Source: Chloroflexota bacterium | Lineage (GTDB): Bacteria > Chloroflexota > Anaerolineae > UBA4142 | Reading direction: 5' to 3' | Length of the DNA: 41,502 bases | Assembly: GCA_016200825.1 (NCBI GenBank) | Contig: JACQEA010000335.1 | Location: forward strand, 1-41,502 | Part shown: piece by piece, positions 1 through 41,502 of the stretch | Layout of the letters: each line of letters starts with the position of its first letter | How positions within the stretch are numbered: position 1 is the first letter of the stretch | Translations under genes and position numbers: made by a program | Notes under the pieces: model-generated | What the model was told of the DNA's origin: nothing | What the model saw: the letters and a program-made list of their open reading frames with translations, nothing else | Databases searched by the model: none

Positions 1-98
1 ACACGACTCATCACGCGCGGCATAAAACCCGCGCGCGTTAATCGCGCGACCACTTGCTCTCCCAATACGCCGCGGCCACCGGTGACGAGAACCCGCAT
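1..98 (-). CDS. NAD(P)-dependent epimerase/dehydratase (SDR), first 32 codons only; gene continues past the left edge
   Basis: The minus-strand ATG at 98..96 translates to MRVLVTGGRGVLGEQVVARLTRAGFMPRVMSR, a classic Rossmann GxxGxxG N-terminus. It is too short to appear in the ORF track. The listed 38..229(-) ORF is in another frame and has no recognisable features. Confidence 0.5.
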   Translation of the reverse strand, partial: MRVLVTGGRGVLGEQVVARLTRAGFMPRVMSR

Positions 99-120
99 GA
101 TGAATGAATAATACGTTCCG

Positions 121-144
121 CGAGCGAGTCCGTCAAGTCGCTCG
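121..144. promoter_or_regulatory. 24-bp palindrome (arms CGAGCGA / TCGCTCG, 10-nt spacer); candidate operator or 5'-UTR hairpin in the divergent control region
   Basis: Read directly: cgagcga-gtccgtcaag-tcgctcg. It lies between the minus-strand SDR start (98) and the regulator gene (271). MarR-type regulators typically bind palindromes in such divergent spacers. Confidence 0.2.
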
Positions 145-216
145 GGTGTGCAAGCAAAATCATTTTGATGAGAAGGACTTTGCCCGCCAACACATCCATT
201 TCGCCACGTGCCGCGA

Positions 217-244
217 TTGACAAAACCAAAATTTGAGTTAAAAT
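217..244 (+). promoter_or_regulatory. sigma70-like promoter, TTGACA - 16 nt - TAAAAT
   Basis: TTGACA sits at 217..222 and TAAAAT at 239..244. The predicted TSS is near 251. The leader carries GGAAAG (261..266) 4 nt before ATG 271. Confidence 0.45.
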
Positions 245-270
245 TCAAGTTGTGAATTTTGGAAAGTGAA

Positions 271-759
271 ATGGCTGAGCCCAAACCGATTCCTTTGGAA
301 CATGATCTACAATTGCTAGAGACAATCGAGCAAAACCCAAATGTCACTCAGGCAGACCTCGCCGCGCAGTTGGGTATTGCGGTTGGCACAGTCAATTGGT
401 ACATCAAGCGGATGATGTCAAAGGGCTATGTCAAAATTCGTCAACTCGAACGCAGGCGATTGTTGTATCTCATCACGCCGCGCGGAATTCTTAGAAAGTC
501 TAAACTGGGTATCGCGTATTTGAAAGTTTCTATGCAATTGTACCGAGAGACGCGCATCCAAGCCACCCAATTGTTGAAGCGCGCGCGGGCCGCAGGGTTT
601 GATGAGATTTCCATTCAGGCAGATGGAGATCTAGCAGAAATTTGTCGGCTGACTTGTTTGGAACAAGGCATTTCGTTAGCGAAATCCACGCGTAAGAATA
701 TTGTGCCGCGGATTTCTTGGGTGGGCATGCGCATGAAATTAGAAATACCGGAAAAATGA
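271..759 (+). CDS. Winged-helix (MarR-like) transcriptional regulator of the EPS-associated type
   Basis: The N-terminal wHTH reads NVTQADLAAQLGIAVGTVNWYIKRMMSKGYVKIRQLERRR. It is the first gene of the locus. ATG 271 has a GGAAAG Shine-Dalgarno; TTG 259 from the ORF track is an alternative start. Stop TGA 757..759 overlaps the next ATG (ATGA). Confidence 0.7.
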   Translation: MAEPKPIPLEHDLQLLETIEQNPNVTQADLAAQLGIAVGTVNWYIKRMMSKGYVKIRQLERRRLLYLITPRGILRKSKLGIAYLKVSMQLYRETRIQATQLLKRARAAGFDEISIQADGDLAEICRLTCLEQGISLAKSTRKNIVPRISWVGMRMKLEIPEK

Positions 760-1814
760 AAATTGTTTCGATTGTCGGCGCCCGACCGCAATTTATCAAA
801 GTGGCGGTCGTGAGCCGCGTCTTGCGCGAGCAGTTTCACGAAGTAATCTTGAATACCGGACAACATTACGATGACGGCATGTCGGGAATTTTTTTTCGCG
901 AACTGGGAATCTCCAATCCCGACTATAATTTAGGAGTGGGATCTGGCTCACACGCGAAACAAACCGGCGAAATGCTGGCGAAAATAGAAGCGGTGCTATT
1001 GAAGGAAACGCCGGATTGGGTTTTGGTTTACGGTGATACGAATTCAACGCTGGCGGGCGCGCTCGCGGCGGCGAAATTGCATGTTCCGGTTGCGCATGTC
1101 GAAGCGGGATTGCGGAGTTACAATCGCGCGATGCCGGAAGAAATCAACCGGATCGCGACCGATCATATTTCGGATTTACTTTTCTGTCCGACGTTCTCGG
1201 CAAGTGAAATTTTGCGCGGTGAAGGAATTTCGCGCGGGGTTTATGTCGTTGGCGATGTAATGTACGACGCGGTAATGAGATATCTCGCAATCGCAGAGAA
1301 ACAATCGCGGATTTTGGAAATCTTGCGAATCACACCCAAAAAATTTCTGCTCGCGACCATTCATCGCCCTTCCAATACCGACAATATTGAAAACCTGCGC
1401 GAAATTCTTTGTGCGTTTGGATCGGTGAATGAATTGATCGTGTTCCCGGTTCATCCGCGCACGCGAAAGGCAATTGAAGCGTTAGGCACGCGCGCGAATG
1501 ATAATGTGCGCTTTATCGAGCCGGTGGGATATTTAGATATGCTATGGTTAGAAAAAAACGCGCGGCTGATTCTAACTGATTCCGGCGGATTGCAAAAAGA
1601 AGCTTATGCGGTGGGTGTCCCGTGCATTACTTTACGGACGGAAACAGAATGGATCGAAACGGTCAAGACCGGATGGAATGCCGTGGTCGGAACGAATCGC
1701 GAATTAATTGTCGAGACCGTGAAAAATTTTGTCGCGCCGGATACCCATCCCGATTTGTTTGGCGATGGCCATGCAAGTGAAAAAATCGCCACGCATTTGT
1801 TGGAGTTCAAGTGA
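756..1814 (+). CDS. wecB: UDP-N-acetylglucosamine 2-epimerase family (non-hydrolysing; WecB/WbpI-like)
   Basis: MKIVSIVGARPQFIK, VYGDTNSTLAGALAAAKLHVPVAHVEAGLRS and LTDSGGLQKEA are hallmark motifs. The ORF-track start 717 was trimmed to ATG 756, which gives an ATGA overlap with the regulator stop. Confidence 0.9.
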   Translation: MKIVSIVGARPQFIKVAVVSRVLREQFHEVILNTGQHYDDGMSGIFFRELGISNPDYNLGVGSGSHAKQTGEMLAKIEAVLLKETPDWVLVYGDTNSTLAGALAAAKLHVPVAHVEAGLRSYNRAMPEEINRIATDHISDLLFCPTFSASEILRGEGISRGVYVVGDVMYDAVMRYLAIAEKQSRILEILRITPKKFLLATIHRPSNTDNIENLREILCAFGSVNELIVFPVHPRTRKAIEALGTRANDNVRFIEPVGYLDMLWLEKNARLILTDSGGLQKEAYAVGVPCITLRTETEWIETVKTGWNAVVGTNRELIVETVKNFVAPDTHPDLFGDGHASEKIATHLLEFK

Positions 1815-2368
1815 TTCACCCAACTGCCGAAGTTTCCGCGGATGCAATCATCGGCGAAAATACGCGAATCTGGCATAACGCCCAAGTGCGCGAACGCGTT
1901 CGGATCGGAAAGAATTGCATCATTGGAAAAGGCGTGTACGTTGATTTCGATGTGACGCTTGGCGATAACGTCAAAGTCCAAAATTATGCTTCGCTTTATC
2001 ATCCGGCGGTGATTGAAGATGGAGTTTTTGTCGGACCGTATGTCTGTCTGACGAATGACAAAAACCCGCGCGCGATCACACCGGACGGAAAAATAAAACG
2101 CGAAGGTGATTGGCAAGTTGGACAAATTGTTATTCGTTATGGCGCCGCGCTGGGCACCGGTTCAATTATTTTGTCGAATGTGAAAGTTGGAAAGTGGTCG
2201 CTGGTTGCCGCGGGAGCAGTGGTGACGCGCGATGTTCCGGATCATGCGCTCGTCATCGGAAATCCGGCCCGCCTCGCGGGGTATGTGTGCAAGCAAGCGC
2301 ATCGCATGTCGAAAATAAATGCGTCGCATTGGAAATGTTCAAAGTGCGGTGAAGAGATTGATGTGTAA
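1811..2368 (+). CDS. Left-handed beta-helix (hexapeptide) N-acetyltransferase, WbpD/WlbB-like
   Basis: It is collinear with my recollection of WbpD (IHPTAEV..IGENTRIWHNAQV..VKVQNYASLY..EDGVFVGP..TND.NPRA). The start is GTG 1811 in a GTGA overlap. It carries a C-terminal Cys-x15-Cys-x2-Cys tail. Confidence 0.75.
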   Translation: MIHPTAEVSADAIIGENTRIWHNAQVRERVRIGKNCIIGKGVYVDFDVTLGDNVKVQNYASLYHPAVIEDGVFVGPYVCLTNDKNPRAITPDGKIKREGDWQVGQIVIRYGAALGTGSIILSNVKVGKWSLVAAGAVVTRDVPDHALVIGNPARLAGYVCKQAHRMSKINASHWKCSKCGEEIDV

Positions 2369-2428
2369 AATGATTTATCCGAAGAAAAAAATTCCAGAAA
2401 AAATTTCATCGGACACGATGAGGCAAGC

Positions 2429-3496
2429 GTGATTCCGATTTCAAAGCCGTTGATGGGCGACGAAGAAAAAAATGCCGTGAGCGCCGTTCTGAAATCCGGG
2501 CAACTCGCGCAAGGCGCGCGCGTCAAAGAGTTTGAAGAAAAATTCGCGGCGTATTGCGGCGTGAAGCACGCGATTGCAACTTCGTCCGGGACAACTGCGC
2601 TGTGGCTGGCATTGCTCGCTCACGATATTGGACCTGGCGACGAGGTGATCACATCGCCGTTCACATTTATTGCTTCCGCTAATTCGATTTTGTACGCAGG
2701 CGCGAAGCCGGTCTTTGCCGACATTGATGCAGAAACTTTTAATCTAAATCCCGAACTGATCGAAACAAAAATTACGCCGCGCACCAAAGCCATTATGCCA
2801 ATTCATTTGTTTGGCTATGTGTGCGATATGGAAGCCTTGAGCAAAATCGCGCGCAAACATAATTTGGCAATTATCGAAGACGCGTGTCAAGCACACGGTG
2901 CGGCGCAAAACGGCAAGCGCGCGGGAAGTTTTGGGACGGGTTGTTTCTCTTTTTACGCGACCAAAAATATGACGACCGGTGAAGGCGGGATGACCACGAC
3001 CGACGATGATCAAATTGCTGACCGCGCGCGATTATTGCGCGCGCATGGAATGCGCGTGCGGTACTACCATGAATCGCTCGGCTATAATTTTCGTCTCACC
3101 GATATTCAAGCCGCGATCGGGGTCGCGCAGCTGGAAAAATTAGATGGGTTCAACGAAAGCCGCAGCGCGAACGCGGCATATTTAAACGAACATCTCGAAA
3201 GCGTTAGCATCCCTCAAATCAAGCGCGGTTATCGTCACGTTTTCCATCAATATACGATTCGCGTTAAAGACAATCGCGATGAGTTGCAAAAAAAGTTAGA
3301 GCAAGCCGGAATTGGCACGGGCGTTTTTTATCCGGTGCCAGTTCATCAACAACCAGTCTATCGCAACTTGGGTTATCGCGAGGCGTTGCCCGTTTCCGAA
3401 ACCGTGAGCCAGCAAGTTCTTTCACTTCCGATTCATCCCGCGCTGAGTCGAGACGATCTTGCGTTGATCGCGCAAAAGGTAAATGAATTGTGTTAA
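2429..3496 (+). CDS. DegT/DnrJ/EryC1/StrS PLP-dependent sugar aminotransferase (WbpE-like by context)
   Basis: GPGDEVITSPFTFIASAN, IEDACQAHGA and the SFYATKNMTTGEGG (PLP-Lys) motifs are present. It sits between the WbpD-like and WbpB-like genes. GTG 2429 is preceded by GAGGCA. Confidence 0.8.
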   Translation: MIPISKPLMGDEEKNAVSAVLKSGQLAQGARVKEFEEKFAAYCGVKHAIATSSGTTALWLALLAHDIGPGDEVITSPFTFIASANSILYAGAKPVFADIDAETFNLNPELIETKITPRTKAIMPIHLFGYVCDMEALSKIARKHNLAIIEDACQAHGAAQNGKRAGSFGTGCFSFYATKNMTTGEGGMTTTDDDQIADRARLLRAHGMRVRYYHESLGYNFRLTDIQAAIGVAQLEKLDGFNESRSANAAYLNEHLESVSIPQIKRGYRHVFHQYTIRVKDNRDELQKKLEQAGIGTGVFYPVPVHQQPVYRNLGYREALPVSETVSQQVLSLPIHPALSRDDLALIAQKVNELC

Positions 3497-4488
3497 AGGT
3501 CGGGGTGATCGGCGTTGGCGCGATGGGGCGCAATCACACGCGAATTTATTCAGAATTAGAGAATGTGGAATTCAGCGCGGTCGCGGACGCGAGCGCCGAG
3601 TTGACTCGGAAAATTGCAAATCAATACCGAGTCCGCGCGTACACCGATTATCGCGAGATGCTGAGCCACGAAAATTTGCAAGCGGTGTCGGTTGCGGTGC
3701 CGACGCGATTGCATCGCGAAGTTGCCGAAGCCGCGCTGAATGCGGGCGTGGCGGTGTTAGTAGAAAAGCCGATTGCCGCGACAATCGAAGACGCGCGCGC
3801 AATGATCGCGATGGCGCAAAAAAACAAATTGCTGTTGATGGTGGGGCACGTTGAACGATGGAATCCCGCGGTCGTCGCGTTGAAATCGCGATTGCAAAGC
3901 GGCGCACTCGGAAAAATTTTTCAGATTCACGCGCAACGTCTGGGTCCGTTTCCGGCGCGCGTGCGCGATGTGGGCGTGGTGCTTGATCTCGCCACACACG
4001 ATCTCGATGTAATGCGCTTTCTGACCGAATCGAACGCGACGCGCGTTTACGCGGAGACGGCGCGCCGCATTCATACCGATCACGAAGATTTGCTTTCCGG
4101 GATTGTTGCCTTTGCCAGCGGCACCGTCGGCGTTTTAGATATTAATTGGCTGACGCCAACCAAAGTGCGCGTGTTATCCGTCACCGGCGAGCGCGGGATG
4201 TTCGCGGTAAATTATTTGACGCAAGAATTGTGGTTTTATCGGAATGATATGTACTCTTCCGATGAATGGGATAGTTTGCGGACGTTGCGCGGTGTGAGCG
4301 AAGGAGATATGATCAAGATTCGAATTGATACGCGCGAGCCGCTCAAAGTTGAATTGCAAGCATTTCTCGCGTGTGTTGAGCAAAACGCGCCGGCACCGGT
4401 GAATGGCGAAGATGGTTTGTATGCGTTGCAACTCGCGCAAGCCTTGGTAGAATCGGGACAGACGCATCAGGTGATCGAAATAAAATGA
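3490..4488 (+). CDS. Gfo/Idh/MocA NAD-dependent oxidoreductase (WbpB/WlbA-like sugar 3-dehydrogenase by context)
   Basis: The N-terminus has a Rossmann motif (KVGVIGVGAMGRNH) and the EKP motif (VLVEKPIA). The GTG start overlaps the previous gene by 7 nt. Confidence 0.75.
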   Translation: MLKVGVIGVGAMGRNHTRIYSELENVEFSAVADASAELTRKIANQYRVRAYTDYREMLSHENLQAVSVAVPTRLHREVAEAALNAGVAVLVEKPIAATIEDARAMIAMAQKNKLLLMVGHVERWNPAVVALKSRLQSGALGKIFQIHAQRLGPFPARVRDVGVVLDLATHDLDVMRFLTESNATRVYAETARRIHTDHEDLLSGIVAFASGTVGVLDINWLTPTKVRVLSVTGERGMFAVNYLTQELWFYRNDMYSSDEWDSLRTLRGVSEGDMIKIRIDTREPLKVELQAFLACVEQNAPAPVNGEDGLYALQLAQALVESGQTHQVIEIK

Positions 4489-5804
4489 ACCGCGAATTGC
4501 TGGGGAGGATTCAATCGCGTTCCGCGAATCTCGCGGTGATTGGATTGGGTTATGTTGGCTTGCCCGTCGCGGCATTGTTTGCGCGCGCGGGTTTCGATGT
4601 GGTCGGAATTGATGTCGTTGAAAAGAAAATTTCCAAAATTAATTCAGGAATCTCGCCGATTGAAGGTCAAGAACCGGGACTTGCAGACCTGCTCAAGCAA
4701 GTAGTTTCATCCGGGAAATTTCGCGCGACGAAGGATTACACTGCGTGTCAGAACGCGGATTGCGTTTTTATCGCGGTTGAAACGCCGGTGGATGAGGTCA
4801 CGAAAAAACCTGACTATGTTGCGCTGCGCGGCGCGCTCGCGAGTTTAGGTCAAAATCTAAAACGCGGCGCGCTCGTGATTGTCGAATCCACGATTGCACC
4901 GCGCACAATGCAAGATGTGGTATTGCCAACGATTGAAAGTACGTCAGGGTTGAAAGCGAACGCGGATTTTTTTCTCGTTCATTGTCCCGAACGATTGACG
5001 CCGGGAAAATTAATTTTGAATATCGAAACAATGGCGCGCGTGGTTGGCGGAATGACGCGCGATGCGGCAGAAATCGCGGCAACACTTTATCGCTATGTGG
5101 TGAAAGGTGAATTGGATTTGACCGATTGCCTGACCGCAGAATTAGTCAAGACAACCGAGAACGCGTATCGCGATGTGCAAATCGCATTTGCGAATGAAGT
5201 CGCGCTCGTCTGTGAAGCGGTCGGTGGGAATGTGTGGCAAGTGCGCGAGTTGGTAAACAAATCGCCGGGACGCCATATGCTGTTGCCGGGCGCGGGTGTG
5301 GGCGGTCATTGTATTCCAAAAGATCCGTGGTTATTGATCGCAAACGCAGAGGGCGTGGACGCACCACTTATCCGCGCCGCGCGCCGCGTGAATGATTCGA
5401 TGCCGTTGCATATTGCGGATCTGGTTGTGAACGCGTTGCGCGAAGCCGGCAAGGAAATTCGCGGCGCGCGGATCGCGGTGTTGGGATACGCGTATTTGGA
5501 AAATAGTGATGACACGCGCAACTCGCCAAGCGCCGCGTTGATCGCGCGTCTGAATGAACTGGGCGCGGAAGTGCGCGTGCATGATCCGTATGTCAGTGAG
5601 TATTCAGGAGACTTGATGGAAACTTTGCGCGGCATGGATTGCGCAGTACTTATGGTCGCGCATGATGAATATCGGCAGTTAGATTTTGGCGCAATGAAAA
5701 AGCGAATGCGCGCCTCGGTGATTGTGGATGGACGGAATGAGTTTGACGCTGCAAAAATGCATAGTATGGGTTTTGTATTTCTTCAAATCGGGCAGGCGGA
5801 GTAA
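4485..5804 (+). CDS. UDP-N-acetyl-D-hexosamine 6-dehydrogenase (nucleotide-sugar dehydrogenase, WbpA/WecC-like)
   Basis: It has a Rossmann motif (VIGLGYVGLPVA), the catalytic-Cys motif GVGGHCIPKDP, and a C-terminal UDP-binding domain. Its start forms an ATGA overlap with the upstream gene. Confidence 0.85.
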   Translation: MNRELLGRIQSRSANLAVIGLGYVGLPVAALFARAGFDVVGIDVVEKKISKINSGISPIEGQEPGLADLLKQVVSSGKFRATKDYTACQNADCVFIAVETPVDEVTKKPDYVALRGALASLGQNLKRGALVIVESTIAPRTMQDVVLPTIESTSGLKANADFFLVHCPERLTPGKLILNIETMARVVGGMTRDAAEIAATLYRYVVKGELDLTDCLTAELVKTTENAYRDVQIAFANEVALVCEAVGGNVWQVRELVNKSPGRHMLLPGAGVGGHCIPKDPWLLIANAEGVDAPLIRAARRVNDSMPLHIADLVVNALREAGKEIRGARIAVLGYAYLENSDDTRNSPSAALIARLNELGAEVRVHDPYVSEYSGDLMETLRGMDCAVLMVAHDEYRQLDFGAMKKRMRASVIVDGRNEFDAAKMHSMGFVFLQIGQAE

Positions 5805-6761
5805 TTGCAATTGGAGTTAAGCGGCAAACGAATCATGGTCATCGGCGGTGCGGGTTTGGTCGGTTCTTATATCGTGGATCACCTCACGCGCGAACCGGTT
5901 TCCGAGATCATTGTGTATGATAATTTTGTTCGAGGCACGCGTGCTAATCTGGCGGAAGCAATAAAATCGCCCAAGGTGCGAATCGTCCAAGCGTCTGTAA
6001 CTGAGCGGGATACGCTTCGTCGCGAATTGCAAGGCATAGATGGCGTGTTTTTGCTAGCGTCATTGTGGCTTGGTGAATGTGTCAATGACCCGCGCAATGC
6101 ATGGGAAGTGAATGTGATGGGATCGTGGAATGTCGTTGAGGCGTGCCACGATCTTGGTATCCAGCGCGTTGTCTATTCGTCGTCTGCCTCGGTGTACGGA
6201 AATGCGCTCGTCACTCCAATGACCGAAGATCACCCTTTCAACAATCGTACGACATACGGTGCGACCAAGATCGCGGTCGAGCAGATGTTCCGCTCGATCT
6301 ACGAACAGCATAAACTGCCATACATCGGCTATCGATATATGAACATCTATGGTCCGCGAATGGATTATGAAGGTACATACGTTAGCGTGATTATGAAAGT
6401 ACTCGACCGTATCTTTGCGGGCAAGACGCCGCTGATCTTTGGCGATGGCAAGCAAATGTACGATTTTGTGTATGTCGAAGATGTGGCACAAGCGAACATC
6501 TTGGGGATGAAAGCCGATTGCGCGGATGAATTCTTCAACATTGGAATGGGCGTGGGGACGACGATCAACGAATTGGTGGAGATACTTCTCGAATTGACCG
6601 GTTCAACGCTCAAGCCCGAGTATCGTCCGCAAGAGCAAAGTTTTGTGACGTACAGGATCGGAAGTGTTGACAAAGCAGAGCGATTGCTCGGTTTCAAAGC
6701 CAAGACTCCATTGATCGAAGGATTGCGCCGAGTAGTGGAGTGGCGTAAGAATCTGGTATGA
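5805..6761 (+). CDS. NAD-dependent epimerase/dehydratase (extended SDR, UDP-sugar 4-epimerase-like)
   Basis: VIGGAGLVGSYIV is the Rossmann motif, with SSSASVYG and YGATK (YxxxK) also present. TTG 5805 or ATG 5835 are the possible starts. Confidence 0.8.
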   Translation: MQLELSGKRIMVIGGAGLVGSYIVDHLTREPVSEIIVYDNFVRGTRANLAEAIKSPKVRIVQASVTERDTLRRELQGIDGVFLLASLWLGECVNDPRNAWEVNVMGSWNVVEACHDLGIQRVVYSSSASVYGNALVTPMTEDHPFNNRTTYGATKIAVEQMFRSIYEQHKLPYIGYRYMNIYGPRMDYEGTYVSVIMKVLDRIFAGKTPLIFGDGKQMYDFVYVEDVAQANILGMKADCADEFFNIGMGVGTTINELVEILLELTGSTLKPEYRPQEQSFVTYRIGSVDKAERLLGFKAKTPLIEGLRRVVEWRKNLV

Positions 6762-7930
6762 GAATTCCAATTACAAAGCCATTTTTTGGCGCAGAAGAAT
6801 TGCGGGCAATTCAAATTCCACTTGAAACCGGTTGGGTGGTGCAAGGACCCAAAGTCGCTGAGTTTGAACGCCGGTTCGCGAAGTACTCCGGCGCGTCATT
6901 CGCGTTGGCGACGACCTCTTGCACGAGCGCGCTCCACCTTGCAATGGTCGCGCTGGGAGTTGGGCCGGGCGATGAAGTGATTATCCCTTCTTTTACGTGG
7001 GTCGCCACGGCGAACGTGGTAGAAATGCAAGGCGCGCGTCCGGTGATTGTAGACATTGACCTGCGCGACTTTAACATCGCAGTGGATCAAATTGAACGCG
7101 CGATTACGGCGCGTACGAAAGTCATTATGCCGGTTTCACTTTTTGGAGTCAGCGCGCCGATGCAACCGATCTTGGAGGTCGCGCGCCAACACGGCTTGAA
7201 GGTTGTCGAAGACGCGGCGTGCGCGACCGGCGCATGGTATGACGGTCATCATGCCGGCACGCTCGCTGACATTGGCTGTTTTAGTTTCCATCCGCGCAAA
7301 GCGATTACCACCGGCGAAGGCGGGTTGCTGATCACGCAAGACGCCGGTATCGCGAAATGCGTTCAATCCTTGCGTGATCACGGCGCATCCAAAAGTGATT
7401 TAGCGTGGCATGAGTCCGCGCATAGTTACCAGTTGCCCGACTTTGACATGGTGGGCTACAATTATCGGATGACGGATTTGCAGGGCTCTTTGGACGTAGC
7501 CCAGATGGAACGACTCGAATGGATTTTGGAGCAACGCACCAAAAGGGCGCAACGGTACGATCAGTTTCTGAAAGAGATCGAGTGGTTACGTCCGCAGGCG
7601 TTGCCCTCCAATTGCAAACACGGTTATCAATCCTACGTTTGCTTACTGCATACTCAAACACCGACACTGTTGAATTGGCAACGTCTGCACGCGCAACGCA
7701 ATGCTTTGATGGACGCACTCGAAGCGGCGGGGATCGCGACGCGTCCCGGCACGCACGCCGTTCATCTGCTCGGTTTTTACCGCGAAAAATATGAAATCCA
7801 GCCGGAAGATTTTCCGAACGCACTCTTTGCCGACAAATTGACTCTGACACTTCCATTGTACGCGCAAATGACGGACGAGGAGCAAGATTACGTCATCACG
7901 CATTTGCTCAAGAACAGTCCAAAAATATGA
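6758..7930 (+). CDS. DegT/DnrJ/EryC1/StrS sugar aminotransferase (second copy)
   Basis: GPGDEVIIPSFTWVATAN, VEDAACATGA and SFHPRKAITTGEGG (PLP-Lys) are present. Its start forms an ATGA overlap with the SDR stop. Confidence 0.85.
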   Translation: MRIPITKPFFGAEELRAIQIPLETGWVVQGPKVAEFERRFAKYSGASFALATTSCTSALHLAMVALGVGPGDEVIIPSFTWVATANVVEMQGARPVIVDIDLRDFNIAVDQIERAITARTKVIMPVSLFGVSAPMQPILEVARQHGLKVVEDAACATGAWYDGHHAGTLADIGCFSFHPRKAITTGEGGLLITQDAGIAKCVQSLRDHGASKSDLAWHESAHSYQLPDFDMVGYNYRMTDLQGSLDVAQMERLEWILEQRTKRAQRYDQFLKEIEWLRPQALPSNCKHGYQSYVCLLHTQTPTLLNWQRLHAQRNALMDALEAAGIATRPGTHAVHLLGFYREKYEIQPEDFPNALFADKLTLTLPLYAQMTDEEQDYVITHLLKNSPKI

Positions 7931-8115
7931 AGACAACACTGGCGCGTCGGCTCGTTGATCCGACACAAAAACGTCCAATGCAATTGCAAATTTCCAATGG
8001 CAATCAAGACAATATCATCAGCGGAAAACTGAATGCGGAAGACGTACACGTTACTCGCAACGCCAGACCGCCGCTCAAGTCCGGCAGTGGTGCGACGAAG
8101 CGCGACTGTGCATAA
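7927..8115 (+). CDS. Hypothetical 62-aa small ORF (doubtful)
   Basis: ATG 7927 is in an ATGA overlap with the aminotransferase stop. The product is hydrophilic with no recognisable motif. The ORF fills most of the largest non-coding gap of the operon. Confidence 0.15.
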   Translation: MKTTLARRLVDPTQKRPMQLQISNGNQDNIISGKLNAEDVHVTRNARPPLKSGSGATKRDCA

Positions 8116-8176
8116 AGTGGTTTCATGAACAAGAAAGCGGTTTAACTATCCGCGCAAGCAAAAAGTAGGCGACGAT

Positions 8177-10048
8177 ATGTGTGGGATTTGCGGAGTACTT
8201 GAGCTGAGCGGGCAATCCGTCTCCGCGCAAATGATCGCTAAGATGAATGAGACCATCCGGCATCGCGGTCCGGATGGTGATGGCGTTTGGGTTGAGGGTC
8301 CGATTGGACTAGGCAATCGTCGTTTGGCAATTATTGACCTGTCTCTGTCCGGTCATCAGCCAATGAGCAATGAGACCGGTGATGTGATCATTGTTTATAA
8401 TGGTGAGTTGTACAACTATCAAAGCTTGCGGATCGAACTGGAAGCGGCAGGGCATTGCTTTCATTCGCGCAGTGATACGGAAACGATTGTCCACGCGTAT
8501 GAAGAATGGGGCACGGCATGCTTGGAGCGATTCAATGGGATGTTTGCCTTTGCTATCTGGGACAAAAGCAATCAGCAACTATTCTTGGCGCGCGATCGTT
8601 TTGGCGTCAAACCCTTATATTATTACTGTGACAAGGAAAAGTTTGTCTTTGGATCCGAAATCAAAGCGATTCTGGCGTATCCCGGCATTCCGCGCAAGAT
8701 CTGCTTTCCGGCGCTCAATGAGTATTTTACCTTTCAGAATGGCCTGACCGATCTAACGCTTTTCGATGGCATTCGGCTATTGCCGCATGGGCATTCAATG
8801 ACGTTGAAACCGGCAGGCCACCTTGTGCAACGCCAGTACTGGGATTTTCCGATTGGGCGAGAGCGTTCCCCGCAATCCCCTGAAGAAGATACTGCCGAAG
8901 AACTGTATCATTTGTTTACGCAAGCCGTGACGCGGCAGTTGGTGAGCGATGTTCCGATTGCCAGTTACCTGAGCGGCGGAATGGATTCTGGTTCGATCAC
9001 TGCCGTCGCGCGACAGCACTTGGGACGCTTGATGACTTTTACCGGAGGCTTTGATCTTTCGTCCGCGTCTGGAATGGAATTGGGTTTTGACGAGCGCGCC
9101 AATTCGGAGATGCTCGCCAACCGATTCAAGACCGAACACTACGAGATGGTGCTCCATGCTGGCGATATGGAGAATATCATGCCAGAATTGATCTGGCATT
9201 TGGAAGACTTGCGCGTGGGTCAATGCTATCCCAACTATTACATTGCGCGATTGGCCGGCAAGTTTGTAAAAGTTGTTCTTTCCGGTACTGGCGGCGATGA
9301 ACTCTTTGGCGGTTATCCGTGGCGTTACTATCGCGGACTTAACAGTCACGGTGCAGGCGATTATTACCGGAACTATTACGAGTTCTGGCAACGTCTGGTG
9401 CCGGATGAAGACAAGCCTGCGCTATTCAACTCTGCAACCTACCAACAGATCAGCGGTCACTCGACTTTCGATGTCTTTCGAAATGTTTTTGGGCAAAGCA
9501 ATCCGGTGCTGAAAACCAGCGCGGATTTTGTTGATGCGTCGCTCTATTTTGAAGCCAAGACTTTTTTGCAGGGCTTGCTCGTCGTCGAAGACAAGATCAG
9601 CATGGCTCACTCTTTGGAAACGCGCGTGCCGTTTTTGGACAACGACTTGGTGGATTTTGCTAGCCGACTTCCACCGCAATATAAACTGCGCGATCTCGAC
9701 CGGATCGCGCAACCCGTGAACGAAAACGAGGCAGGCAAGCGGCTGCTGTATCGCACGCAAGATGGCAAACTGATTCTGCGCCGCGCGATGCAACGGCTTA
9801 TTCCGCCCGAAGTGACGGAGCGCGTCAAGCAGGGATTCAGCGCGCCGGATGCGAGTTGGTTTCGCGGTGAAAGTATTGATTACGTGAACGGGTTGTTGCG
9901 CAATCCGAGTGCGCGAATCTACGAATACCTCAATCCAGTTTATATTAGCCAACGCTTGGACGAACATACCTCCGGAACCCGCAACCAGCGGCTGTTCATA
10001 TGGTCGCTACTCAGTTTCGAGTGGTGGTTGCGCAAGTTCTTGATTTAG
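8177..10048 (+). CDS. asnB: Asparagine synthase family glutamine amidotransferase, copy 1 (glycan carboxylate amidation candidate)
   Basis: The N-terminal MCGICG carries the Ntn nucleophile Cys2, and the PP-loop reads YLSGGMDSGS. The product is 623 aa. Confidence 0.85.
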   Translation: MCGICGVLELSGQSVSAQMIAKMNETIRHRGPDGDGVWVEGPIGLGNRRLAIIDLSLSGHQPMSNETGDVIIVYNGELYNYQSLRIELEAAGHCFHSRSDTETIVHAYEEWGTACLERFNGMFAFAIWDKSNQQLFLARDRFGVKPLYYYCDKEKFVFGSEIKAILAYPGIPRKICFPALNEYFTFQNGLTDLTLFDGIRLLPHGHSMTLKPAGHLVQRQYWDFPIGRERSPQSPEEDTAEELYHLFTQAVTRQLVSDVPIASYLSGGMDSGSITAVARQHLGRLMTFTGGFDLSSASGMELGFDERANSEMLANRFKTEHYEMVLHAGDMENIMPELIWHLEDLRVGQCYPNYYIARLAGKFVKVVLSGTGGDELFGGYPWRYYRGLNSHGAGDYYRNYYEFWQRLVPDEDKPALFNSATYQQISGHSTFDVFRNVFGQSNPVLKTSADFVDASLYFEAKTFLQGLLVVEDKISMAHSLETRVPFLDNDLVDFASRLPPQYKLRDLDRIAQPVNENEAGKRLLYRTQDGKLILRRAMQRLIPPEVTERVKQGFSAPDASWFRGESIDYVNGLLRNPSARIYEYLNPVYISQRLDEHTSGTRNQRLFIWSLLSFEWWLRKFLI

Positions 10049-10051
10049 ATT

Positions 10052-10873
10052 TTGCTAGACACGAATATGCCTACTCTGCGTGCCGAAATTGAATTGTTGA
10101 ATGAAATTCTTGCATGTTCTATGTGCCACACCTCGCTTGCCGTCACCGATAAAGACGTGCGGGTGGTATGTGCACGTTGTCTCTCTAGTTTTCGCAAAGG
10201 CGCAGTAATTTGGAATTTCATGCCAACGCAAATTGATTTGACTGCGCCGCGTTGGCAGGCTTGGCAGGAATTGCAGAAAAACGGCATGACGAGTTATCAT
10301 GCCGATCCCGAACATAATTTGGCGATCGGTGAGCGCGTGGATTGCCAGCAGTTCGCTGAATTCTGCGATTATCGCGGTTTGGTCCTGGACGTAGGTTGTG
10401 GCCCGCAACCAGTGCCGGCATATTTTGATCTCAACTGTCCGGCAACATACGTTGGCATCGATCCCCTGATCAACGATGTGCCAACTCATTTTTTGAAACT
10501 GAAGGCGCTAGGCGAGTTCTTACCGTTTCGCGCTGACGTGTTCGATCAAATTATTTTCGCCACAACGCTGGATCATTTTGTGGATGCGATTGCCGCATTG
10601 AAAGAAGCCGCGCGCGTCTGTGGTCCCACCGGTGTAATCAACGTGTGGTTGGGAGAAAAACGCGCTGATGCATCAAAGCCGGCGCTCTCGCATGAATGGT
10701 ATCGGCGGCTGCATAAACCCACGTTAGCGGAGGATGTTTTTCACTTTAAACGGCTTGACGCGGTAGCATTTGCAGAGTTGGCGCGAATCGCCGGGTTAAA
10801 GATGATTAAGATCGAAGAGCATCACATTGATGACTTTCGCACGAACTGGTTTTACAGACTCAAGGCAGGTTAG
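10052..10873 (+). CDS. Class I SAM-dependent methyltransferase with N-terminal CxxC-x14-CxxC zinc-ribbon (Trm112-like) module
   Basis: CSMC...CARC is followed by motif I LVLDVGCGPQP. TTG 10052 or ATG 10067 are the possible starts. Confidence 0.7.
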   Translation: MLDTNMPTLRAEIELLNEILACSMCHTSLAVTDKDVRVVCARCLSSFRKGAVIWNFMPTQIDLTAPRWQAWQELQKNGMTSYHADPEHNLAIGERVDCQQFAEFCDYRGLVLDVGCGPQPVPAYFDLNCPATYVGIDPLINDVPTHFLKLKALGEFLPFRADVFDQIIFATTLDHFVDAIAALKEAARVCGPTGVINVWLGEKRADASKPALSHEWYRRLHKPTLAEDVFHFKRLDAVAFAELARIAGLKMIKIEEHHIDDFRTNWFYRLKAG

Positions 10874-10878
10874 AGGTA

Positions 10879-11718
10879 GTGAAGATTTTGTTGACCGGTT
10901 CCACCGGTTATATCGGTAGACAATTGCTGAAACGTTTAATGCCAACGCACGAAGTGATCGAGGTTTGCCGAACGACCGGCTACGATCTCTCGCAATCCGG
11001 ATGGACGCTTCACCTGCCGAATCAAAATGTAGATGTAGTGATCCATCTTGCCCAGTCTCGCCATTATCGCGAATTTCCTGCCGGGGCGGAAGATATGTTC
11101 CGTGTGAACGTGGCAAGTACATTCGATTTACTCGATTGGGCGCGACACCACAACGTCAAACACTTTGTCTTTGTGTCTACCGGGAACGTGTACAAGCCGA
11201 GTGGCTCCAAGTTGAGCGAAAGTGCCGAATGCTTGCCGGTGTCAATGTATGGAGCGAGCAAGCTCGCAGCCGAAATCTTGCTGCATCCGTTTAGCACTTT
11301 TTTCCAAATCTCAATTCCGCGCTTGTTTGGAGTTTACGGACCTAATCAGAATCAGATGCTGATCGCTGATATGATCGCGCGGGTACGGACGGGACAAACG
11401 ATCACGCTTGCGGGCGGTGTGGGACTCCATCTAACGCCAATGTTTGTCGACGACTGCATCAGCGCGCTGATGGGTTTGCTTACTGCCGGTTTGCCGCAGC
11501 CTGTTACTGTTTTGAATTTCGCCGGCGATCAAGTGTTGTCTCTCGGCGAGATCGTTAACGAGATTGGGCAACAGTTGAGCGTTGAGCCGTGTATAACGGT
11601 CACAAGCGAGTTGCCGCGCTATTTTTGCGCGGACAATACCGCATTGAAAACATACTGGCGCGATTTCACGTCGTTTGCGGCGGGTTTGCGCATGACTTTG
11701 CGCCTCGATGAAAATTGA
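10879..11718 (+). CDS. NAD-dependent epimerase/dehydratase (SDR)
   Basis: MKILLTGSTGYIGRQLL is the Rossmann motif and YGASK is the YxxxK motif. GTG 10879 is preceded by GAGGTA. Confidence 0.8.
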   Translation: MKILLTGSTGYIGRQLLKRLMPTHEVIEVCRTTGYDLSQSGWTLHLPNQNVDVVIHLAQSRHYREFPAGAEDMFRVNVASTFDLLDWARHHNVKHFVFVSTGNVYKPSGSKLSESAECLPVSMYGASKLAAEILLHPFSTFFQISIPRLFGVYGPNQNQMLIADMIARVRTGQTITLAGGVGLHLTPMFVDDCISALMGLLTAGLPQPVTVLNFAGDQVLSLGEIVNEIGQQLSVEPCITVTSELPRYFCADNTALKTYWRDFTSFAAGLRMTLRLDEN

Positions 11719-12479
11719 AGGAACTGCTCCTGATGGATTATCATTTTGAAGATTTCACCGAGACAGAATATCGTCACTTGATCCAATTAGCAAAATTGAA
11801 TTGGGAATTTGTTCTTTTCCCTGACTATCGAAAGGCCGGCAAGGTTTGCTTGTGGCGGCACGATATGGATTTTTCAGTTCACCGCGCATATCGGTTGGCA
11901 CAGATTGAAGCGGAAGAAGGGGTGCGAGCGACTTATCTTATCCTTTTGCACAGCGAGTTCTATAATCCGCTCGAGAACCAAGTAGCAGACCTAATTCACC
12001 GTATCCAGAAACTTGGACACTCGTTTGGACTCCATTTCGATCCTAGGTTCTATGTGGAGCAAATCTCCAAAGAAAAATCGCTGATTGATTTCGTGAAGTG
12101 TGAAAGAGATTTCCTAGAACAGATTTTTGATGTTGAAATTCAGTCTTTTTCAATCCATCAACCTGACTTGGGAGGTAATTGGTTAGATATTAACGAAGAC
12201 GAAATTGCTGGTATGGTCAATGCTTACGGAAGCTATATTAGAGAAAATTATTCCTATGTTTCAGATTCGAACGGCTATTGGCGCCATCGGAGATTGAGAG
12301 AGGTTTTGGAGGCAAAGGAAGAAACCAAGTTACACATTCTAACACACCCGGAACTCTGGACACTGGAAACTATGAGTCCGCGCGCCCGCGTCACTCGTTG
12401 TATTGAGGGTCGCGCAGCATGGCAGCATCGGTGGTATGATGATGTACTTGCAAAGGCTGGTCGTGAAAATGTTAGATAG
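11715..12479 (+). CDS. Hypothetical protein; possibly a divergent polysaccharide deacetylase (CE4-like) fold
   Basis: LWRHDMDFS...ATYLILL...GLHFD resembles the RHDVD-type motif of divergent deacetylase-like proteins, from my recollection only. TTG 11715 (TTGA overlap) or ATG 11733 are the possible starts. Confidence 0.3.
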   Translation: MKELLLMDYHFEDFTETEYRHLIQLAKLNWEFVLFPDYRKAGKVCLWRHDMDFSVHRAYRLAQIEAEEGVRATYLILLHSEFYNPLENQVADLIHRIQKLGHSFGLHFDPRFYVEQISKEKSLIDFVKCERDFLEQIFDVEIQSFSIHQPDLGGNWLDINEDEIAGMVNAYGSYIRENYSYVSDSNGYWRHRRLREVLEAKEETKLHILTHPELWTLETMSPRARVTRCIEGRAAWQHRWYDDVLAKAGRENVR

Positions 12480-12553
12480 TCTGTTGTGTTCTTTTGTTGA
12501 AAGTTGAATTGATGCCTAGCAAAGACTCCCCTCGTGGATATTCTCGAAACAAA

Positions 12554-13078
12554 ATGCTCAAGTCTGACCATTTAATGCTTGCTCCGATCACATCAGAAGA
12601 TTCGCCGACACTTTGGAAGTGGATTAACAACCGCGAACAAGTACTATTCAGCGCGCAGTACAAGCCCGTACACAAAAGCCAACACGAAGAATGGTTCGCT
12701 TCGATTCAACGGCGCAGTGATGTTGTAATTTTTGGGATTCGCCTGCAAGAGACGAATAAACTTATCGGCAGCTGCCAACTGCATAGCATTCATCCGGTTC
12801 ATCGCACGGCGGAACTGCAAATTCGGATTGGCGAAGTTAGCGAGCGAGGCAAAGGATATGGCACGGAGGCAACCAACCAGCTTCTCCTATTTGCATTCAA
12901 GGATCTGAATTTGCATCGCGTTTACTTGCATGTCTTGGGTGACAACGCGGCGGCGCTCCGCATGTACGAAAAAATTGGATTCAAACGCGAAGGGGCGCTA
13001 CGCCAAGCCGCATATATCGATGGCAAGTATCTAGATGTGGTGGTGATGGGTATTTTGCGAGAAGAGTATGCGCGCTAG
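12554..13078 (+). CDS. GNAT family N-acetyltransferase (RimJ/RimL-like)
   Basis: The acetyl-CoA motif reads RIGEVSERGKGYGTEA...L.AF...NLHRVYLHVLGDNAAALRMYEKIGFKREG. The start is uncertain (TTG 12494, ATG 12512, ATG 12554 or ATG 12575). ATG 12554 was chosen because family members usually begin just before the L.L.P....D segment. Confidence 0.75.
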   Translation: MLKSDHLMLAPITSEDSPTLWKWINNREQVLFSAQYKPVHKSQHEEWFASIQRRSDVVIFGIRLQETNKLIGSCQLHSIHPVHRTAELQIRIGEVSERGKGYGTEATNQLLLFAFKDLNLHRVYLHVLGDNAAALRMYEKIGFKREGALRQAAYIDGKYLDVVVMGILREEYAR

Positions 13079-13775
13079 AAAATTAGTGGCGATTCACCAG
13101 CCAAATTTTTTCCCATGGCTGGGTTACTTTGCCAAGATTGCGCGCGCCGATGTTTTTATATTTCTCGATTGTGTTCAGTTTCCCAAGACCGGCGGTACCT
13201 GGACAAATCGTGTGCAAATGATAGTAGGTGGCAAGGCGGCGTGGGTTTCCGTGCCTGTCGTGCGAATCTATCACGGTGTCCGGCGAATTGACGAAATGCA
13301 CTTCAATTCGGCAACGCCGTGGCGGGAGCATTTGCTCAAAGTTTTGCAAACCAACTACGGACGCGCGCCGTTCTATGAAAAAGTGGCCCCATTTCTTACA
13401 GAGCTGGTTAACCAACCAACTGACATGATAGCGGATTATAATATGACTATCGTGCGTGCGCTCGCAGGCAAGTTGGAATTGGATAATTCTAAACTCGTTG
13501 CCAGTTCGGCTATTGCCGTGTGCGGTCAAGCGACCGAGATGTTGTGCGCGCTCGTACACGCGGTTGGAGGGACCGCATATCTGGCGGGCGGCGGTGCATC
13601 AGACTATCAGGAGGACGCACTGTTCGTGCAGAACAACATTGAGTTGATTTATCAGAATTTCCAGCAACCTGTTTATCCGCAATTCAATACGACCGAGTTC
13701 GTACCGGGTCTCTCAATAGTGGACGCGTTGATGAACTGCGGATTTCAAGGTACTCGCGCACTGTTAGAGTCCTAG
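13068..13775 (+). CDS. WbqC family protein (unknown catalytic role in glycan loci)
   Basis: The N-terminal signature is VAIHQPNFFPWLGYFAKIARADVFIFLD. It overlaps the GNAT gene by 11 nt. Confidence 0.75.
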   Translation: MRARKLVAIHQPNFFPWLGYFAKIARADVFIFLDCVQFPKTGGTWTNRVQMIVGGKAAWVSVPVVRIYHGVRRIDEMHFNSATPWREHLLKVLQTNYGRAPFYEKVAPFLTELVNQPTDMIADYNMTIVRALAGKLELDNSKLVASSAIAVCGQATEMLCALVHAVGGTAYLAGGGASDYQEDALFVQNNIELIYQNFQQPVYPQFNTTEFVPGLSIVDALMNCGFQGTRALLES

Positions 13776-13789
13776 ACCAAGCGTGAGTA

Positions 13790-14998
13790 ATGATTAATCA
13801 CGACTCGCCCTTGATTCAACTCGACCACCTGAGCAAAGCGTTCACGATCTATGATGAACGCGGCGATCGCGCGCGTGAACTATTCGGTGGTAGCAAGCGC
13901 GGTGTAGAGTTCTTCGCGCTCCGTGATCTTTCTCTTTCCCTTCGCGCGGGCGAGGTACTTGGTGTGATTGGTCCTAACGGCTCAGGCAAAAGTACGCTCT
14001 TGAAAATCATAGCGGGGATGCTTCCTCCAACTCAGGGCGATCTCACCGTGGGTGGCAAGATTCACTCTATCTTTGAACTCTCCAGCGGCTTGAATGTGTA
14101 TCTGACCGGGCGTGGAAACATCTACCAAAAAGCTAACCTGATGGGCTTGACCCGTACGGAAATTGACCAACGTCTGGCTGATCTTATCGCTTTTACTGAG
14201 TTGGACGAATTCATAGACTTGCCGGTGCAGACTTATTCCACCGGAATGCAAGCACGCTTGGCATTTGCGATCGCGACGGCTACAGAGGCGGATGTTTTTT
14301 TGATTGACGAAATCCTTTCTGTCGGCGACGAATACTTTCAAGGGCAATGCCGTCGGCGCGTCCGCGAATTGGTTGGCAACGGTAAAGCGGCGATCATCGC
14401 GACGCATGACATCGCCGCCTTTCTCCGCTTGTGTCATCGAGGGATCTTTCTAGACAAAGGGCGAATTGTTTCCGAAGGCGACCCATTGCGTGTCTTGGAA
14501 TCGTATGTCTCGAGCGGGAATATCACATCGCCGCGACCAGAAGGAATGGAGATCACTCGTCTCGAGGTGGAACGGCGTCCGGATATGTTAAACATCTACA
14601 TTCACTATCGCGCGACTCTGGACATTGACGCGCTCGACGTGGTGATCGCGATTGAAAAAATTGACCCGGAAATCGGATGGGAAACTTGTATTTTGGAACC
14701 CAATTTCAACTCTGGCTTTGAGATTCGCGGAATTCACGCAGGTGAGACCGGCACGTTTGTGATGAGTTGCCCGGCGGTATTTGCCGGCAAGGGGCGTTAT
14801 TATGTTACTGGAGTTGTGCGCCCGGCAACAGGCAGTATGACGATTCCTACGGCGCATTACGACTCGGTGGGCTGGTTACAAAAAGATTTTGACAGCTATT
14901 TCGAGATTGCAGATGGCGGCGAAGCGCTCTTTACGTATCCGGTTCAATGGATTCATCAGCCCAACTCTTTTGCGAAGAGAGATAATGTCACCGGTTAA
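13790..14998 (+). CDS. wzt: Polysaccharide-export ABC transporter ATP-binding protein with about 160-aa C-terminal extension (Wzt/TagH-like), copy 1
   Basis: Walker A is GPNGSGKST, the signature motif is YSTGMQARL and Walker B is VFLIDEILSVGD. The C-terminal tail is rich in beta-strand-like sequence. Confidence 0.85.
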   Translation: MINHDSPLIQLDHLSKAFTIYDERGDRARELFGGSKRGVEFFALRDLSLSLRAGEVLGVIGPNGSGKSTLLKIIAGMLPPTQGDLTVGGKIHSIFELSSGLNVYLTGRGNIYQKANLMGLTRTEIDQRLADLIAFTELDEFIDLPVQTYSTGMQARLAFAIATATEADVFLIDEILSVGDEYFQGQCRRRVRELVGNGKAAIIATHDIAAFLRLCHRGIFLDKGRIVSEGDPLRVLESYVSSGNITSPRPEGMEITRLEVERRPDMLNIYIHYRATLDIDALDVVIAIEKIDPEIGWETCILEPNFNSGFEIRGIHAGETGTFVMSCPAVFAGKGRYYVTGVVRPATGSMTIPTAHYDSVGWLQKDFDSYFEIADGGEALFTYPVQWIHQPNSFAKRDNVTG

Positions 14999-16226
14999 TT
15001 CCCAAGACTTTGCCCTCCGTTTGGAAAACGTCGAAAAAATCTATTACCCTCGCTACACTGGCATCCGTTCCATTCTGCGGCATGGGATATGGGGCGAATC
15101 AAAGAGCGCGCGGCATGATGCAATTTGGGCGTTGAACAACGTAAATCTCTCCATCCCGCGTGGGGAAATTCTTGGTATCGTCGGCGCGAACGGCGCCGGT
15201 AAAAGCACTCTATTGCGAATCATTGCTGGATTGACATTTCCAACGCGGGGCAAAATTCACGTCAATGGACGCCTATCCGCAATGCTAACGCTCGCCGCGG
15301 GCTTGTACCCGGAATTGACCGGACGCAAGAATATTTACACGATGGGAATGTACTATGGACGCTCGCGACAACAGGTCGAGCAGCGGATGGATGAGATCAT
15401 CGAGTTTGCCGCTTTGGGCGAATTCATTGATCATCCTTTCCGCACCTATTCTTCCGGGATGCAAGCCCGGCTCGCCTTTTCTATTGTCACCGGTTTCGGT
15501 TTCAACGAAATCCTATTGATTGATGAAGCGTTAGGTGCAGGCGACGCGCGTTTTGCCGCCAAATCCGCAAGTCGGATGCGTGAGTTGATTAGACAAGGGA
15601 GGACGGTTCTGCTCGTCTCGCACAACAACGCGGCGATTGCCAGTTTGTGCTGCCGCGCGGTTTGGCTCGATCACGGCAAGGTCGTTATGGACGGCGACGC
15701 GGCGCAAGTGGCAAGAGCATACTCGGAACATTCCGCCAAGCGGCAACAGCAGAGGTTTGACACCAGTCTCCCACGCGTCAAGAATCAGAGGGGGCACGCG
15801 GGTTTTTCTATTGAGCGCGTTGAGTTGTTGGATCGCAACGACAACTTATGCGCTGCGTTCCAGCTCAGCGAGCCGATGCGCATACGGATTCATTATCGTT
15901 CCTCCGCGCGCTTGAACGAAGTTGAATTTCGTTTGTCGCTTCGCCGCGCCGATGGTGCGCGGATGTTGGAAGCGTCCGCACAGCAGTCGAGATTGAGACT
16001 GGAAGATCGGGGGATGGTGGATGCCTTGATAGACCAGATTCGTTTTGCCCAAGGGGCGTACATCCTCGACGTTTCCGCGTGGAGTGCAACAGGTGAAATG
16101 CTCGCGCTGTTCCAGACATCATTCCAGGTCAATGATCCACATTATGCAGAGCGCGGCGGAATTCCTCTCTTCTTTCCACCTGTCAACTGGGAGTGGATCC
16201 GCACGCCGCCCAATGGAGAAACATAA
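14985..16226 (+). CDS. wzt: Polysaccharide-export ABC transporter ATP-binding protein with Wzt_C-like C-terminal domain, copy 2
   Basis: Walker A is GANGAGKST, the signature motif is YSSGMQARL and Walker B is ILLIDEALGAGD. The C-terminal part reads FSIERVELLDRNDN...MRIRIHY. The ORF-track start 14889 was trimmed to ATG 14985, giving a 14-nt overlap with copy 1. Confidence 0.85.
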   Translation: MSPVNSQDFALRLENVEKIYYPRYTGIRSILRHGIWGESKSARHDAIWALNNVNLSIPRGEILGIVGANGAGKSTLLRIIAGLTFPTRGKIHVNGRLSAMLTLAAGLYPELTGRKNIYTMGMYYGRSRQQVEQRMDEIIEFAALGEFIDHPFRTYSSGMQARLAFSIVTGFGFNEILLIDEALGAGDARFAAKSASRMRELIRQGRTVLLVSHNNAAIASLCCRAVWLDHGKVVMDGDAAQVARAYSEHSAKRQQQRFDTSLPRVKNQRGHAGFSIERVELLDRNDNLCAAFQLSEPMRIRIHYRSSARLNEVEFRLSLRRADGARMLEASAQQSRLRLEDRGMVDALIDQIRFAQGAYILDVSAWSATGEMLALFQTSFQVNDPHYAERGGIPLFFPPVNWEWIRTPPNGET

Positions 16227-16229
16227 CTC

Positions 16230-17042
16230 GTGCAAGCAACTGTGTTGCGTCACCTGAGTCCACGTTGGCAAACGTATTTCATCATGCTGTTGAATCAAAT
16301 GGGCATGGATATTCGCGCGCGTTATCTAGGCACTATGCTCGGAGTTCTGTGGGCGATTCTCGTGCCATTGTTGTGGACGCTGATCTTTGCGATTGTGATT
16401 GTATTTGTCTTTCGCGCGCGCTTGAATGTGAATTCGAGTCCATTGGATTATGTGTTGTTCATCCTTTGTGGAATGGCTCCTTGGATGGCGTTCCAAGAGA
16501 GCCTGATCAACGCGAGCAATTCGATCGTTGCAAATAGCAATATCGTCAAGAATGTTCCTTTCCCGTTAGAGATTCTGCCGTTTAGCGGCTTGATGACCGG
16601 CCTGGTGGGCTTGGCGGTGAATCTGGTCTTGGTACTGTGCGCGCTCGTGATAAGCGGCCGCGCCTTGAGCGTGAGTTTGTTGTTTCTGCCGGTGGCTGTG
16701 GCCATCCAAACTTTGTTCGCGCTTGGCTGGGCGTTCTTTCTTGCTAGTCTCACTGTCTTTGTGCGGGATGTTTCCACGTCACTTACCTATCTGCTGATGA
16801 TTATTCTTTATCTCAGCCCGGTCGTATACGACGTTTCAATGATGCCCGATTTCTTGCGTGGCGCCGCGCAGTATAATCCGGTCACGCAATTGATCGAAAT
16901 GTACCGCGCAGTTTTGTATCACGATCGCCTTCCGGATTTCGCCGGCGTCGCTTATCTCATCGTCTTTTCGGCAATCGTAGCCATTCTGGGTGTTCAGTTT
17001 TTTCGTCGCACCAAACCCTTTTTTGCTGATTTTCTCGCGTAG
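16230..17042 (+). CDS. wzm: ABC-2 type polysaccharide export permease (Wzm/TagG-like)
   Basis: The 270-aa product has about six hydrophobic segments. It lies directly downstream of the ATPases. The start is GTG 16230. Confidence 0.8.
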   Translation: MQATVLRHLSPRWQTYFIMLLNQMGMDIRARYLGTMLGVLWAILVPLLWTLIFAIVIVFVFRARLNVNSSPLDYVLFILCGMAPWMAFQESLINASNSIVANSNIVKNVPFPLEILPFSGLMTGLVGLAVNLVLVLCALVISGRALSVSLLFLPVAVAIQTLFALGWAFFLASLTVFVRDVSTSLTYLLMIILYLSPVVYDVSMMPDFLRGAAQYNPVTQLIEMYRAVLYHDRLPDFAGVAYLIVFSAIVAILGVQFFRRTKPFFADFLA

Positions 17043-17045
17043 AGT

Positions 17046-18437
17046 ATGATCATGAATTCTTTAGGATCTAAGAAACAGGTCGGGCGCATTCTCTTTATTG
17101 GAGTTTCGTACTATAACAATTGGTACTTGTCGCGTGAACTCAGGAAGCTCGGCTGGAAGGCGGATGTGCTGGCCTACAGCAGTGAAAACAGTGCTCTCTA
17201 TTCACATGGGAGCGATTTCTTCTTGAAGGAGTATACCCAAAACGACCCGCCCAAAAAGTGGTTTGCTCTTCTCCACTCATTCTTCGTCGGCGATTTGGAT
17301 TATCTCGAAAGTCTGTTGAATAAACGGTTGAAACGATTTGCCAGTTCGCTGGGACGGATCTCCTCTTGGTTTGTGCGGCATGCGCCGCGCCCCGTTCTTC
17401 TAAGGTTATTGATGCTTTTTCTCAATTCAATGCGTACGTCACGCCTTGCGGAACTTGAGCCGTTGTACGATGTACTTACCCAGTATGACATTGTGCATTT
17501 TACCGGTGTTCAGAACTTGCGGTACTTTTACTTTTTTTCTGTGCAGCACTTTGGGAGTATGCCGATTGGGTGGGATGTCGAACTTCTCAAACGTCTGGGA
17601 AAAAAGATTGTTTATAGCAATACGGGCTGTCTGGACGGCGTATCCCAAAGTTCTTTTCGCAAATGGGAAGGTCCCGAAGTTGTCTGCGACATCTGCCCAT
17701 GGCGAGATAACCCCGATGTTTGCAGTGACGAACACAACTTGACGTGGGGCAAACTGCGGAATGAGTTGTGCGATTATCAAATCACACTCGGCGGAAACCG
17801 CGGCGATTACAATGACGACCCGCGCGTCCATGAAGTTCCGGAATTCTATTGTTTGGATCCAGAAGTATGGCAACCCGATTTGTCAGTGCCAGCAGAATAC
17901 CGACTAGAGTTTCCTCAGGGAACCGTCAAGATTTTCCATGCGGTCGGTAATTTCAAACTTCGCACCGACGAGAACAATCGAAACTTGAAGAGCACACATA
18001 TTTACCTTCCTCTCATCGAACGGCTCAAACAGGAGGGTTACCCGGTCGAACTGCTCTTTTTCTCCAAGATGCCGAACAAAGAGCTTCGCTTTTATCAGGT
18101 GCAGGCTGATATTTTTGTGGATATGCTCACTGTGGGTTTTTTTGGCGCAACCGCGCGCGAAGGAATGATGCTGGGAAAGCCAGTCATTTGCTATTTACGG
18201 CCGCAATGGCTGGAGCAAATGCGGCGCGAAATCCCGGAATACGTGGACGAATTGCCGATCGTGAGCGCGACACCGCAGACGGTTGAGAAGGTGCTGAAAG
18301 ATCTGATCGAGCAACCGGAAAAACGCGCGGAAATCGGCAAACGAAGCCGCGCGTTTGCGCTCAAATGGCATTCGGCGGAGGCGGGAGCGAAACGGTTGGA
18401 ACAAATCTATTCTAGCTTGCTCAAAAAGCGTTGGTGA
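17046..18437 (+). CDS. Putative divergent GT-B glycosyltransferase with central Cys-rich insert
   Basis: The C-terminal FGATAREGMMLGKPVICY...AFALKWHS resembles the GT1/GT4 E-x7-E region. I cannot assign the N-terminal half. A cluster of 6 Cys is encoded at 17628..17852. Confidence 0.4.
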   Translation: MIMNSLGSKKQVGRILFIGVSYYNNWYLSRELRKLGWKADVLAYSSENSALYSHGSDFFLKEYTQNDPPKKWFALLHSFFVGDLDYLESLLNKRLKRFASSLGRISSWFVRHAPRPVLLRLLMLFLNSMRTSRLAELEPLYDVLTQYDIVHFTGVQNLRYFYFFSVQHFGSMPIGWDVELLKRLGKKIVYSNTGCLDGVSQSSFRKWEGPEVVCDICPWRDNPDVCSDEHNLTWGKLRNELCDYQITLGGNRGDYNDDPRVHEVPEFYCLDPEVWQPDLSVPAEYRLEFPQGTVKIFHAVGNFKLRTDENNRNLKSTHIYLPLIERLKQEGYPVELLFFSKMPNKELRFYQVQADIFVDMLTVGFFGATAREGMMLGKPVICYLRPQWLEQMRREIPEYVDELPIVSATPQTVEKVLKDLIEQPEKRAEIGKRSRAFALKWHSAEAGAKRLEQIYSSLLKKRW

Positions 18438-18441
18438 GAAT

Positions 18442-19902
18442 ATGCCTGAACCGTCCAAAGTATCTATTCAGGAACCTCCTCTGAACGTTCTTGTTTTGTA
18501 CGATCACATATCAACCTATACCACTACCGTCAAGGAATACTTGGAGAGTTTCTTGCTATACTCCAAGCACCGCATCTTTTATGCGGCGGCGACAAGTGGG
18601 AATCATGCGCCACCGACGACGGTGGATTTATCGCTGTTCGATGTGGTGATTATTCACTATTCAGTACGGTTGTGTTATGATTGGCACATCTTGCCTGTCT
18701 ACGCTAAAGCCGTGGCGCGTTTCGATGGGCTGAAAATGTTGTTTATTCAAGACGAGTACGACCACACGGATTTGGCGCGTCAGTGGATGAAGAAACTCGG
18801 GATCAATGTCGTGTTCACTTGTGTGCCGGAACAATTCATCGAGCAGGTGTACCCTTCCGCTTTGCTTCCAAAGGTTGACTTTATTCCGGTTTTGACCGGA
18901 TATGCGCCATTACCCAATGCAAAGTTCTCCTCTCACAAACCTTTTGCCGAACGAAAATATGTGATCGGTTATCGCGGCCGCCGTTTGCCTTTTCATTACG
19001 GGGACTTGGCTAGAGAAAAATCGTTTATTGGACAAGAAATGCGCCGAATCTGTGAAGCGCGTGGCATTTCGGTCAATATCGAATGGGAAGAAATTAAGCG
19101 TATTTATGGTGACAAATGGTACGCGTTCTTGCGCGACTGTCGGGCGACGCTAGGCACCGAAGGCGGATCGAATGTTTTTGATTTTAATGGGACGCTCAAG
19201 TCGGATGTGGATAATGCCTTGAAGAAAAAACCAGACTTGTCCTATGAGGAAATTCATCATCATTTTCTGGCAAAGCATGAAGGCAATGTTCGAATGAATC
19301 AAATCTCGCCTCGTATCTTTGAAGCCATTGCTTTGCGTACGGTACTCGTTCTTTTTGAGGGTGATTACTCGGGCGTCGTCAAACCTAATCTTCACTACAT
19401 TCTGTTGAAAAAAGATTTCAGCAACGTGGACCAGGTTTTAGAGAAACTCCTGGACGACTGTTATCTCGAGGAATTGACCGAGTGCGCCTATAGGGACATT
19501 ATCGAATCTGGGAACTATAGTTATCGCGGTTTTGTGCAAATGGTAGATGCACAAATTGATCGCCGTGTGAAAACTGCAAAGAACTCGGCGATCTTGACCG
19601 GGGTAGTTGCTTTCAGGCGGAATATAGAAGAGACGTGGCAACTTGTTGCGGTGCAACCTGAATCACCAGTCGTGTCTATGTTTACATCCCAACCAATCGG
19701 ACAATCCGAGTCACCGCCGCCGGGGACGGGGCGGTTGGGAGGACTGAGGTACAGGTACCAGATTGTGGTTATGAACTTGTTCAATTATGCTTCCAAACTA
19801 CGCGTTGAGCATCCGCGATTGTATGTGATTGTGCGGGCAATTTACCGCGGGATGCAAACGGTTTGGAAGATAATGAACCGACTCTTGATGAGATCAAAGT
19901 AA
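18442..19902 (+). CDS. CgeB-like / Glyco_trans_1_2-like putative glycosyltransferase, paralog 1
   Basis: The C-terminal ISPRIFEAIALRTVLVLFEGDYSGVVKPNLHYILLKKDFSNVD...AYRDIIESGNYSYRGF is collinear with paralogs 2 and 3. The ORF-track start 18355 was trimmed to ATG 18442, 4 nt after the upstream stop. Confidence 0.6.
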   Translation: MPEPSKVSIQEPPLNVLVLYDHISTYTTTVKEYLESFLLYSKHRIFYAAATSGNHAPPTTVDLSLFDVVIIHYSVRLCYDWHILPVYAKAVARFDGLKMLFIQDEYDHTDLARQWMKKLGINVVFTCVPEQFIEQVYPSALLPKVDFIPVLTGYAPLPNAKFSSHKPFAERKYVIGYRGRRLPFHYGDLAREKSFIGQEMRRICEARGISVNIEWEEIKRIYGDKWYAFLRDCRATLGTEGGSNVFDFNGTLKSDVDNALKKKPDLSYEEIHHHFLAKHEGNVRMNQISPRIFEAIALRTVLVLFEGDYSGVVKPNLHYILLKKDFSNVDQVLEKLLDDCYLEELTECAYRDIIESGNYSYRGFVQMVDAQIDRRVKTAKNSAILTGVVAFRRNIEETWQLVAVQPESPVVSMFTSQPIGQSESPPPGTGRLGGLRYRYQIVVMNLFNYASKLRVEHPRLYVIVRAIYRGMQTVWKIMNRLLMRSK

Positions 19903-19906
19903 ACGT

Positions 19907-20725
19907 ATGGATCAAGATAGGATTGATGTCAAGAATATCGAGTTCTGGAACGAATTGTGCGGTTCCGGCTTGACGCGCTCTCTGGGAATTACGGAAGCAT
20001 CCCCAGAGAATCTCCGTCGCTTTGACGATGCCTATTTCGCATTTTATCCTTATTTGACAGACTATGTTCTGCGATACAACCTTTCTGGTAAGAAGGTATT
20101 GGAGATTGGTTTGGGTTATGGCACGCTCGGGCAATTGATCGCTTCGCGCGGCGCTGATTATTACGGGCTTGACATTGCAGAGGGTCCAGTGAACATGATG
20201 CGTTATCGTCTGGAGCAGTTGGGGCGAAGTATCGAGGACAAGATGCGCGTGGGCTCGGCGCTGGACATTCCCCATGCAGACGCAAGTTTTGACTACGTAT
20301 ACACAATTGGTTGTTTACATCATACTGGCGATCTGCCAAAAGCCGTCTCCGAAGTTTACCGCGTGTTGGTGCCGGGTGGCAAAGCCATCGTCATGCTGTA
20401 CAATCGCAATTCATTTCGTCGCTTGATCCAAGCACCACTATTGCGGTTATTTTTTTGGGCAACACAACGCAAGACAAATTTCGATAAGTATGTCCGTTCA
20501 CTCTATGATTCCAATGCGGCTGGCGAAGCCGCGCCGCATACCGATTATGTATCGCGAAATCAGGTGAAAAGACTGTTTCAAGCATTTTCTCAAGTGAAGA
20601 TTGATGTCCAGAACTTTGACAATTATAGTCTCTTTCGAGGTCACATTTTCCTTTTGCGTCAGAAGTTTCTCAACAATGTGGCGCGGGTAATCGGACTGGA
20701 TCTGTACATTACAGCGGAAAAATAA
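19907..20725 (+). CDS. Class I SAM-dependent methyltransferase
   Basis: Motif I is KVLEIGLGYGTLG. The post-I region reads YGLDI and a later segment reads LHHTGDL...RVLVPGGKAIV. Confidence 0.75.
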   Translation: MDQDRIDVKNIEFWNELCGSGLTRSLGITEASPENLRRFDDAYFAFYPYLTDYVLRYNLSGKKVLEIGLGYGTLGQLIASRGADYYGLDIAEGPVNMMRYRLEQLGRSIEDKMRVGSALDIPHADASFDYVYTIGCLHHTGDLPKAVSEVYRVLVPGGKAIVMLYNRNSFRRLIQAPLLRLFFWATQRKTNFDKYVRSLYDSNAAGEAAPHTDYVSRNQVKRLFQAFSQVKIDVQNFDNYSLFRGHIFLLRQKFLNNVARVIGLDLYITAEK

Positions 20726-20743
20726 TCTCTCAGGTGTAATCCA

Positions 20744-22069
20744 GTGAAAGTTAACGGCATTCTTCTATTATATCATCACCCGTTGGGCCATAATGCACCA
20801 ACGATCATGGAGCACGTGAATGCATTCGAGCGTCATTCCCGGTTTCAGATATGGAATGTCAATACTGAATTAGGATTTCCGAAAGAATTAAAGCAACTTG
20901 AATTCGAGGGGGTCGTCCTGCATTACTCGCTGTTCGGCACCGCGAACTACATGCTGAACGCCGAGTTTCTGGATTACCTTTCGTGTTTGCGCGCGTACAA
21001 AGTTGCCTTTTTTCAGGACGAATATCATCATTGTCGGCAGCGCTTTGATTTTCTAAATCGCTACCAGATTGATTGCGTTTTTACGCTCGTCGAATCGGTC
21101 TATTGGAAGGATGTGTATCAAAAATACACCCGCGTGCCCAATTTAGTTTATCAACTCACTGGGTATGTCAGTAACGCCTTAGTCGAACATGCCGCGCGAT
21201 TGACGATGCCGGACGCGCAGAGAAAAATCGACATTGGCTATCGCGGCAGGAATTTATTGGGCTATTATTATATGGGCAAGGGAGTCCGTGAGAAGGTAGA
21301 GATTGCCGCTGTGTTTCGCGAACGCGCGCAAGAGCTTGGCTTGAAATTGGATATTGAGCATGAGGAACGCAAACGAATTTATGGATGGCGATGGTACCAG
21401 TTTTTGGCAAACTGCCGCGCCGTACTGGGTGTTGAAGCCGGCGTATCAATCTTTGATGTGCAAGATGTAGTCCAGACGGAATGCACTCGCTTGCTTGCGG
21501 AGAATCCGTCGCTCAATTTCGAGGAAATCTCGCAGAAATTTTTGTACCAGTGGGAAGGCAATATTCCGCATCGAGTTATCAGCCCGCGGCATTTTGAGGC
21601 GGCGGCGTTGCGCGTATGCCAGATTCTATTCGAAGGCAATTACTCCGGCATCCTCAAGCCGATGGTGCATTACATTCCTCTGAAAAAGGATTGGTCGAAC
21701 TTTGATGAGGTGATCCGGATGTTCAGGGATACCGCGCTCCGGCAGGAATTGACGGAGAACGCGTATCGTGATTTGATCGCGTCAGGTCAATATAGTTATC
21801 AGAAATTTATCGCGGGATTTGATCAAGTATTGCTCGATGCGGGTTTACAACTGGGTGTTCCCGAAGCAAATGCCCTACGCGTTACCGCGCGCTTGAGTCA
21901 AGGACAGACCCGCCGCCAAGCCTTTGCGCTGGTGCGCGGCGTGCCCCATTACCCGTTTCCGGGACGCCGGTTCGTCACTCCTACGATTAAACGCGTGCAG
22001 AGTTTGTATCGCCGATGGAAACAACTCGCGGCGACCAACCAAGTGTCTCAAGGGGAAAAAATCAGCTAA
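20744..22069 (+). CDS. CgeB-like / Glyco_trans_1_2-like putative glycosyltransferase, paralog 2
   Basis: ISPRHFEAAALRVCQILFEGNYSGILKPMVHYIPLKKDWSNFD...AYRDLIASGQYSYQKF is present, along with the shared FFQDEYHH motif. The start is GTG 20744. Confidence 0.6.
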   Translation: MKVNGILLLYHHPLGHNAPTIMEHVNAFERHSRFQIWNVNTELGFPKELKQLEFEGVVLHYSLFGTANYMLNAEFLDYLSCLRAYKVAFFQDEYHHCRQRFDFLNRYQIDCVFTLVESVYWKDVYQKYTRVPNLVYQLTGYVSNALVEHAARLTMPDAQRKIDIGYRGRNLLGYYYMGKGVREKVEIAAVFRERAQELGLKLDIEHEERKRIYGWRWYQFLANCRAVLGVEAGVSIFDVQDVVQTECTRLLAENPSLNFEEISQKFLYQWEGNIPHRVISPRHFEAAALRVCQILFEGNYSGILKPMVHYIPLKKDWSNFDEVIRMFRDTALRQELTENAYRDLIASGQYSYQKFIAGFDQVLLDAGLQLGVPEANALRVTARLSQGQTRRQAFALVRGVPHYPFPGRRFVTPTIKRVQSLYRRWKQLAATNQVSQGEKIS

Positions 22070-22070
22070 T

Positions 22071-23978
22071 ATGTGCGGAATCGCCGGCGCGCTTGATTTA
22101 AAATTACAACCCATTGCCAATCTGTCCCTTCGCCTCGACGCGATGAATTCGTTACAAGCGCATCGCGGTCCCGATGGCGAAGGGACGTGGCAGCATCCGC
22201 GCGGCCATCTCGGATTCGCGCATCGCCGGCTGAGCACTATCGATCTCGCTACCGGCGATCAGCCTATGACGGATCGCGCCGGCAATTGGGTGATCTTGAA
22301 CGGCGAAATTTATAATTACCTTGAATTGCGCCAAGAATTGGGACTCGAAAATTTTGTCACCACTTCGGATACGGAAGCAATCTTATTCGCCTATCGCAAA
22401 TGGGGCGGCGAGTGTGTCAATCATTTGCGCGGGATGTTCGCGTTTGTGTTGTGGGACGAAGCGAATCAAACCTTGTTTTGCGCGCGCGATCGCTTTGGCA
22501 TCAAGCCCTTGTATTACGCCGTTGTCAATAACCAATTTTATTTTGCGTCGGAAGCGAAATCCCTCTTGCCATTTGTGGAACACATCGAGACTGACCTGAA
22601 CGGATTCAAAGACTATTTGGCGTTTCAATTTCCGCTTGGAGGCAAGACGCTCTTCAAAGGCATTTCCGAATTATTGCCGGCGCACTATATGCGCGTGCGC
22701 AACGGCGTCGTCGAGATCAAGCGGTATTGGGAAGTTTATTATCATCTCGATTTCGATCATCCCCCCGAATATTTTGAAGAGCGTCTGCGCGCGCTCTTAG
22801 CCGATTCGGTGACGTTTCATCTGCGCGCGGATGTGCCGGTGGGCGCATACATTAGCGGCGGATTAGATTCGAGCATCGTCGCCGCGTTGGCGCGAAAAGA
22901 AAATCGCGGCGAGTTTATCGGATTTACCGGCAAATTTTCAGCTAGCTCGGATTACGATGAAAGTCCGTACGCGCGCGCGGTTGCCGACGCGTACGATTTC
23001 CGACTTGAAGAAATTGATATTCAGCCGCAAGATTTCATCGCGCATATTCGGCAAGTTATTTATCATCTCGATTACCCGGTCGCGGGTCCCGGTTCTTTTC
23101 CACAATACATGGTTTCACGGCTCGCCGCAAAATCGCGCAAGGTGGTGTTGGGTGGACAAGGCGGCGACGAGATTTTTGGCGGGTATACGCGTTACCTGAT
23201 CGCGTACTTTGAGCAATGCATCAAAGCCGCGATTGATGGGACGATGGAGAACGGCAATTTTGTTGTCACGTACGAATCGATCATTCCCAACTTGACCGCG
23301 TTGCAAAATTACAAACCCCTGCTCCAAGAATTTTGGCGCGAGGGATTATTCGAGCCGATGGACGCGCGCTATTTTCGCTTGATCAATCGCGCCCCAAGTC
23401 TGAATGACGAGATTCGTTGGGACTTGCTAAATAAATATTCCCCGTTTGAAACGTTCAAAGAAATTTTCAACGGGCAGAATGTGCGCAAAGAATCCTATTT
23501 TGATTTGATGACGCACTTTGATTTCAAAACGCTTTTGCCGGCGTTGTTGCAAGTAGAAGATCGCGTCAGCATGGCGCACGGGTTGGAATCGCGCGTGCCT
23601 TTTCTCGATCATCCTTTAGTTGAATTTGCCGCGACGATTCCATCGAACATCAAATTCAAAGACGGTACGATGAAGCAGGTTTTGAAAAATGCAATGCATT
23701 CTCTTTTGCCTCCCGCGATCGCGGAACGCAAAGATAAAATGGGCTTTCCGACTCCATTGACGGAATGGATTCAAGGACCCGCGAAAGATTTTGTGCATGA
23801 AATTTTTTCCGCGGCGTGCGCCCAAGACCGCGCGTTGATTGACAATCGCCGCGTGCTCGACACGCTGGGCAAAGAAAAAAAGTTTGGGCGAAATGTGTGG
23901 GGACTGTTATCGTTAGAATTGTGGCAACAAGAATTTCACGATCAAGAATCCAAATTCAAACGCATGCTTAAAGCCTAA
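22071..23978 (+). CDS. asnB: Asparagine synthase family glutamine amidotransferase, copy 2
   Basis: MCGIAGAL begins at ATG 22071, 1 nt after the upstream stop. The ORF-track start 21924 would bury the essential N-terminal Cys. The PP-loop reads YISGGLDSSI. Confidence 0.85.
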   Translation: MCGIAGALDLKLQPIANLSLRLDAMNSLQAHRGPDGEGTWQHPRGHLGFAHRRLSTIDLATGDQPMTDRAGNWVILNGEIYNYLELRQELGLENFVTTSDTEAILFAYRKWGGECVNHLRGMFAFVLWDEANQTLFCARDRFGIKPLYYAVVNNQFYFASEAKSLLPFVEHIETDLNGFKDYLAFQFPLGGKTLFKGISELLPAHYMRVRNGVVEIKRYWEVYYHLDFDHPPEYFEERLRALLADSVTFHLRADVPVGAYISGGLDSSIVAALARKENRGEFIGFTGKFSASSDYDESPYARAVADAYDFRLEEIDIQPQDFIAHIRQVIYHLDYPVAGPGSFPQYMVSRLAAKSRKVVLGGQGGDEIFGGYTRYLIAYFEQCIKAAIDGTMENGNFVVTYESIIPNLTALQNYKPLLQEFWREGLFEPMDARYFRLINRAPSLNDEIRWDLLNKYSPFETFKEIFNGQNVRKESYFDLMTHFDFKTLLPALLQVEDRVSMAHGLESRVPFLDHPLVEFAATIPSNIKFKDGTMKQVLKNAMHSLLPPAIAERKDKMGFPTPLTEWIQGPAKDFVHEIFSAACAQDRALIDNRRVLDTLGKEKKFGRNVWGLLSLELWQQEFHDQESKFKRMLKA

Positions 23979-23991
23979 CGAGGTGTTGTAA

Positions 23992-24933
23992 ATGCAGATA
24001 TTGATCACCGGCGGAAGTGGTTTCATTGGCTCGCATCTGGCAGACTATTTGGTCGCGCGCGGCGACCATGTGTTGGTGATTGACAATTACGCGACCGGAC
24101 GGCGCGATAATCTTTCGACCCAATCCAATCTCAAAATGGTTGAAGGTTCGATTGCAGACCCCGAACTTGTCCAACGCGTTTTTTCCGAATTCAAACCGGA
24201 GATTGTCGTTCATGCCGCGGCGTCGTACAAAGACCCCAGCAATTGGAGCGAAGACGCGCGCACGAATGTTTTGGGAACCGCGAATATCGTTCAAGCGTCC
24301 GAGCAAGTTGGCGTCCGGCGGTTGATTTATTTTCAAACCGCGTTGTGCTATGGACTCGTCCCGCTCGAACAACCGATTACCCTCATTCATCCGCTTCGAC
24401 CCGAAGGTAGTAGTTACGCGATTAGCAAAACCGCCGGCGAGCATTATATCGCGCTCGGCAAATTGGATTTTATTTCCTTCCGTCTCGCAAACGCTTACGG
24501 ACCGCGCAATTTGAGCGGACCCTTGCCTACATTTTATTCGCGCTTGACCACCGGCAAGAAATGTTTTGTGATGAACACGCGGCGCGATTTTATTTTTGTA
24601 GACGATTTGATTCAAGTGGTGATAAAAGCAATCGCGGGCAAGGGTACGCGCGGCTATTACCACATTTCTTCCGGCGGCGACTATTCGATCAAAGAACTTT
24701 TCGACGCGACCGTCAAGGCGCTGGGAATTAAATTGGAAAGCGAAGTAGAAGTGCGCGAACGCAATCCAGACGACGCATTCACAATTCTATTGGACCCCTC
24801 CAAAACAAATCATGACTTTGGTTGGGAAGCAAACACGCACCTCAGCGAAGGCGTGGCGCGCGCGATTGATTACTATCGCCAGTTCGGAATTCAAGAAACC
24901 TTCACCCACCTGCGCACGCCGTTGGATAAATAA
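23992..24933 (+). CDS. NAD-dependent epimerase/dehydratase (SDR)
   Basis: MQILITGGSGFIGSHLADYL is the Rossmann motif and YAISK is the YxxxK motif. ATG 23992 is preceded by GAGGTG. Confidence 0.85.
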   Translation: MQILITGGSGFIGSHLADYLVARGDHVLVIDNYATGRRDNLSTQSNLKMVEGSIADPELVQRVFSEFKPEIVVHAAASYKDPSNWSEDARTNVLGTANIVQASEQVGVRRLIYFQTALCYGLVPLEQPITLIHPLRPEGSSYAISKTAGEHYIALGKLDFISFRLANAYGPRNLSGPLPTFYSRLTTGKKCFVMNTRRDFIFVDDLIQVVIKAIAGKGTRGYYHISSGGDYSIKELFDATVKALGIKLESEVEVRERNPDDAFTILLDPSKTNHDFGWEANTHLSEGVARAIDYYRQFGIQETFTHLRTPLDK

Positions 24934-26006
24934 TGCAGGAATTTGCAAATACAAACGTGCTCGTTACTGGCGGCGCGGGCTTTGTCGGCAGTAATCTAGT
25001 CCACCGATTGCTAACCGCAAATACGCACACCATTCATATCGTTGACAATTTGCTTTCAGCCGAACGCGTCAACATTCCGTCCGATCCGCGCATCCGTTTC
25101 ACAGAGGGCTCCATTGCCGATGATCGCGTCCTGGAAAAACTTTACGACGAGTACGATTTTATTTTTCACCTTAGCACCTATCATGGCAATCAAAGTTCGA
25201 TTCATAACCCGCTCGCGGATCACGATAACAATTTGCTGACCACGCTCAAACTGCTTGAACGCGTCAAACATTTCCAGCGTTTGAAAAAATGGGTTTATGC
25301 CGGCGCCGGATGCGCGGTGGCGGAAAAAACTTTTGATCAAGCGTATGCCACCTCCGAAGACGCGCCTGTATCGTTGCACATGGACAGCCCCTACTCGATC
25401 TCAAAAATCGTCGGCGAATATTACGCGGTCTATTATCACGCGCGCTACAATGTGCCAACCGTGCGCGCGCGTTTTCAAAACGTCTATGGTCCCGGCGAGA
25501 TTTTGGGCGCGGGGCAATGGCGCGGCACACCCGCCACAGTTTGGCGGAATGTTATTCCAACGTTCATCTACAAATCCCTAAGGCGTGCAGCGTTGCCGGT
25601 TGAAGGCGGAGGCGAGGCAACTCGCGATTTTATTTTCGTTCAAGATATTGTCTCGGGCTTGATCTTGTGCGCGCTCCAAGGCACCGCAGGGGATGTTTAT
25701 AATCTGGCGAGTGGTGTGGAAACGAGCATCCTGAATTTAGCGCAGTTGATCAACGAAATGACCGGCAATTCAACGCCATTGAAAATTTTACCGGCGCGCG
25801 GGTGGGATCATTCCGGCAAGCGCTATGGTAGTCCGGTGAAATCCAAACGTGAGATTGGCTTTGAAGCAAAAACAAATTTGCGCGCAGGATTGCTGAAGAC
25901 GATCGAATGGACGCGTGAGCATATGGAGATGATCGAAACCTGCATTCAAAGGCACTCGCTGCTGATGAGAGAAAATGAAAGAGCGCATCAAAACACTTTT
26001 GCTTGA
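24933..26006 (+). CDS. NAD-dependent epimerase/dehydratase (SDR; 4,6-dehydratase/decarboxylase-like)
   Basis: VLVTGGAGFVGSNLVHRLL is the Rossmann motif and YSISK is the YxxxK motif. Its start forms a TAATG 1-nt overlap with the previous gene. Confidence 0.85.
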   Translation: MQEFANTNVLVTGGAGFVGSNLVHRLLTANTHTIHIVDNLLSAERVNIPSDPRIRFTEGSIADDRVLEKLYDEYDFIFHLSTYHGNQSSIHNPLADHDNNLLTTLKLLERVKHFQRLKKWVYAGAGCAVAEKTFDQAYATSEDAPVSLHMDSPYSISKIVGEYYAVYYHARYNVPTVRARFQNVYGPGEILGAGQWRGTPATVWRNVIPTFIYKSLRRAALPVEGGGEATRDFIFVQDIVSGLILCALQGTAGDVYNLASGVETSILNLAQLINEMTGNSTPLKILPARGWDHSGKRYGSPVKSKREIGFEAKTNLRAGLLKTIEWTREHMEMIETCIQRHSLLMRENERAHQNTFA

Positions 26007-27153
26007 TGCGAATGGCGCCAAACCGCACGCTATTTTTGTCAATACAGTTTTACGCGGTGTGCTCGGAGTTCGAAATTATCTTGACGCATCTTCGCCCTTG
26101 AATCGATTACCATTCGCGGGGCGAGTATTGGGAAAATGGTATGACAGCGCTTCATATATGCTTGATTGGCGCGAGGCGTTTGATCAATCTCCCGCGCTCG
26201 AGGTTGAAAACTGCAACATTAGCAATTTGTTTGAATATGCACGATTCCGCCGCGCTGTCGCTGAATATCCCCTGATTATTATTTTACACTCGGCGGCGGG
26301 TGACGATCTTTCGCTATTGCTTAGAACCGTCAAGTGGTTTCAGCGCCGACGCGGAAAACTAGTTGTCTTTTTGGGCAACGAGTATGATCTGATGTCGGAG
26401 AAAAGCGCCTTCTTGAAAGCCGTGAGTGCCGACTTTGTTTGCACTCAACTGCCAATCGAATCGGCCCGCTGGTTATATGGTGAACTGACCGATACGCGTA
26501 TTCTAGAAATGCCGCATGCGCTCAATCCACGCGTGTATTTTCCTACTTCTTCGAGAACCCGTTCGATTGATATCGGCTTTGTTGGCGACCTTTATCCTCA
26601 CTTTATCGGAGACGTTGAACGTACTAACTTGATTTATTATTTTCAAACTCACGCACCCAATTGGAATTTGTCTATAGACATTCGCTTTCAACGGATGTCG
26701 CGTTTAAAGTGGGCTGAATTTCTAAGACACTCCGCCGGAACAATTGGAGGAGAGTCCGGCACCTATTATTTGGATCGGCGCGGGGAGATTGTTAATCGAG
26801 CCAAAGCATTCACAAAAAAAAATCCGCACGCAACATTTGAACAACTCTGGGCGAATTGTTTTCACGATTTGCCTCCGTTCGTTTCCGGTCGCGCTGTTTC
26901 GTCTCGCCACTTTGAGCCGATTGGAACTAAAACTTGCCAGATTCTGCTCGAAGGGAATTACAACCATATCCTTCAACCCGAAGAGCATTATATCGCGGTA
27001 AAAAAAGATCTCTCCAATATTGACGAAGCCGTGCGCCGGTTCAAAGACAAAACTTATCGCGATGCGATTGTGGAGCGGACCTATGAATATGCAATGGATC
27101 AACATACATATGCGCATCGCGTCAATGCGCTAATCAACGCGGTGGTGGGTTAA
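25975..27153 (+). CDS. CgeB-like / Glyco_trans_1_2-like putative glycosyltransferase, paralog 3
   Basis: VSSRHFEPIGTKTCQILLEGNYNHILQPEEHYIAVKKDLSNID...TYEYAMDQHTYAHR is present. It is collinear with paralogs 1 and 2 (FLGNEYDL in place of FxQDEY). It overlaps the upstream SDR gene by 32 nt. Confidence 0.55.
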   Translation: MKERIKTLLLDANGAKPHAIFVNTVLRGVLGVRNYLDASSPLNRLPFAGRVLGKWYDSASYMLDWREAFDQSPALEVENCNISNLFEYARFRRAVAEYPLIIILHSAAGDDLSLLLRTVKWFQRRRGKLVVFLGNEYDLMSEKSAFLKAVSADFVCTQLPIESARWLYGELTDTRILEMPHALNPRVYFPTSSRTRSIDIGFVGDLYPHFIGDVERTNLIYYFQTHAPNWNLSIDIRFQRMSRLKWAEFLRHSAGTIGGESGTYYLDRRGEIVNRAKAFTKKNPHATFEQLWANCFHDLPPFVSGRAVSSRHFEPIGTKTCQILLEGNYNHILQPEEHYIAVKKDLSNIDEAVRRFKDKTYRDAIVERTYEYAMDQHTYAHRVNALINAVVG

Positions 27154-27224
27154 TCCCCCGGCTCTCTCATGCTAAACAAAGATAAATTTTGAGCAATTTT
27201 ATTCTGCATTGATTGGAAATTGAG

Positions 27225-29189
27225 ATGTGCGGCATCACAGGTTTCTGGCAATCATCGGGCGAAGAGCAAGCATTACTATGCGCGCGCGTGACGCGCATGG
27301 CGGATTGCATCGCGCATCGCGGTCCCGATGATTCGGGTGTGTGGGTGGATGCTGCCGCCGGTTTGGCGTTGGGTTTTCGGCGGCTCGCCATTCTCGATCT
27401 CACTCCGACCGGACATCAACCGATGCTTTCCGCCGACGGACGTTGCGCGATTATTTTTAACGGCGAAATTTATAATGAACGCGAATTGCGCGCGGAGGCG
27501 GAAGCGCGCGGCGTCCGTTTTCGCGGCCGTTCCGACACCGAAGTGATTGTGGAAAACGCGGCGCGCGGCGGCGCGGAAAAAATTATTCCGCAATTGTGGG
27601 GAATGTTCGCGCTCGCAATTTGGGATCGCGAAAAAAGAGAATTGACGCTCGCGCGCGATCGTCTTGGCAAAAAGCCGCTCTATTACGCGCAATTCGGCGG
27701 AACATTTTTGTTTGGGTCTGAACTCAAAGCGTTGCGTCAGCATCCAGATTTCAAAGCCGAAATCAATCGCGCGGCTCTGGTTTTGTATTTGCGACATGGA
27801 TATGTGCCGGCGCCTCTTTCAATTTATTCCGGAGTTTACAAATTGCCGGCGGGGCATCTTCTCACCGTCCGCGCCGATCATTCGTATCACACGCGTCCGT
27901 ATTGGGACGCCGCGCAAGTAATTGAAAAGAGTGCAAACAACCGGCTGCAACTCGATGATGCGGGCGCGATCGAACAACTGGATTCGCTTCTGCGCGATTC
28001 GGTTGCGCGGCGAATGGTTGCCGATGTTCCATTGGGCGCATTTTTATCCGGCGGTATTGATTCTTCGACTGTTGTCGCGTTGATGCAGGCACAAAGCAAT
28101 CGTCCGGTAAAATCGTTCAGTATTGGTTTTCATATTCCTTCTTACAACGAAGCCACATTTGCCAAGCAGGTGGCTTTGCATCTCGGCACTGATCACACTG
28201 AGTTGTACGTCACCGCTGAAGAAGCGCAAGCCGTTATTCCGCGATTGCCTGATTTGTATGACGAACCGTTTTCGGATTCCTCGCAGATTCCAACCTTCTT
28301 GATCTCACAACTCGCGCGAAAACATGTAACGGTCGCGCTTTCCGGGGATGGCGGAGATGAATTGTTTGCCGGATATAATCGTTACAATCTCGCGATGGAT
28401 GTTTGGAATCGGATGAGATTTATTCCTTCCGCGCTTCGCCGATTGGCGGGTCGCGGAATCCGGTATCTCAATCCTGAACAATGGAACGCGATTTATCATC
28501 GCATGGAATGGATTATCCCATCAAAACTAAGGATGAATCTTGCGGGCGAAAAAATTTTCAAATTCGCTAACTTTGCCGACATTACCGACCCAGAGTTGCT
28601 TTATCTGAATCTCATTTCAATATGGAAGACTGAAGATGCCAAGAACTTGGTCTGCGACGCGTCTGAAAAATTCCGCGAGCCATTCAAATTTCCGCGCGGC
28701 TTGCTGGGCTTTCTCGAGCAAATGATGTTTTTGGATCTAGTTACTTATTTGCCGGACGATATTCTCGCGAAAGTAGATCGCGCCAGTATGGGCGTTAGTC
28801 TCGAAGTGCGCGCGCCTTTTCTCGATCATCGCGTCGTGGAATGGGTGTGGAGACTGCCGAATCGGTTTAAGCAAAGAGATGGACAATCGAAATGGTTATT
28901 GCGGCAAGTGTTGTCCAAATATGTTCCAACGGAATTAAGCGAGCGACCCAAAATGGGATTTGGAGTTCCGATTGATGTTTGGCTCCGAGGTCCGCTAAAA
29001 GACTGGGCAGAAAATTTATTGAGTGAAGAAAAACTGAGAGACGCCGGTCTCTTCCGTCCAGAGCCAATCCGTAAAGTGTGGGCAAGTCATTTGAAAGGCA
29101 ATACCAACGAGCAATACAAATTGTGGGCAATCTTGATGTTCCAAGCGTGGAACGAGCGCTGGATGAAAGCTGAAAAAATAGTACGATGA
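27225..29189 (+). CDS. asnB: Asparagine synthase family glutamine amidotransferase, copy 3
   Basis: MCGITGFW begins at ATG 27225 (the ORF-track TTG 27213 was trimmed so that Cys is residue 2). The PP-loop reads FLSGGIDSST. Confidence 0.85.
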   Translation: MCGITGFWQSSGEEQALLCARVTRMADCIAHRGPDDSGVWVDAAAGLALGFRRLAILDLTPTGHQPMLSADGRCAIIFNGEIYNERELRAEAEARGVRFRGRSDTEVIVENAARGGAEKIIPQLWGMFALAIWDREKRELTLARDRLGKKPLYYAQFGGTFLFGSELKALRQHPDFKAEINRAALVLYLRHGYVPAPLSIYSGVYKLPAGHLLTVRADHSYHTRPYWDAAQVIEKSANNRLQLDDAGAIEQLDSLLRDSVARRMVADVPLGAFLSGGIDSSTVVALMQAQSNRPVKSFSIGFHIPSYNEATFAKQVALHLGTDHTELYVTAEEAQAVIPRLPDLYDEPFSDSSQIPTFLISQLARKHVTVALSGDGGDELFAGYNRYNLAMDVWNRMRFIPSALRRLAGRGIRYLNPEQWNAIYHRMEWIIPSKLRMNLAGEKIFKFANFADITDPELLYLNLISIWKTEDAKNLVCDASEKFREPFKFPRGLLGFLEQMMFLDLVTYLPDDILAKVDRASMGVSLEVRAPFLDHRVVEWVWRLPNRFKQRDGQSKWLLRQVLSKYVPTELSERPKMGFGVPIDVWLRGPLKDWAENLLSEEKLRDAGLFRPEPIRKVWASHLKGNTNEQYKLWAILMFQAWNERWMKAEKIVR

Positions 29190-30028
29190 ATGAAATGCCT
29201 AACGTAGATGTTCAAACCATCCGCGGATTCGGCGACGAATGGACGCGCTATGATCAGTCGGAGCTTTCTGATGCGGAACGCGCGGACATTTTTCAGCAGT
29301 ACTTTTCTATTTTTCCATGGGAATTCTTGCCGGAGAATGCAACAGGTTTCGATCTCGGTTGTGGGAGTGGTCGCTGGGCAAAAAGTGTCGCGCCGCGCGT
29401 GGGTAAACTGCATTGCATTGATCCCAGCGAAAAAGCAATGCGCGTGGCGCAACGCAATTTGCGCGCAGTTCCAAATTGCGAATTTCATCTCGCCAGCGTA
29501 GATCAAATTCCTCTCTCAGACCATTCAATGGATTTCGGTTATGCGCTCGGCGTGCTTCATCACGTGCCCGATACTCGCGCGGGCATCCGCGCATGCGCGA
29601 TGAAACTCAAACCCGGCGCACCGCTGTTGCTTTATCTCTACTATGCGTTCGACAGTCGCCCACTTTGGTTTCGTGCGATCTGGAAGCTGTCCGATTTATT
29701 CCGCCGCATAATTTCACAACTCCCGTTTTTTCTAAAGTCCAGCATTAGTTGGTTAATTGCGGCGACAATTTATTTTCCGCTTGCGCGCGTGGCACGCGGA
29801 TTGGAAAAGATCGGCTGGAATGTTGAGCCCATTCCACTCTCGCAATATCGTCGGCGCAGTTTTTACATCATGCGCACTGATGCGCTAGATCGGTTTGGGA
29901 CTAGACTTGAAAAACGATTTACGCAAAAAGAAATCCGGGAGATGATGGAGCAAAGTGGCTTGGAGCGCATCACATTCTCACCGCATGTTCCGTATTGGTG
30001 CGCATTAGGGTACAAAAAGCAAACTTGA
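29186..30028 (+). CDS. Class I SAM-dependent methyltransferase
   Basis: Motif I is GFDLGCGSGRW, followed by CIDPS and LHHVPD...LKPGAPLLL. Its start forms an ATGA overlap with asnB copy 3. A hydrophobic segment lies near the C-terminus (ISWLIAATIYFPLA). Confidence 0.75.
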   Translation: MNEMPNVDVQTIRGFGDEWTRYDQSELSDAERADIFQQYFSIFPWEFLPENATGFDLGCGSGRWAKSVAPRVGKLHCIDPSEKAMRVAQRNLRAVPNCEFHLASVDQIPLSDHSMDFGYALGVLHHVPDTRAGIRACAMKLKPGAPLLLYLYYAFDSRPLWFRAIWKLSDLFRRIISQLPFFLKSSISWLIAATIYFPLARVARGLEKIGWNVEPIPLSQYRRRSFYIMRTDALDRFGTRLEKRFTQKEIREMMEQSGLERITFSPHVPYWCALGYKKQT

Positions 30029-30126
30029 GTTGGTCCGCCAAAAGATTACGTTGGGATTTATAAGTAGCGAAGAGAGAATCAAGGATTTGAATTTGATCGA
30101 ATATCAAAGGTTGGAAACATTTAGGT

Positions 30127-31338
30127 ATGATAGACGAAATTCGCGTTGCACATATCACTGCGACTGATTTGTCCTTGCACTATCTCTTACTAAATCAACT
30201 ACGATTTCTCCAAAAAAAAGGATACATCGTTACCGGAATTTCTTCGCCCGGCGCGGAGACCAAGTACCTCAATCAGACTAGCATTCGTTTTCTTCCCATC
30301 CAAATTACGCGCCATCCGTTTACCCCCATTCATGATCTCCGCGCTCTGTGGCAACTATATCAAACATTCCGCCGCGAGCGCTTTACAATTGTCCACACCC
30401 ATACGCCCAAACCGGGCTTGTTGGGACAACTCGCCGCAAAGGTTGCCGGCGTGCCGGTTATCGTCAATACACTGCACGGATTTTATTTTCACGAACGGAT
30501 GACTCCGCTCTTGAGGCGATTTTACATCGCGATTGAAAAAATCGCGGCTGCATGTTCTGATGTGATCCTCTCGCAAAATTCCGAAGATGTCGAGACCGCA
30601 ATTCAGGAAGGTATTTGTCAGCGCGAGAAAATTAAATTTCTTGGCAATGGCATTGACTTGGACCGCTTCGATCCCGGTCGGATGGAGAGAGAAAAAGTAA
30701 ATCGAACCCGCGCGGACCTTGGCATCGCGAAGAACGCGCGGGTCGTTGGCTTTGTCGGACGGTTAGTGCGTGAAAAAGGTCTGCTTGAACTTTTCGCGGC
30801 GATGCGCTTGGTTAGTGAACGTGTGCCGAATGTAATCTTGTTGGTTGTTGGGCCGGTAGATTCTGAAAAGCGCGACGCGCTTTCATCGGAGACCGCGCGT
30901 GAATATGGGATTGAAGCCAATTGCCGTTTTACCGGCCTTCGTCAAGATATGCCGGAACTATATTCTCTAATGGACGTTTTTGTCCTGCCTTCGCATCGCG
31001 AAGGTTTTCCGCGCGCGCCGATGGAAGCATCAGCAATGGGCGTGCCGTCAATCGTTACGGATATTCGCGGATGTCGCCAAGTTGTCGAACAGGGACAGAA
31101 TGGACTGCTAGTACCGCTCGGCGACGTGAACGCGCTTGCGGACGCAATCACCACGCTTCTCAATGATTCTGAAATCGCGCGCAAAATGAGCCAAGCCGCG
31201 CGCCGCATCGCGCAAGAACGTTTCGACGAACGATTTGTGTTTGAGCGCGTTCAGGAAGAATACGCGCACCTCTTGCGAAACAAACACATTCCGATTCCTC
31301 TTCCCCAAACTTCCGTGAATCGAACAAACTCGCTATAA
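30127..31338 (+). CDS. Glycosyltransferase family 4 (GT-B, group 1)
   Basis: The E-x7-E region reads PSHREGFPRAPMEASAMGVPSIVTDIRGCRQVVEQGQNGLLVP. Confidence 0.85.
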   Translation: MIDEIRVAHITATDLSLHYLLLNQLRFLQKKGYIVTGISSPGAETKYLNQTSIRFLPIQITRHPFTPIHDLRALWQLYQTFRRERFTIVHTHTPKPGLLGQLAAKVAGVPVIVNTLHGFYFHERMTPLLRRFYIAIEKIAAACSDVILSQNSEDVETAIQEGICQREKIKFLGNGIDLDRFDPGRMEREKVNRTRADLGIAKNARVVGFVGRLVREKGLLELFAAMRLVSERVPNVILLVVGPVDSEKRDALSSETAREYGIEANCRFTGLRQDMPELYSLMDVFVLPSHREGFPRAPMEASAMGVPSIVTDIRGCRQVVEQGQNGLLVPLGDVNALADAITTLLNDSEIARKMSQAARRIAQERFDERFVFERVQEEYAHLLRNKHIPIPLPQTSVNRTNSL

Positions 31339-31348
31339 TTGACTTGTC

Positions 31349-31960
31349 GTGGGCAAAACCATCCAACTTGGAATCAAGCGCGCATTCGATGTGGTTGTTT
31401 CTATCGCCGCGCTCGTTGTCCTTTCACCTCTCATCGCGCTGATTGCGATTGCGATCAAGCGCGATAGTCCCGGTTCAATTTTTTTCGTGCAAGAACGCGT
31501 CGGCAAAGATGGCAAACCATTCCGCGCGATAAAATTCCGGACGATGATTGTAAACGCGGAAAAAATTGGACTGGGGCTCGAAATCGCACACGACGACGCG
31601 CGCATTACGCGGGTCGGACATGTGTTGCGTCGCTGGACGCTCGATGAAATTCCACAACTCTTCAACGTTTTGCGTAACGAGATGAGTGTCATTGGTCCAC
31701 GTCCCACAGTGCAGAGTCAAGTTGAACGCTATACTCCTTGGCAACGCCGCCGACTCACGATGAAACCGGGCATGGCAGGTTGGGCGTGGATTCATGGGCG
31801 AAATAATTTGGCGTGGTCGCGGCGGATTGAGTTGGATGTCTGGTATGTAGAGCATTGGTCATTGTGGCTCGACGTGAAAATTTTTTTTATAGCAGTCCTA
31901 ATTTTATTTCGTCATGAAGGCGTGTACGGTACCGACGGCATCGCGCGGGATTTTGAATAA
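31349..31960 (+). CDS. Small monotopic phosphoglycosyl transferase (bacterial sugar transferase family, PglC/WbaP C-domain-like), initiating enzyme
   Basis: KRAFDVVVS..., the re-entrant helix, SPGSIFFVQERVG, FRAIKFRTM, DEIPQLFNVLRNEMSVIGPRP are present. The start is GTG 31349. Confidence 0.85.
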   Translation: MGKTIQLGIKRAFDVVVSIAALVVLSPLIALIAIAIKRDSPGSIFFVQERVGKDGKPFRAIKFRTMIVNAEKIGLGLEIAHDDARITRVGHVLRRWTLDEIPQLFNVLRNEMSVIGPRPTVQSQVERYTPWQRRRLTMKPGMAGWAWIHGRNNLAWSRRIELDVWYVEHWSLWLDVKIFFIAVLILFRHEGVYGTDGIARDFE

Positions 31961-31964
31961 TTCG

Positions 31965-32588
31965 ATGAAAAAAATAGCATTGCTCGGCGCAGGCGGGCAC
32001 GCGCGTGTGGTGTGGGATACTTTGCATGCATGCGCGGACTGCTCCGTCGTTGCGGTATTGGACGAAGACCCAAAACGCTGGGGCGAAAAATTTTTCGATC
32101 TGGAAATTCGCGGACCACTCGATACGATTCGCGATACGAGCGCGGATGCAGTCGTTATTGGCATTGGAGATAATCGCGCGCGTCAGCGCGTATACGAGCA
32201 AGTGAAAATGCTAAAGATTCCGCTAGTCAATGCAATTCATCCGCGCGCGGTGATTGCAACGAACGTGGAATTGGGCGAAGGTATAGTCGCGTTTGCGAAT
32301 GTCGTTGTAAATATCGGCGCGCGGATTGGCGATAACGTTATTCTGAACACCGCTTGCACGATTGATCACGATTGCATTATCGGCGCGCACGCGCATATCG
32401 CGCCGGGCGCGCATCTTGCCGGCAGTATTCGAGTTGGTGCGGGCACGCTCGTGGGTATTGGCGCCGCGATTATTCCAAATCTCGTCGTAGGCGATTGGTC
32501 GATAATTGGTGCGGGCAGTGCGGTTGTTCGCGATGTTCCCGCCGGCGCAACGGTCGTAGGCGCGCCTGCCCGCGTGGTGGAGAAATAA
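31965..32588 (+). CDS. NeuD/PglD-family sugar N-acetyltransferase (hexapeptide repeat)
   Basis: The N-terminus MKKIALLGAGGHARVV is followed by a left-handed beta-helix C-terminus (IGAHAHIAPGAHLAGSIRVGAGTLVGIGAAI). The ORF-track start 31914 was trimmed to ATG 31965. Confidence 0.8.
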   Translation: MKKIALLGAGGHARVVWDTLHACADCSVVAVLDEDPKRWGEKFFDLEIRGPLDTIRDTSADAVVIGIGDNRARQRVYEQVKMLKIPLVNAIHPRAVIATNVELGEGIVAFANVVVNIGARIGDNVILNTACTIDHDCIIGAHAHIAPGAHLAGSIRVGAGTLVGIGAAIIPNLVVGDWSIIGAGSAVVRDVPAGATVVGAPARVVEK

Positions 32589-32589
32589 A

Positions 32590-33738
32590 TTGGCGCTAAA
32601 AATTTCAATGTCCGAACCGGATATTACGCAAGTTGAAATCGACGCAGTTAATCGCGTGTTGCAAACGCCCCACCTCAGTATCGGTCCGGTGATTGATGAA
32701 TTCGAACACGCGTGGGCGCGGTTTGTCGGCGCGCGTTACGCGGTCGGCGTGTCGAGCGGGACAGCCGGTTTGCATTGCGCGGTGATCGCGGCTGGAGTCG
32801 GTGCGGGTGACGAAGTGATCACGACGCCATTCAGTTTTGTCGCGTCGGCGAACGTGATGCTTTATCAAAATGCAACGCCGATCTTTGCCGATATTGATTC
32901 CCAAACGTTGAACATTGACCCGAATCAGGTCGAAGATAAAATTAAATCGCGATTACGCGCTGGCGCGCGCTTCAAAGCAATCATGCCGGTGCACGTGTTT
33001 CATCAGCCGTGCGACATGGACCCATTGATGGAAATTGCCGCGCGCTATGATTTGCTCGTCATCGAAGATGCCTGCGAGGCGATGGGCGCACAATACAACG
33101 GACGCGCAGTTGGTACTTTTGGCAAAGCGGCAGTCTTTGCTTTTTATCCTAACAAACAAATGACGACCGGCGAAGGCGGGATGATCGTGACGGACGATAC
33201 AGAATGGGCGCAGCTCTTTCGCAGTCTGCGTAATCAGGGGCGCGACGAAAATGGAACGTGGTTGCATCACATCCGACTCGGTTACAATTATCGTTTAGAC
33301 GAATTGAGCGCGGCATTGGGTCTGGCACAGTTGAGTCGCATTGACGAACTATTGGAAAAAAGGGAGCGCGTCGCGCAAATGTATAATGCGCGCCTGCGCG
33401 GAATGCCGGGCGTTCAGATTCCGTTCATTGCGCCACAGACGACGCGTAGCAGTTGGTTTGTGTACGTCGTCCGAATTGCATCCGAGATTGATCGCGACGC
33501 GGTTTTGCGCGAGCTCGCTGCGCGTGGAATTCCGGCGCGCCCGTACTTTACGCCGATTCATCTTCAACCATTTTATCGGACCCGCTTTGGTTTTCAAGAA
33601 GGCGATTTCCCGATCACCGAACAAGTTGCACGCACCACGCTGGCTTTGCCTTTTCATAGCAACCTGAATGCAGAAAAAATTGATTTCATTGGCGAGACGC
33701 TTTCCCAAATTCTCGATTCGCGACGGTCGTTGCAATGA
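32590..33738 (+). CDS. DegT-family sugar aminotransferase (third copy; PglE-like by context)
   Basis: GAGDEVITTPFSFVASAN, IEDACEAMGA and FYPNKQMTTGEGG (PLP-Lys) are present. TTG 32590 or ATG 32608 are the possible starts. Confidence 0.85.
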   Translation: MALKISMSEPDITQVEIDAVNRVLQTPHLSIGPVIDEFEHAWARFVGARYAVGVSSGTAGLHCAVIAAGVGAGDEVITTPFSFVASANVMLYQNATPIFADIDSQTLNIDPNQVEDKIKSRLRAGARFKAIMPVHVFHQPCDMDPLMEIAARYDLLVIEDACEAMGAQYNGRAVGTFGKAAVFAFYPNKQMTTGEGGMIVTDDTEWAQLFRSLRNQGRDENGTWLHHIRLGYNYRLDELSAALGLAQLSRIDELLEKRERVAQMYNARLRGMPGVQIPFIAPQTTRSSWFVYVVRIASEIDRDAVLRELAARGIPARPYFTPIHLQPFYRTRFGFQEGDFPITEQVARTTLALPFHSNLNAEKIDFIGETLSQILDSRRSLQ

Positions 33739-35576
33739 CATTGCGTAATCGCCATTTCCTCCTTTTAGATATTGTTCTCACTCTGCTCTCCGTAGCGTTC
33801 GCGTTCAGTCTCCGTTTCGACACGTTGAATGCCTTTGACTATTTCGCGCAAAGTTGGTTCTTTGTGCCGCTCTTGCTTATCTTTCGCACGCCATTGTTGT
33901 TTCTGTTCGGCGTGTACCGTCGTTTGTGGCATTATGCGAGTGTTAACGAATTTTTTTCTCTCGGTCAAGCGATCGGATTGAGTTCGATACTGACGGGCGC
34001 GGTCATCGTGCTACTCGTCGTGCCGATAGTTGGTGTTTCAGGGTTTCCGCGATCGGTGATTCTATTAGAAGCGTTGCTCGCGCTCGTGATGATCGGCGGT
34101 TTGCGTTTTACATTGCGCTTGTCGCCGAACGTGCGACGACGGTCATTTTTCGTTTTAAGCACGGTTAAACAACGCGTTCTTGTTTTTGGCGCCGGAGATG
34201 CGGGCTCGCTCATTGTACGTGAAATGATTGCCAATCCTGCATTGGGCTTGGAACCAATTGGATTTGTTGATGATGATTTCACCAAGAAAGGCATGCGGAT
34301 TCACAATCTGCCGGTTTTAGGCGACCGCGCTTCTGTTGGAAAAATCGTCGCGGAATGTAATATTGACGCGGCAATCGTCGCGATGCCGACCGCGCCGGGC
34401 AAAGTTATCCGCGAAGTGATCGAAGCGTGCCGGCAAGCCAGTATTCCGTTCAAAACGATTCCGGGTTTGTACGAAATTCTAAGTGGGAAAGTGCAGGTCA
34501 ATGCGATTCGTCAAGTGGAATTGGAAGATTTGCTTCGGCGCGATCCAGTAACGATTGACTTGGATGAGGTCGGCAAATATTTGCAAAACGCGCGGGTGTT
34601 GGTTACTGGCGCCGGCGGTTCGATTGGCTCTGAGTTGTGTCGCCAAATCACGCGTTTTCATCCCGCCGCGTTGATTCTATATGAATTGAGCGAAAACAAT
34701 CTCTATCAAATTGATCGCGAACTTCAACAATCCGGCACGCGCATAGTTCCCGTTTTGGGAGACGTGCGCGATTCAGAAAAAATCGCGAGCGTATTCGCGC
34801 GCGATCAACCGCAAGTTGTTTTCCACGCCGCGGCGCACAAGCACGTGCCGCTGACAGAACTCAACCCGGATGAAGTGATCGCCAATAATGTTTTGGGTAC
34901 GCGCAATCTTTTGGACGCTTGCGTACAACATCGCGTCCGCCGATTTGTGCTAATCTCGACCGATAAAGCCGTAAATCCACGCAGTGTGATGGGAGCGAGC
35001 AAGCGCGTAGCGGAAATGATGGTGCAGAGCAAATTGTATCGCAACGAAAATTTTTCACCGGTGGCAGTCCGGTTCGGTAATGTGTTGGGGAGTAACGGAA
35101 GTGTTGTGCCTTTATTCAAGGAGCAAATCGCCGCAGGCGGACCAGTGACCGTGACGCACTCAGACATGGAACGCTATTTCATGACAATTCCGGAAGCGGT
35201 CAGCTTAATCATCCAAGCGGGCGCGCTAGGTCAAGGCGGAGAAATCTTTGTTCTGGACATGGGCGAACCGGTGAAGATTACCGATCTCGCCAAAGATTTA
35301 ATTCGATTATCCGGCTTTGAACCGGATCGCGATATTCCAATTGTTTTTACCGGCACACGCCCCGGTGAAAAGTTACGCGAGGAATTGTTCGCCCATAACG
35401 AAACGCGCGTGCTCACCAAACATCCGCAAATTCAGATCGCGCGCGGCGCGCCAATGAATGATAACTTTTTGCGAGTGGCAATCGAAATGTTGAGTGCGGA
35501 TATACAGAATCACGATCCAACTAGTCTCAAGCGAAAATTGCAGGAGATCGTTCCAGAGTTTTCGATAAACACCTAA
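33735..35576 (+). CDS. Membrane-anchored UDP-GlcNAc 4,6-dehydratase family (CapD/WbpM/PglF-like polysaccharide biosynthesis protein)
   Basis: Four N-terminal hydrophobic segments are followed by two Rossmann regions (VLVFGAGDAGS; VLVTGAGGSIGSELCRQI) and TDKAVNP. Its start forms an ATGA overlap with the upstream gene. Confidence 0.85.
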   Translation: MTLRNRHFLLLDIVLTLLSVAFAFSLRFDTLNAFDYFAQSWFFVPLLLIFRTPLLFLFGVYRRLWHYASVNEFFSLGQAIGLSSILTGAVIVLLVVPIVGVSGFPRSVILLEALLALVMIGGLRFTLRLSPNVRRRSFFVLSTVKQRVLVFGAGDAGSLIVREMIANPALGLEPIGFVDDDFTKKGMRIHNLPVLGDRASVGKIVAECNIDAAIVAMPTAPGKVIREVIEACRQASIPFKTIPGLYEILSGKVQVNAIRQVELEDLLRRDPVTIDLDEVGKYLQNARVLVTGAGGSIGSELCRQITRFHPAALILYELSENNLYQIDRELQQSGTRIVPVLGDVRDSEKIASVFARDQPQVVFHAAAHKHVPLTELNPDEVIANNVLGTRNLLDACVQHRVRRFVLISTDKAVNPRSVMGASKRVAEMMVQSKLYRNENFSPVAVRFGNVLGSNGSVVPLFKEQIAAGGPVTVTHSDMERYFMTIPEAVSLIIQAGALGQGGEIFVLDMGEPVKITDLAKDLIRLSGFEPDRDIPIVFTGTRPGEKLREELFAHNETRVLTKHPQIQIARGAPMNDNFLRVAIEMLSADIQNHDPTSLKRKLQEIVPEFSINT

Positions 35577-35606
35577 TTCGCGATCACTTTGATTGCGCGG
35601 ACATTC

Positions 35607-38012
35607 TTACTTCCTCACGATCACTTGACCAATCTTTGTTTCGCCCACAGACAAACGATCCGCGCTTTTCTGCAACGAAATTATTAAATCATAATTTTCA
35701 GAAGGCAGAGACGTGGGCAGAACAAGATCGTGCCAATCTAATAATACTTCGCCAACTTGCCAGCGCGTCGTCGCATACGCGCCCGCGGCGGGACGATCGA
35801 TTTGTTCAAACGCGATTACCCCCCGCCGATCCACGAGTTGAACCGCGATCTGATAATCCTCGCGCGGTTTTTCGCGCGCGCGCCAATACAATCCCAATGC
35901 AAGTGTTTCGCCCGGCGCAATTTGCTCCGGCAATTGTGTGGATCCCAAAAAGCGAATTTCGCGCATATCAACGCGCAATGGATTTTCGATGAAAAGCAAG
36001 TCGGCCGGAATGTTTGTTGTATCTTTGCTAACGGCAATCCGATCCAAAATAATTTCTTGCGCATCTTGCGCGATCAAGCGCGTTCCGGTTTGCGGATTCC
36101 AGACGCCAATGGTGATCGCGTATTCGCCCGGCGGCATTGTCCGCGGCAAGGCAAGTGTATATTGATCGCGATAAATTCCTCCGGCGCGCCAACTGGTGGT
36201 CGGTATTATTCCAGAGATCGGCTCGCGATCATCCTCCGCCCAAATGTGACCGCGCGAATCAATCAGATGAGCAAGCATAATATAGCGCGCACCGAGATCG
36301 CGATTTGCTTTCCATTCAACCACTACCCGCACGCTATCACCACCGCGGACGTTCGAGTTCGTCAAGATTGAATAACCAAGCAGGGTGATGTCGCCGTAAT
36401 TCGCATCAAGCGCGCGATGAAATGCGTTTGGCGCGGAAGAATAACCGAGCAAAGCGGCGCCATTATCAATCTGGATATGTCCAGCCGATTCGTACTGGAT
36501 CCAACCGTTGTCTAATTTTTTCCCGGGCGGCAAAGTTTTCGCGCGCAAGAGAAAATAGCCGTCGGTCTCGATCACGCTTTCAAAATAACCGGAGGCGCGC
36601 AAATTTTCCCACGTTGGTTTTTGAAACGCATACCACGCGCGCGTGCTATCGCCAAAAACAGACTGGGCATCGCGATGATCTATGTTGGGAGAAAATTCGA
36701 CGACGGAGAATTTTCGCGCATCCGAGAGCGGCATAAATAATTCCGGCTGCGCGACCACTTTGGATCCGCTTGGAATTTGCGTAATGATCTGATGTCCCAA
36801 TTGTGAATGCGCATCAAGAACAAAGTTGGAAGGTGAGAAAATATTTGCCCACGTGGAGGGCAAATAAAGTTGCGAACTGATAATGAGTAAAACGCCAAGC
36901 GCGGCTTGCGTTCGCATCGATTTATCAAGCAACCGCCGTATGCCGTAAATCGTACCGAAAAAAAGAAATGGCAAAAGGGGTGCTTGATAGTAAAAAGTTG
37001 GATCGGTCTGTTGCGGCAAATCACTCAACAACGTGTACGCCCATGCGGGGAGTGATATCGCGAAGACTTGCCAACCGATCAGCGGCAAGAACGCGAGGGG
37101 AGTTAACAAGTCGATACTAAATTCAATTTTTGTCGGAACCAGAATGTGCGCCAGCGCGATATCGGGGCGCGTGATCAGCGTTTTGATTACTTGATCGAAG
37201 GTTGTGCCCAAATAGGCATAGCGCTGTTCAAATTGAGGATAGATGGCGCCTTTGGCAGAAGCCGGATACAAAACAAGGATGATCAAAAGCGCCAAACCTA
37301 TCCCGGCTAAAAAAATAAAACCTCCCAAAAGTCTTTGACGTTGAACGAAAAAAATAAAGAGAGCAAATCCCGCCGCAATAAATGCGATTTCTTGTTTGAG
37401 CATCAACGCTAATCCCAAGCTGATGAAAAATGGAACATACCGCCGGCGCAAAAGAAAAAAGAGCGCGAACGAAAGCAATGGGACTGCAAGTTTGATCTCG
37501 TAAAAGACTGCCTGATTAATCACCAGCACAGACGGAGAAACCCAAAACGCGATTGCAACGATTAAGGCAAGCATCGGTCCAATCTGTTTGCGCCCAATCC
37601 AATACAACGGAAGCGCAGAAATCGCGAGTCCAAGCGATTGAACGATCAAAATCGCTTTTGGATTTGCCCACACTGAATAAACCGGAATCAGGGCGATGAG
37701 CAACGGATTAAAACGGTAGAGACTAAAAGAAAATGTTTGACCGCGCAAATAGCCAAGCAATATCCCGTCGAAATCGGCAAAATCGTGATAGCTGTTGAAC
37801 GAGTCATAGTTGTGCAATGCGTGCGTCGGCAATCCAATCAGCGCCACCAGCGCGAGCAGATAAAAAATCTTATCCACTCGGCGCGGGGTCAACCATTGTT
37901 GTAAGGATTTCAATTTATCAAGTTGCGCGACCGGCGGCGCAATAATATACATCGCGAGCGCGCTGATGAGCGCAAAAATAAATGCAACGGGATACGATTG
38001 AAAAATATTCAT
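35607..38012 (-). CDS. Large polytopic membrane protein, DUF2079-like N-terminal domain plus duplicated extracytoplasmic C-terminal module
   Basis: The 801-aa product has more than 10 hydrophobic segments. It is collinear with the paralog at 38062..40317 (PLYWIGRKQIG / PLYWFARKEIG; KQEIAF / KEDVAL; GYFESV..DGYFLLR / GYFETV..DGYFLAR). Confidence 0.6.
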   Translation of the reverse strand: MNIFQSYPVAFIFALISALAMYIIAPPVAQLDKLKSLQQWLTPRRVDKIFYLLALVALIGLPTHALHNYDSFNSYHDFADFDGILLGYLRGQTFSFSLYRFNPLLIALIPVYSVWANPKAILIVQSLGLAISALPLYWIGRKQIGPMLALIVAIAFWVSPSVLVINQAVFYEIKLAVPLLSFALFFLLRRRYVPFFISLGLALMLKQEIAFIAAGFALFIFFVQRQRLLGGFIFLAGIGLALLIILVLYPASAKGAIYPQFEQRYAYLGTTFDQVIKTLITRPDIALAHILVPTKIEFSIDLLTPLAFLPLIGWQVFAISLPAWAYTLLSDLPQQTDPTFYYQAPLLPFLFFGTIYGIRRLLDKSMRTQAALGVLLIISSQLYLPSTWANIFSPSNFVLDAHSQLGHQIITQIPSGSKVVAQPELFMPLSDARKFSVVEFSPNIDHRDAQSVFGDSTRAWYAFQKPTWENLRASGYFESVIETDGYFLLRAKTLPPGKKLDNGWIQYESAGHIQIDNGAALLGYSSAPNAFHRALDANYGDITLLGYSILTNSNVRGGDSVRVVVEWKANRDLGARYIMLAHLIDSRGHIWAEDDREPISGIIPTTSWRAGGIYRDQYTLALPRTMPPGEYAITIGVWNPQTGTRLIAQDAQEIILDRIAVSKDTTNIPADLLFIENPLRVDMREIRFLGSTQLPEQIAPGETLALGLYWRAREKPREDYQIAVQLVDRRGVIAFEQIDRPAAGAYATTRWQVGEVLLDWHDLVLPTSLPSENYDLIISLQKSADRLSVGETKIGQVIVRK

Positions 38013-38020
38013 AAGTCTGC

Positions 38021-38070
38021 TTGTGACGAAACCGCTGACGCATTATAATGCGAGTAATCGAATGAAACAA
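38021..38070. promoter_or_regulatory. Symmetric pair of overlapping divergent sigma70-like promoters sharing the palindrome CATTATAATG
   Basis: On the + strand, TTGTGA (38021..38026) is followed by 17 nt and TATAAT (38044..38049). On the - strand, TTGTTT (complement of 38065..38070) is followed by 17 nt and TATAAT (complement of 38042..38047). Confidence 0.35.
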
Positions 38071-40317
38071 TTTGCCGCGCGCGCTGACCGTATTTTTTTG
38101 CTAATGGTCGCGATGTATGCACTCACTTTCACCGCGCTTTCAATCCTTCGGCATCTGTCTTTCAACACCGGCGGATTCGATCTTGGCATTTTCGATCAAG
38201 TCGTTTGGAATTCTTTGCACGGCAGATTGTTCGAAAGTTCGATCTTACCCGACGCGCCGCTATTGATCAGCCAACGTTTTGCGCTGATTATGCTCGCGTT
38301 TGTTCCGCTCTACGCGCTGTGGTCGAGCCCAATCGTTCTGCTTGTGGCGCAAACGCTGGGGATTGTCGCGGGCGCGTTTCCCTTGTATTGGTTTGCAAGA
38401 AAAGAAATTGGACACAATCTCGCGTGCATGATCGTCGCCGCGTATTTTCTCTACCCCGCGCTCGAGTACGTCAATTTATTTCAATTCCACGAAATCGCGC
38501 TCGCGATTCCACTGCTTTCGTTCGCGACTTTTTTTCTGCTCCGCCAATCTTATCGCGCGTTTTTGTTAACCCTGGGCGCGGCGCTCTTGGTCAAAGAAGA
38601 TGTTGCGCTCGTCGCGATCGCGTTCGGCGTTTACATTTTTGTTTTTCAACGCGCGCGGCGATTGGGTTTGGCGGTGACATTTTTTTCCGCGGTTTGGACG
38701 ATTTTGTTGTTGCAATTCATCATTCCATTTTTTCGCGGCGACGAGTTTGCGGGCGCGGGCTTTTATTATTTCGGCAGCGGAATCGCACAAGGCCGCGGTC
38801 GCTACGATTATCTCGGCGCGAATCTATTCGAAATTCTCGCGACGCTGATTACGCAACCGAATGTGGTCCTGCAGCACATTTTAATTCCCGCCAAGATCGA
38901 ATTTATCGCCGCACTGTTTGCGCCGCTCGCGTTTCTGCCGCTCTTCGGCGCAGCAACGTTGATGGCATTGCCGACGCTCGCGATTTCATTGCTCAGCGAT
39001 TATCCGCCGCAATTCTCGATCATCTTTCACTACACCGCCGCGTTAATTCCATTTCTTTTCTTCGGCGCGATTGCCGCGCTGCGCCGCGTCCGCGCGCGCA
39101 ATCCGCGCTCCGCGCGATTTTCCGGCGCGATATTTTTGCTCGCCTCGCTCGCGAGTTATTTTACTCACGCGCCGGGTCCGTTTGCCGCGCGCTTTGAAAC
39201 ATTCCGCTACGCGCCCACCGATCACGACGCGCGCGCGGAAAATTTTCTCGGCGCGATCCCGCGCGATGCGCGCGTCGTCGCGCAAACCGAACTGACCGCG
39301 CATCTCTCCGAACGCGCGCGCATTTATGAATTCCCCGGCATTCCCGACTATCGTCAAGCCGATTATTTGATCGGCGACACCACGCGTTTGTGGTACAGCG
39401 TGCATCGCGAAATTTGGGCGCAGTGGTTCGCGACCGGCTATTTTGAAACCGTGCGCCAAGACGACGGTTATTTTTTGGCGCGCCGCGTCGCGCCCGCGCA
39501 TGTGCTCAATTTGAAATTTGACGGCGCGCTGAATCTCATTGGTTATACAATTCCAATCTCGACCACATTGCGCGGCGGAATGACTCTTCGTCCGATTTTG
39601 GAATGGCGCGCGGATTTACCAATGCTCGAACGTTATCGTTTTCAAATCGCGTTGTTTGATGCGCGCGGTCATCTCTGGGCGCGCGATGATCGCGAGCCGC
39701 AAGAAGGAAATTTGCCGACAACAAAATGGATCGTCGGAGAAAATAGCGGCGATCAATTCGCGCTCGCGCTCGAATCAACGATGCCGCCGGGGGAATATCA
39801 AATCGCGGTGAGCGTGTGCGACGCGCACGAAAAATGTTTGCGCGCGGGCGAACGCGGCGACGCGCCGATCATCGGCACGCTGCGAATCGAAAAAGATAAA
39901 TCATCTATTACCGCGAGCCAATTGCAAATCCCCAATCCGTTTTTCGTGGATCTGAATGAGATGCGCCTCTTGGGATTTACCGCGTTGCCGAAAAAAATTC
40001 TGGCGGGCGAAACTTTTTCACTCGGCGTCTTCTGGCGCGCGCGCGAAAAACCGCGCGGCGATTATCTCGTCGCGATTCAATTGCGCGATCGCGCGGGACG
40101 TATCGCGCTGGAACAAGTTTCTAAACCGGCGGATGGCGCGTATCCTACGCCGGAATGGAACGCGGGCGAAGTGCTGTTGGACTGGCATGATGTCGCGTTG
40201 CCCGAAAATTTTTTGGCGGGCGAGTACAATTTGTTTGTCGTTTTGCGCGCGGCGGAAAGTAAACTAGTTTTAGGCGAAGTATTGATCGGACCAGTAATGG
40301 TCGAACAAAAAAAATAA
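38062..40317 (+). CDS. Large polytopic membrane protein, DUF2079-like, paralog of 35607..38012
   Basis: FNTGGFDLGIFDQVVWNSLHG, PLYALWSSPIVLLVAQTLGIVAGAFPLYWFARKEIG, FHEIALAIPLL and VKEDVALV match my recollection of DUF2079. The start is either ATG 38062 or GTG 38023 (the ORF-track start). Confidence 0.65.
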   Translation: MKQFAARADRIFLLMVAMYALTFTALSILRHLSFNTGGFDLGIFDQVVWNSLHGRLFESSILPDAPLLISQRFALIMLAFVPLYALWSSPIVLLVAQTLGIVAGAFPLYWFARKEIGHNLACMIVAAYFLYPALEYVNLFQFHEIALAIPLLSFATFFLLRQSYRAFLLTLGAALLVKEDVALVAIAFGVYIFVFQRARRLGLAVTFFSAVWTILLLQFIIPFFRGDEFAGAGFYYFGSGIAQGRGRYDYLGANLFEILATLITQPNVVLQHILIPAKIEFIAALFAPLAFLPLFGAATLMALPTLAISLLSDYPPQFSIIFHYTAALIPFLFFGAIAALRRVRARNPRSARFSGAIFLLASLASYFTHAPGPFAARFETFRYAPTDHDARAENFLGAIPRDARVVAQTELTAHLSERARIYEFPGIPDYRQADYLIGDTTRLWYSVHREIWAQWFATGYFETVRQDDGYFLARRVAPAHVLNLKFDGALNLIGYTIPISTTLRGGMTLRPILEWRADLPMLERYRFQIALFDARGHLWARDDREPQEGNLPTTKWIVGENSGDQFALALESTMPPGEYQIAVSVCDAHEKCLRAGERGDAPIIGTLRIEKDKSSITASQLQIPNPFFVDLNEMRLLGFTALPKKILAGETFSLGVFWRAREKPRGDYLVAIQLRDRAGRIALEQVSKPADGAYPTPEWNAGEVLLDWHDVALPENFLAGEYNLFVVLRAAESKLVLGEVLIGPVMVEQKK

Positions 40318-40348
40318 CGCGGTATCAACTTGTTAATTACTACCGCAC

Positions 40349-40466
40349 CTTACGCACTGTCATTCTGAACGAAGTGAAGAATCTTGTTTTTCCAATGAAC
40401 ATCTGAATACAATTGGAACACCAAGACCCTTCGCTGACGCTCAGGGTGACGTTACTGCGTAACGTC
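40349..40466. repeat. About 118-bp MITE/REP-like element: imperfect inverted arms about 28 nt long around a 35-nt spacer, plus a perfect 8-bp/3-nt-loop hairpin
   Basis: The left arm gtcattctgaacgaagtgaagaatcttg (40359..40386) matches the reverse complement of caagacccttcgctgacgctcagggtgac (40422..40450), with 21 Watson-Crick pairs, 3 G-U pairs and 1 bulge. The flanks share ttacgca / tgcgtaa. The hairpin gacgttac-tgc-gtaacgtc lies at 40448..40466. Confidence 0.5.
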
Positions 40467-40824
40467 AATTGCTAAACTGATAGACGCGCCATTGCCCGGC
40501 GAAAAAAACTTGACTCCACCCTGCTTGATTTAATTCCTCGTTTTGCGTAATAAAGTAGAGCGGACGCGCGGTGCGTTTTTGCCACGCGGCAATCTCGACC
40601 CAATTGCGCCGCTTTAAAATATTTTCTTTGAACACAACCGACGGATCATTGACCGGTTCCGTAACGGGCAACGGCGTGAGCGAGCCTTCGCGCCACGTCA
40701 CATATTCCAACCACATTGGATTTTCCAAGAACATGGCATTCGGCGCGGTCTGCGCGCGAATCCAATCGTACAGCGCGATTTCATCCGGCTGTATCACGAC
40801 GCGCGCTTGTCCGCTCACAATCAT
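40465..40824 (-). CDS. Soluble C-terminal domain of the downstream membrane protein, in a different frame (frame-broken gene or separate small ORF)
   Basis: The plausible protein sequence is MIVSGQARVVIQPDEIALYDWIRAQTAPNAMFLENPMWLEY...RPLYFITQNEELNQAGWSQVFFAGQWRVYQFSN. The upstream part of the listed 40465..41337 ORF is Arg-rich off-frame sequence that overlaps the membrane-protein frame. Confidence 0.4.
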   Translation of the reverse strand: MIVSGQARVVIQPDEIALYDWIRAQTAPNAMFLENPMWLEYVTWREGSLTPLPVTEPVNDPSVVFKENILKRRNWVEIAAWQKRTARPLYFITQNEELNQAGWSQVFFAGQWRVYQFSN

Positions 40825-40841
40825 TCCACCGACGCCAATGA

Positions 40842-41502
40842 TCAACGCCGCCGCGCCACCGCATTCCCCGTGAGCAATTTCGTCAGCGCGCGATAAACGT
40901 ACTCTAAAAAGAAAAATGCGGCGAGCAAAACTCCGGTCCAAACTTCCCAGATCAACACGCGCGTCGCGCGCCATCGCGACCAATCGCGCGCGAGCGCGAT
41001 CAGTCCGGGAATGATGAGCAAAGTGAAAACCACGCCGAGTTCGGTTGGAATTTCCCACGGGCGCACGAAAAAAATCCAGAATCCGGTGACCAGCGTTTCG
41101 CTTAACTTGCCGATTCGCAACGCGTACGGCACAAGCCAAAAGGATGCGATGCCGAGCGATAATGCAAAAATCGCGGCGAAGCGACGCGCGTCCGCGCGTT
41201 GCGCGGTAAACCACAACGCGCTGATGATCGACGCGGCGAGAAGAAAAACAACGAGCATCGAATGATGATGAACAAAATAAATGCTTGCGAACGTTATCGC
41301 CGCGAAAATACCAGACGCGCGACCATGCGCGCACCACACGAGCGCGAACGCGGTGAGCAACAGCGTCATCGCGGTTTCATTCGGCAAACCACCCCAGCGA
41401 TAATAATCCAGACTTCCTAAATTCGCGATGAACGCGTACGCGAACGCGGACGCGCGCGCGAGTGAATCGCGCCCGAAAAAATTTTTTCCGATCACATACA
41501 CG
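40842..41502 (-). CDS. Polytopic membrane protein (GT-C / O-antigen-polymerase-like), 5' end beyond the right edge
   Basis: More than 219 aa of consecutive hydrophobic segments (…AITFASIYFVHHHSMLVVFLLAASIISALWF…LVTGFWIFFVRPWEIPTELGVVFTLLIIPGLIAL…). The reading frame is open to the window edge. It stops at TGA 40844..40842. Confidence 0.55.
   Translation of the reverse strand, partial: VYVIGKNFFGRDSLARASAFAYAFIANLGSLDYYRWGGLPNETAMTLLLTAFALVWCAHGRASGIFAAITFASIYFVHHHSMLVVFLLAASIISALWFTAQRADARRFAAIFALSLGIASFWLVPYALRIGKLSETLVTGFWIFFVRPWEIPTELGVVFTLLIIPGLIALARDWSRWRATRVLIWEVWTGVLLAAFFFLEYVYRALTKLLTGNAVARRR

Follow-up and report, generated by a model that had tools for sequence, protein, structure and literature searches.

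A probable wbm-type surface-polysaccharide cluster with three amidotransferase genes in a Chloroflexota bacterium

The window analyzed here (41,502 nucleotides of contig JACQEA010000335.1, from a Chloroflexota bacterium) carries a glycan operon of 32 genes on the + strand, which holds three AsnB-type amidotransferases, three proteins of a family designated X and three methyltransferases. The locus is likely a wbm-type (Bordetella O-antigen-like) cluster, in which a 2,3-diacetamido-2,3-dideoxy-hexuronic acid polymer would be built on a lipid-linked primer, carry primary amides in place of its C-6 carboxylates and leave the cell through an ABC transporter. The amidotransferases, transferases and methyltransferases would then be parts of a kind of surface-sugar cluster already known from the Bordetella O-antigen, whose product is a charge-neutral, amidated and methyl-capped polymer. 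This chemistry is supported because the core genes of the locus have orthologues in the Bordetella wbm locus, whose polymer is composed of L-GalNAc3NAcA/L-GalNAc3NAcAN (PMC2615507). The product is very probably an N-acetylated, C-6-amidated and methylated uronic-acid polymer, and the sugar identity proposed here rests on orthology.

Organization of the locus

The features of the operon are the following:

259-759 (+), HTH_24/MarR-type regulator at the operon head (Pfam HTH_24, 58 bits)
717-1814 (+), WecB-type 2-epimerase (Pfam; 324 bits against the NCBIfam wecB equivalog, exceeding its cut-off)
1811-2368 (+), hexapeptide N-acetyltransferase (Pfam)
2429-3496 (+), DegT aminotransferase (Pfam)
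3490-4488 (+), GFO-type 3-dehydrogenase (Pfam; 354 bits against NCBIfam UDP-GlcNAc 3-dehydrogenase, whose cut-off of 450 it does not reach)
4485-5804 (+), nucleotide-sugar 6-dehydrogenase (Pfam; NCBIfam NDP-sugar dehydrogenase, 406 bits)
5805-6761 (+), extended SDR (Pfam)
6758-7930 (+), second DegT aminotransferase (Pfam)
8177-10048 (+), AsnB1, glutamine-dependent amidotransferase, orthologue group 1 (PF00733, 302 bits; MCGI and SGGMDS motifs)
10052-10873 (+), MT1, class I SAM methyltransferase whose N-terminal extension is Cys-rich (Methyltransf_23, 37 bits; Methyltransf_11, 34.6 bits)
10879-11718 (+), SDR/reductase of cassette A (Pfam)
11715-12479 (+), conserved unknown protein of cassette A (Pfam scan)
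12494-13078 (+), GNAT of cassette A (Pfam)
13068-13775 (+), WbqC-like protein of cassette A (Pfam)
13790-14998 (+), ABC exporter ATPase (ABC_tran)
14985-16226 (+), Wzt bearing a carbohydrate-binding domain at its C-terminus (ABC_tran; Wzt_C at 36 bits against a cut-off of 30.4)
16230-17042 (+), Wzm permease (ABC2_membrane, 49 bits)
17046-18437 (+), g18, weakly GT1-like protein (PF00534, 25.7 bits, just under cut-off)
18442-19902 (+), X1, X family, most similar to the C-terminal part of Bordetella WbmK
19907-20725 (+), MT2, X-coupled class I methyltransferase (Methyltransf_11, 69.3 bits)
20744-22069 (+), X2, modeled GT-B-fold transferase (AF2 pLDDT 91.4)
22071-23978 (+), AsnB2, WbmI orthologue (57% identical to the Bordetella protein over 630 aa, 807 bits)
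23992-24933 (+), SDRa, WbmH/WbmG-type extended SDR (PDB 2Q1W and 2PZK)
24933-26006 (+), SDRb, WbmF-type putative 3,5-epimerase (PDB 2PZJ)
25975-27153 (+), X3, modeled GT-B-fold transferase of the PF13524 branch (29.9 bits; AF2 pLDDT 88.5)
27225-29189 (+), AsnB3, amidotransferase of orthologue group 3, nearest of the three to the WbpS/WbqG-type model
29186-30028 (+), MT3, class I methyltransferase (Methyltransf_11, 64.9 bits)
30127-31338 (+), GT4 of the initiation block (Pfam)
31349-31960 (+), small phosphoglycosyl transferase of the initiation block (Pfam; 128-bit match to the Bac_transf gene of B. hinzii)
31914-32588 (+), PglD-like acetyltransferase of the initiation block (Pfam)
32590-33738 (+), PglE-like aminotransferase of the initiation block (Pfam)
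33735-35576 (+), PglF/WlbL-like dehydratase of the initiation block (Pfam; 39% identical to Bordetella WlbL)

The nine AsnB, X and methyltransferase genes called in the first-pass annotation are present at the same coordinates and strand, with the order and spacing given there: 3 nt between AsnB1 and MT1; 4, 18 and 1 nt along X1-MT2-X2-AsnB2; 71 nt between X3 and AsnB3, and an overlap of 4 nt (-4) between AsnB3 and MT3. The gene set for the diacetamido-uronic-acid pathway that it described is found as well. From their content and context, the five genes at 717-5804 (+) appear to form a Wbp/Wlb-type set for UDP-ManNAc3NAcA, and the extended SDR and second DegT (5805-7930) are candidates for the 4-oxidation and 4-amination of another amino sugar or of a cap residue. 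Homologues of the regulator adjoin related cassettes in two other loci.

The exporter (13790-17042, +) includes Wzm and a Wzt whose C-terminus carries a binding domain, as in ABC-transporter-dependent polysaccharide pathways, and the Pfam scan of the operon ORFs gives no match to flippase or polymerase families (Wzx/Wzy). No ligase or oligosaccharyltransferase is recognized in the locus. The initiation block occupies 30127-35576 (+).

The amidotransferases

The three AsnB proteins are full-length, as first described: PF00733 matches each with 302-390 bits and covers profile positions 2-354, and GATase_7 (147-170 bits) and GATase_6 match all three. The nucleophile Cys directly follows the initial Met (MCGICG in AsnB1, MCGIAG in AsnB2, MCGITG in AsnB3), and the PP-loops are YLSGGMDSGS, YISGGLDSSI and FLSGGIDSST, with SGGMDS, SGGLDS and SGGIDS at residues 266, 262 and 275, respectively.

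One reading of these genes is that they encode ordinary asparagine synthetases, or peptidoglycan or other amidotransferases, which merely sit in the operon. All three do score above the cut-off of the broad TIGR01536 model, 'asparagine synthase (glutamine-hydrolyzing)' (464-519 vs 267 bits). However, they reach 297, 293 and 285 bits against NF006949, the model of E. coli-type housekeeping asparagine synthetase B, whose cut-off is 499, and the longest branch of the tree parts them from E. coli AsnB. In addition, AsnB2 is orthologous to WbmI, the AsnB clades retain glycan-gene neighbors in many phyla and all three genes are embedded in the glycan operon at 0-70 nt spacing. AsnB1-3 are thus, by sequence, not E. 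coli-type housekeeping enzymes, and this reading is exceedingly improbable. Against TIGR03108 (eps_aminotran_1; WbpS/WbqG-type) AsnB3, AsnB1 and AsnB2 obtain 608, 465 and 444 bits, so that by model score they are related to the WbpS/WbqG-type EPS amidotransferases yet lie outside TIGR03108 by the NCBI threshold (816.9).

The first-pass annotation interpreted the operon as a threefold iteration of one module of AsnB, X and methyltransferase, each copy adding, amidating and methylating one residue. The three copies of each family, gathered in one operon with tight spacing, agree with such an arrangement, and the X3-AsnB3 adjacency recurs in three other loci (in two of these the AsnB is labeled AsnB1 by best match). 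Furthermore, several amidations per repeat do occur in such glycans, since the B. hinzii O-antigen is built of trisaccharide repeats with three amidated residues (PMC12041961). The copies themselves, on the other hand, do not behave as repeats. Across their whole length they share 30-34% pairwise identity (E 1e-76 to 1e-107), and in the tree they fall into three distinct, old orthologue groups whose conserved neighbors differ; this identity and these groups show that the copies did not arise by recent duplication.

No X gene adjoins AsnB1. In the tree it clusters with genes that lie beside MT1, the unknown protein, GNAT and WbqC in four loci, and its conserved cassette (cassette A) is AsnB1-MT1-SDR-unknown-GNAT-WbqC, of which the part from the SDR to WbqC recurs as a set in seven loci. 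AsnB2 is placed in the clade of Bordetella WbmI, and it alone combines the full-length identity and the site upstream of WbmH/WbmF that define the WbmI group, which AsnB1 and AsnB3 lack. Its tightest partner is the SDR pair: in 30 of 34 related loci SDRa or SDRb comes after the AsnB2-type gene, and in 15 of 34 X is a partner, counts that carry the ascertainment bias of loci seeded on X. In the AsnB3 clade a GT4 gene comes next downstream, often together with MT3. Likewise, the 21 kb of B. hinzii that were read hold two AsnB and one methyltransferase for three amidated residues, and BLASTP detects no similarity of MT1 to MT2 or MT3. The iteration of a single module is therefore unlikely.

The X proteins

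The X proteins are mutually homologous, as the first-pass annotation had held. BLASTP gives 37% identity for X1/X2 (E 5e-70), 29% for X2/X3 (E 4e-30) and 25% for X1/X3 (E 6e-25), and the X2- and X3-family profiles align with an hhalign probability of 100% (E 7e-69, 373 columns). A CgeB-like (PF13524, Glyco_trans_1_2) C-terminus had been ascribed to all three. By model score it is seen in X3, which exceeds the gathering threshold of 25 bits; X1 and X2 match no Pfam or NCBIfam model (Pfam at E <= 0.01; X1 none even at E <= 1), although the X2 and X3 families are clearly homologous by their profiles. The family comprises about 3,900 clusters, with only the X3 branch covered by Pfam; the homologues of X2 number over 1,280, and the top 120 share 55-66% identity with it and are all unnamed. 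In the sources searched, neither a functional annotation nor a characterized member was found for the family, WbmJ and WbmK included.

The transferase character proposed for these proteins is supported by the models. Foldseek relates the X2 and X3 models with a probability of 1.0 to dozens of GT-B enzymes, among them PimB', BshA, MshA, SdgB and T4 AGT (for X2, GT4-type enzymes such as PimB' and BshA), and both are confidently modeled as GT-B glycosyltransferases with two Rossmann-like domains. They could instead be non-catalytic scaffolds or polymer-modifying enzymes that keep a GT-B-like fold. This would suit the lack of model matches of X1 and X2, the TM-scores near 0.5 (0.45-0.58), the identity of about 10-13% to solved GT-B enzymes and an N-terminal half that differs from GT4. 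However, an RHFE...G block is strongly conserved in the C-terminal Rossmann half, relatives of X3 also pass PF13524 and the tandem X-X-X architecture is typical of ABC-pathway polymerases. The operon would also be left with too few transferases, g18 and GT4 being the only other candidates by Pfam. The scaffold reading is thus very unlikely, and glycosyltransferase activity is preferred. g18 is related neither to X (hhalign) nor to the N-terminus of WbmK; it accompanies cassette A.

X1, X2 and X3 match residues 374-739 of WbmK and 8-384 of WbmJ; X1 is 49% identical to the former over 366 aa (E 1e-118) and X2 33% identical to the N-domain of WbmJ. The domain also occurs in X-X, X-X-X, X-MT2 and MT2-X fusions, and the family accompanies WbmI/WbmH/WbmF homologues across many phyla, methanogens included. 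The adjacency of AsnB and X is likewise conserved, being seen in many genomes, and X3 follows SDRb in nine loci. In a set of 50 loci seeded on X, each 18 kb or longer, AsnB is present in 41, a methyltransferase in 39, a WbmF-like gene in 34 and Wbp-type genes in 30, a co-occurrence subject to the same seeding bias.

The methyltransferases

MT1, MT2 and MT3 all pass Pfam models of class I SAM methyltransferases (Methyltransf_11 cut-off 21.2), in line with their first description. BLASTP finds a weak relation between MT2 and MT3 (27% over 123 aa) and none of MT1 to either. MT1 recurs beside AsnB1-type genes, whereas MT2-type genes adjoin X in many loci, and of the window proteins MT2 best matches the B. 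hinzii methyltransferase encoded between Wzm and the WbmJ-like gene. The order AsnB3-MT3-GT4 is also observed in one other locus.

Proposed pathway

The five genes at 717-5804 would supply UDP-ManNAc3NAcA. Subsequently, SDRa and SDRb may convert it into UDP-L-GalNAc3NAcA by oxidation, 3,5-epimerization and reduction, steps assigned here by orthology to the WbmF/G/H pathway, itself a proposal of King et al. (PMC2279256). SDRa is closer to WbmH (PDB 2Q1W, E 7e-107, 53% identity) than to WbmG (PDB 2PZK, E 1e-84, 43%), and its YxxxK motif is YAISK at residue 142 (143 in WbmH). SDRb is 66% identical to WbmF (PDB 2PZJ, E 1e-155) and keeps in this alignment the WbmF fingerprints, HLSTYHGNQS, AGAGCAVAEK, DSPYSISK, FQNVYGP and VWRNV. 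In WbmF these fingerprints are Cys133 in Ala-Gly-Cys without the triad Ser/Thr, His90-Gly-Asn, Tyr161-x3-Lys, Asn190 and Asn213 (PMC2279256, PMC12820599). SDRb is hence a WbmF-type SDR and a putative UDP-ManNAc3NAcA 3,5-epimerase.

AsnB2 would amidate the carboxylate with glutamine and ATP, most likely at the nucleotide-sugar stage, because its gene lies near-invariantly directly upstream of the SDR pair. The primer would be made by the small phosphoglycosyl transferase, the PglD/E/F-like enzymes and GT4. X1, X2 and X3 appear to be stand-alone versions of the GT-B domains of WbmK/WbmJ (the fold being modeled for X2 and X3) and may act as chain-building or cap-adding glycosyltransferases. MT2 would then methylate the chain, probably giving its end a 4-O-methyl cap that halts elongation and is recognized by the C-terminal domain of Wzt, and Wzm/Wzt would export the chain. 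MT2-type proteins are fused to X in some organisms, and one sits at the WbmK position in B. hinzii. AsnB1 with MT1, GNAT, WbqC and g18, and AsnB3 with MT3 and GT4, would form two further, independently conserved cassettes, which most likely supply and attach extra amidated residues (a second repeat sugar, a linker or a cap). If they serve such additional residues, the three amidotransferases would therefore act on three different substrates and not in one repeated module.

Comparison with known systems

The core Wzt-Wzm...X1-MT2-X2-AsnB2-SDRa-SDRb-X3-AsnB3 is collinear with the wbm O-antigen locus (wbmA-wbmZ) of B. bronchiseptica and B. parapertussis, in which orthologues of Wzm (36% identical), the X-domain proteins, WbmI, WbmH/G and WbmF keep the same order: Wzm-(WbmK)-WbmJ-WbmI-WbmH-WbmG-WbmF in B. 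bronchiseptica. The pairing of AsnB with X, and the presence of three amidotransferases in one cluster, had been regarded as apparently undescribed. WbmK and WbmJ, however, lie directly upstream of WbmI, and wbmC, wbmI and wbmZ were pointed out as three candidate glutamine amidotransferases in 2009 (PMC2615507). Both systems have a PglF/WlbL-like dehydratase, three AsnB in all and ABC-transporter export, and the wbm chain is capped. The X domains are three separate proteins of about 400-490 aa in the window, whereas they are parts of 866- and 878-aa proteins in wbm. The window has one WbmH/G-type SDR against two in Bordetella, and three methyltransferases against none within the 21 kb of B. 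bronchiseptica wbm that were read. Homologues of the deamidase WbmE and of WbmD were not found in the window, whose operon, unlike wbm, itself includes precursor genes of the Wbp type and a primer block of the diNAcBac type.

The B. hinzii locus (ABC-ABC-Wzm-MT-WbmJ-WbmI-WbmH-WbmG-WbmF) is also collinear with the window. It shares with it two ABC ATPases and Wzm, a class I methyltransferase, an X-domain protein, WbmI, a WbmH/G-type SDR and WbmF, and the 21 kb that were read contain no gene for a deamidase. This stretch has a single X domain, which is fused to GT4, together with one methyltransferase and two AsnB, whereas the window has three of each; the AsnB1/WbqC/GNAT cassette is its extra part. 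The B. hinzii repeat consists of two beta-GlcNAc3NAcAN and one alpha-GalNAc3NAcAN, fully amidated and fully N-acetylated, with a 4-O-methyl-GalNAc3NAcAN cap (PMC12041961). Together with the wbm orthology, this glycan backs the amidated, N-acylated, methylated and charge-neutral chemistry first suggested for the window, which its product would share.

WbpS of P. aeruginosa O6, WbqG of E. coli O121, PGN_1234 of P. gingivalis and WbpS of H. pullorum belong to the same superfamily as the window AsnB. Genetic evidence assigns to them the conversion of a carboxylate into a primary amide on N-acetylated hexuronic acids, the reaction type proposed here, and in P. gingivalis the WbpS-type AsnB is needed for uronamide formation on a diacetamido sugar (PMC7468200). 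The window copies are compared with WbpS and WbqG through the TIGR03108 score alone, and all lie under the cut-off of this model, to which WbpS and WbqG are assigned.

Methyl-capping chain terminators are known from ABC-transporter-dependent O-polysaccharide pathways, namely WbdD of E. coli O8/O9a and WsaE of Geobacillus. Unlike in these proteins, no kinase or coiled-coil ruler domain is seen in the window; the traits in common are a methyltransferase physically or genetically coupled to a candidate polymerizing glycosyltransferase, and the C-terminal binding domain of Wzt.

Gene content of the operon

The glycan operon comprises 32 genes on the + strand (259-35576) and is followed by two genes for DUF2079 membrane proteins. 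The features relevant to the analysis are:

8177-10048, +, AsnB1, AsnB-type amidotransferase
10052-10873, +, MT1, class I SAM methyltransferase
13790-14998 and 14985-16226, +, two tandem Wzt-like ABC ATPases
17046-18437, +, g18, weak GT1-like protein
18442-19902, +, X1, X-family protein
19907-20725, +, MT2, class I SAM methyltransferase
20744-22069, +, X2, X-family protein, with a GTG start codon
22071-23978, +, AsnB2, AsnB-type amidotransferase
23992-24933, +, SDRa, WbmH/WbmG-type
24933-26006, +, SDRb, WbmF-type
25975-27153, +, X3, X-family protein (CgeB-like by PF13524)
27225-29189, +, AsnB3, AsnB-type amidotransferase
29186-30028, +, MT3, class I SAM methyltransferase
35607-38012, -, DUF2079 protein 1, adjoining the operon end and divergent from protein 2
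38023-40317, +, DUF2079 protein 2, paralogue of protein 1

The nine AsnB, X and methyltransferase genes lie where the first-pass annotation had placed them, with the spacings it had described. In the AsnB proteins, the Asn_synthase and class II glutaminase domains are full-length, the N-terminus reads Met-Cys-Gly-Ile and the SGGxDS loops are those that it had quoted; pairwise, the proteins are 30-34% identical. The X proteins are true paralogues (X1/X2 37%, X2/X3 29% and X1/X3 25% identity), and profile-profile comparison of the X2 and X3 families aligns 373 columns with a probability of 100%. Their assignment to the CgeB-like model PF13524 holds for X3, which exceeds the Pfam threshold, but not for X1 and X2, which match no curated model. 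The three methyltransferases are indeed class I enzymes; MT1 matches neither MT2 nor MT3 by BLASTP.

The operon's widest intergenic spacer (7931-8176, 246 nt) lies directly upstream of AsnB1 and may contain an internal promoter that divides the precursor genes from the cassette running from AsnB1-MT1 to WbqC. An Rfam search of the window found no RNA family. Over about 384 aa, C-terminal extension included, the two ATPases share 32% identity; the Pfam Wzt_C threshold is passed by the second alone (14985-16226, not 13790-14998). The Bordetella hinzii and Achromobacter loci likewise have two ATPases ahead of Wzm, an arrangement that suggests a heterodimeric exporter or the recognition of two cap types. 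The DUF2079 proteins are about 800 aa each and 36% identical, and the one encoded at 35607-38012 has a weak Wzt_C-like match (residues 552-638, E 0.008). Speculatively, they could fill the place of the missing enzyme for transfer of the exported glycan to its acceptor.

Relationship to the Bordetella wbm locus

The decisive lead to a known system comes from the SDR gene pair that follows AsnB2. SDRb matches PDB 2PZJ (E 1e-155), and SDRa matches 2Q1W (E 7e-107) and 2PZK (E 1e-84); these entries are WbmF, WbmH and WbmG, respectively, of the Bordetella bronchiseptica O-antigen (wbm) locus (PMC2279256). The WbmF fingerprint is kept in SDRb: the Cys in Ala-Gly-Cys without the triad Ser/Thr, His-Gly-Asn, YxxxK and the Asn residues. 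The WbmF sequence, rebuilt from the alignment, gave access to the Bordetella protein and its genomic neighbourhood (L082), which was searched with the window proteins. This neighbourhood covers a 10-kb flank, beyond which wbmZ and the remainder of the variable region lie. In L082 the names wbmI to wbmL are deduced from gene order and from the lengths that the literature gives for WbmF, WbmG and WbmH, with wbmJ, wbmK and wbmL named by position.

Table. Window proteins and their Bordetella counterparts
AsnB2: WbmI (B. bronchiseptica), 57% identity over 630 aa
SDRa: WbmH / WbmG (B. bronchiseptica), 53% / 43% identity
SDRb: WbmF (B. bronchiseptica), 66% identity
X1: 866-aa protein adjoining Wzm (wbmK by order), residues 374-739, 49% identity
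X2: 878-aa protein (wbmJ by order), residues 8-373, 33% identity
PglF-like protein: WlbL (Bordetella), 39% identity

The C-terminal half of the 878-aa protein is a GT4 domain. The order Wzm-WbmK-WbmJ-WbmI-WbmH-WbmG-WbmF of Bordetella is collinear with Wzm-g18-X1-MT2-X2-AsnB2-SDRa-SDRb of the window. On these alignments, the X domain is the element common to WbmJ and WbmK, two large Bordetella proteins that had no earlier assignment. The fission of a WbmK-like protein into g18 and X1 is not supported, given that the N-terminal 389 aa of WbmK are unlike g18 and that g18 is unlike the X profile. This N-terminal half of the protein taken to be WbmK (L082 786-1952, residues 1-389) lacks a Pfam match and resembles none of the window proteins. 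The wbmK position is occupied in B. hinzii by an MT2-like methyltransferase and, according to the literature, in ovine B. parapertussis by a 'methyltransferase type 11' gene.

Three recurrent cassettes

The first-pass annotation read the AsnB, X and methyltransferase genes as the threefold iteration of one module. The loci of X relatives (75 distinct, from a scan that took one genome for each species, in many phyla and Methanoregula) show instead three recurrent cassettes; gene labels in these loci are best matches to window proteins only. In the annotated loci, cassette A is AsnB1-MT1-SDR-unknown-GNAT-WbqC, often with a g18-type GT, cassette B is X(-X)-MT2-AsnB2-SDRa-SDRb-X3 and cassette C is AsnB3-(MT3)-GT4. 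Cassette A is found across phyla (window 10879-13775 and L003, L008, L041, L044, L047, L055 and L078) and may provide a cap or side residue that is N-acylated and amidated. Its 254-aa protein (11715-12479) matched no Pfam or NCBIfam model.

The AsnB phylogeny, a distance-based neighbour-joining tree without support values and with E. coli AsnB, WbmI and WbmC as references, speaks against one module, as the three proteins fall into separate groups with neighbours of their own. All of them are far from E. coli AsnB. WbmI falls within the AsnB2 group. AsnB2-type genes are directly followed by SDRa or SDRb in 30 of 34 cases, whereas X is upstream in only 15 of the 34, so that this amidotransferase is tied first to the nucleotide-sugar enzymes. 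This linkage agrees with the published view of amidation as a late nucleotide-sugar step (PMC2615507).

The X protein family

The databases contain more than 1,280 relatives of X2, of which the best 120 are 55-66% identical, come from lineages as different as Bipolaricaulota, Acidobacteriota, Deltaproteobacteria and an Asgard archaeon, and carry no functional name or Pfam domain. The relatives of X3 are similarly widespread and mostly have PF13524. An exhaustive profile search places the family at 3,888 clusters at 50% identity. No match to X2 was obtained by tblastn against 72,556 plasmids.

The AlphaFold models of X2 (pLDDT 91.4) and X3 (pLDDT 88.5) have Foldseek matches of probability 1.0 to dozens of GT-B glycosyltransferases of known structure, including PimB', BshA, MshA, SdgB, TarM, T4 alpha-glucosyltransferase and POGLUT1. 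The X domain forms a large GT-B family that has no functional annotation in any of the sources consulted; Pfam does not cover the X1/X2 branch. Beyond the X proteins, the glycosyltransferase content of the operon is a single clear GT4 and a weak GT1-like protein, which makes the X proteins the leading candidates for building the chain.

Among the best 150 X-family proteins, 22 have two X domains, 2 have three, and 3 are fused to an MT2-like methyltransferase (X-MT and MT-X); fusions and tandem copies reach 2,344 aa (P0376, P0382, P0477, P0362-P0364). These architectures lend 'Rosetta stone' support to a putative coupling of X with the methyltransferase and to a possible polymerase role. No AsnB-X fusion occurs among the 150 best representatives.

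Distribution of the core cassette

The proposed check of neighbourhood co-occurrence came out in favour of the association. Of the loci seeded on X, 50 span 18 kb or more; among these, AsnB is present in 41, a methyltransferase in 39, the WbmF-type SDR in 34, Wbp-type genes in 30, ABC-exporter genes in 22 and at least two AsnB genes in 15, all counts being conditional on X. The cassette X-(MT)-WbmI-WbmH-WbmF is seen in Acidobacteriota, Chloroflexota, Actinomycetota, Planctomycetota, Nitrospirota, Thermodesulfobacteriota, Campylobacterota and Methanoregula, among others. The spread of the wbm core cassette goes far beyond what the consulted Bordetella literature suggests. A nearly syntenic locus (L047) belongs to Sulfurospirillum arcachonense DSM 9755, a cultured non-pathogen in which the chemistry could be probed.

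Two archaeal loci from Methanoregula MAGs (L020 and L027) have the same MT2-X-AsnB2-SDRa-SDRb core together with ABC-exporter genes, which implies inter-domain transfer of the cassette. In the Bipolaricaulota locus (L003/L004), two X genes are split by a transposase. The gene at its AsnB2 position (12117-13610) is called as 497 aa only, with no glutaminase-domain match recorded; the product may be an amidotransferase that is truncated at its N-terminus, depends on ammonia or is defective.

Proposed pathway and comparison with known glycans

Homology, orthology, collinearity, fold and co-occurrence are observed; the route that we infer from them extends to all catalytic activities, the stage at which amidation takes place and what each methyltransferase does. 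UDP-ManNAc3NAcA would be made by the precursor genes and epimerised to the L-galacto form by SDRa and SDRb, as proposed for WbmF, WbmG and WbmH, which would turn it into UDP-L-GalNAc3NAcA (PMC2279256). AsnB2 would subsequently amidate it at C-6. The X proteins would polymerise the product, or add special residues, on a primer that the GT4 would make together with the small phosphoglycosyl transferase and the PglD/E/F-like enzymes. MT2 would then methylate the chain, probably as a terminating cap, and Wzm/Wzt would export it with the C-terminal binding domain of Wzt. Cassettes A and C would contribute further amidated residues. A bolder reading, somewhat short of probable, is that the X domain founds an as yet unclassified GT-B family specialised in the polymerisation of 2,3-diacetamido-hexuronic acids or uronamides, that X-(MT)-WbmI-WbmH-WbmF marks a class of charge-neutral 'polyuronamide' surface glycans which is widespread but not yet recognised, and that the three AsnB groups amidate different residues.

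What had seemed a new threefold module is recognisable as the wbm pathway of Bordetella, which leads to polymers of amidated diacetamido-uronic acids. Work on this pathway has so far centred on a few Bordetella species; its compact core cassette occurs in many bacterial phyla and some methanogens. The Bordetella O-antigen is a virulence factor and a vaccine target, and the X domain common to WbmJ and WbmK is the best candidate for its polymerase or capping transferase. The secondary interest left lies in the GT-B breadth of the X family, this common domain and the wide spread of the cassette.

The O-antigen of B. bronchiseptica is a 2,3-diacetamido-2,3-dideoxy-L-galacturonic acid homopolymer, in part uronamide, with a capped non-reducing end and export by an ABC transporter; its locus encodes the periplasmic deamidase WbmE and three glutamine-dependent amidotransferases already noted, WbmC, WbmI and WbmZ (PMC2615507). 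The Rubrivivax psc1 polysaccharide cluster is also reported to have several AsnB genes (PMC3684757). The pairing of AsnB with X, which the first-pass annotation took as undescribed, is thus already in the Bordetella locus, along with three amidotransferases in one cluster. The locus assigned to B. hinzii from the name on its WbmF cluster (L086) reads ABC-ABC-Wzm-methyltransferase-WbmJ-like-WbmI-WbmH-WbmG-WbmF, is nearer to the window in content than that of B. bronchiseptica, and has a methyltransferase whose best match among the window proteins is MT2. Neither WbmE nor WbmD has a homologue in the window, and the 21 kb examined of the B. hinzii locus contain no deamidase gene, a likeness that fits a fully amidated product. 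In the B. hinzii O-antigen, every residue of the trisaccharide repeat is amidated, as a 2,3-diacetamido-uronamide, and the chain ends in a 4-O-methylated residue (PMC12041961). The first-pass annotation had inferred a polymer with neutralised charge, heavy N-acylation, amidation and methylation, and this solved structure is exactly of that kind. Given the pairing and the three amidotransferases in the Bordetella locus and a probable product of solved type, the operon belongs to a known type of pathway.

Follow-up and report, generated by a model that had tools for sequence, protein, structure and literature searches.

DUF2079 membrane proteins beside a Chloroflexota glycan operon: two paralogs with a predicted GT-C(A) fold and different genomic company

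GT-C enzymes at surface-glycan loci

Among the five CAZy families listed for glycosyltransferases of the GT-C(A) class, four use lipid-phosphate-linked monosaccharides as donors and one uses diphosphate-linked donors (PMC10920833, Table 1). At the ABC-dependent O-antigen locus of Citrobacter youngae O1, the GT-C enzyme ORF12 (GT136) carries a periplasmic CBM and acts after export of the polymer, and Emb and AftD have been cited under the same concept as GT-C enzymes with periplasmic carbohydrate-binding modules (PMC11127046). ArnT from C. metallidurans (GT83/GT39; PDB 5F15) combines a multi-helix membrane core with a catalytic Asp in the first loop and an extracytoplasmic alpha/beta domain behind the last helix. 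In Campylobacter, the oligosaccharyltransferase PglB works with a diNAcBac pathway of the PglC/D/E/F type. The actinobacterial EmbA/B/C and AftD (GT53 and relatives) are encoded by arrays of paralogous genes and make wall polysaccharide out of polyprenyl-phosphate sugars.

To our knowledge, the assembly and anchoring of surface glycans in Chloroflexota are essentially undescribed. Here we analyse a 41.5-kb contig from this phylum (Anaerolineae-type), taken in its entirety (positions 1 to 41502; hereafter the window), in which a glycan operon is followed by two DUF2079 paralogs, A and B. The contig most closely related to it is k141_9557 of ENA ERZ27247320. New here are a predicted GT-C(A) fold for DUF2079 with a candidate catalytic Asp, an accessory module that links the family to PMT_2-type enzymes, and a split between a PGT-linked type A and a multi-copy type B.

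A head-to-head pair next to the operon

An earlier note on this DNA had described two mutually collinear proteins of about 750-800 aa, encoded head to head across a spacer of 10-49 bp, and both the coordinates (Table 1) and an end-to-end BLASTP alignment at 36% identity (E = 1e-174) bear this out. B can start at GTG 38023 or at ATG 38062, and the public gene call P0001 adopts the latter. A promoter and terminator scan yielded fewer sites than shuffled sequence, and its sole well-placed site is a promoter-like element in the spacer, a match to the consensus alone of a kind expected 5.8 times by chance across the 5.4-kb region scanned.

Table 1. Positions of the paralogs, their parts and the neighbouring genes in the window
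Feature	Position	Strand	Remark
ABC exporter: two ATPases (the second with Wzt_C) and Wzm ABC-2 permease	13790..17042	+	ATPases 13790-16226; Wzm 16230-17042
PGT (Bac_transf, PglC-like)	31349-31960	+	Pfam
Glycan operon end: PglC-like PGT, then PglD-, PglE- and PglF-like genes	31349..35576	+	PglF-like gene adjoins A
DUF2079 paralog A, 801 aa	35607..38012	-	GT-C(A)-fold candidate, convergent with glycan operon end
Two tandem beta-sandwich modules of A	35610..36395	-	residues ~540-801; alignment to B
Extracytoplasmic alpha/beta domain of A (predicted)	36537..36860	-	residues ~385-492; AF2 secondary structure
First-loop acidic motif HDFADFDGI of A	37761..37787	-	residues 76-84
Extra N-terminal transmembrane helix of A	37923..38012	-	residues 1-30; AF2 helix 3-29, confident
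Divergent spacer	38013..38061		10 bp to GTG 38023, 49 bp to ATG 38062
Promoter-like TTGTGA-17-TATAAT	38021-38049	+	consensus match alone
DUF2079 paralog B, 751 aa	38062..40317	+	764 aa from GTG 38023; GT-C(A)-fold candidate
First-loop motif FDLGIFDQ of B	38176..38199	+	residues 52-59 of 764-aa ORF
Extracytoplasmic alpha/beta domain of B (predicted)	39199..39495	+	residues 380-478; AF2 model
Two tandem beta-sandwich modules of B	39499..40314	+	residues 480-612 and 620-751; AF2 model
Third membrane-protein gene	40465..41502	-	cut by contig end; frame break near 40857

Family membership is clear from an HMM search with PF09852, the check that had been proposed for it: both paralogs exceed the Pfam gathering threshold of 28.2 bits by a wide distance (A, 160.8 bits, E = 8e-47; B, 262.6 bits, E = 1e-77) and cover the profile almost fully, and all 58 aligned relatives match it as well. 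Among the candidates scored, 284 homologs of B were found at E <= 1e-10. Pfam presumably places DUF2079 in its GT-C clan (CL0111), an assignment that is not used as evidence here. Neither protein has a match in NCBIfam, and sequence and profile searches of the PDB recovered no solved relative, the best match being an LPMO beta-sandwich at E = 0.12. A literature search on 'DUF2079' and 'PF09852' returned no characterised member and nothing relevant.

The plus-strand operon (259-35576) spans 35 kb and terminates in Campylobacter-like PglC/D/E/F homologs, the last of which stops 30 bp from the convergent gene for A. It contains an initiating PGT and an ABC exporter, and the impression that it holds no ligase, oligosaccharyltransferase, Wzy or Wzz agrees with a Pfam scan, in which the operon gave no match to Wzy_C, STT3, LCP or Wzz. 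By a crude hydropathy count, its multi-segment hydrophobic proteins are Wzm (seven segments) and the N-terminus of PglF (four) only. The locus resembles that of GT136 ORF12, and the Gtr three-component type in general, in pairing a GT-C candidate that bears an extra module with an ABC-dependent undecaprenyl-diphosphate (Und-PP) glycan locus. It differs in that the DUF2079 genes lie outside the operon and in that the window has neither a polyprenyl-phosphate sugar synthase of the GT2 type nor a flippase of the GtrA/MATE/SMR type, so that a three-component scheme is locally incomplete.

The third membrane-protein gene, downstream of B, aligns in two frames at 52-62% identity with homologs of 607 aa (L003) and 584 aa (L004) in tblastn, relative to which about 45 residues are missing near the frame break. 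Its family has six members and faint DUF6541/DUF2298 matches, which gave no assignment to GT-C.

Predicted fold, first loop and C-terminal modules

AlphaFold2 (AF2) produced confident models of B (pLDDT 95.7, pTM 0.89) and of the N-terminal domain of A (pLDDT 93.7). When the A domain was submitted to Foldseek, all 18 matches at E < 0.01 were GT-C enzymes (STT3, PglB, AglB, ArnT, DPY19 and ALG9), followed at weaker E-values by PIG-M, PIG-U and Pmt4, while the full-length B model matched ALG12, ArnT and ALG9. The GT-C matches (STT3, PglB, AglB, ArnT, DPY19, ALG9/12) have a probability of 1.00 with moderate TM-scores of 0.44-0.51, and non-GT-C membrane proteins among the matches listed have a probability of 0.11 or less. 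Of the structures singled out beforehand for comparison, PglB and ArnT were thus recovered; Emb and AftD are not among the Foldseek matches listed, and they depart from the DUF2079 pair in domain order and lineage too.

ArnT is one of the best structural matches of both paralogs, with the highest TM-score for the A domain (TMq 0.51) and a TMt of 0.49 for B, and its architecture as described above is that predicted for A and B. In sequence, the ties of A and B to other GT-C families are weak. Neither protein matches the PMT_2 HMM (PF13231) even at E <= 1, weak matches appear in three of the 58 relatives, and an hhalign comparison of the DUF2079 membrane profile with six PMT_2 N-domains was not significant (7.6% probability). 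The DUF2079 loop motif, xDLxxFDQxxWNS, also differs from that of ArnT and PMT_2.

In both AF2 models, the first external loop is long, follows TM1 and, like that of GT-C enzymes, includes short helices. The acidic motifs reported earlier, FDLGIFDQ in the plus copy and a diverged HDFADFDGI in the minus copy, are present as described. The Asp that opens the loop in B (D40 in the 751-aa numbering, D53 in the 764-aa ORF) is invariant across 66 sequences, and every A ortholog, like nearly every B protein, has D or E there. This residue (D77 in A, D40 in B) is presumed to act as the catalytic base. Further conserved acidic residues of B are the second Asp of the FDQ motif and E144 (751-aa numbering). 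A has lost or shortened the remainder of the B-type loop motif (DQxxWNSLxGRLxE...DAP) and has a shorter loop, while it retains conserved membrane-core positions (Y/W/R, E and K). The proposal that DUF2079 proteins resemble GT-C enzymes in architecture and have an acidic first loop is supported by the fold match from AF2 and Foldseek and by the near-invariant Asp at the start of that loop. We hold with high confidence that the membrane modules of A and B have the predicted GT-C(A) fold, which makes both proteins candidates for outward-facing glycosyltransferases.

Paralog A is confidently predicted to carry an additional N-terminal helix, as had been noticed from its sequence; of the 14 orthologs closest to A, 11 have a corresponding hydrophobic extension, which is missing from B. 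The soluble C-terminal region that had been described for both proteins is present but longer, at about 380 aa where some 330 aa had been given, and in A an insertion of about 35 aa specific to this paralog precedes the beta-sandwich modules. Between A and B, conservation is highest in the last sandwich (~50-55% identity), which is also conserved throughout the DUF2079 family. Foldseek relates the tandem sandwiches of B to RbmA, transglutaminase and arrestin-type structures, a generic tandem Ig/FnIII-like arrangement. A C-terminal beta-sandwich repeat is common to DUF2079, PMT/PMT_2 and PF10131 membrane proteins, and PMT_2 proteins of Anaerolineae share with DUF2079 both this repeat and the gene arrays in which it is found.

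At the sequence level, the sandwich modules most frequently match Wzt_C (PF14524), with E < 0.01 in 17 of the 58 relatives (best E = 1.2e-6) and a precomputed PF14524 label on several homologs; in A the match, at residues 552-638, is weak (16.7 bits; gathering threshold 30.4 bits). The Wzt of the operon itself contains Wzt_C. In Wzt this domain is cytoplasmic, whereas the DUF2079 modules are predicted to be extracytoplasmic. A co-variation test found no excess identity between C-terminal modules of A and B from the same locus, which argues against recognition of a locus-specific glycan.

Two orthogroups and their possible roles

The relatives of the pair fall into two orthogroups, represented by the minus copy (A) and the plus copy (B). 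Orthogroup A is rare, with about 15 proteins at 46-55% identity. Its members adjoin the PGT/PglF-like gene of a glycan locus in eight of nine loci, an adjacency seen in none of the roughly 27 loci that have B only (Fisher p = 3e-7, uncorrected for phylogeny). The opposite flank varies, and so does the type of locus: ABC-type in the window, Wzy_C-containing in L004, GT4/PMT_2-containing in L003 and GT2-containing in L038. Four loci share the head-to-head arrangement with B; in L036-L038 and L027 no B adjoins A, and in L035 an A-B tandem pair neighbours microcompartment genes and no PGT is in view. Orthogroup B is multi-copy, often tandem or within PMT_2 arrays and usually far from glycan loci. 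Its contexts are mostly housekeeping or microcompartment genes next to PMT_2 genes, and the MAG H21_272 has four separate B loci, one of them with three tandem copies. The earlier note had taken DUF2079 pairs in relatives without the glycan locus as grounds for refuting its proposal; this applies to the B family, most of which has no glycan genes nearby, and to the A-B pair of L035. As judged from gene order, linkage to glycan loci is supported solely for orthogroup A.

We assign a probability of about 0.6 to a reading in which A and B are both GT-C(A) glycosyltransferases, A modifying or extending the exported polymer and B adding single sugars from polyprenyl-monophosphate donors. Each enzyme would consist of four parts, namely the membrane module, the first loop opened by the Asp, the extracytoplasmic alpha/beta domain and the two beta-sandwiches, which probably hold the glycan or wall acceptor. 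A would be functionally tied to the Und-PP-glycan pathway begun by the neighbouring PGT, most likely acting on the polymer once it has left through the ABC exporter. B would be one of a multi-copy battery of enzymes with its most likely activity in single-sugar transfer. Speaking against this scheme are the moderate TM-scores and weak sequence ties to other GT-C families, the locally incomplete three-component set and the lack of co-variation in the C-terminal modules; A is also convergent with the operon and not co-transcribed with it, and the A-B pair of L035 has no PGT in its surroundings as far as these are in view. Were A to prove a decorating enzyme, a new GT-C family in CAZy would begin with it.

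A more tentative alternative is that the missing en bloc transferase is A, alone or together with B. It would move the complete ABC-exported Und-PP-glycan to its final acceptor (a protein, for instance of the S-layer, or else peptidoglycan or a lipid) and so take the place that WaaL, PglB/PglL or LCP enzymes have outside this monoderm lineage. The lack of Wzy_C, STT3, LCP and Wzz matches in the operon suits this idea, and the constant position of A at the PGT/PglF end of varied loci fits generic transfer better than glycan-specific decoration. Conservation of the last sandwich across the whole family would likewise be expected if it bound an invariant acceptor. The lowest Foldseek E-values for the A domain belong to oligosaccharyltransferases of the STT3/PglB/AglB type (GT66; 4e-6 to 9e-4, including 7oci_F and 8pn9_A), which use lipid-diphosphate-oligosaccharide donors. 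However, donor type is not readable from fold similarity, the top TM-score is that of ArnT, and diphosphate-linked donors are confined to one of the five GT-C(A) families listed. Unlike GT66 enzymes, A and B have no STT3 Pfam match and no WWDYG motif or WWD string; their periplasmic domain is different and the target-normalised TM-scores are 0.27-0.40. There is also no likeness to WaaL/SEDS-type GT-C(B) ligases, structures of WaaL, RodA and FtsW being absent among the Foldseek matches listed and the Wzy_C HMM matching neither protein. In L004, the locus that contains A also keeps a Wzy_C protein, and a ligase of the present organism could be encoded elsewhere in the genome, beyond the contig.

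The donor preference of the GT-C(A) class, the lack of WaaL or Wzy_C likeness and the missing WWDYG leave the earlier suggestion, that either paralog performs the missing transfer, unsupported. A ligase role is plausible for A only and is no likelier than the addition of single sugars from lipid-monophosphate donors. It is also rather doubtful that orthogroup A constitutes a new class of en bloc transferases, built on GT-C(A) and unrelated in sequence to STT3, WaaL and LCP, that would pass varied Und-PP polymers to a common envelope acceptor held by the tandem beta-sandwiches in monoderm Chloroflexota. Should A prove a true ligase, it would add a new enzyme class for glycoengineering. A lends itself to reconstitution in a heterologous host together with an ABC-dependent glycan pathway of the PglC/D/E/F type.

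It is unlikely that the pair is unconnected to the operon and forms a separate extracytoplasmic glycosylation system with neighbouring membrane proteins (the third gene here, PMT_2 in relatives), dedicated to protein O-glycosylation or to a wall polymer built stepwise from polyprenyl-phosphate sugars as by Emb, Aft and PMT enzymes. The adjacency would then reflect clustering of envelope genes. The copy number and contexts of B are in keeping with such a system, its tandem triplets recall embCAB, both paralogs are transcribed apart from the operon, and further membrane and PMT_2 proteins are encoded downstream of B in relatives. For A, chance or recent common ancestry alone is hard to invoke, given how consistently these divergent proteins (46-58% ortholog identity) adjoin PGT/PglF genes while the opposite flank changes. 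Far less probable again is that one of the two, A more likely than B, serves as a GT-C-like subunit without catalysis, binding lipid-linked substrate or forming a heterodimer with its partner (compare PIG-U in GPI transamidase, PMT1/PMT2 and EmbA/EmbB), a role that the eroded loop motif of A, the recurrent head-to-head order and the weaker fold match to PIG-U would suit but that the first acidic residue and core positions kept in A, and the loci in which A lacks an adjacent B, speak against.

As to the preferred reading of B as a transferase of single sugars, two MAGs (L017 and L040) have B paralogs on either side of a DegT-GNAT-short GT2 cassette. The arrangement recalls ArnB/ArnC/ArnT and, with its short GT2 and sugar-tailoring genes, resembles the Gtr/GT136 type.

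The divergent DUF2079 pair and its predicted fold

The two divergent genes that follow the glycan operon, A on the minus strand and B on the plus strand, encode proteins that can be aligned over their whole length, with 36% identity (E = 1e-174), and both match the Pfam profile DUF2079 (PF09852) far above threshold in a profile search. This bears out the collinear, head-to-head paralog pair described in the earlier note, and the first-loop motifs quoted there were found in both proteins where it had placed them. The spacer measures 10 or 49 bp because B has two alternative starts, GTG and ATG; directly 5' of the ATG lies a promoter consensus match of a kind whose chance occurrence in this region is not rare.

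Features of the window and of the compared loci
Feature	Locus	Position	Strand	Remark
Glycan operon	window	259..35576	+	plus-strand gene block
AsnB-type amidotransferase	window	8177-10048	+	
AsnB-type amidotransferase	window	21924-23978	+	
AsnB-type amidotransferase	window	27213-29189	+	
Tandem ABC ATPase genes	window	13790-16226	+	Wzt_C domain on second only
Soluble paralog	window	18355-19902	+	Pfam match none or weak
Soluble paralog	window	20744-22069	+	Pfam match none or weak
Soluble paralog	window	25975-27153	+	Pfam match none or weak
A ORF	window	35607..38012	-	801 aa
TTGTGA-17-TATAAT match	window	38021-38049		
B ORF, GTG start	window	38023..40317	+	764 aa
B, public gene call P0001	window	38062..40317	+	ATG start, 751 aa
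Third membrane-protein gene	window	40465..41502	-	runs off contig end
Five genes after a DUF2079 gene	L010	12214-21680		
DegT-GNAT-GT2 cassette	L017	4737-9083		short GT2 (239-252 aa in the two loci)
DegT-GNAT-GT2 cassette	L040	12391-16728		short GT2 (239-252 aa in the two loci)
B beside microcompartment genes	L001	1828-5362		
B beside microcompartment genes	L035	5891-9469		
B beside microcompartment genes	L040	19193-22394		

Sequence searches against known structures found no solved relatives of A or B, and none of the papers searched mentions DUF2079. An AlphaFold2 model of B, built on a 66-sequence alignment (pLDDT 95.7, pTM 0.89), comprises a helical membrane module that ends near residue 370, then an alpha/beta domain (residues 387-475) and two beta-sandwiches (480-610 and 625-748). 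In Foldseek searches of the PDB, its membrane part resembles ALG12, ArnT and ALG9, and its tail resembles tandem sandwiches of a generic kind, among them those of RbmA, transglutaminase C-domains and arrestins. For a second model, of A residues 1-500 (pLDDT 93.7), all 18 Foldseek matches with E < 0.01 are GT-C enzymes, including yeast and human STT3, ArnT (TMq 0.51), PglB, AglB, DPY19 and ALG9; PIG-M, PIG-U and Pmt4 follow with weaker E-values, and other membrane proteins among the matches listed have probabilities of at most 0.11. In the loop motif, the leading Asp (D40 in the 751-aa numbering) is invariant across the 66-sequence alignment, and the acidic position of the first loop is D or E in every A ortholog; we take this residue to be the positional counterpart of the acidic catalytic residue known from structures of GT-C(A) enzymes such as ArnT, PglB and PMT. 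The models thus assign A and B to the GT-C(A) fold, in agreement with the GT-C-like architecture and acidic first loop proposed earlier. Both proteins belong to DUF2079 and not to GT66, PMT_2 or Wzy_C, both lack the STT3 WWDYG motif, and neither resembles WaaL/SEDS-type GT-C(B) ligases among the Foldseek matches listed.

Proteins outside DUF2079 also carry the beta-sandwich repeat, which is about 130 aa long. In alignments with the tail of A, two to four copies in proteins with a PMT/PMT_2 or PF10131 membrane domain show 25-32% identity, and PMT_2 proteins with the same tail adjoin DUF2079 genes in other MAGs. At L010, a DUF2079 gene is followed by five consecutive genes, four with a PMT_2 Pfam match and all five with the beta-sandwich module. 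The most frequent sequence-level likeness of the repeat is to Wzt_C, seen in 17 of the 58 family members with a best E of 1.2e-6; A and B themselves score below threshold. Between A and B, the last sandwich is the best conserved part (about 50-55%, versus about 39% for the membrane domain), and no additional similarity was seen between the last sandwiches of A and B from the same locus. Read from these two patterns, the last sandwich would be a putative binding module for something invariant, not for the locus-specific glycan.

Genomic neighbourhoods of the two orthogroups

Every named homolog belongs to a MAG assigned to Chloroflexota, Anaerolineae or Anaerolineales. Orthogroup A is small, with about 15 proteins at 46-55% identity, beyond which identity is at most 40%. 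Its members share an extra hydrophobic N-terminal helix and a shortened first loop without the B-type motif DQxxWNSLxGRLxE...DAP. Nine loci with A were compared. The 3' end of A directly adjoins a Bac_transf phosphoglycosyl transferase (PGT) gene in L004, L027, L036, L037 and L038 and a PglF-like gene in the window and L005; in L003 two genes intervene before the PglF-like gene. At L035 neither is present, A and B standing in tandem beside microcompartment genes. The opposite flank carries a head-to-head B (window, L003-L005), a PMT_2 gene (L027, L038) or PatA_N/small-GTPase/V4R genes (L036, L037), and the type of glycan locus beside A differs between loci.

Orthogroup B is large, multi-copy and often tandem: three tandem B genes follow a PMT_2 gene in L009/L039, and MAG H21_272 holds four separate B loci. 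A BLAST probe, which MraY-type PGTs would escape, found a PGT neighbour in none of about 27 B-only loci (Fisher's exact p = 3e-7 against A, uncorrected for phylogeny). Synteny of DUF2079 genes with glycan loci is thus supported for A only, at the PGT/PglF end. In two different MAGs, B paralogs flank a series consisting of a PMT_2-like protein of about 630 aa, a DegT aminotransferase, a GNAT and a short GT2, a layout reminiscent of ArnB/ArnC/ArnT-type systems, which supply an amino-sugar donor on lipid monophosphate.

Recurrent neighbours of B-type genes are bacterial-microcompartment genes (CsoS1D_N, EutN_CcmL, aldehyde dehydrogenase), together with a gene for a PAS-guanylate cyclase. A trio of PatA_N, Ras/Arf-like small GTPase and V4R-domain proteins is conserved upstream of the A-type gene in L036-L038. 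L003 and L004, both from GCA_040960315.1, each hold one head-to-head A/B pair, the two only about 53-54% identical to each other, with different glycan loci beside them and the same membrane-gene set after both; the two modules reflect either an ancient whole-module duplication or a mixed bin. We found neither the A/B split, the A-PGT synteny, the GT2 cassettes beside B, nor the beta-sandwich repeat common to DUF2079, PMT_2 and PF10131 proteins described in any of the papers searched.

Putative function and the ligase question

The best-supported reading is that A and B are putative extracytoplasmic GT-C glycosyltransferases using polyprenyl-phosphate-linked donors. By analogy, their closest functional precedent is GT136 ORF12 of Citrobacter youngae, a GT-C enzyme with a carbohydrate-binding module that acts in the periplasm to decorate an O-polysaccharide exported by an ABC transporter; its donor is a lipid-monophosphate sugar, which a dedicated synthase makes and a flippase translocates (PMC11127046). 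In mode of action, A and B would be closest to extracytoplasmic transferases of the ArnT, Gtr or GT136 type that carry an added carbohydrate-binding region. In the table of GT-C(A) CAZy families given by Meitil et al., four act on lipid-P-monosaccharide donors and GT66 alone on a lipid-PP-oligosaccharide (PMC10920833); this prior and the GT2 cassettes adjoining B make transfer of single sugars the more likely activity, for B at least. The window encodes no polyprenyl-phosphate sugar synthase or flippase, a gap in the monophosphate-donor model.

The earlier note had suggested that one or both of A and B, and the third membrane protein, may transfer the exported lipid-linked glycan to its final acceptor or add extracytoplasmic decorations. 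Of this reading, the GT-C fold stands, as does the association of A with glycan loci, but a ligase role does not follow from the evidence. It seems unlikely that A represents a new en bloc glycan transferase in Chloroflexota; the idea is kept alive by the persistence of A at the PGT end of otherwise differing glycan loci, as would be expected if it carried out a generic step on Und-PP-linked products. Against it, A lacks OST or ligase sequence signatures, the L004 locus encodes a Wzy_C protein alongside A, and the ligase survey spans the window, a complete contig, with the rest of the genome outside its view. Within the operon, the reported lack of a recognisable ligase, OTase, Wzy or Wzz was confirmed, as no product matched Wzy_C, STT3, LCP or Wzz.

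The adjoining glycan operon and the third membrane protein

The operon encodes a MarR-type regulator, WecB- and WbpA/B/D/E-like proteins, methyltransferases, one GNAT, WbqC, GT4-type and CgeB-like glycosyltransferases, an ABC exporter (two ABC ATPases and Wzm), and a PglC-like PGT followed by PglD/E/F-like proteins. By a crude hydropathy count, only Wzm and the PglF N-terminus have several hydrophobic segments. If it begins at the TTG listed for it, the second ABC ATPase gene overlaps the first by 110 bp, and its true start is therefore probably later. Three AsnB-type glutamine amidotransferases and the WbpA/B/D/E-like genes suggest amidated (di)acetamido-uronic acid residues in the glycan. 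The three soluble paralogs share the C-terminal motif SPRxFEA..R...L.EG.Y.G...P..HYI.LKKD.SN.D, one also matching Glyco_trans_1_2 (CgeB-like), and are probably chain-building glycosyltransferases.

The third membrane protein, beyond B, belongs to a family of six with faint Pfam matches to DUF6541, DUF2298 and DUF6798 only, which do not suffice to place it among GT-C proteins. It is homologous to proteins of 584-607 aa after B in L003 and L004 (52-62% identity), relative to which about 45 residues are missing at a frame switch near 40857, either an assembly error or the mark of a pseudogene.
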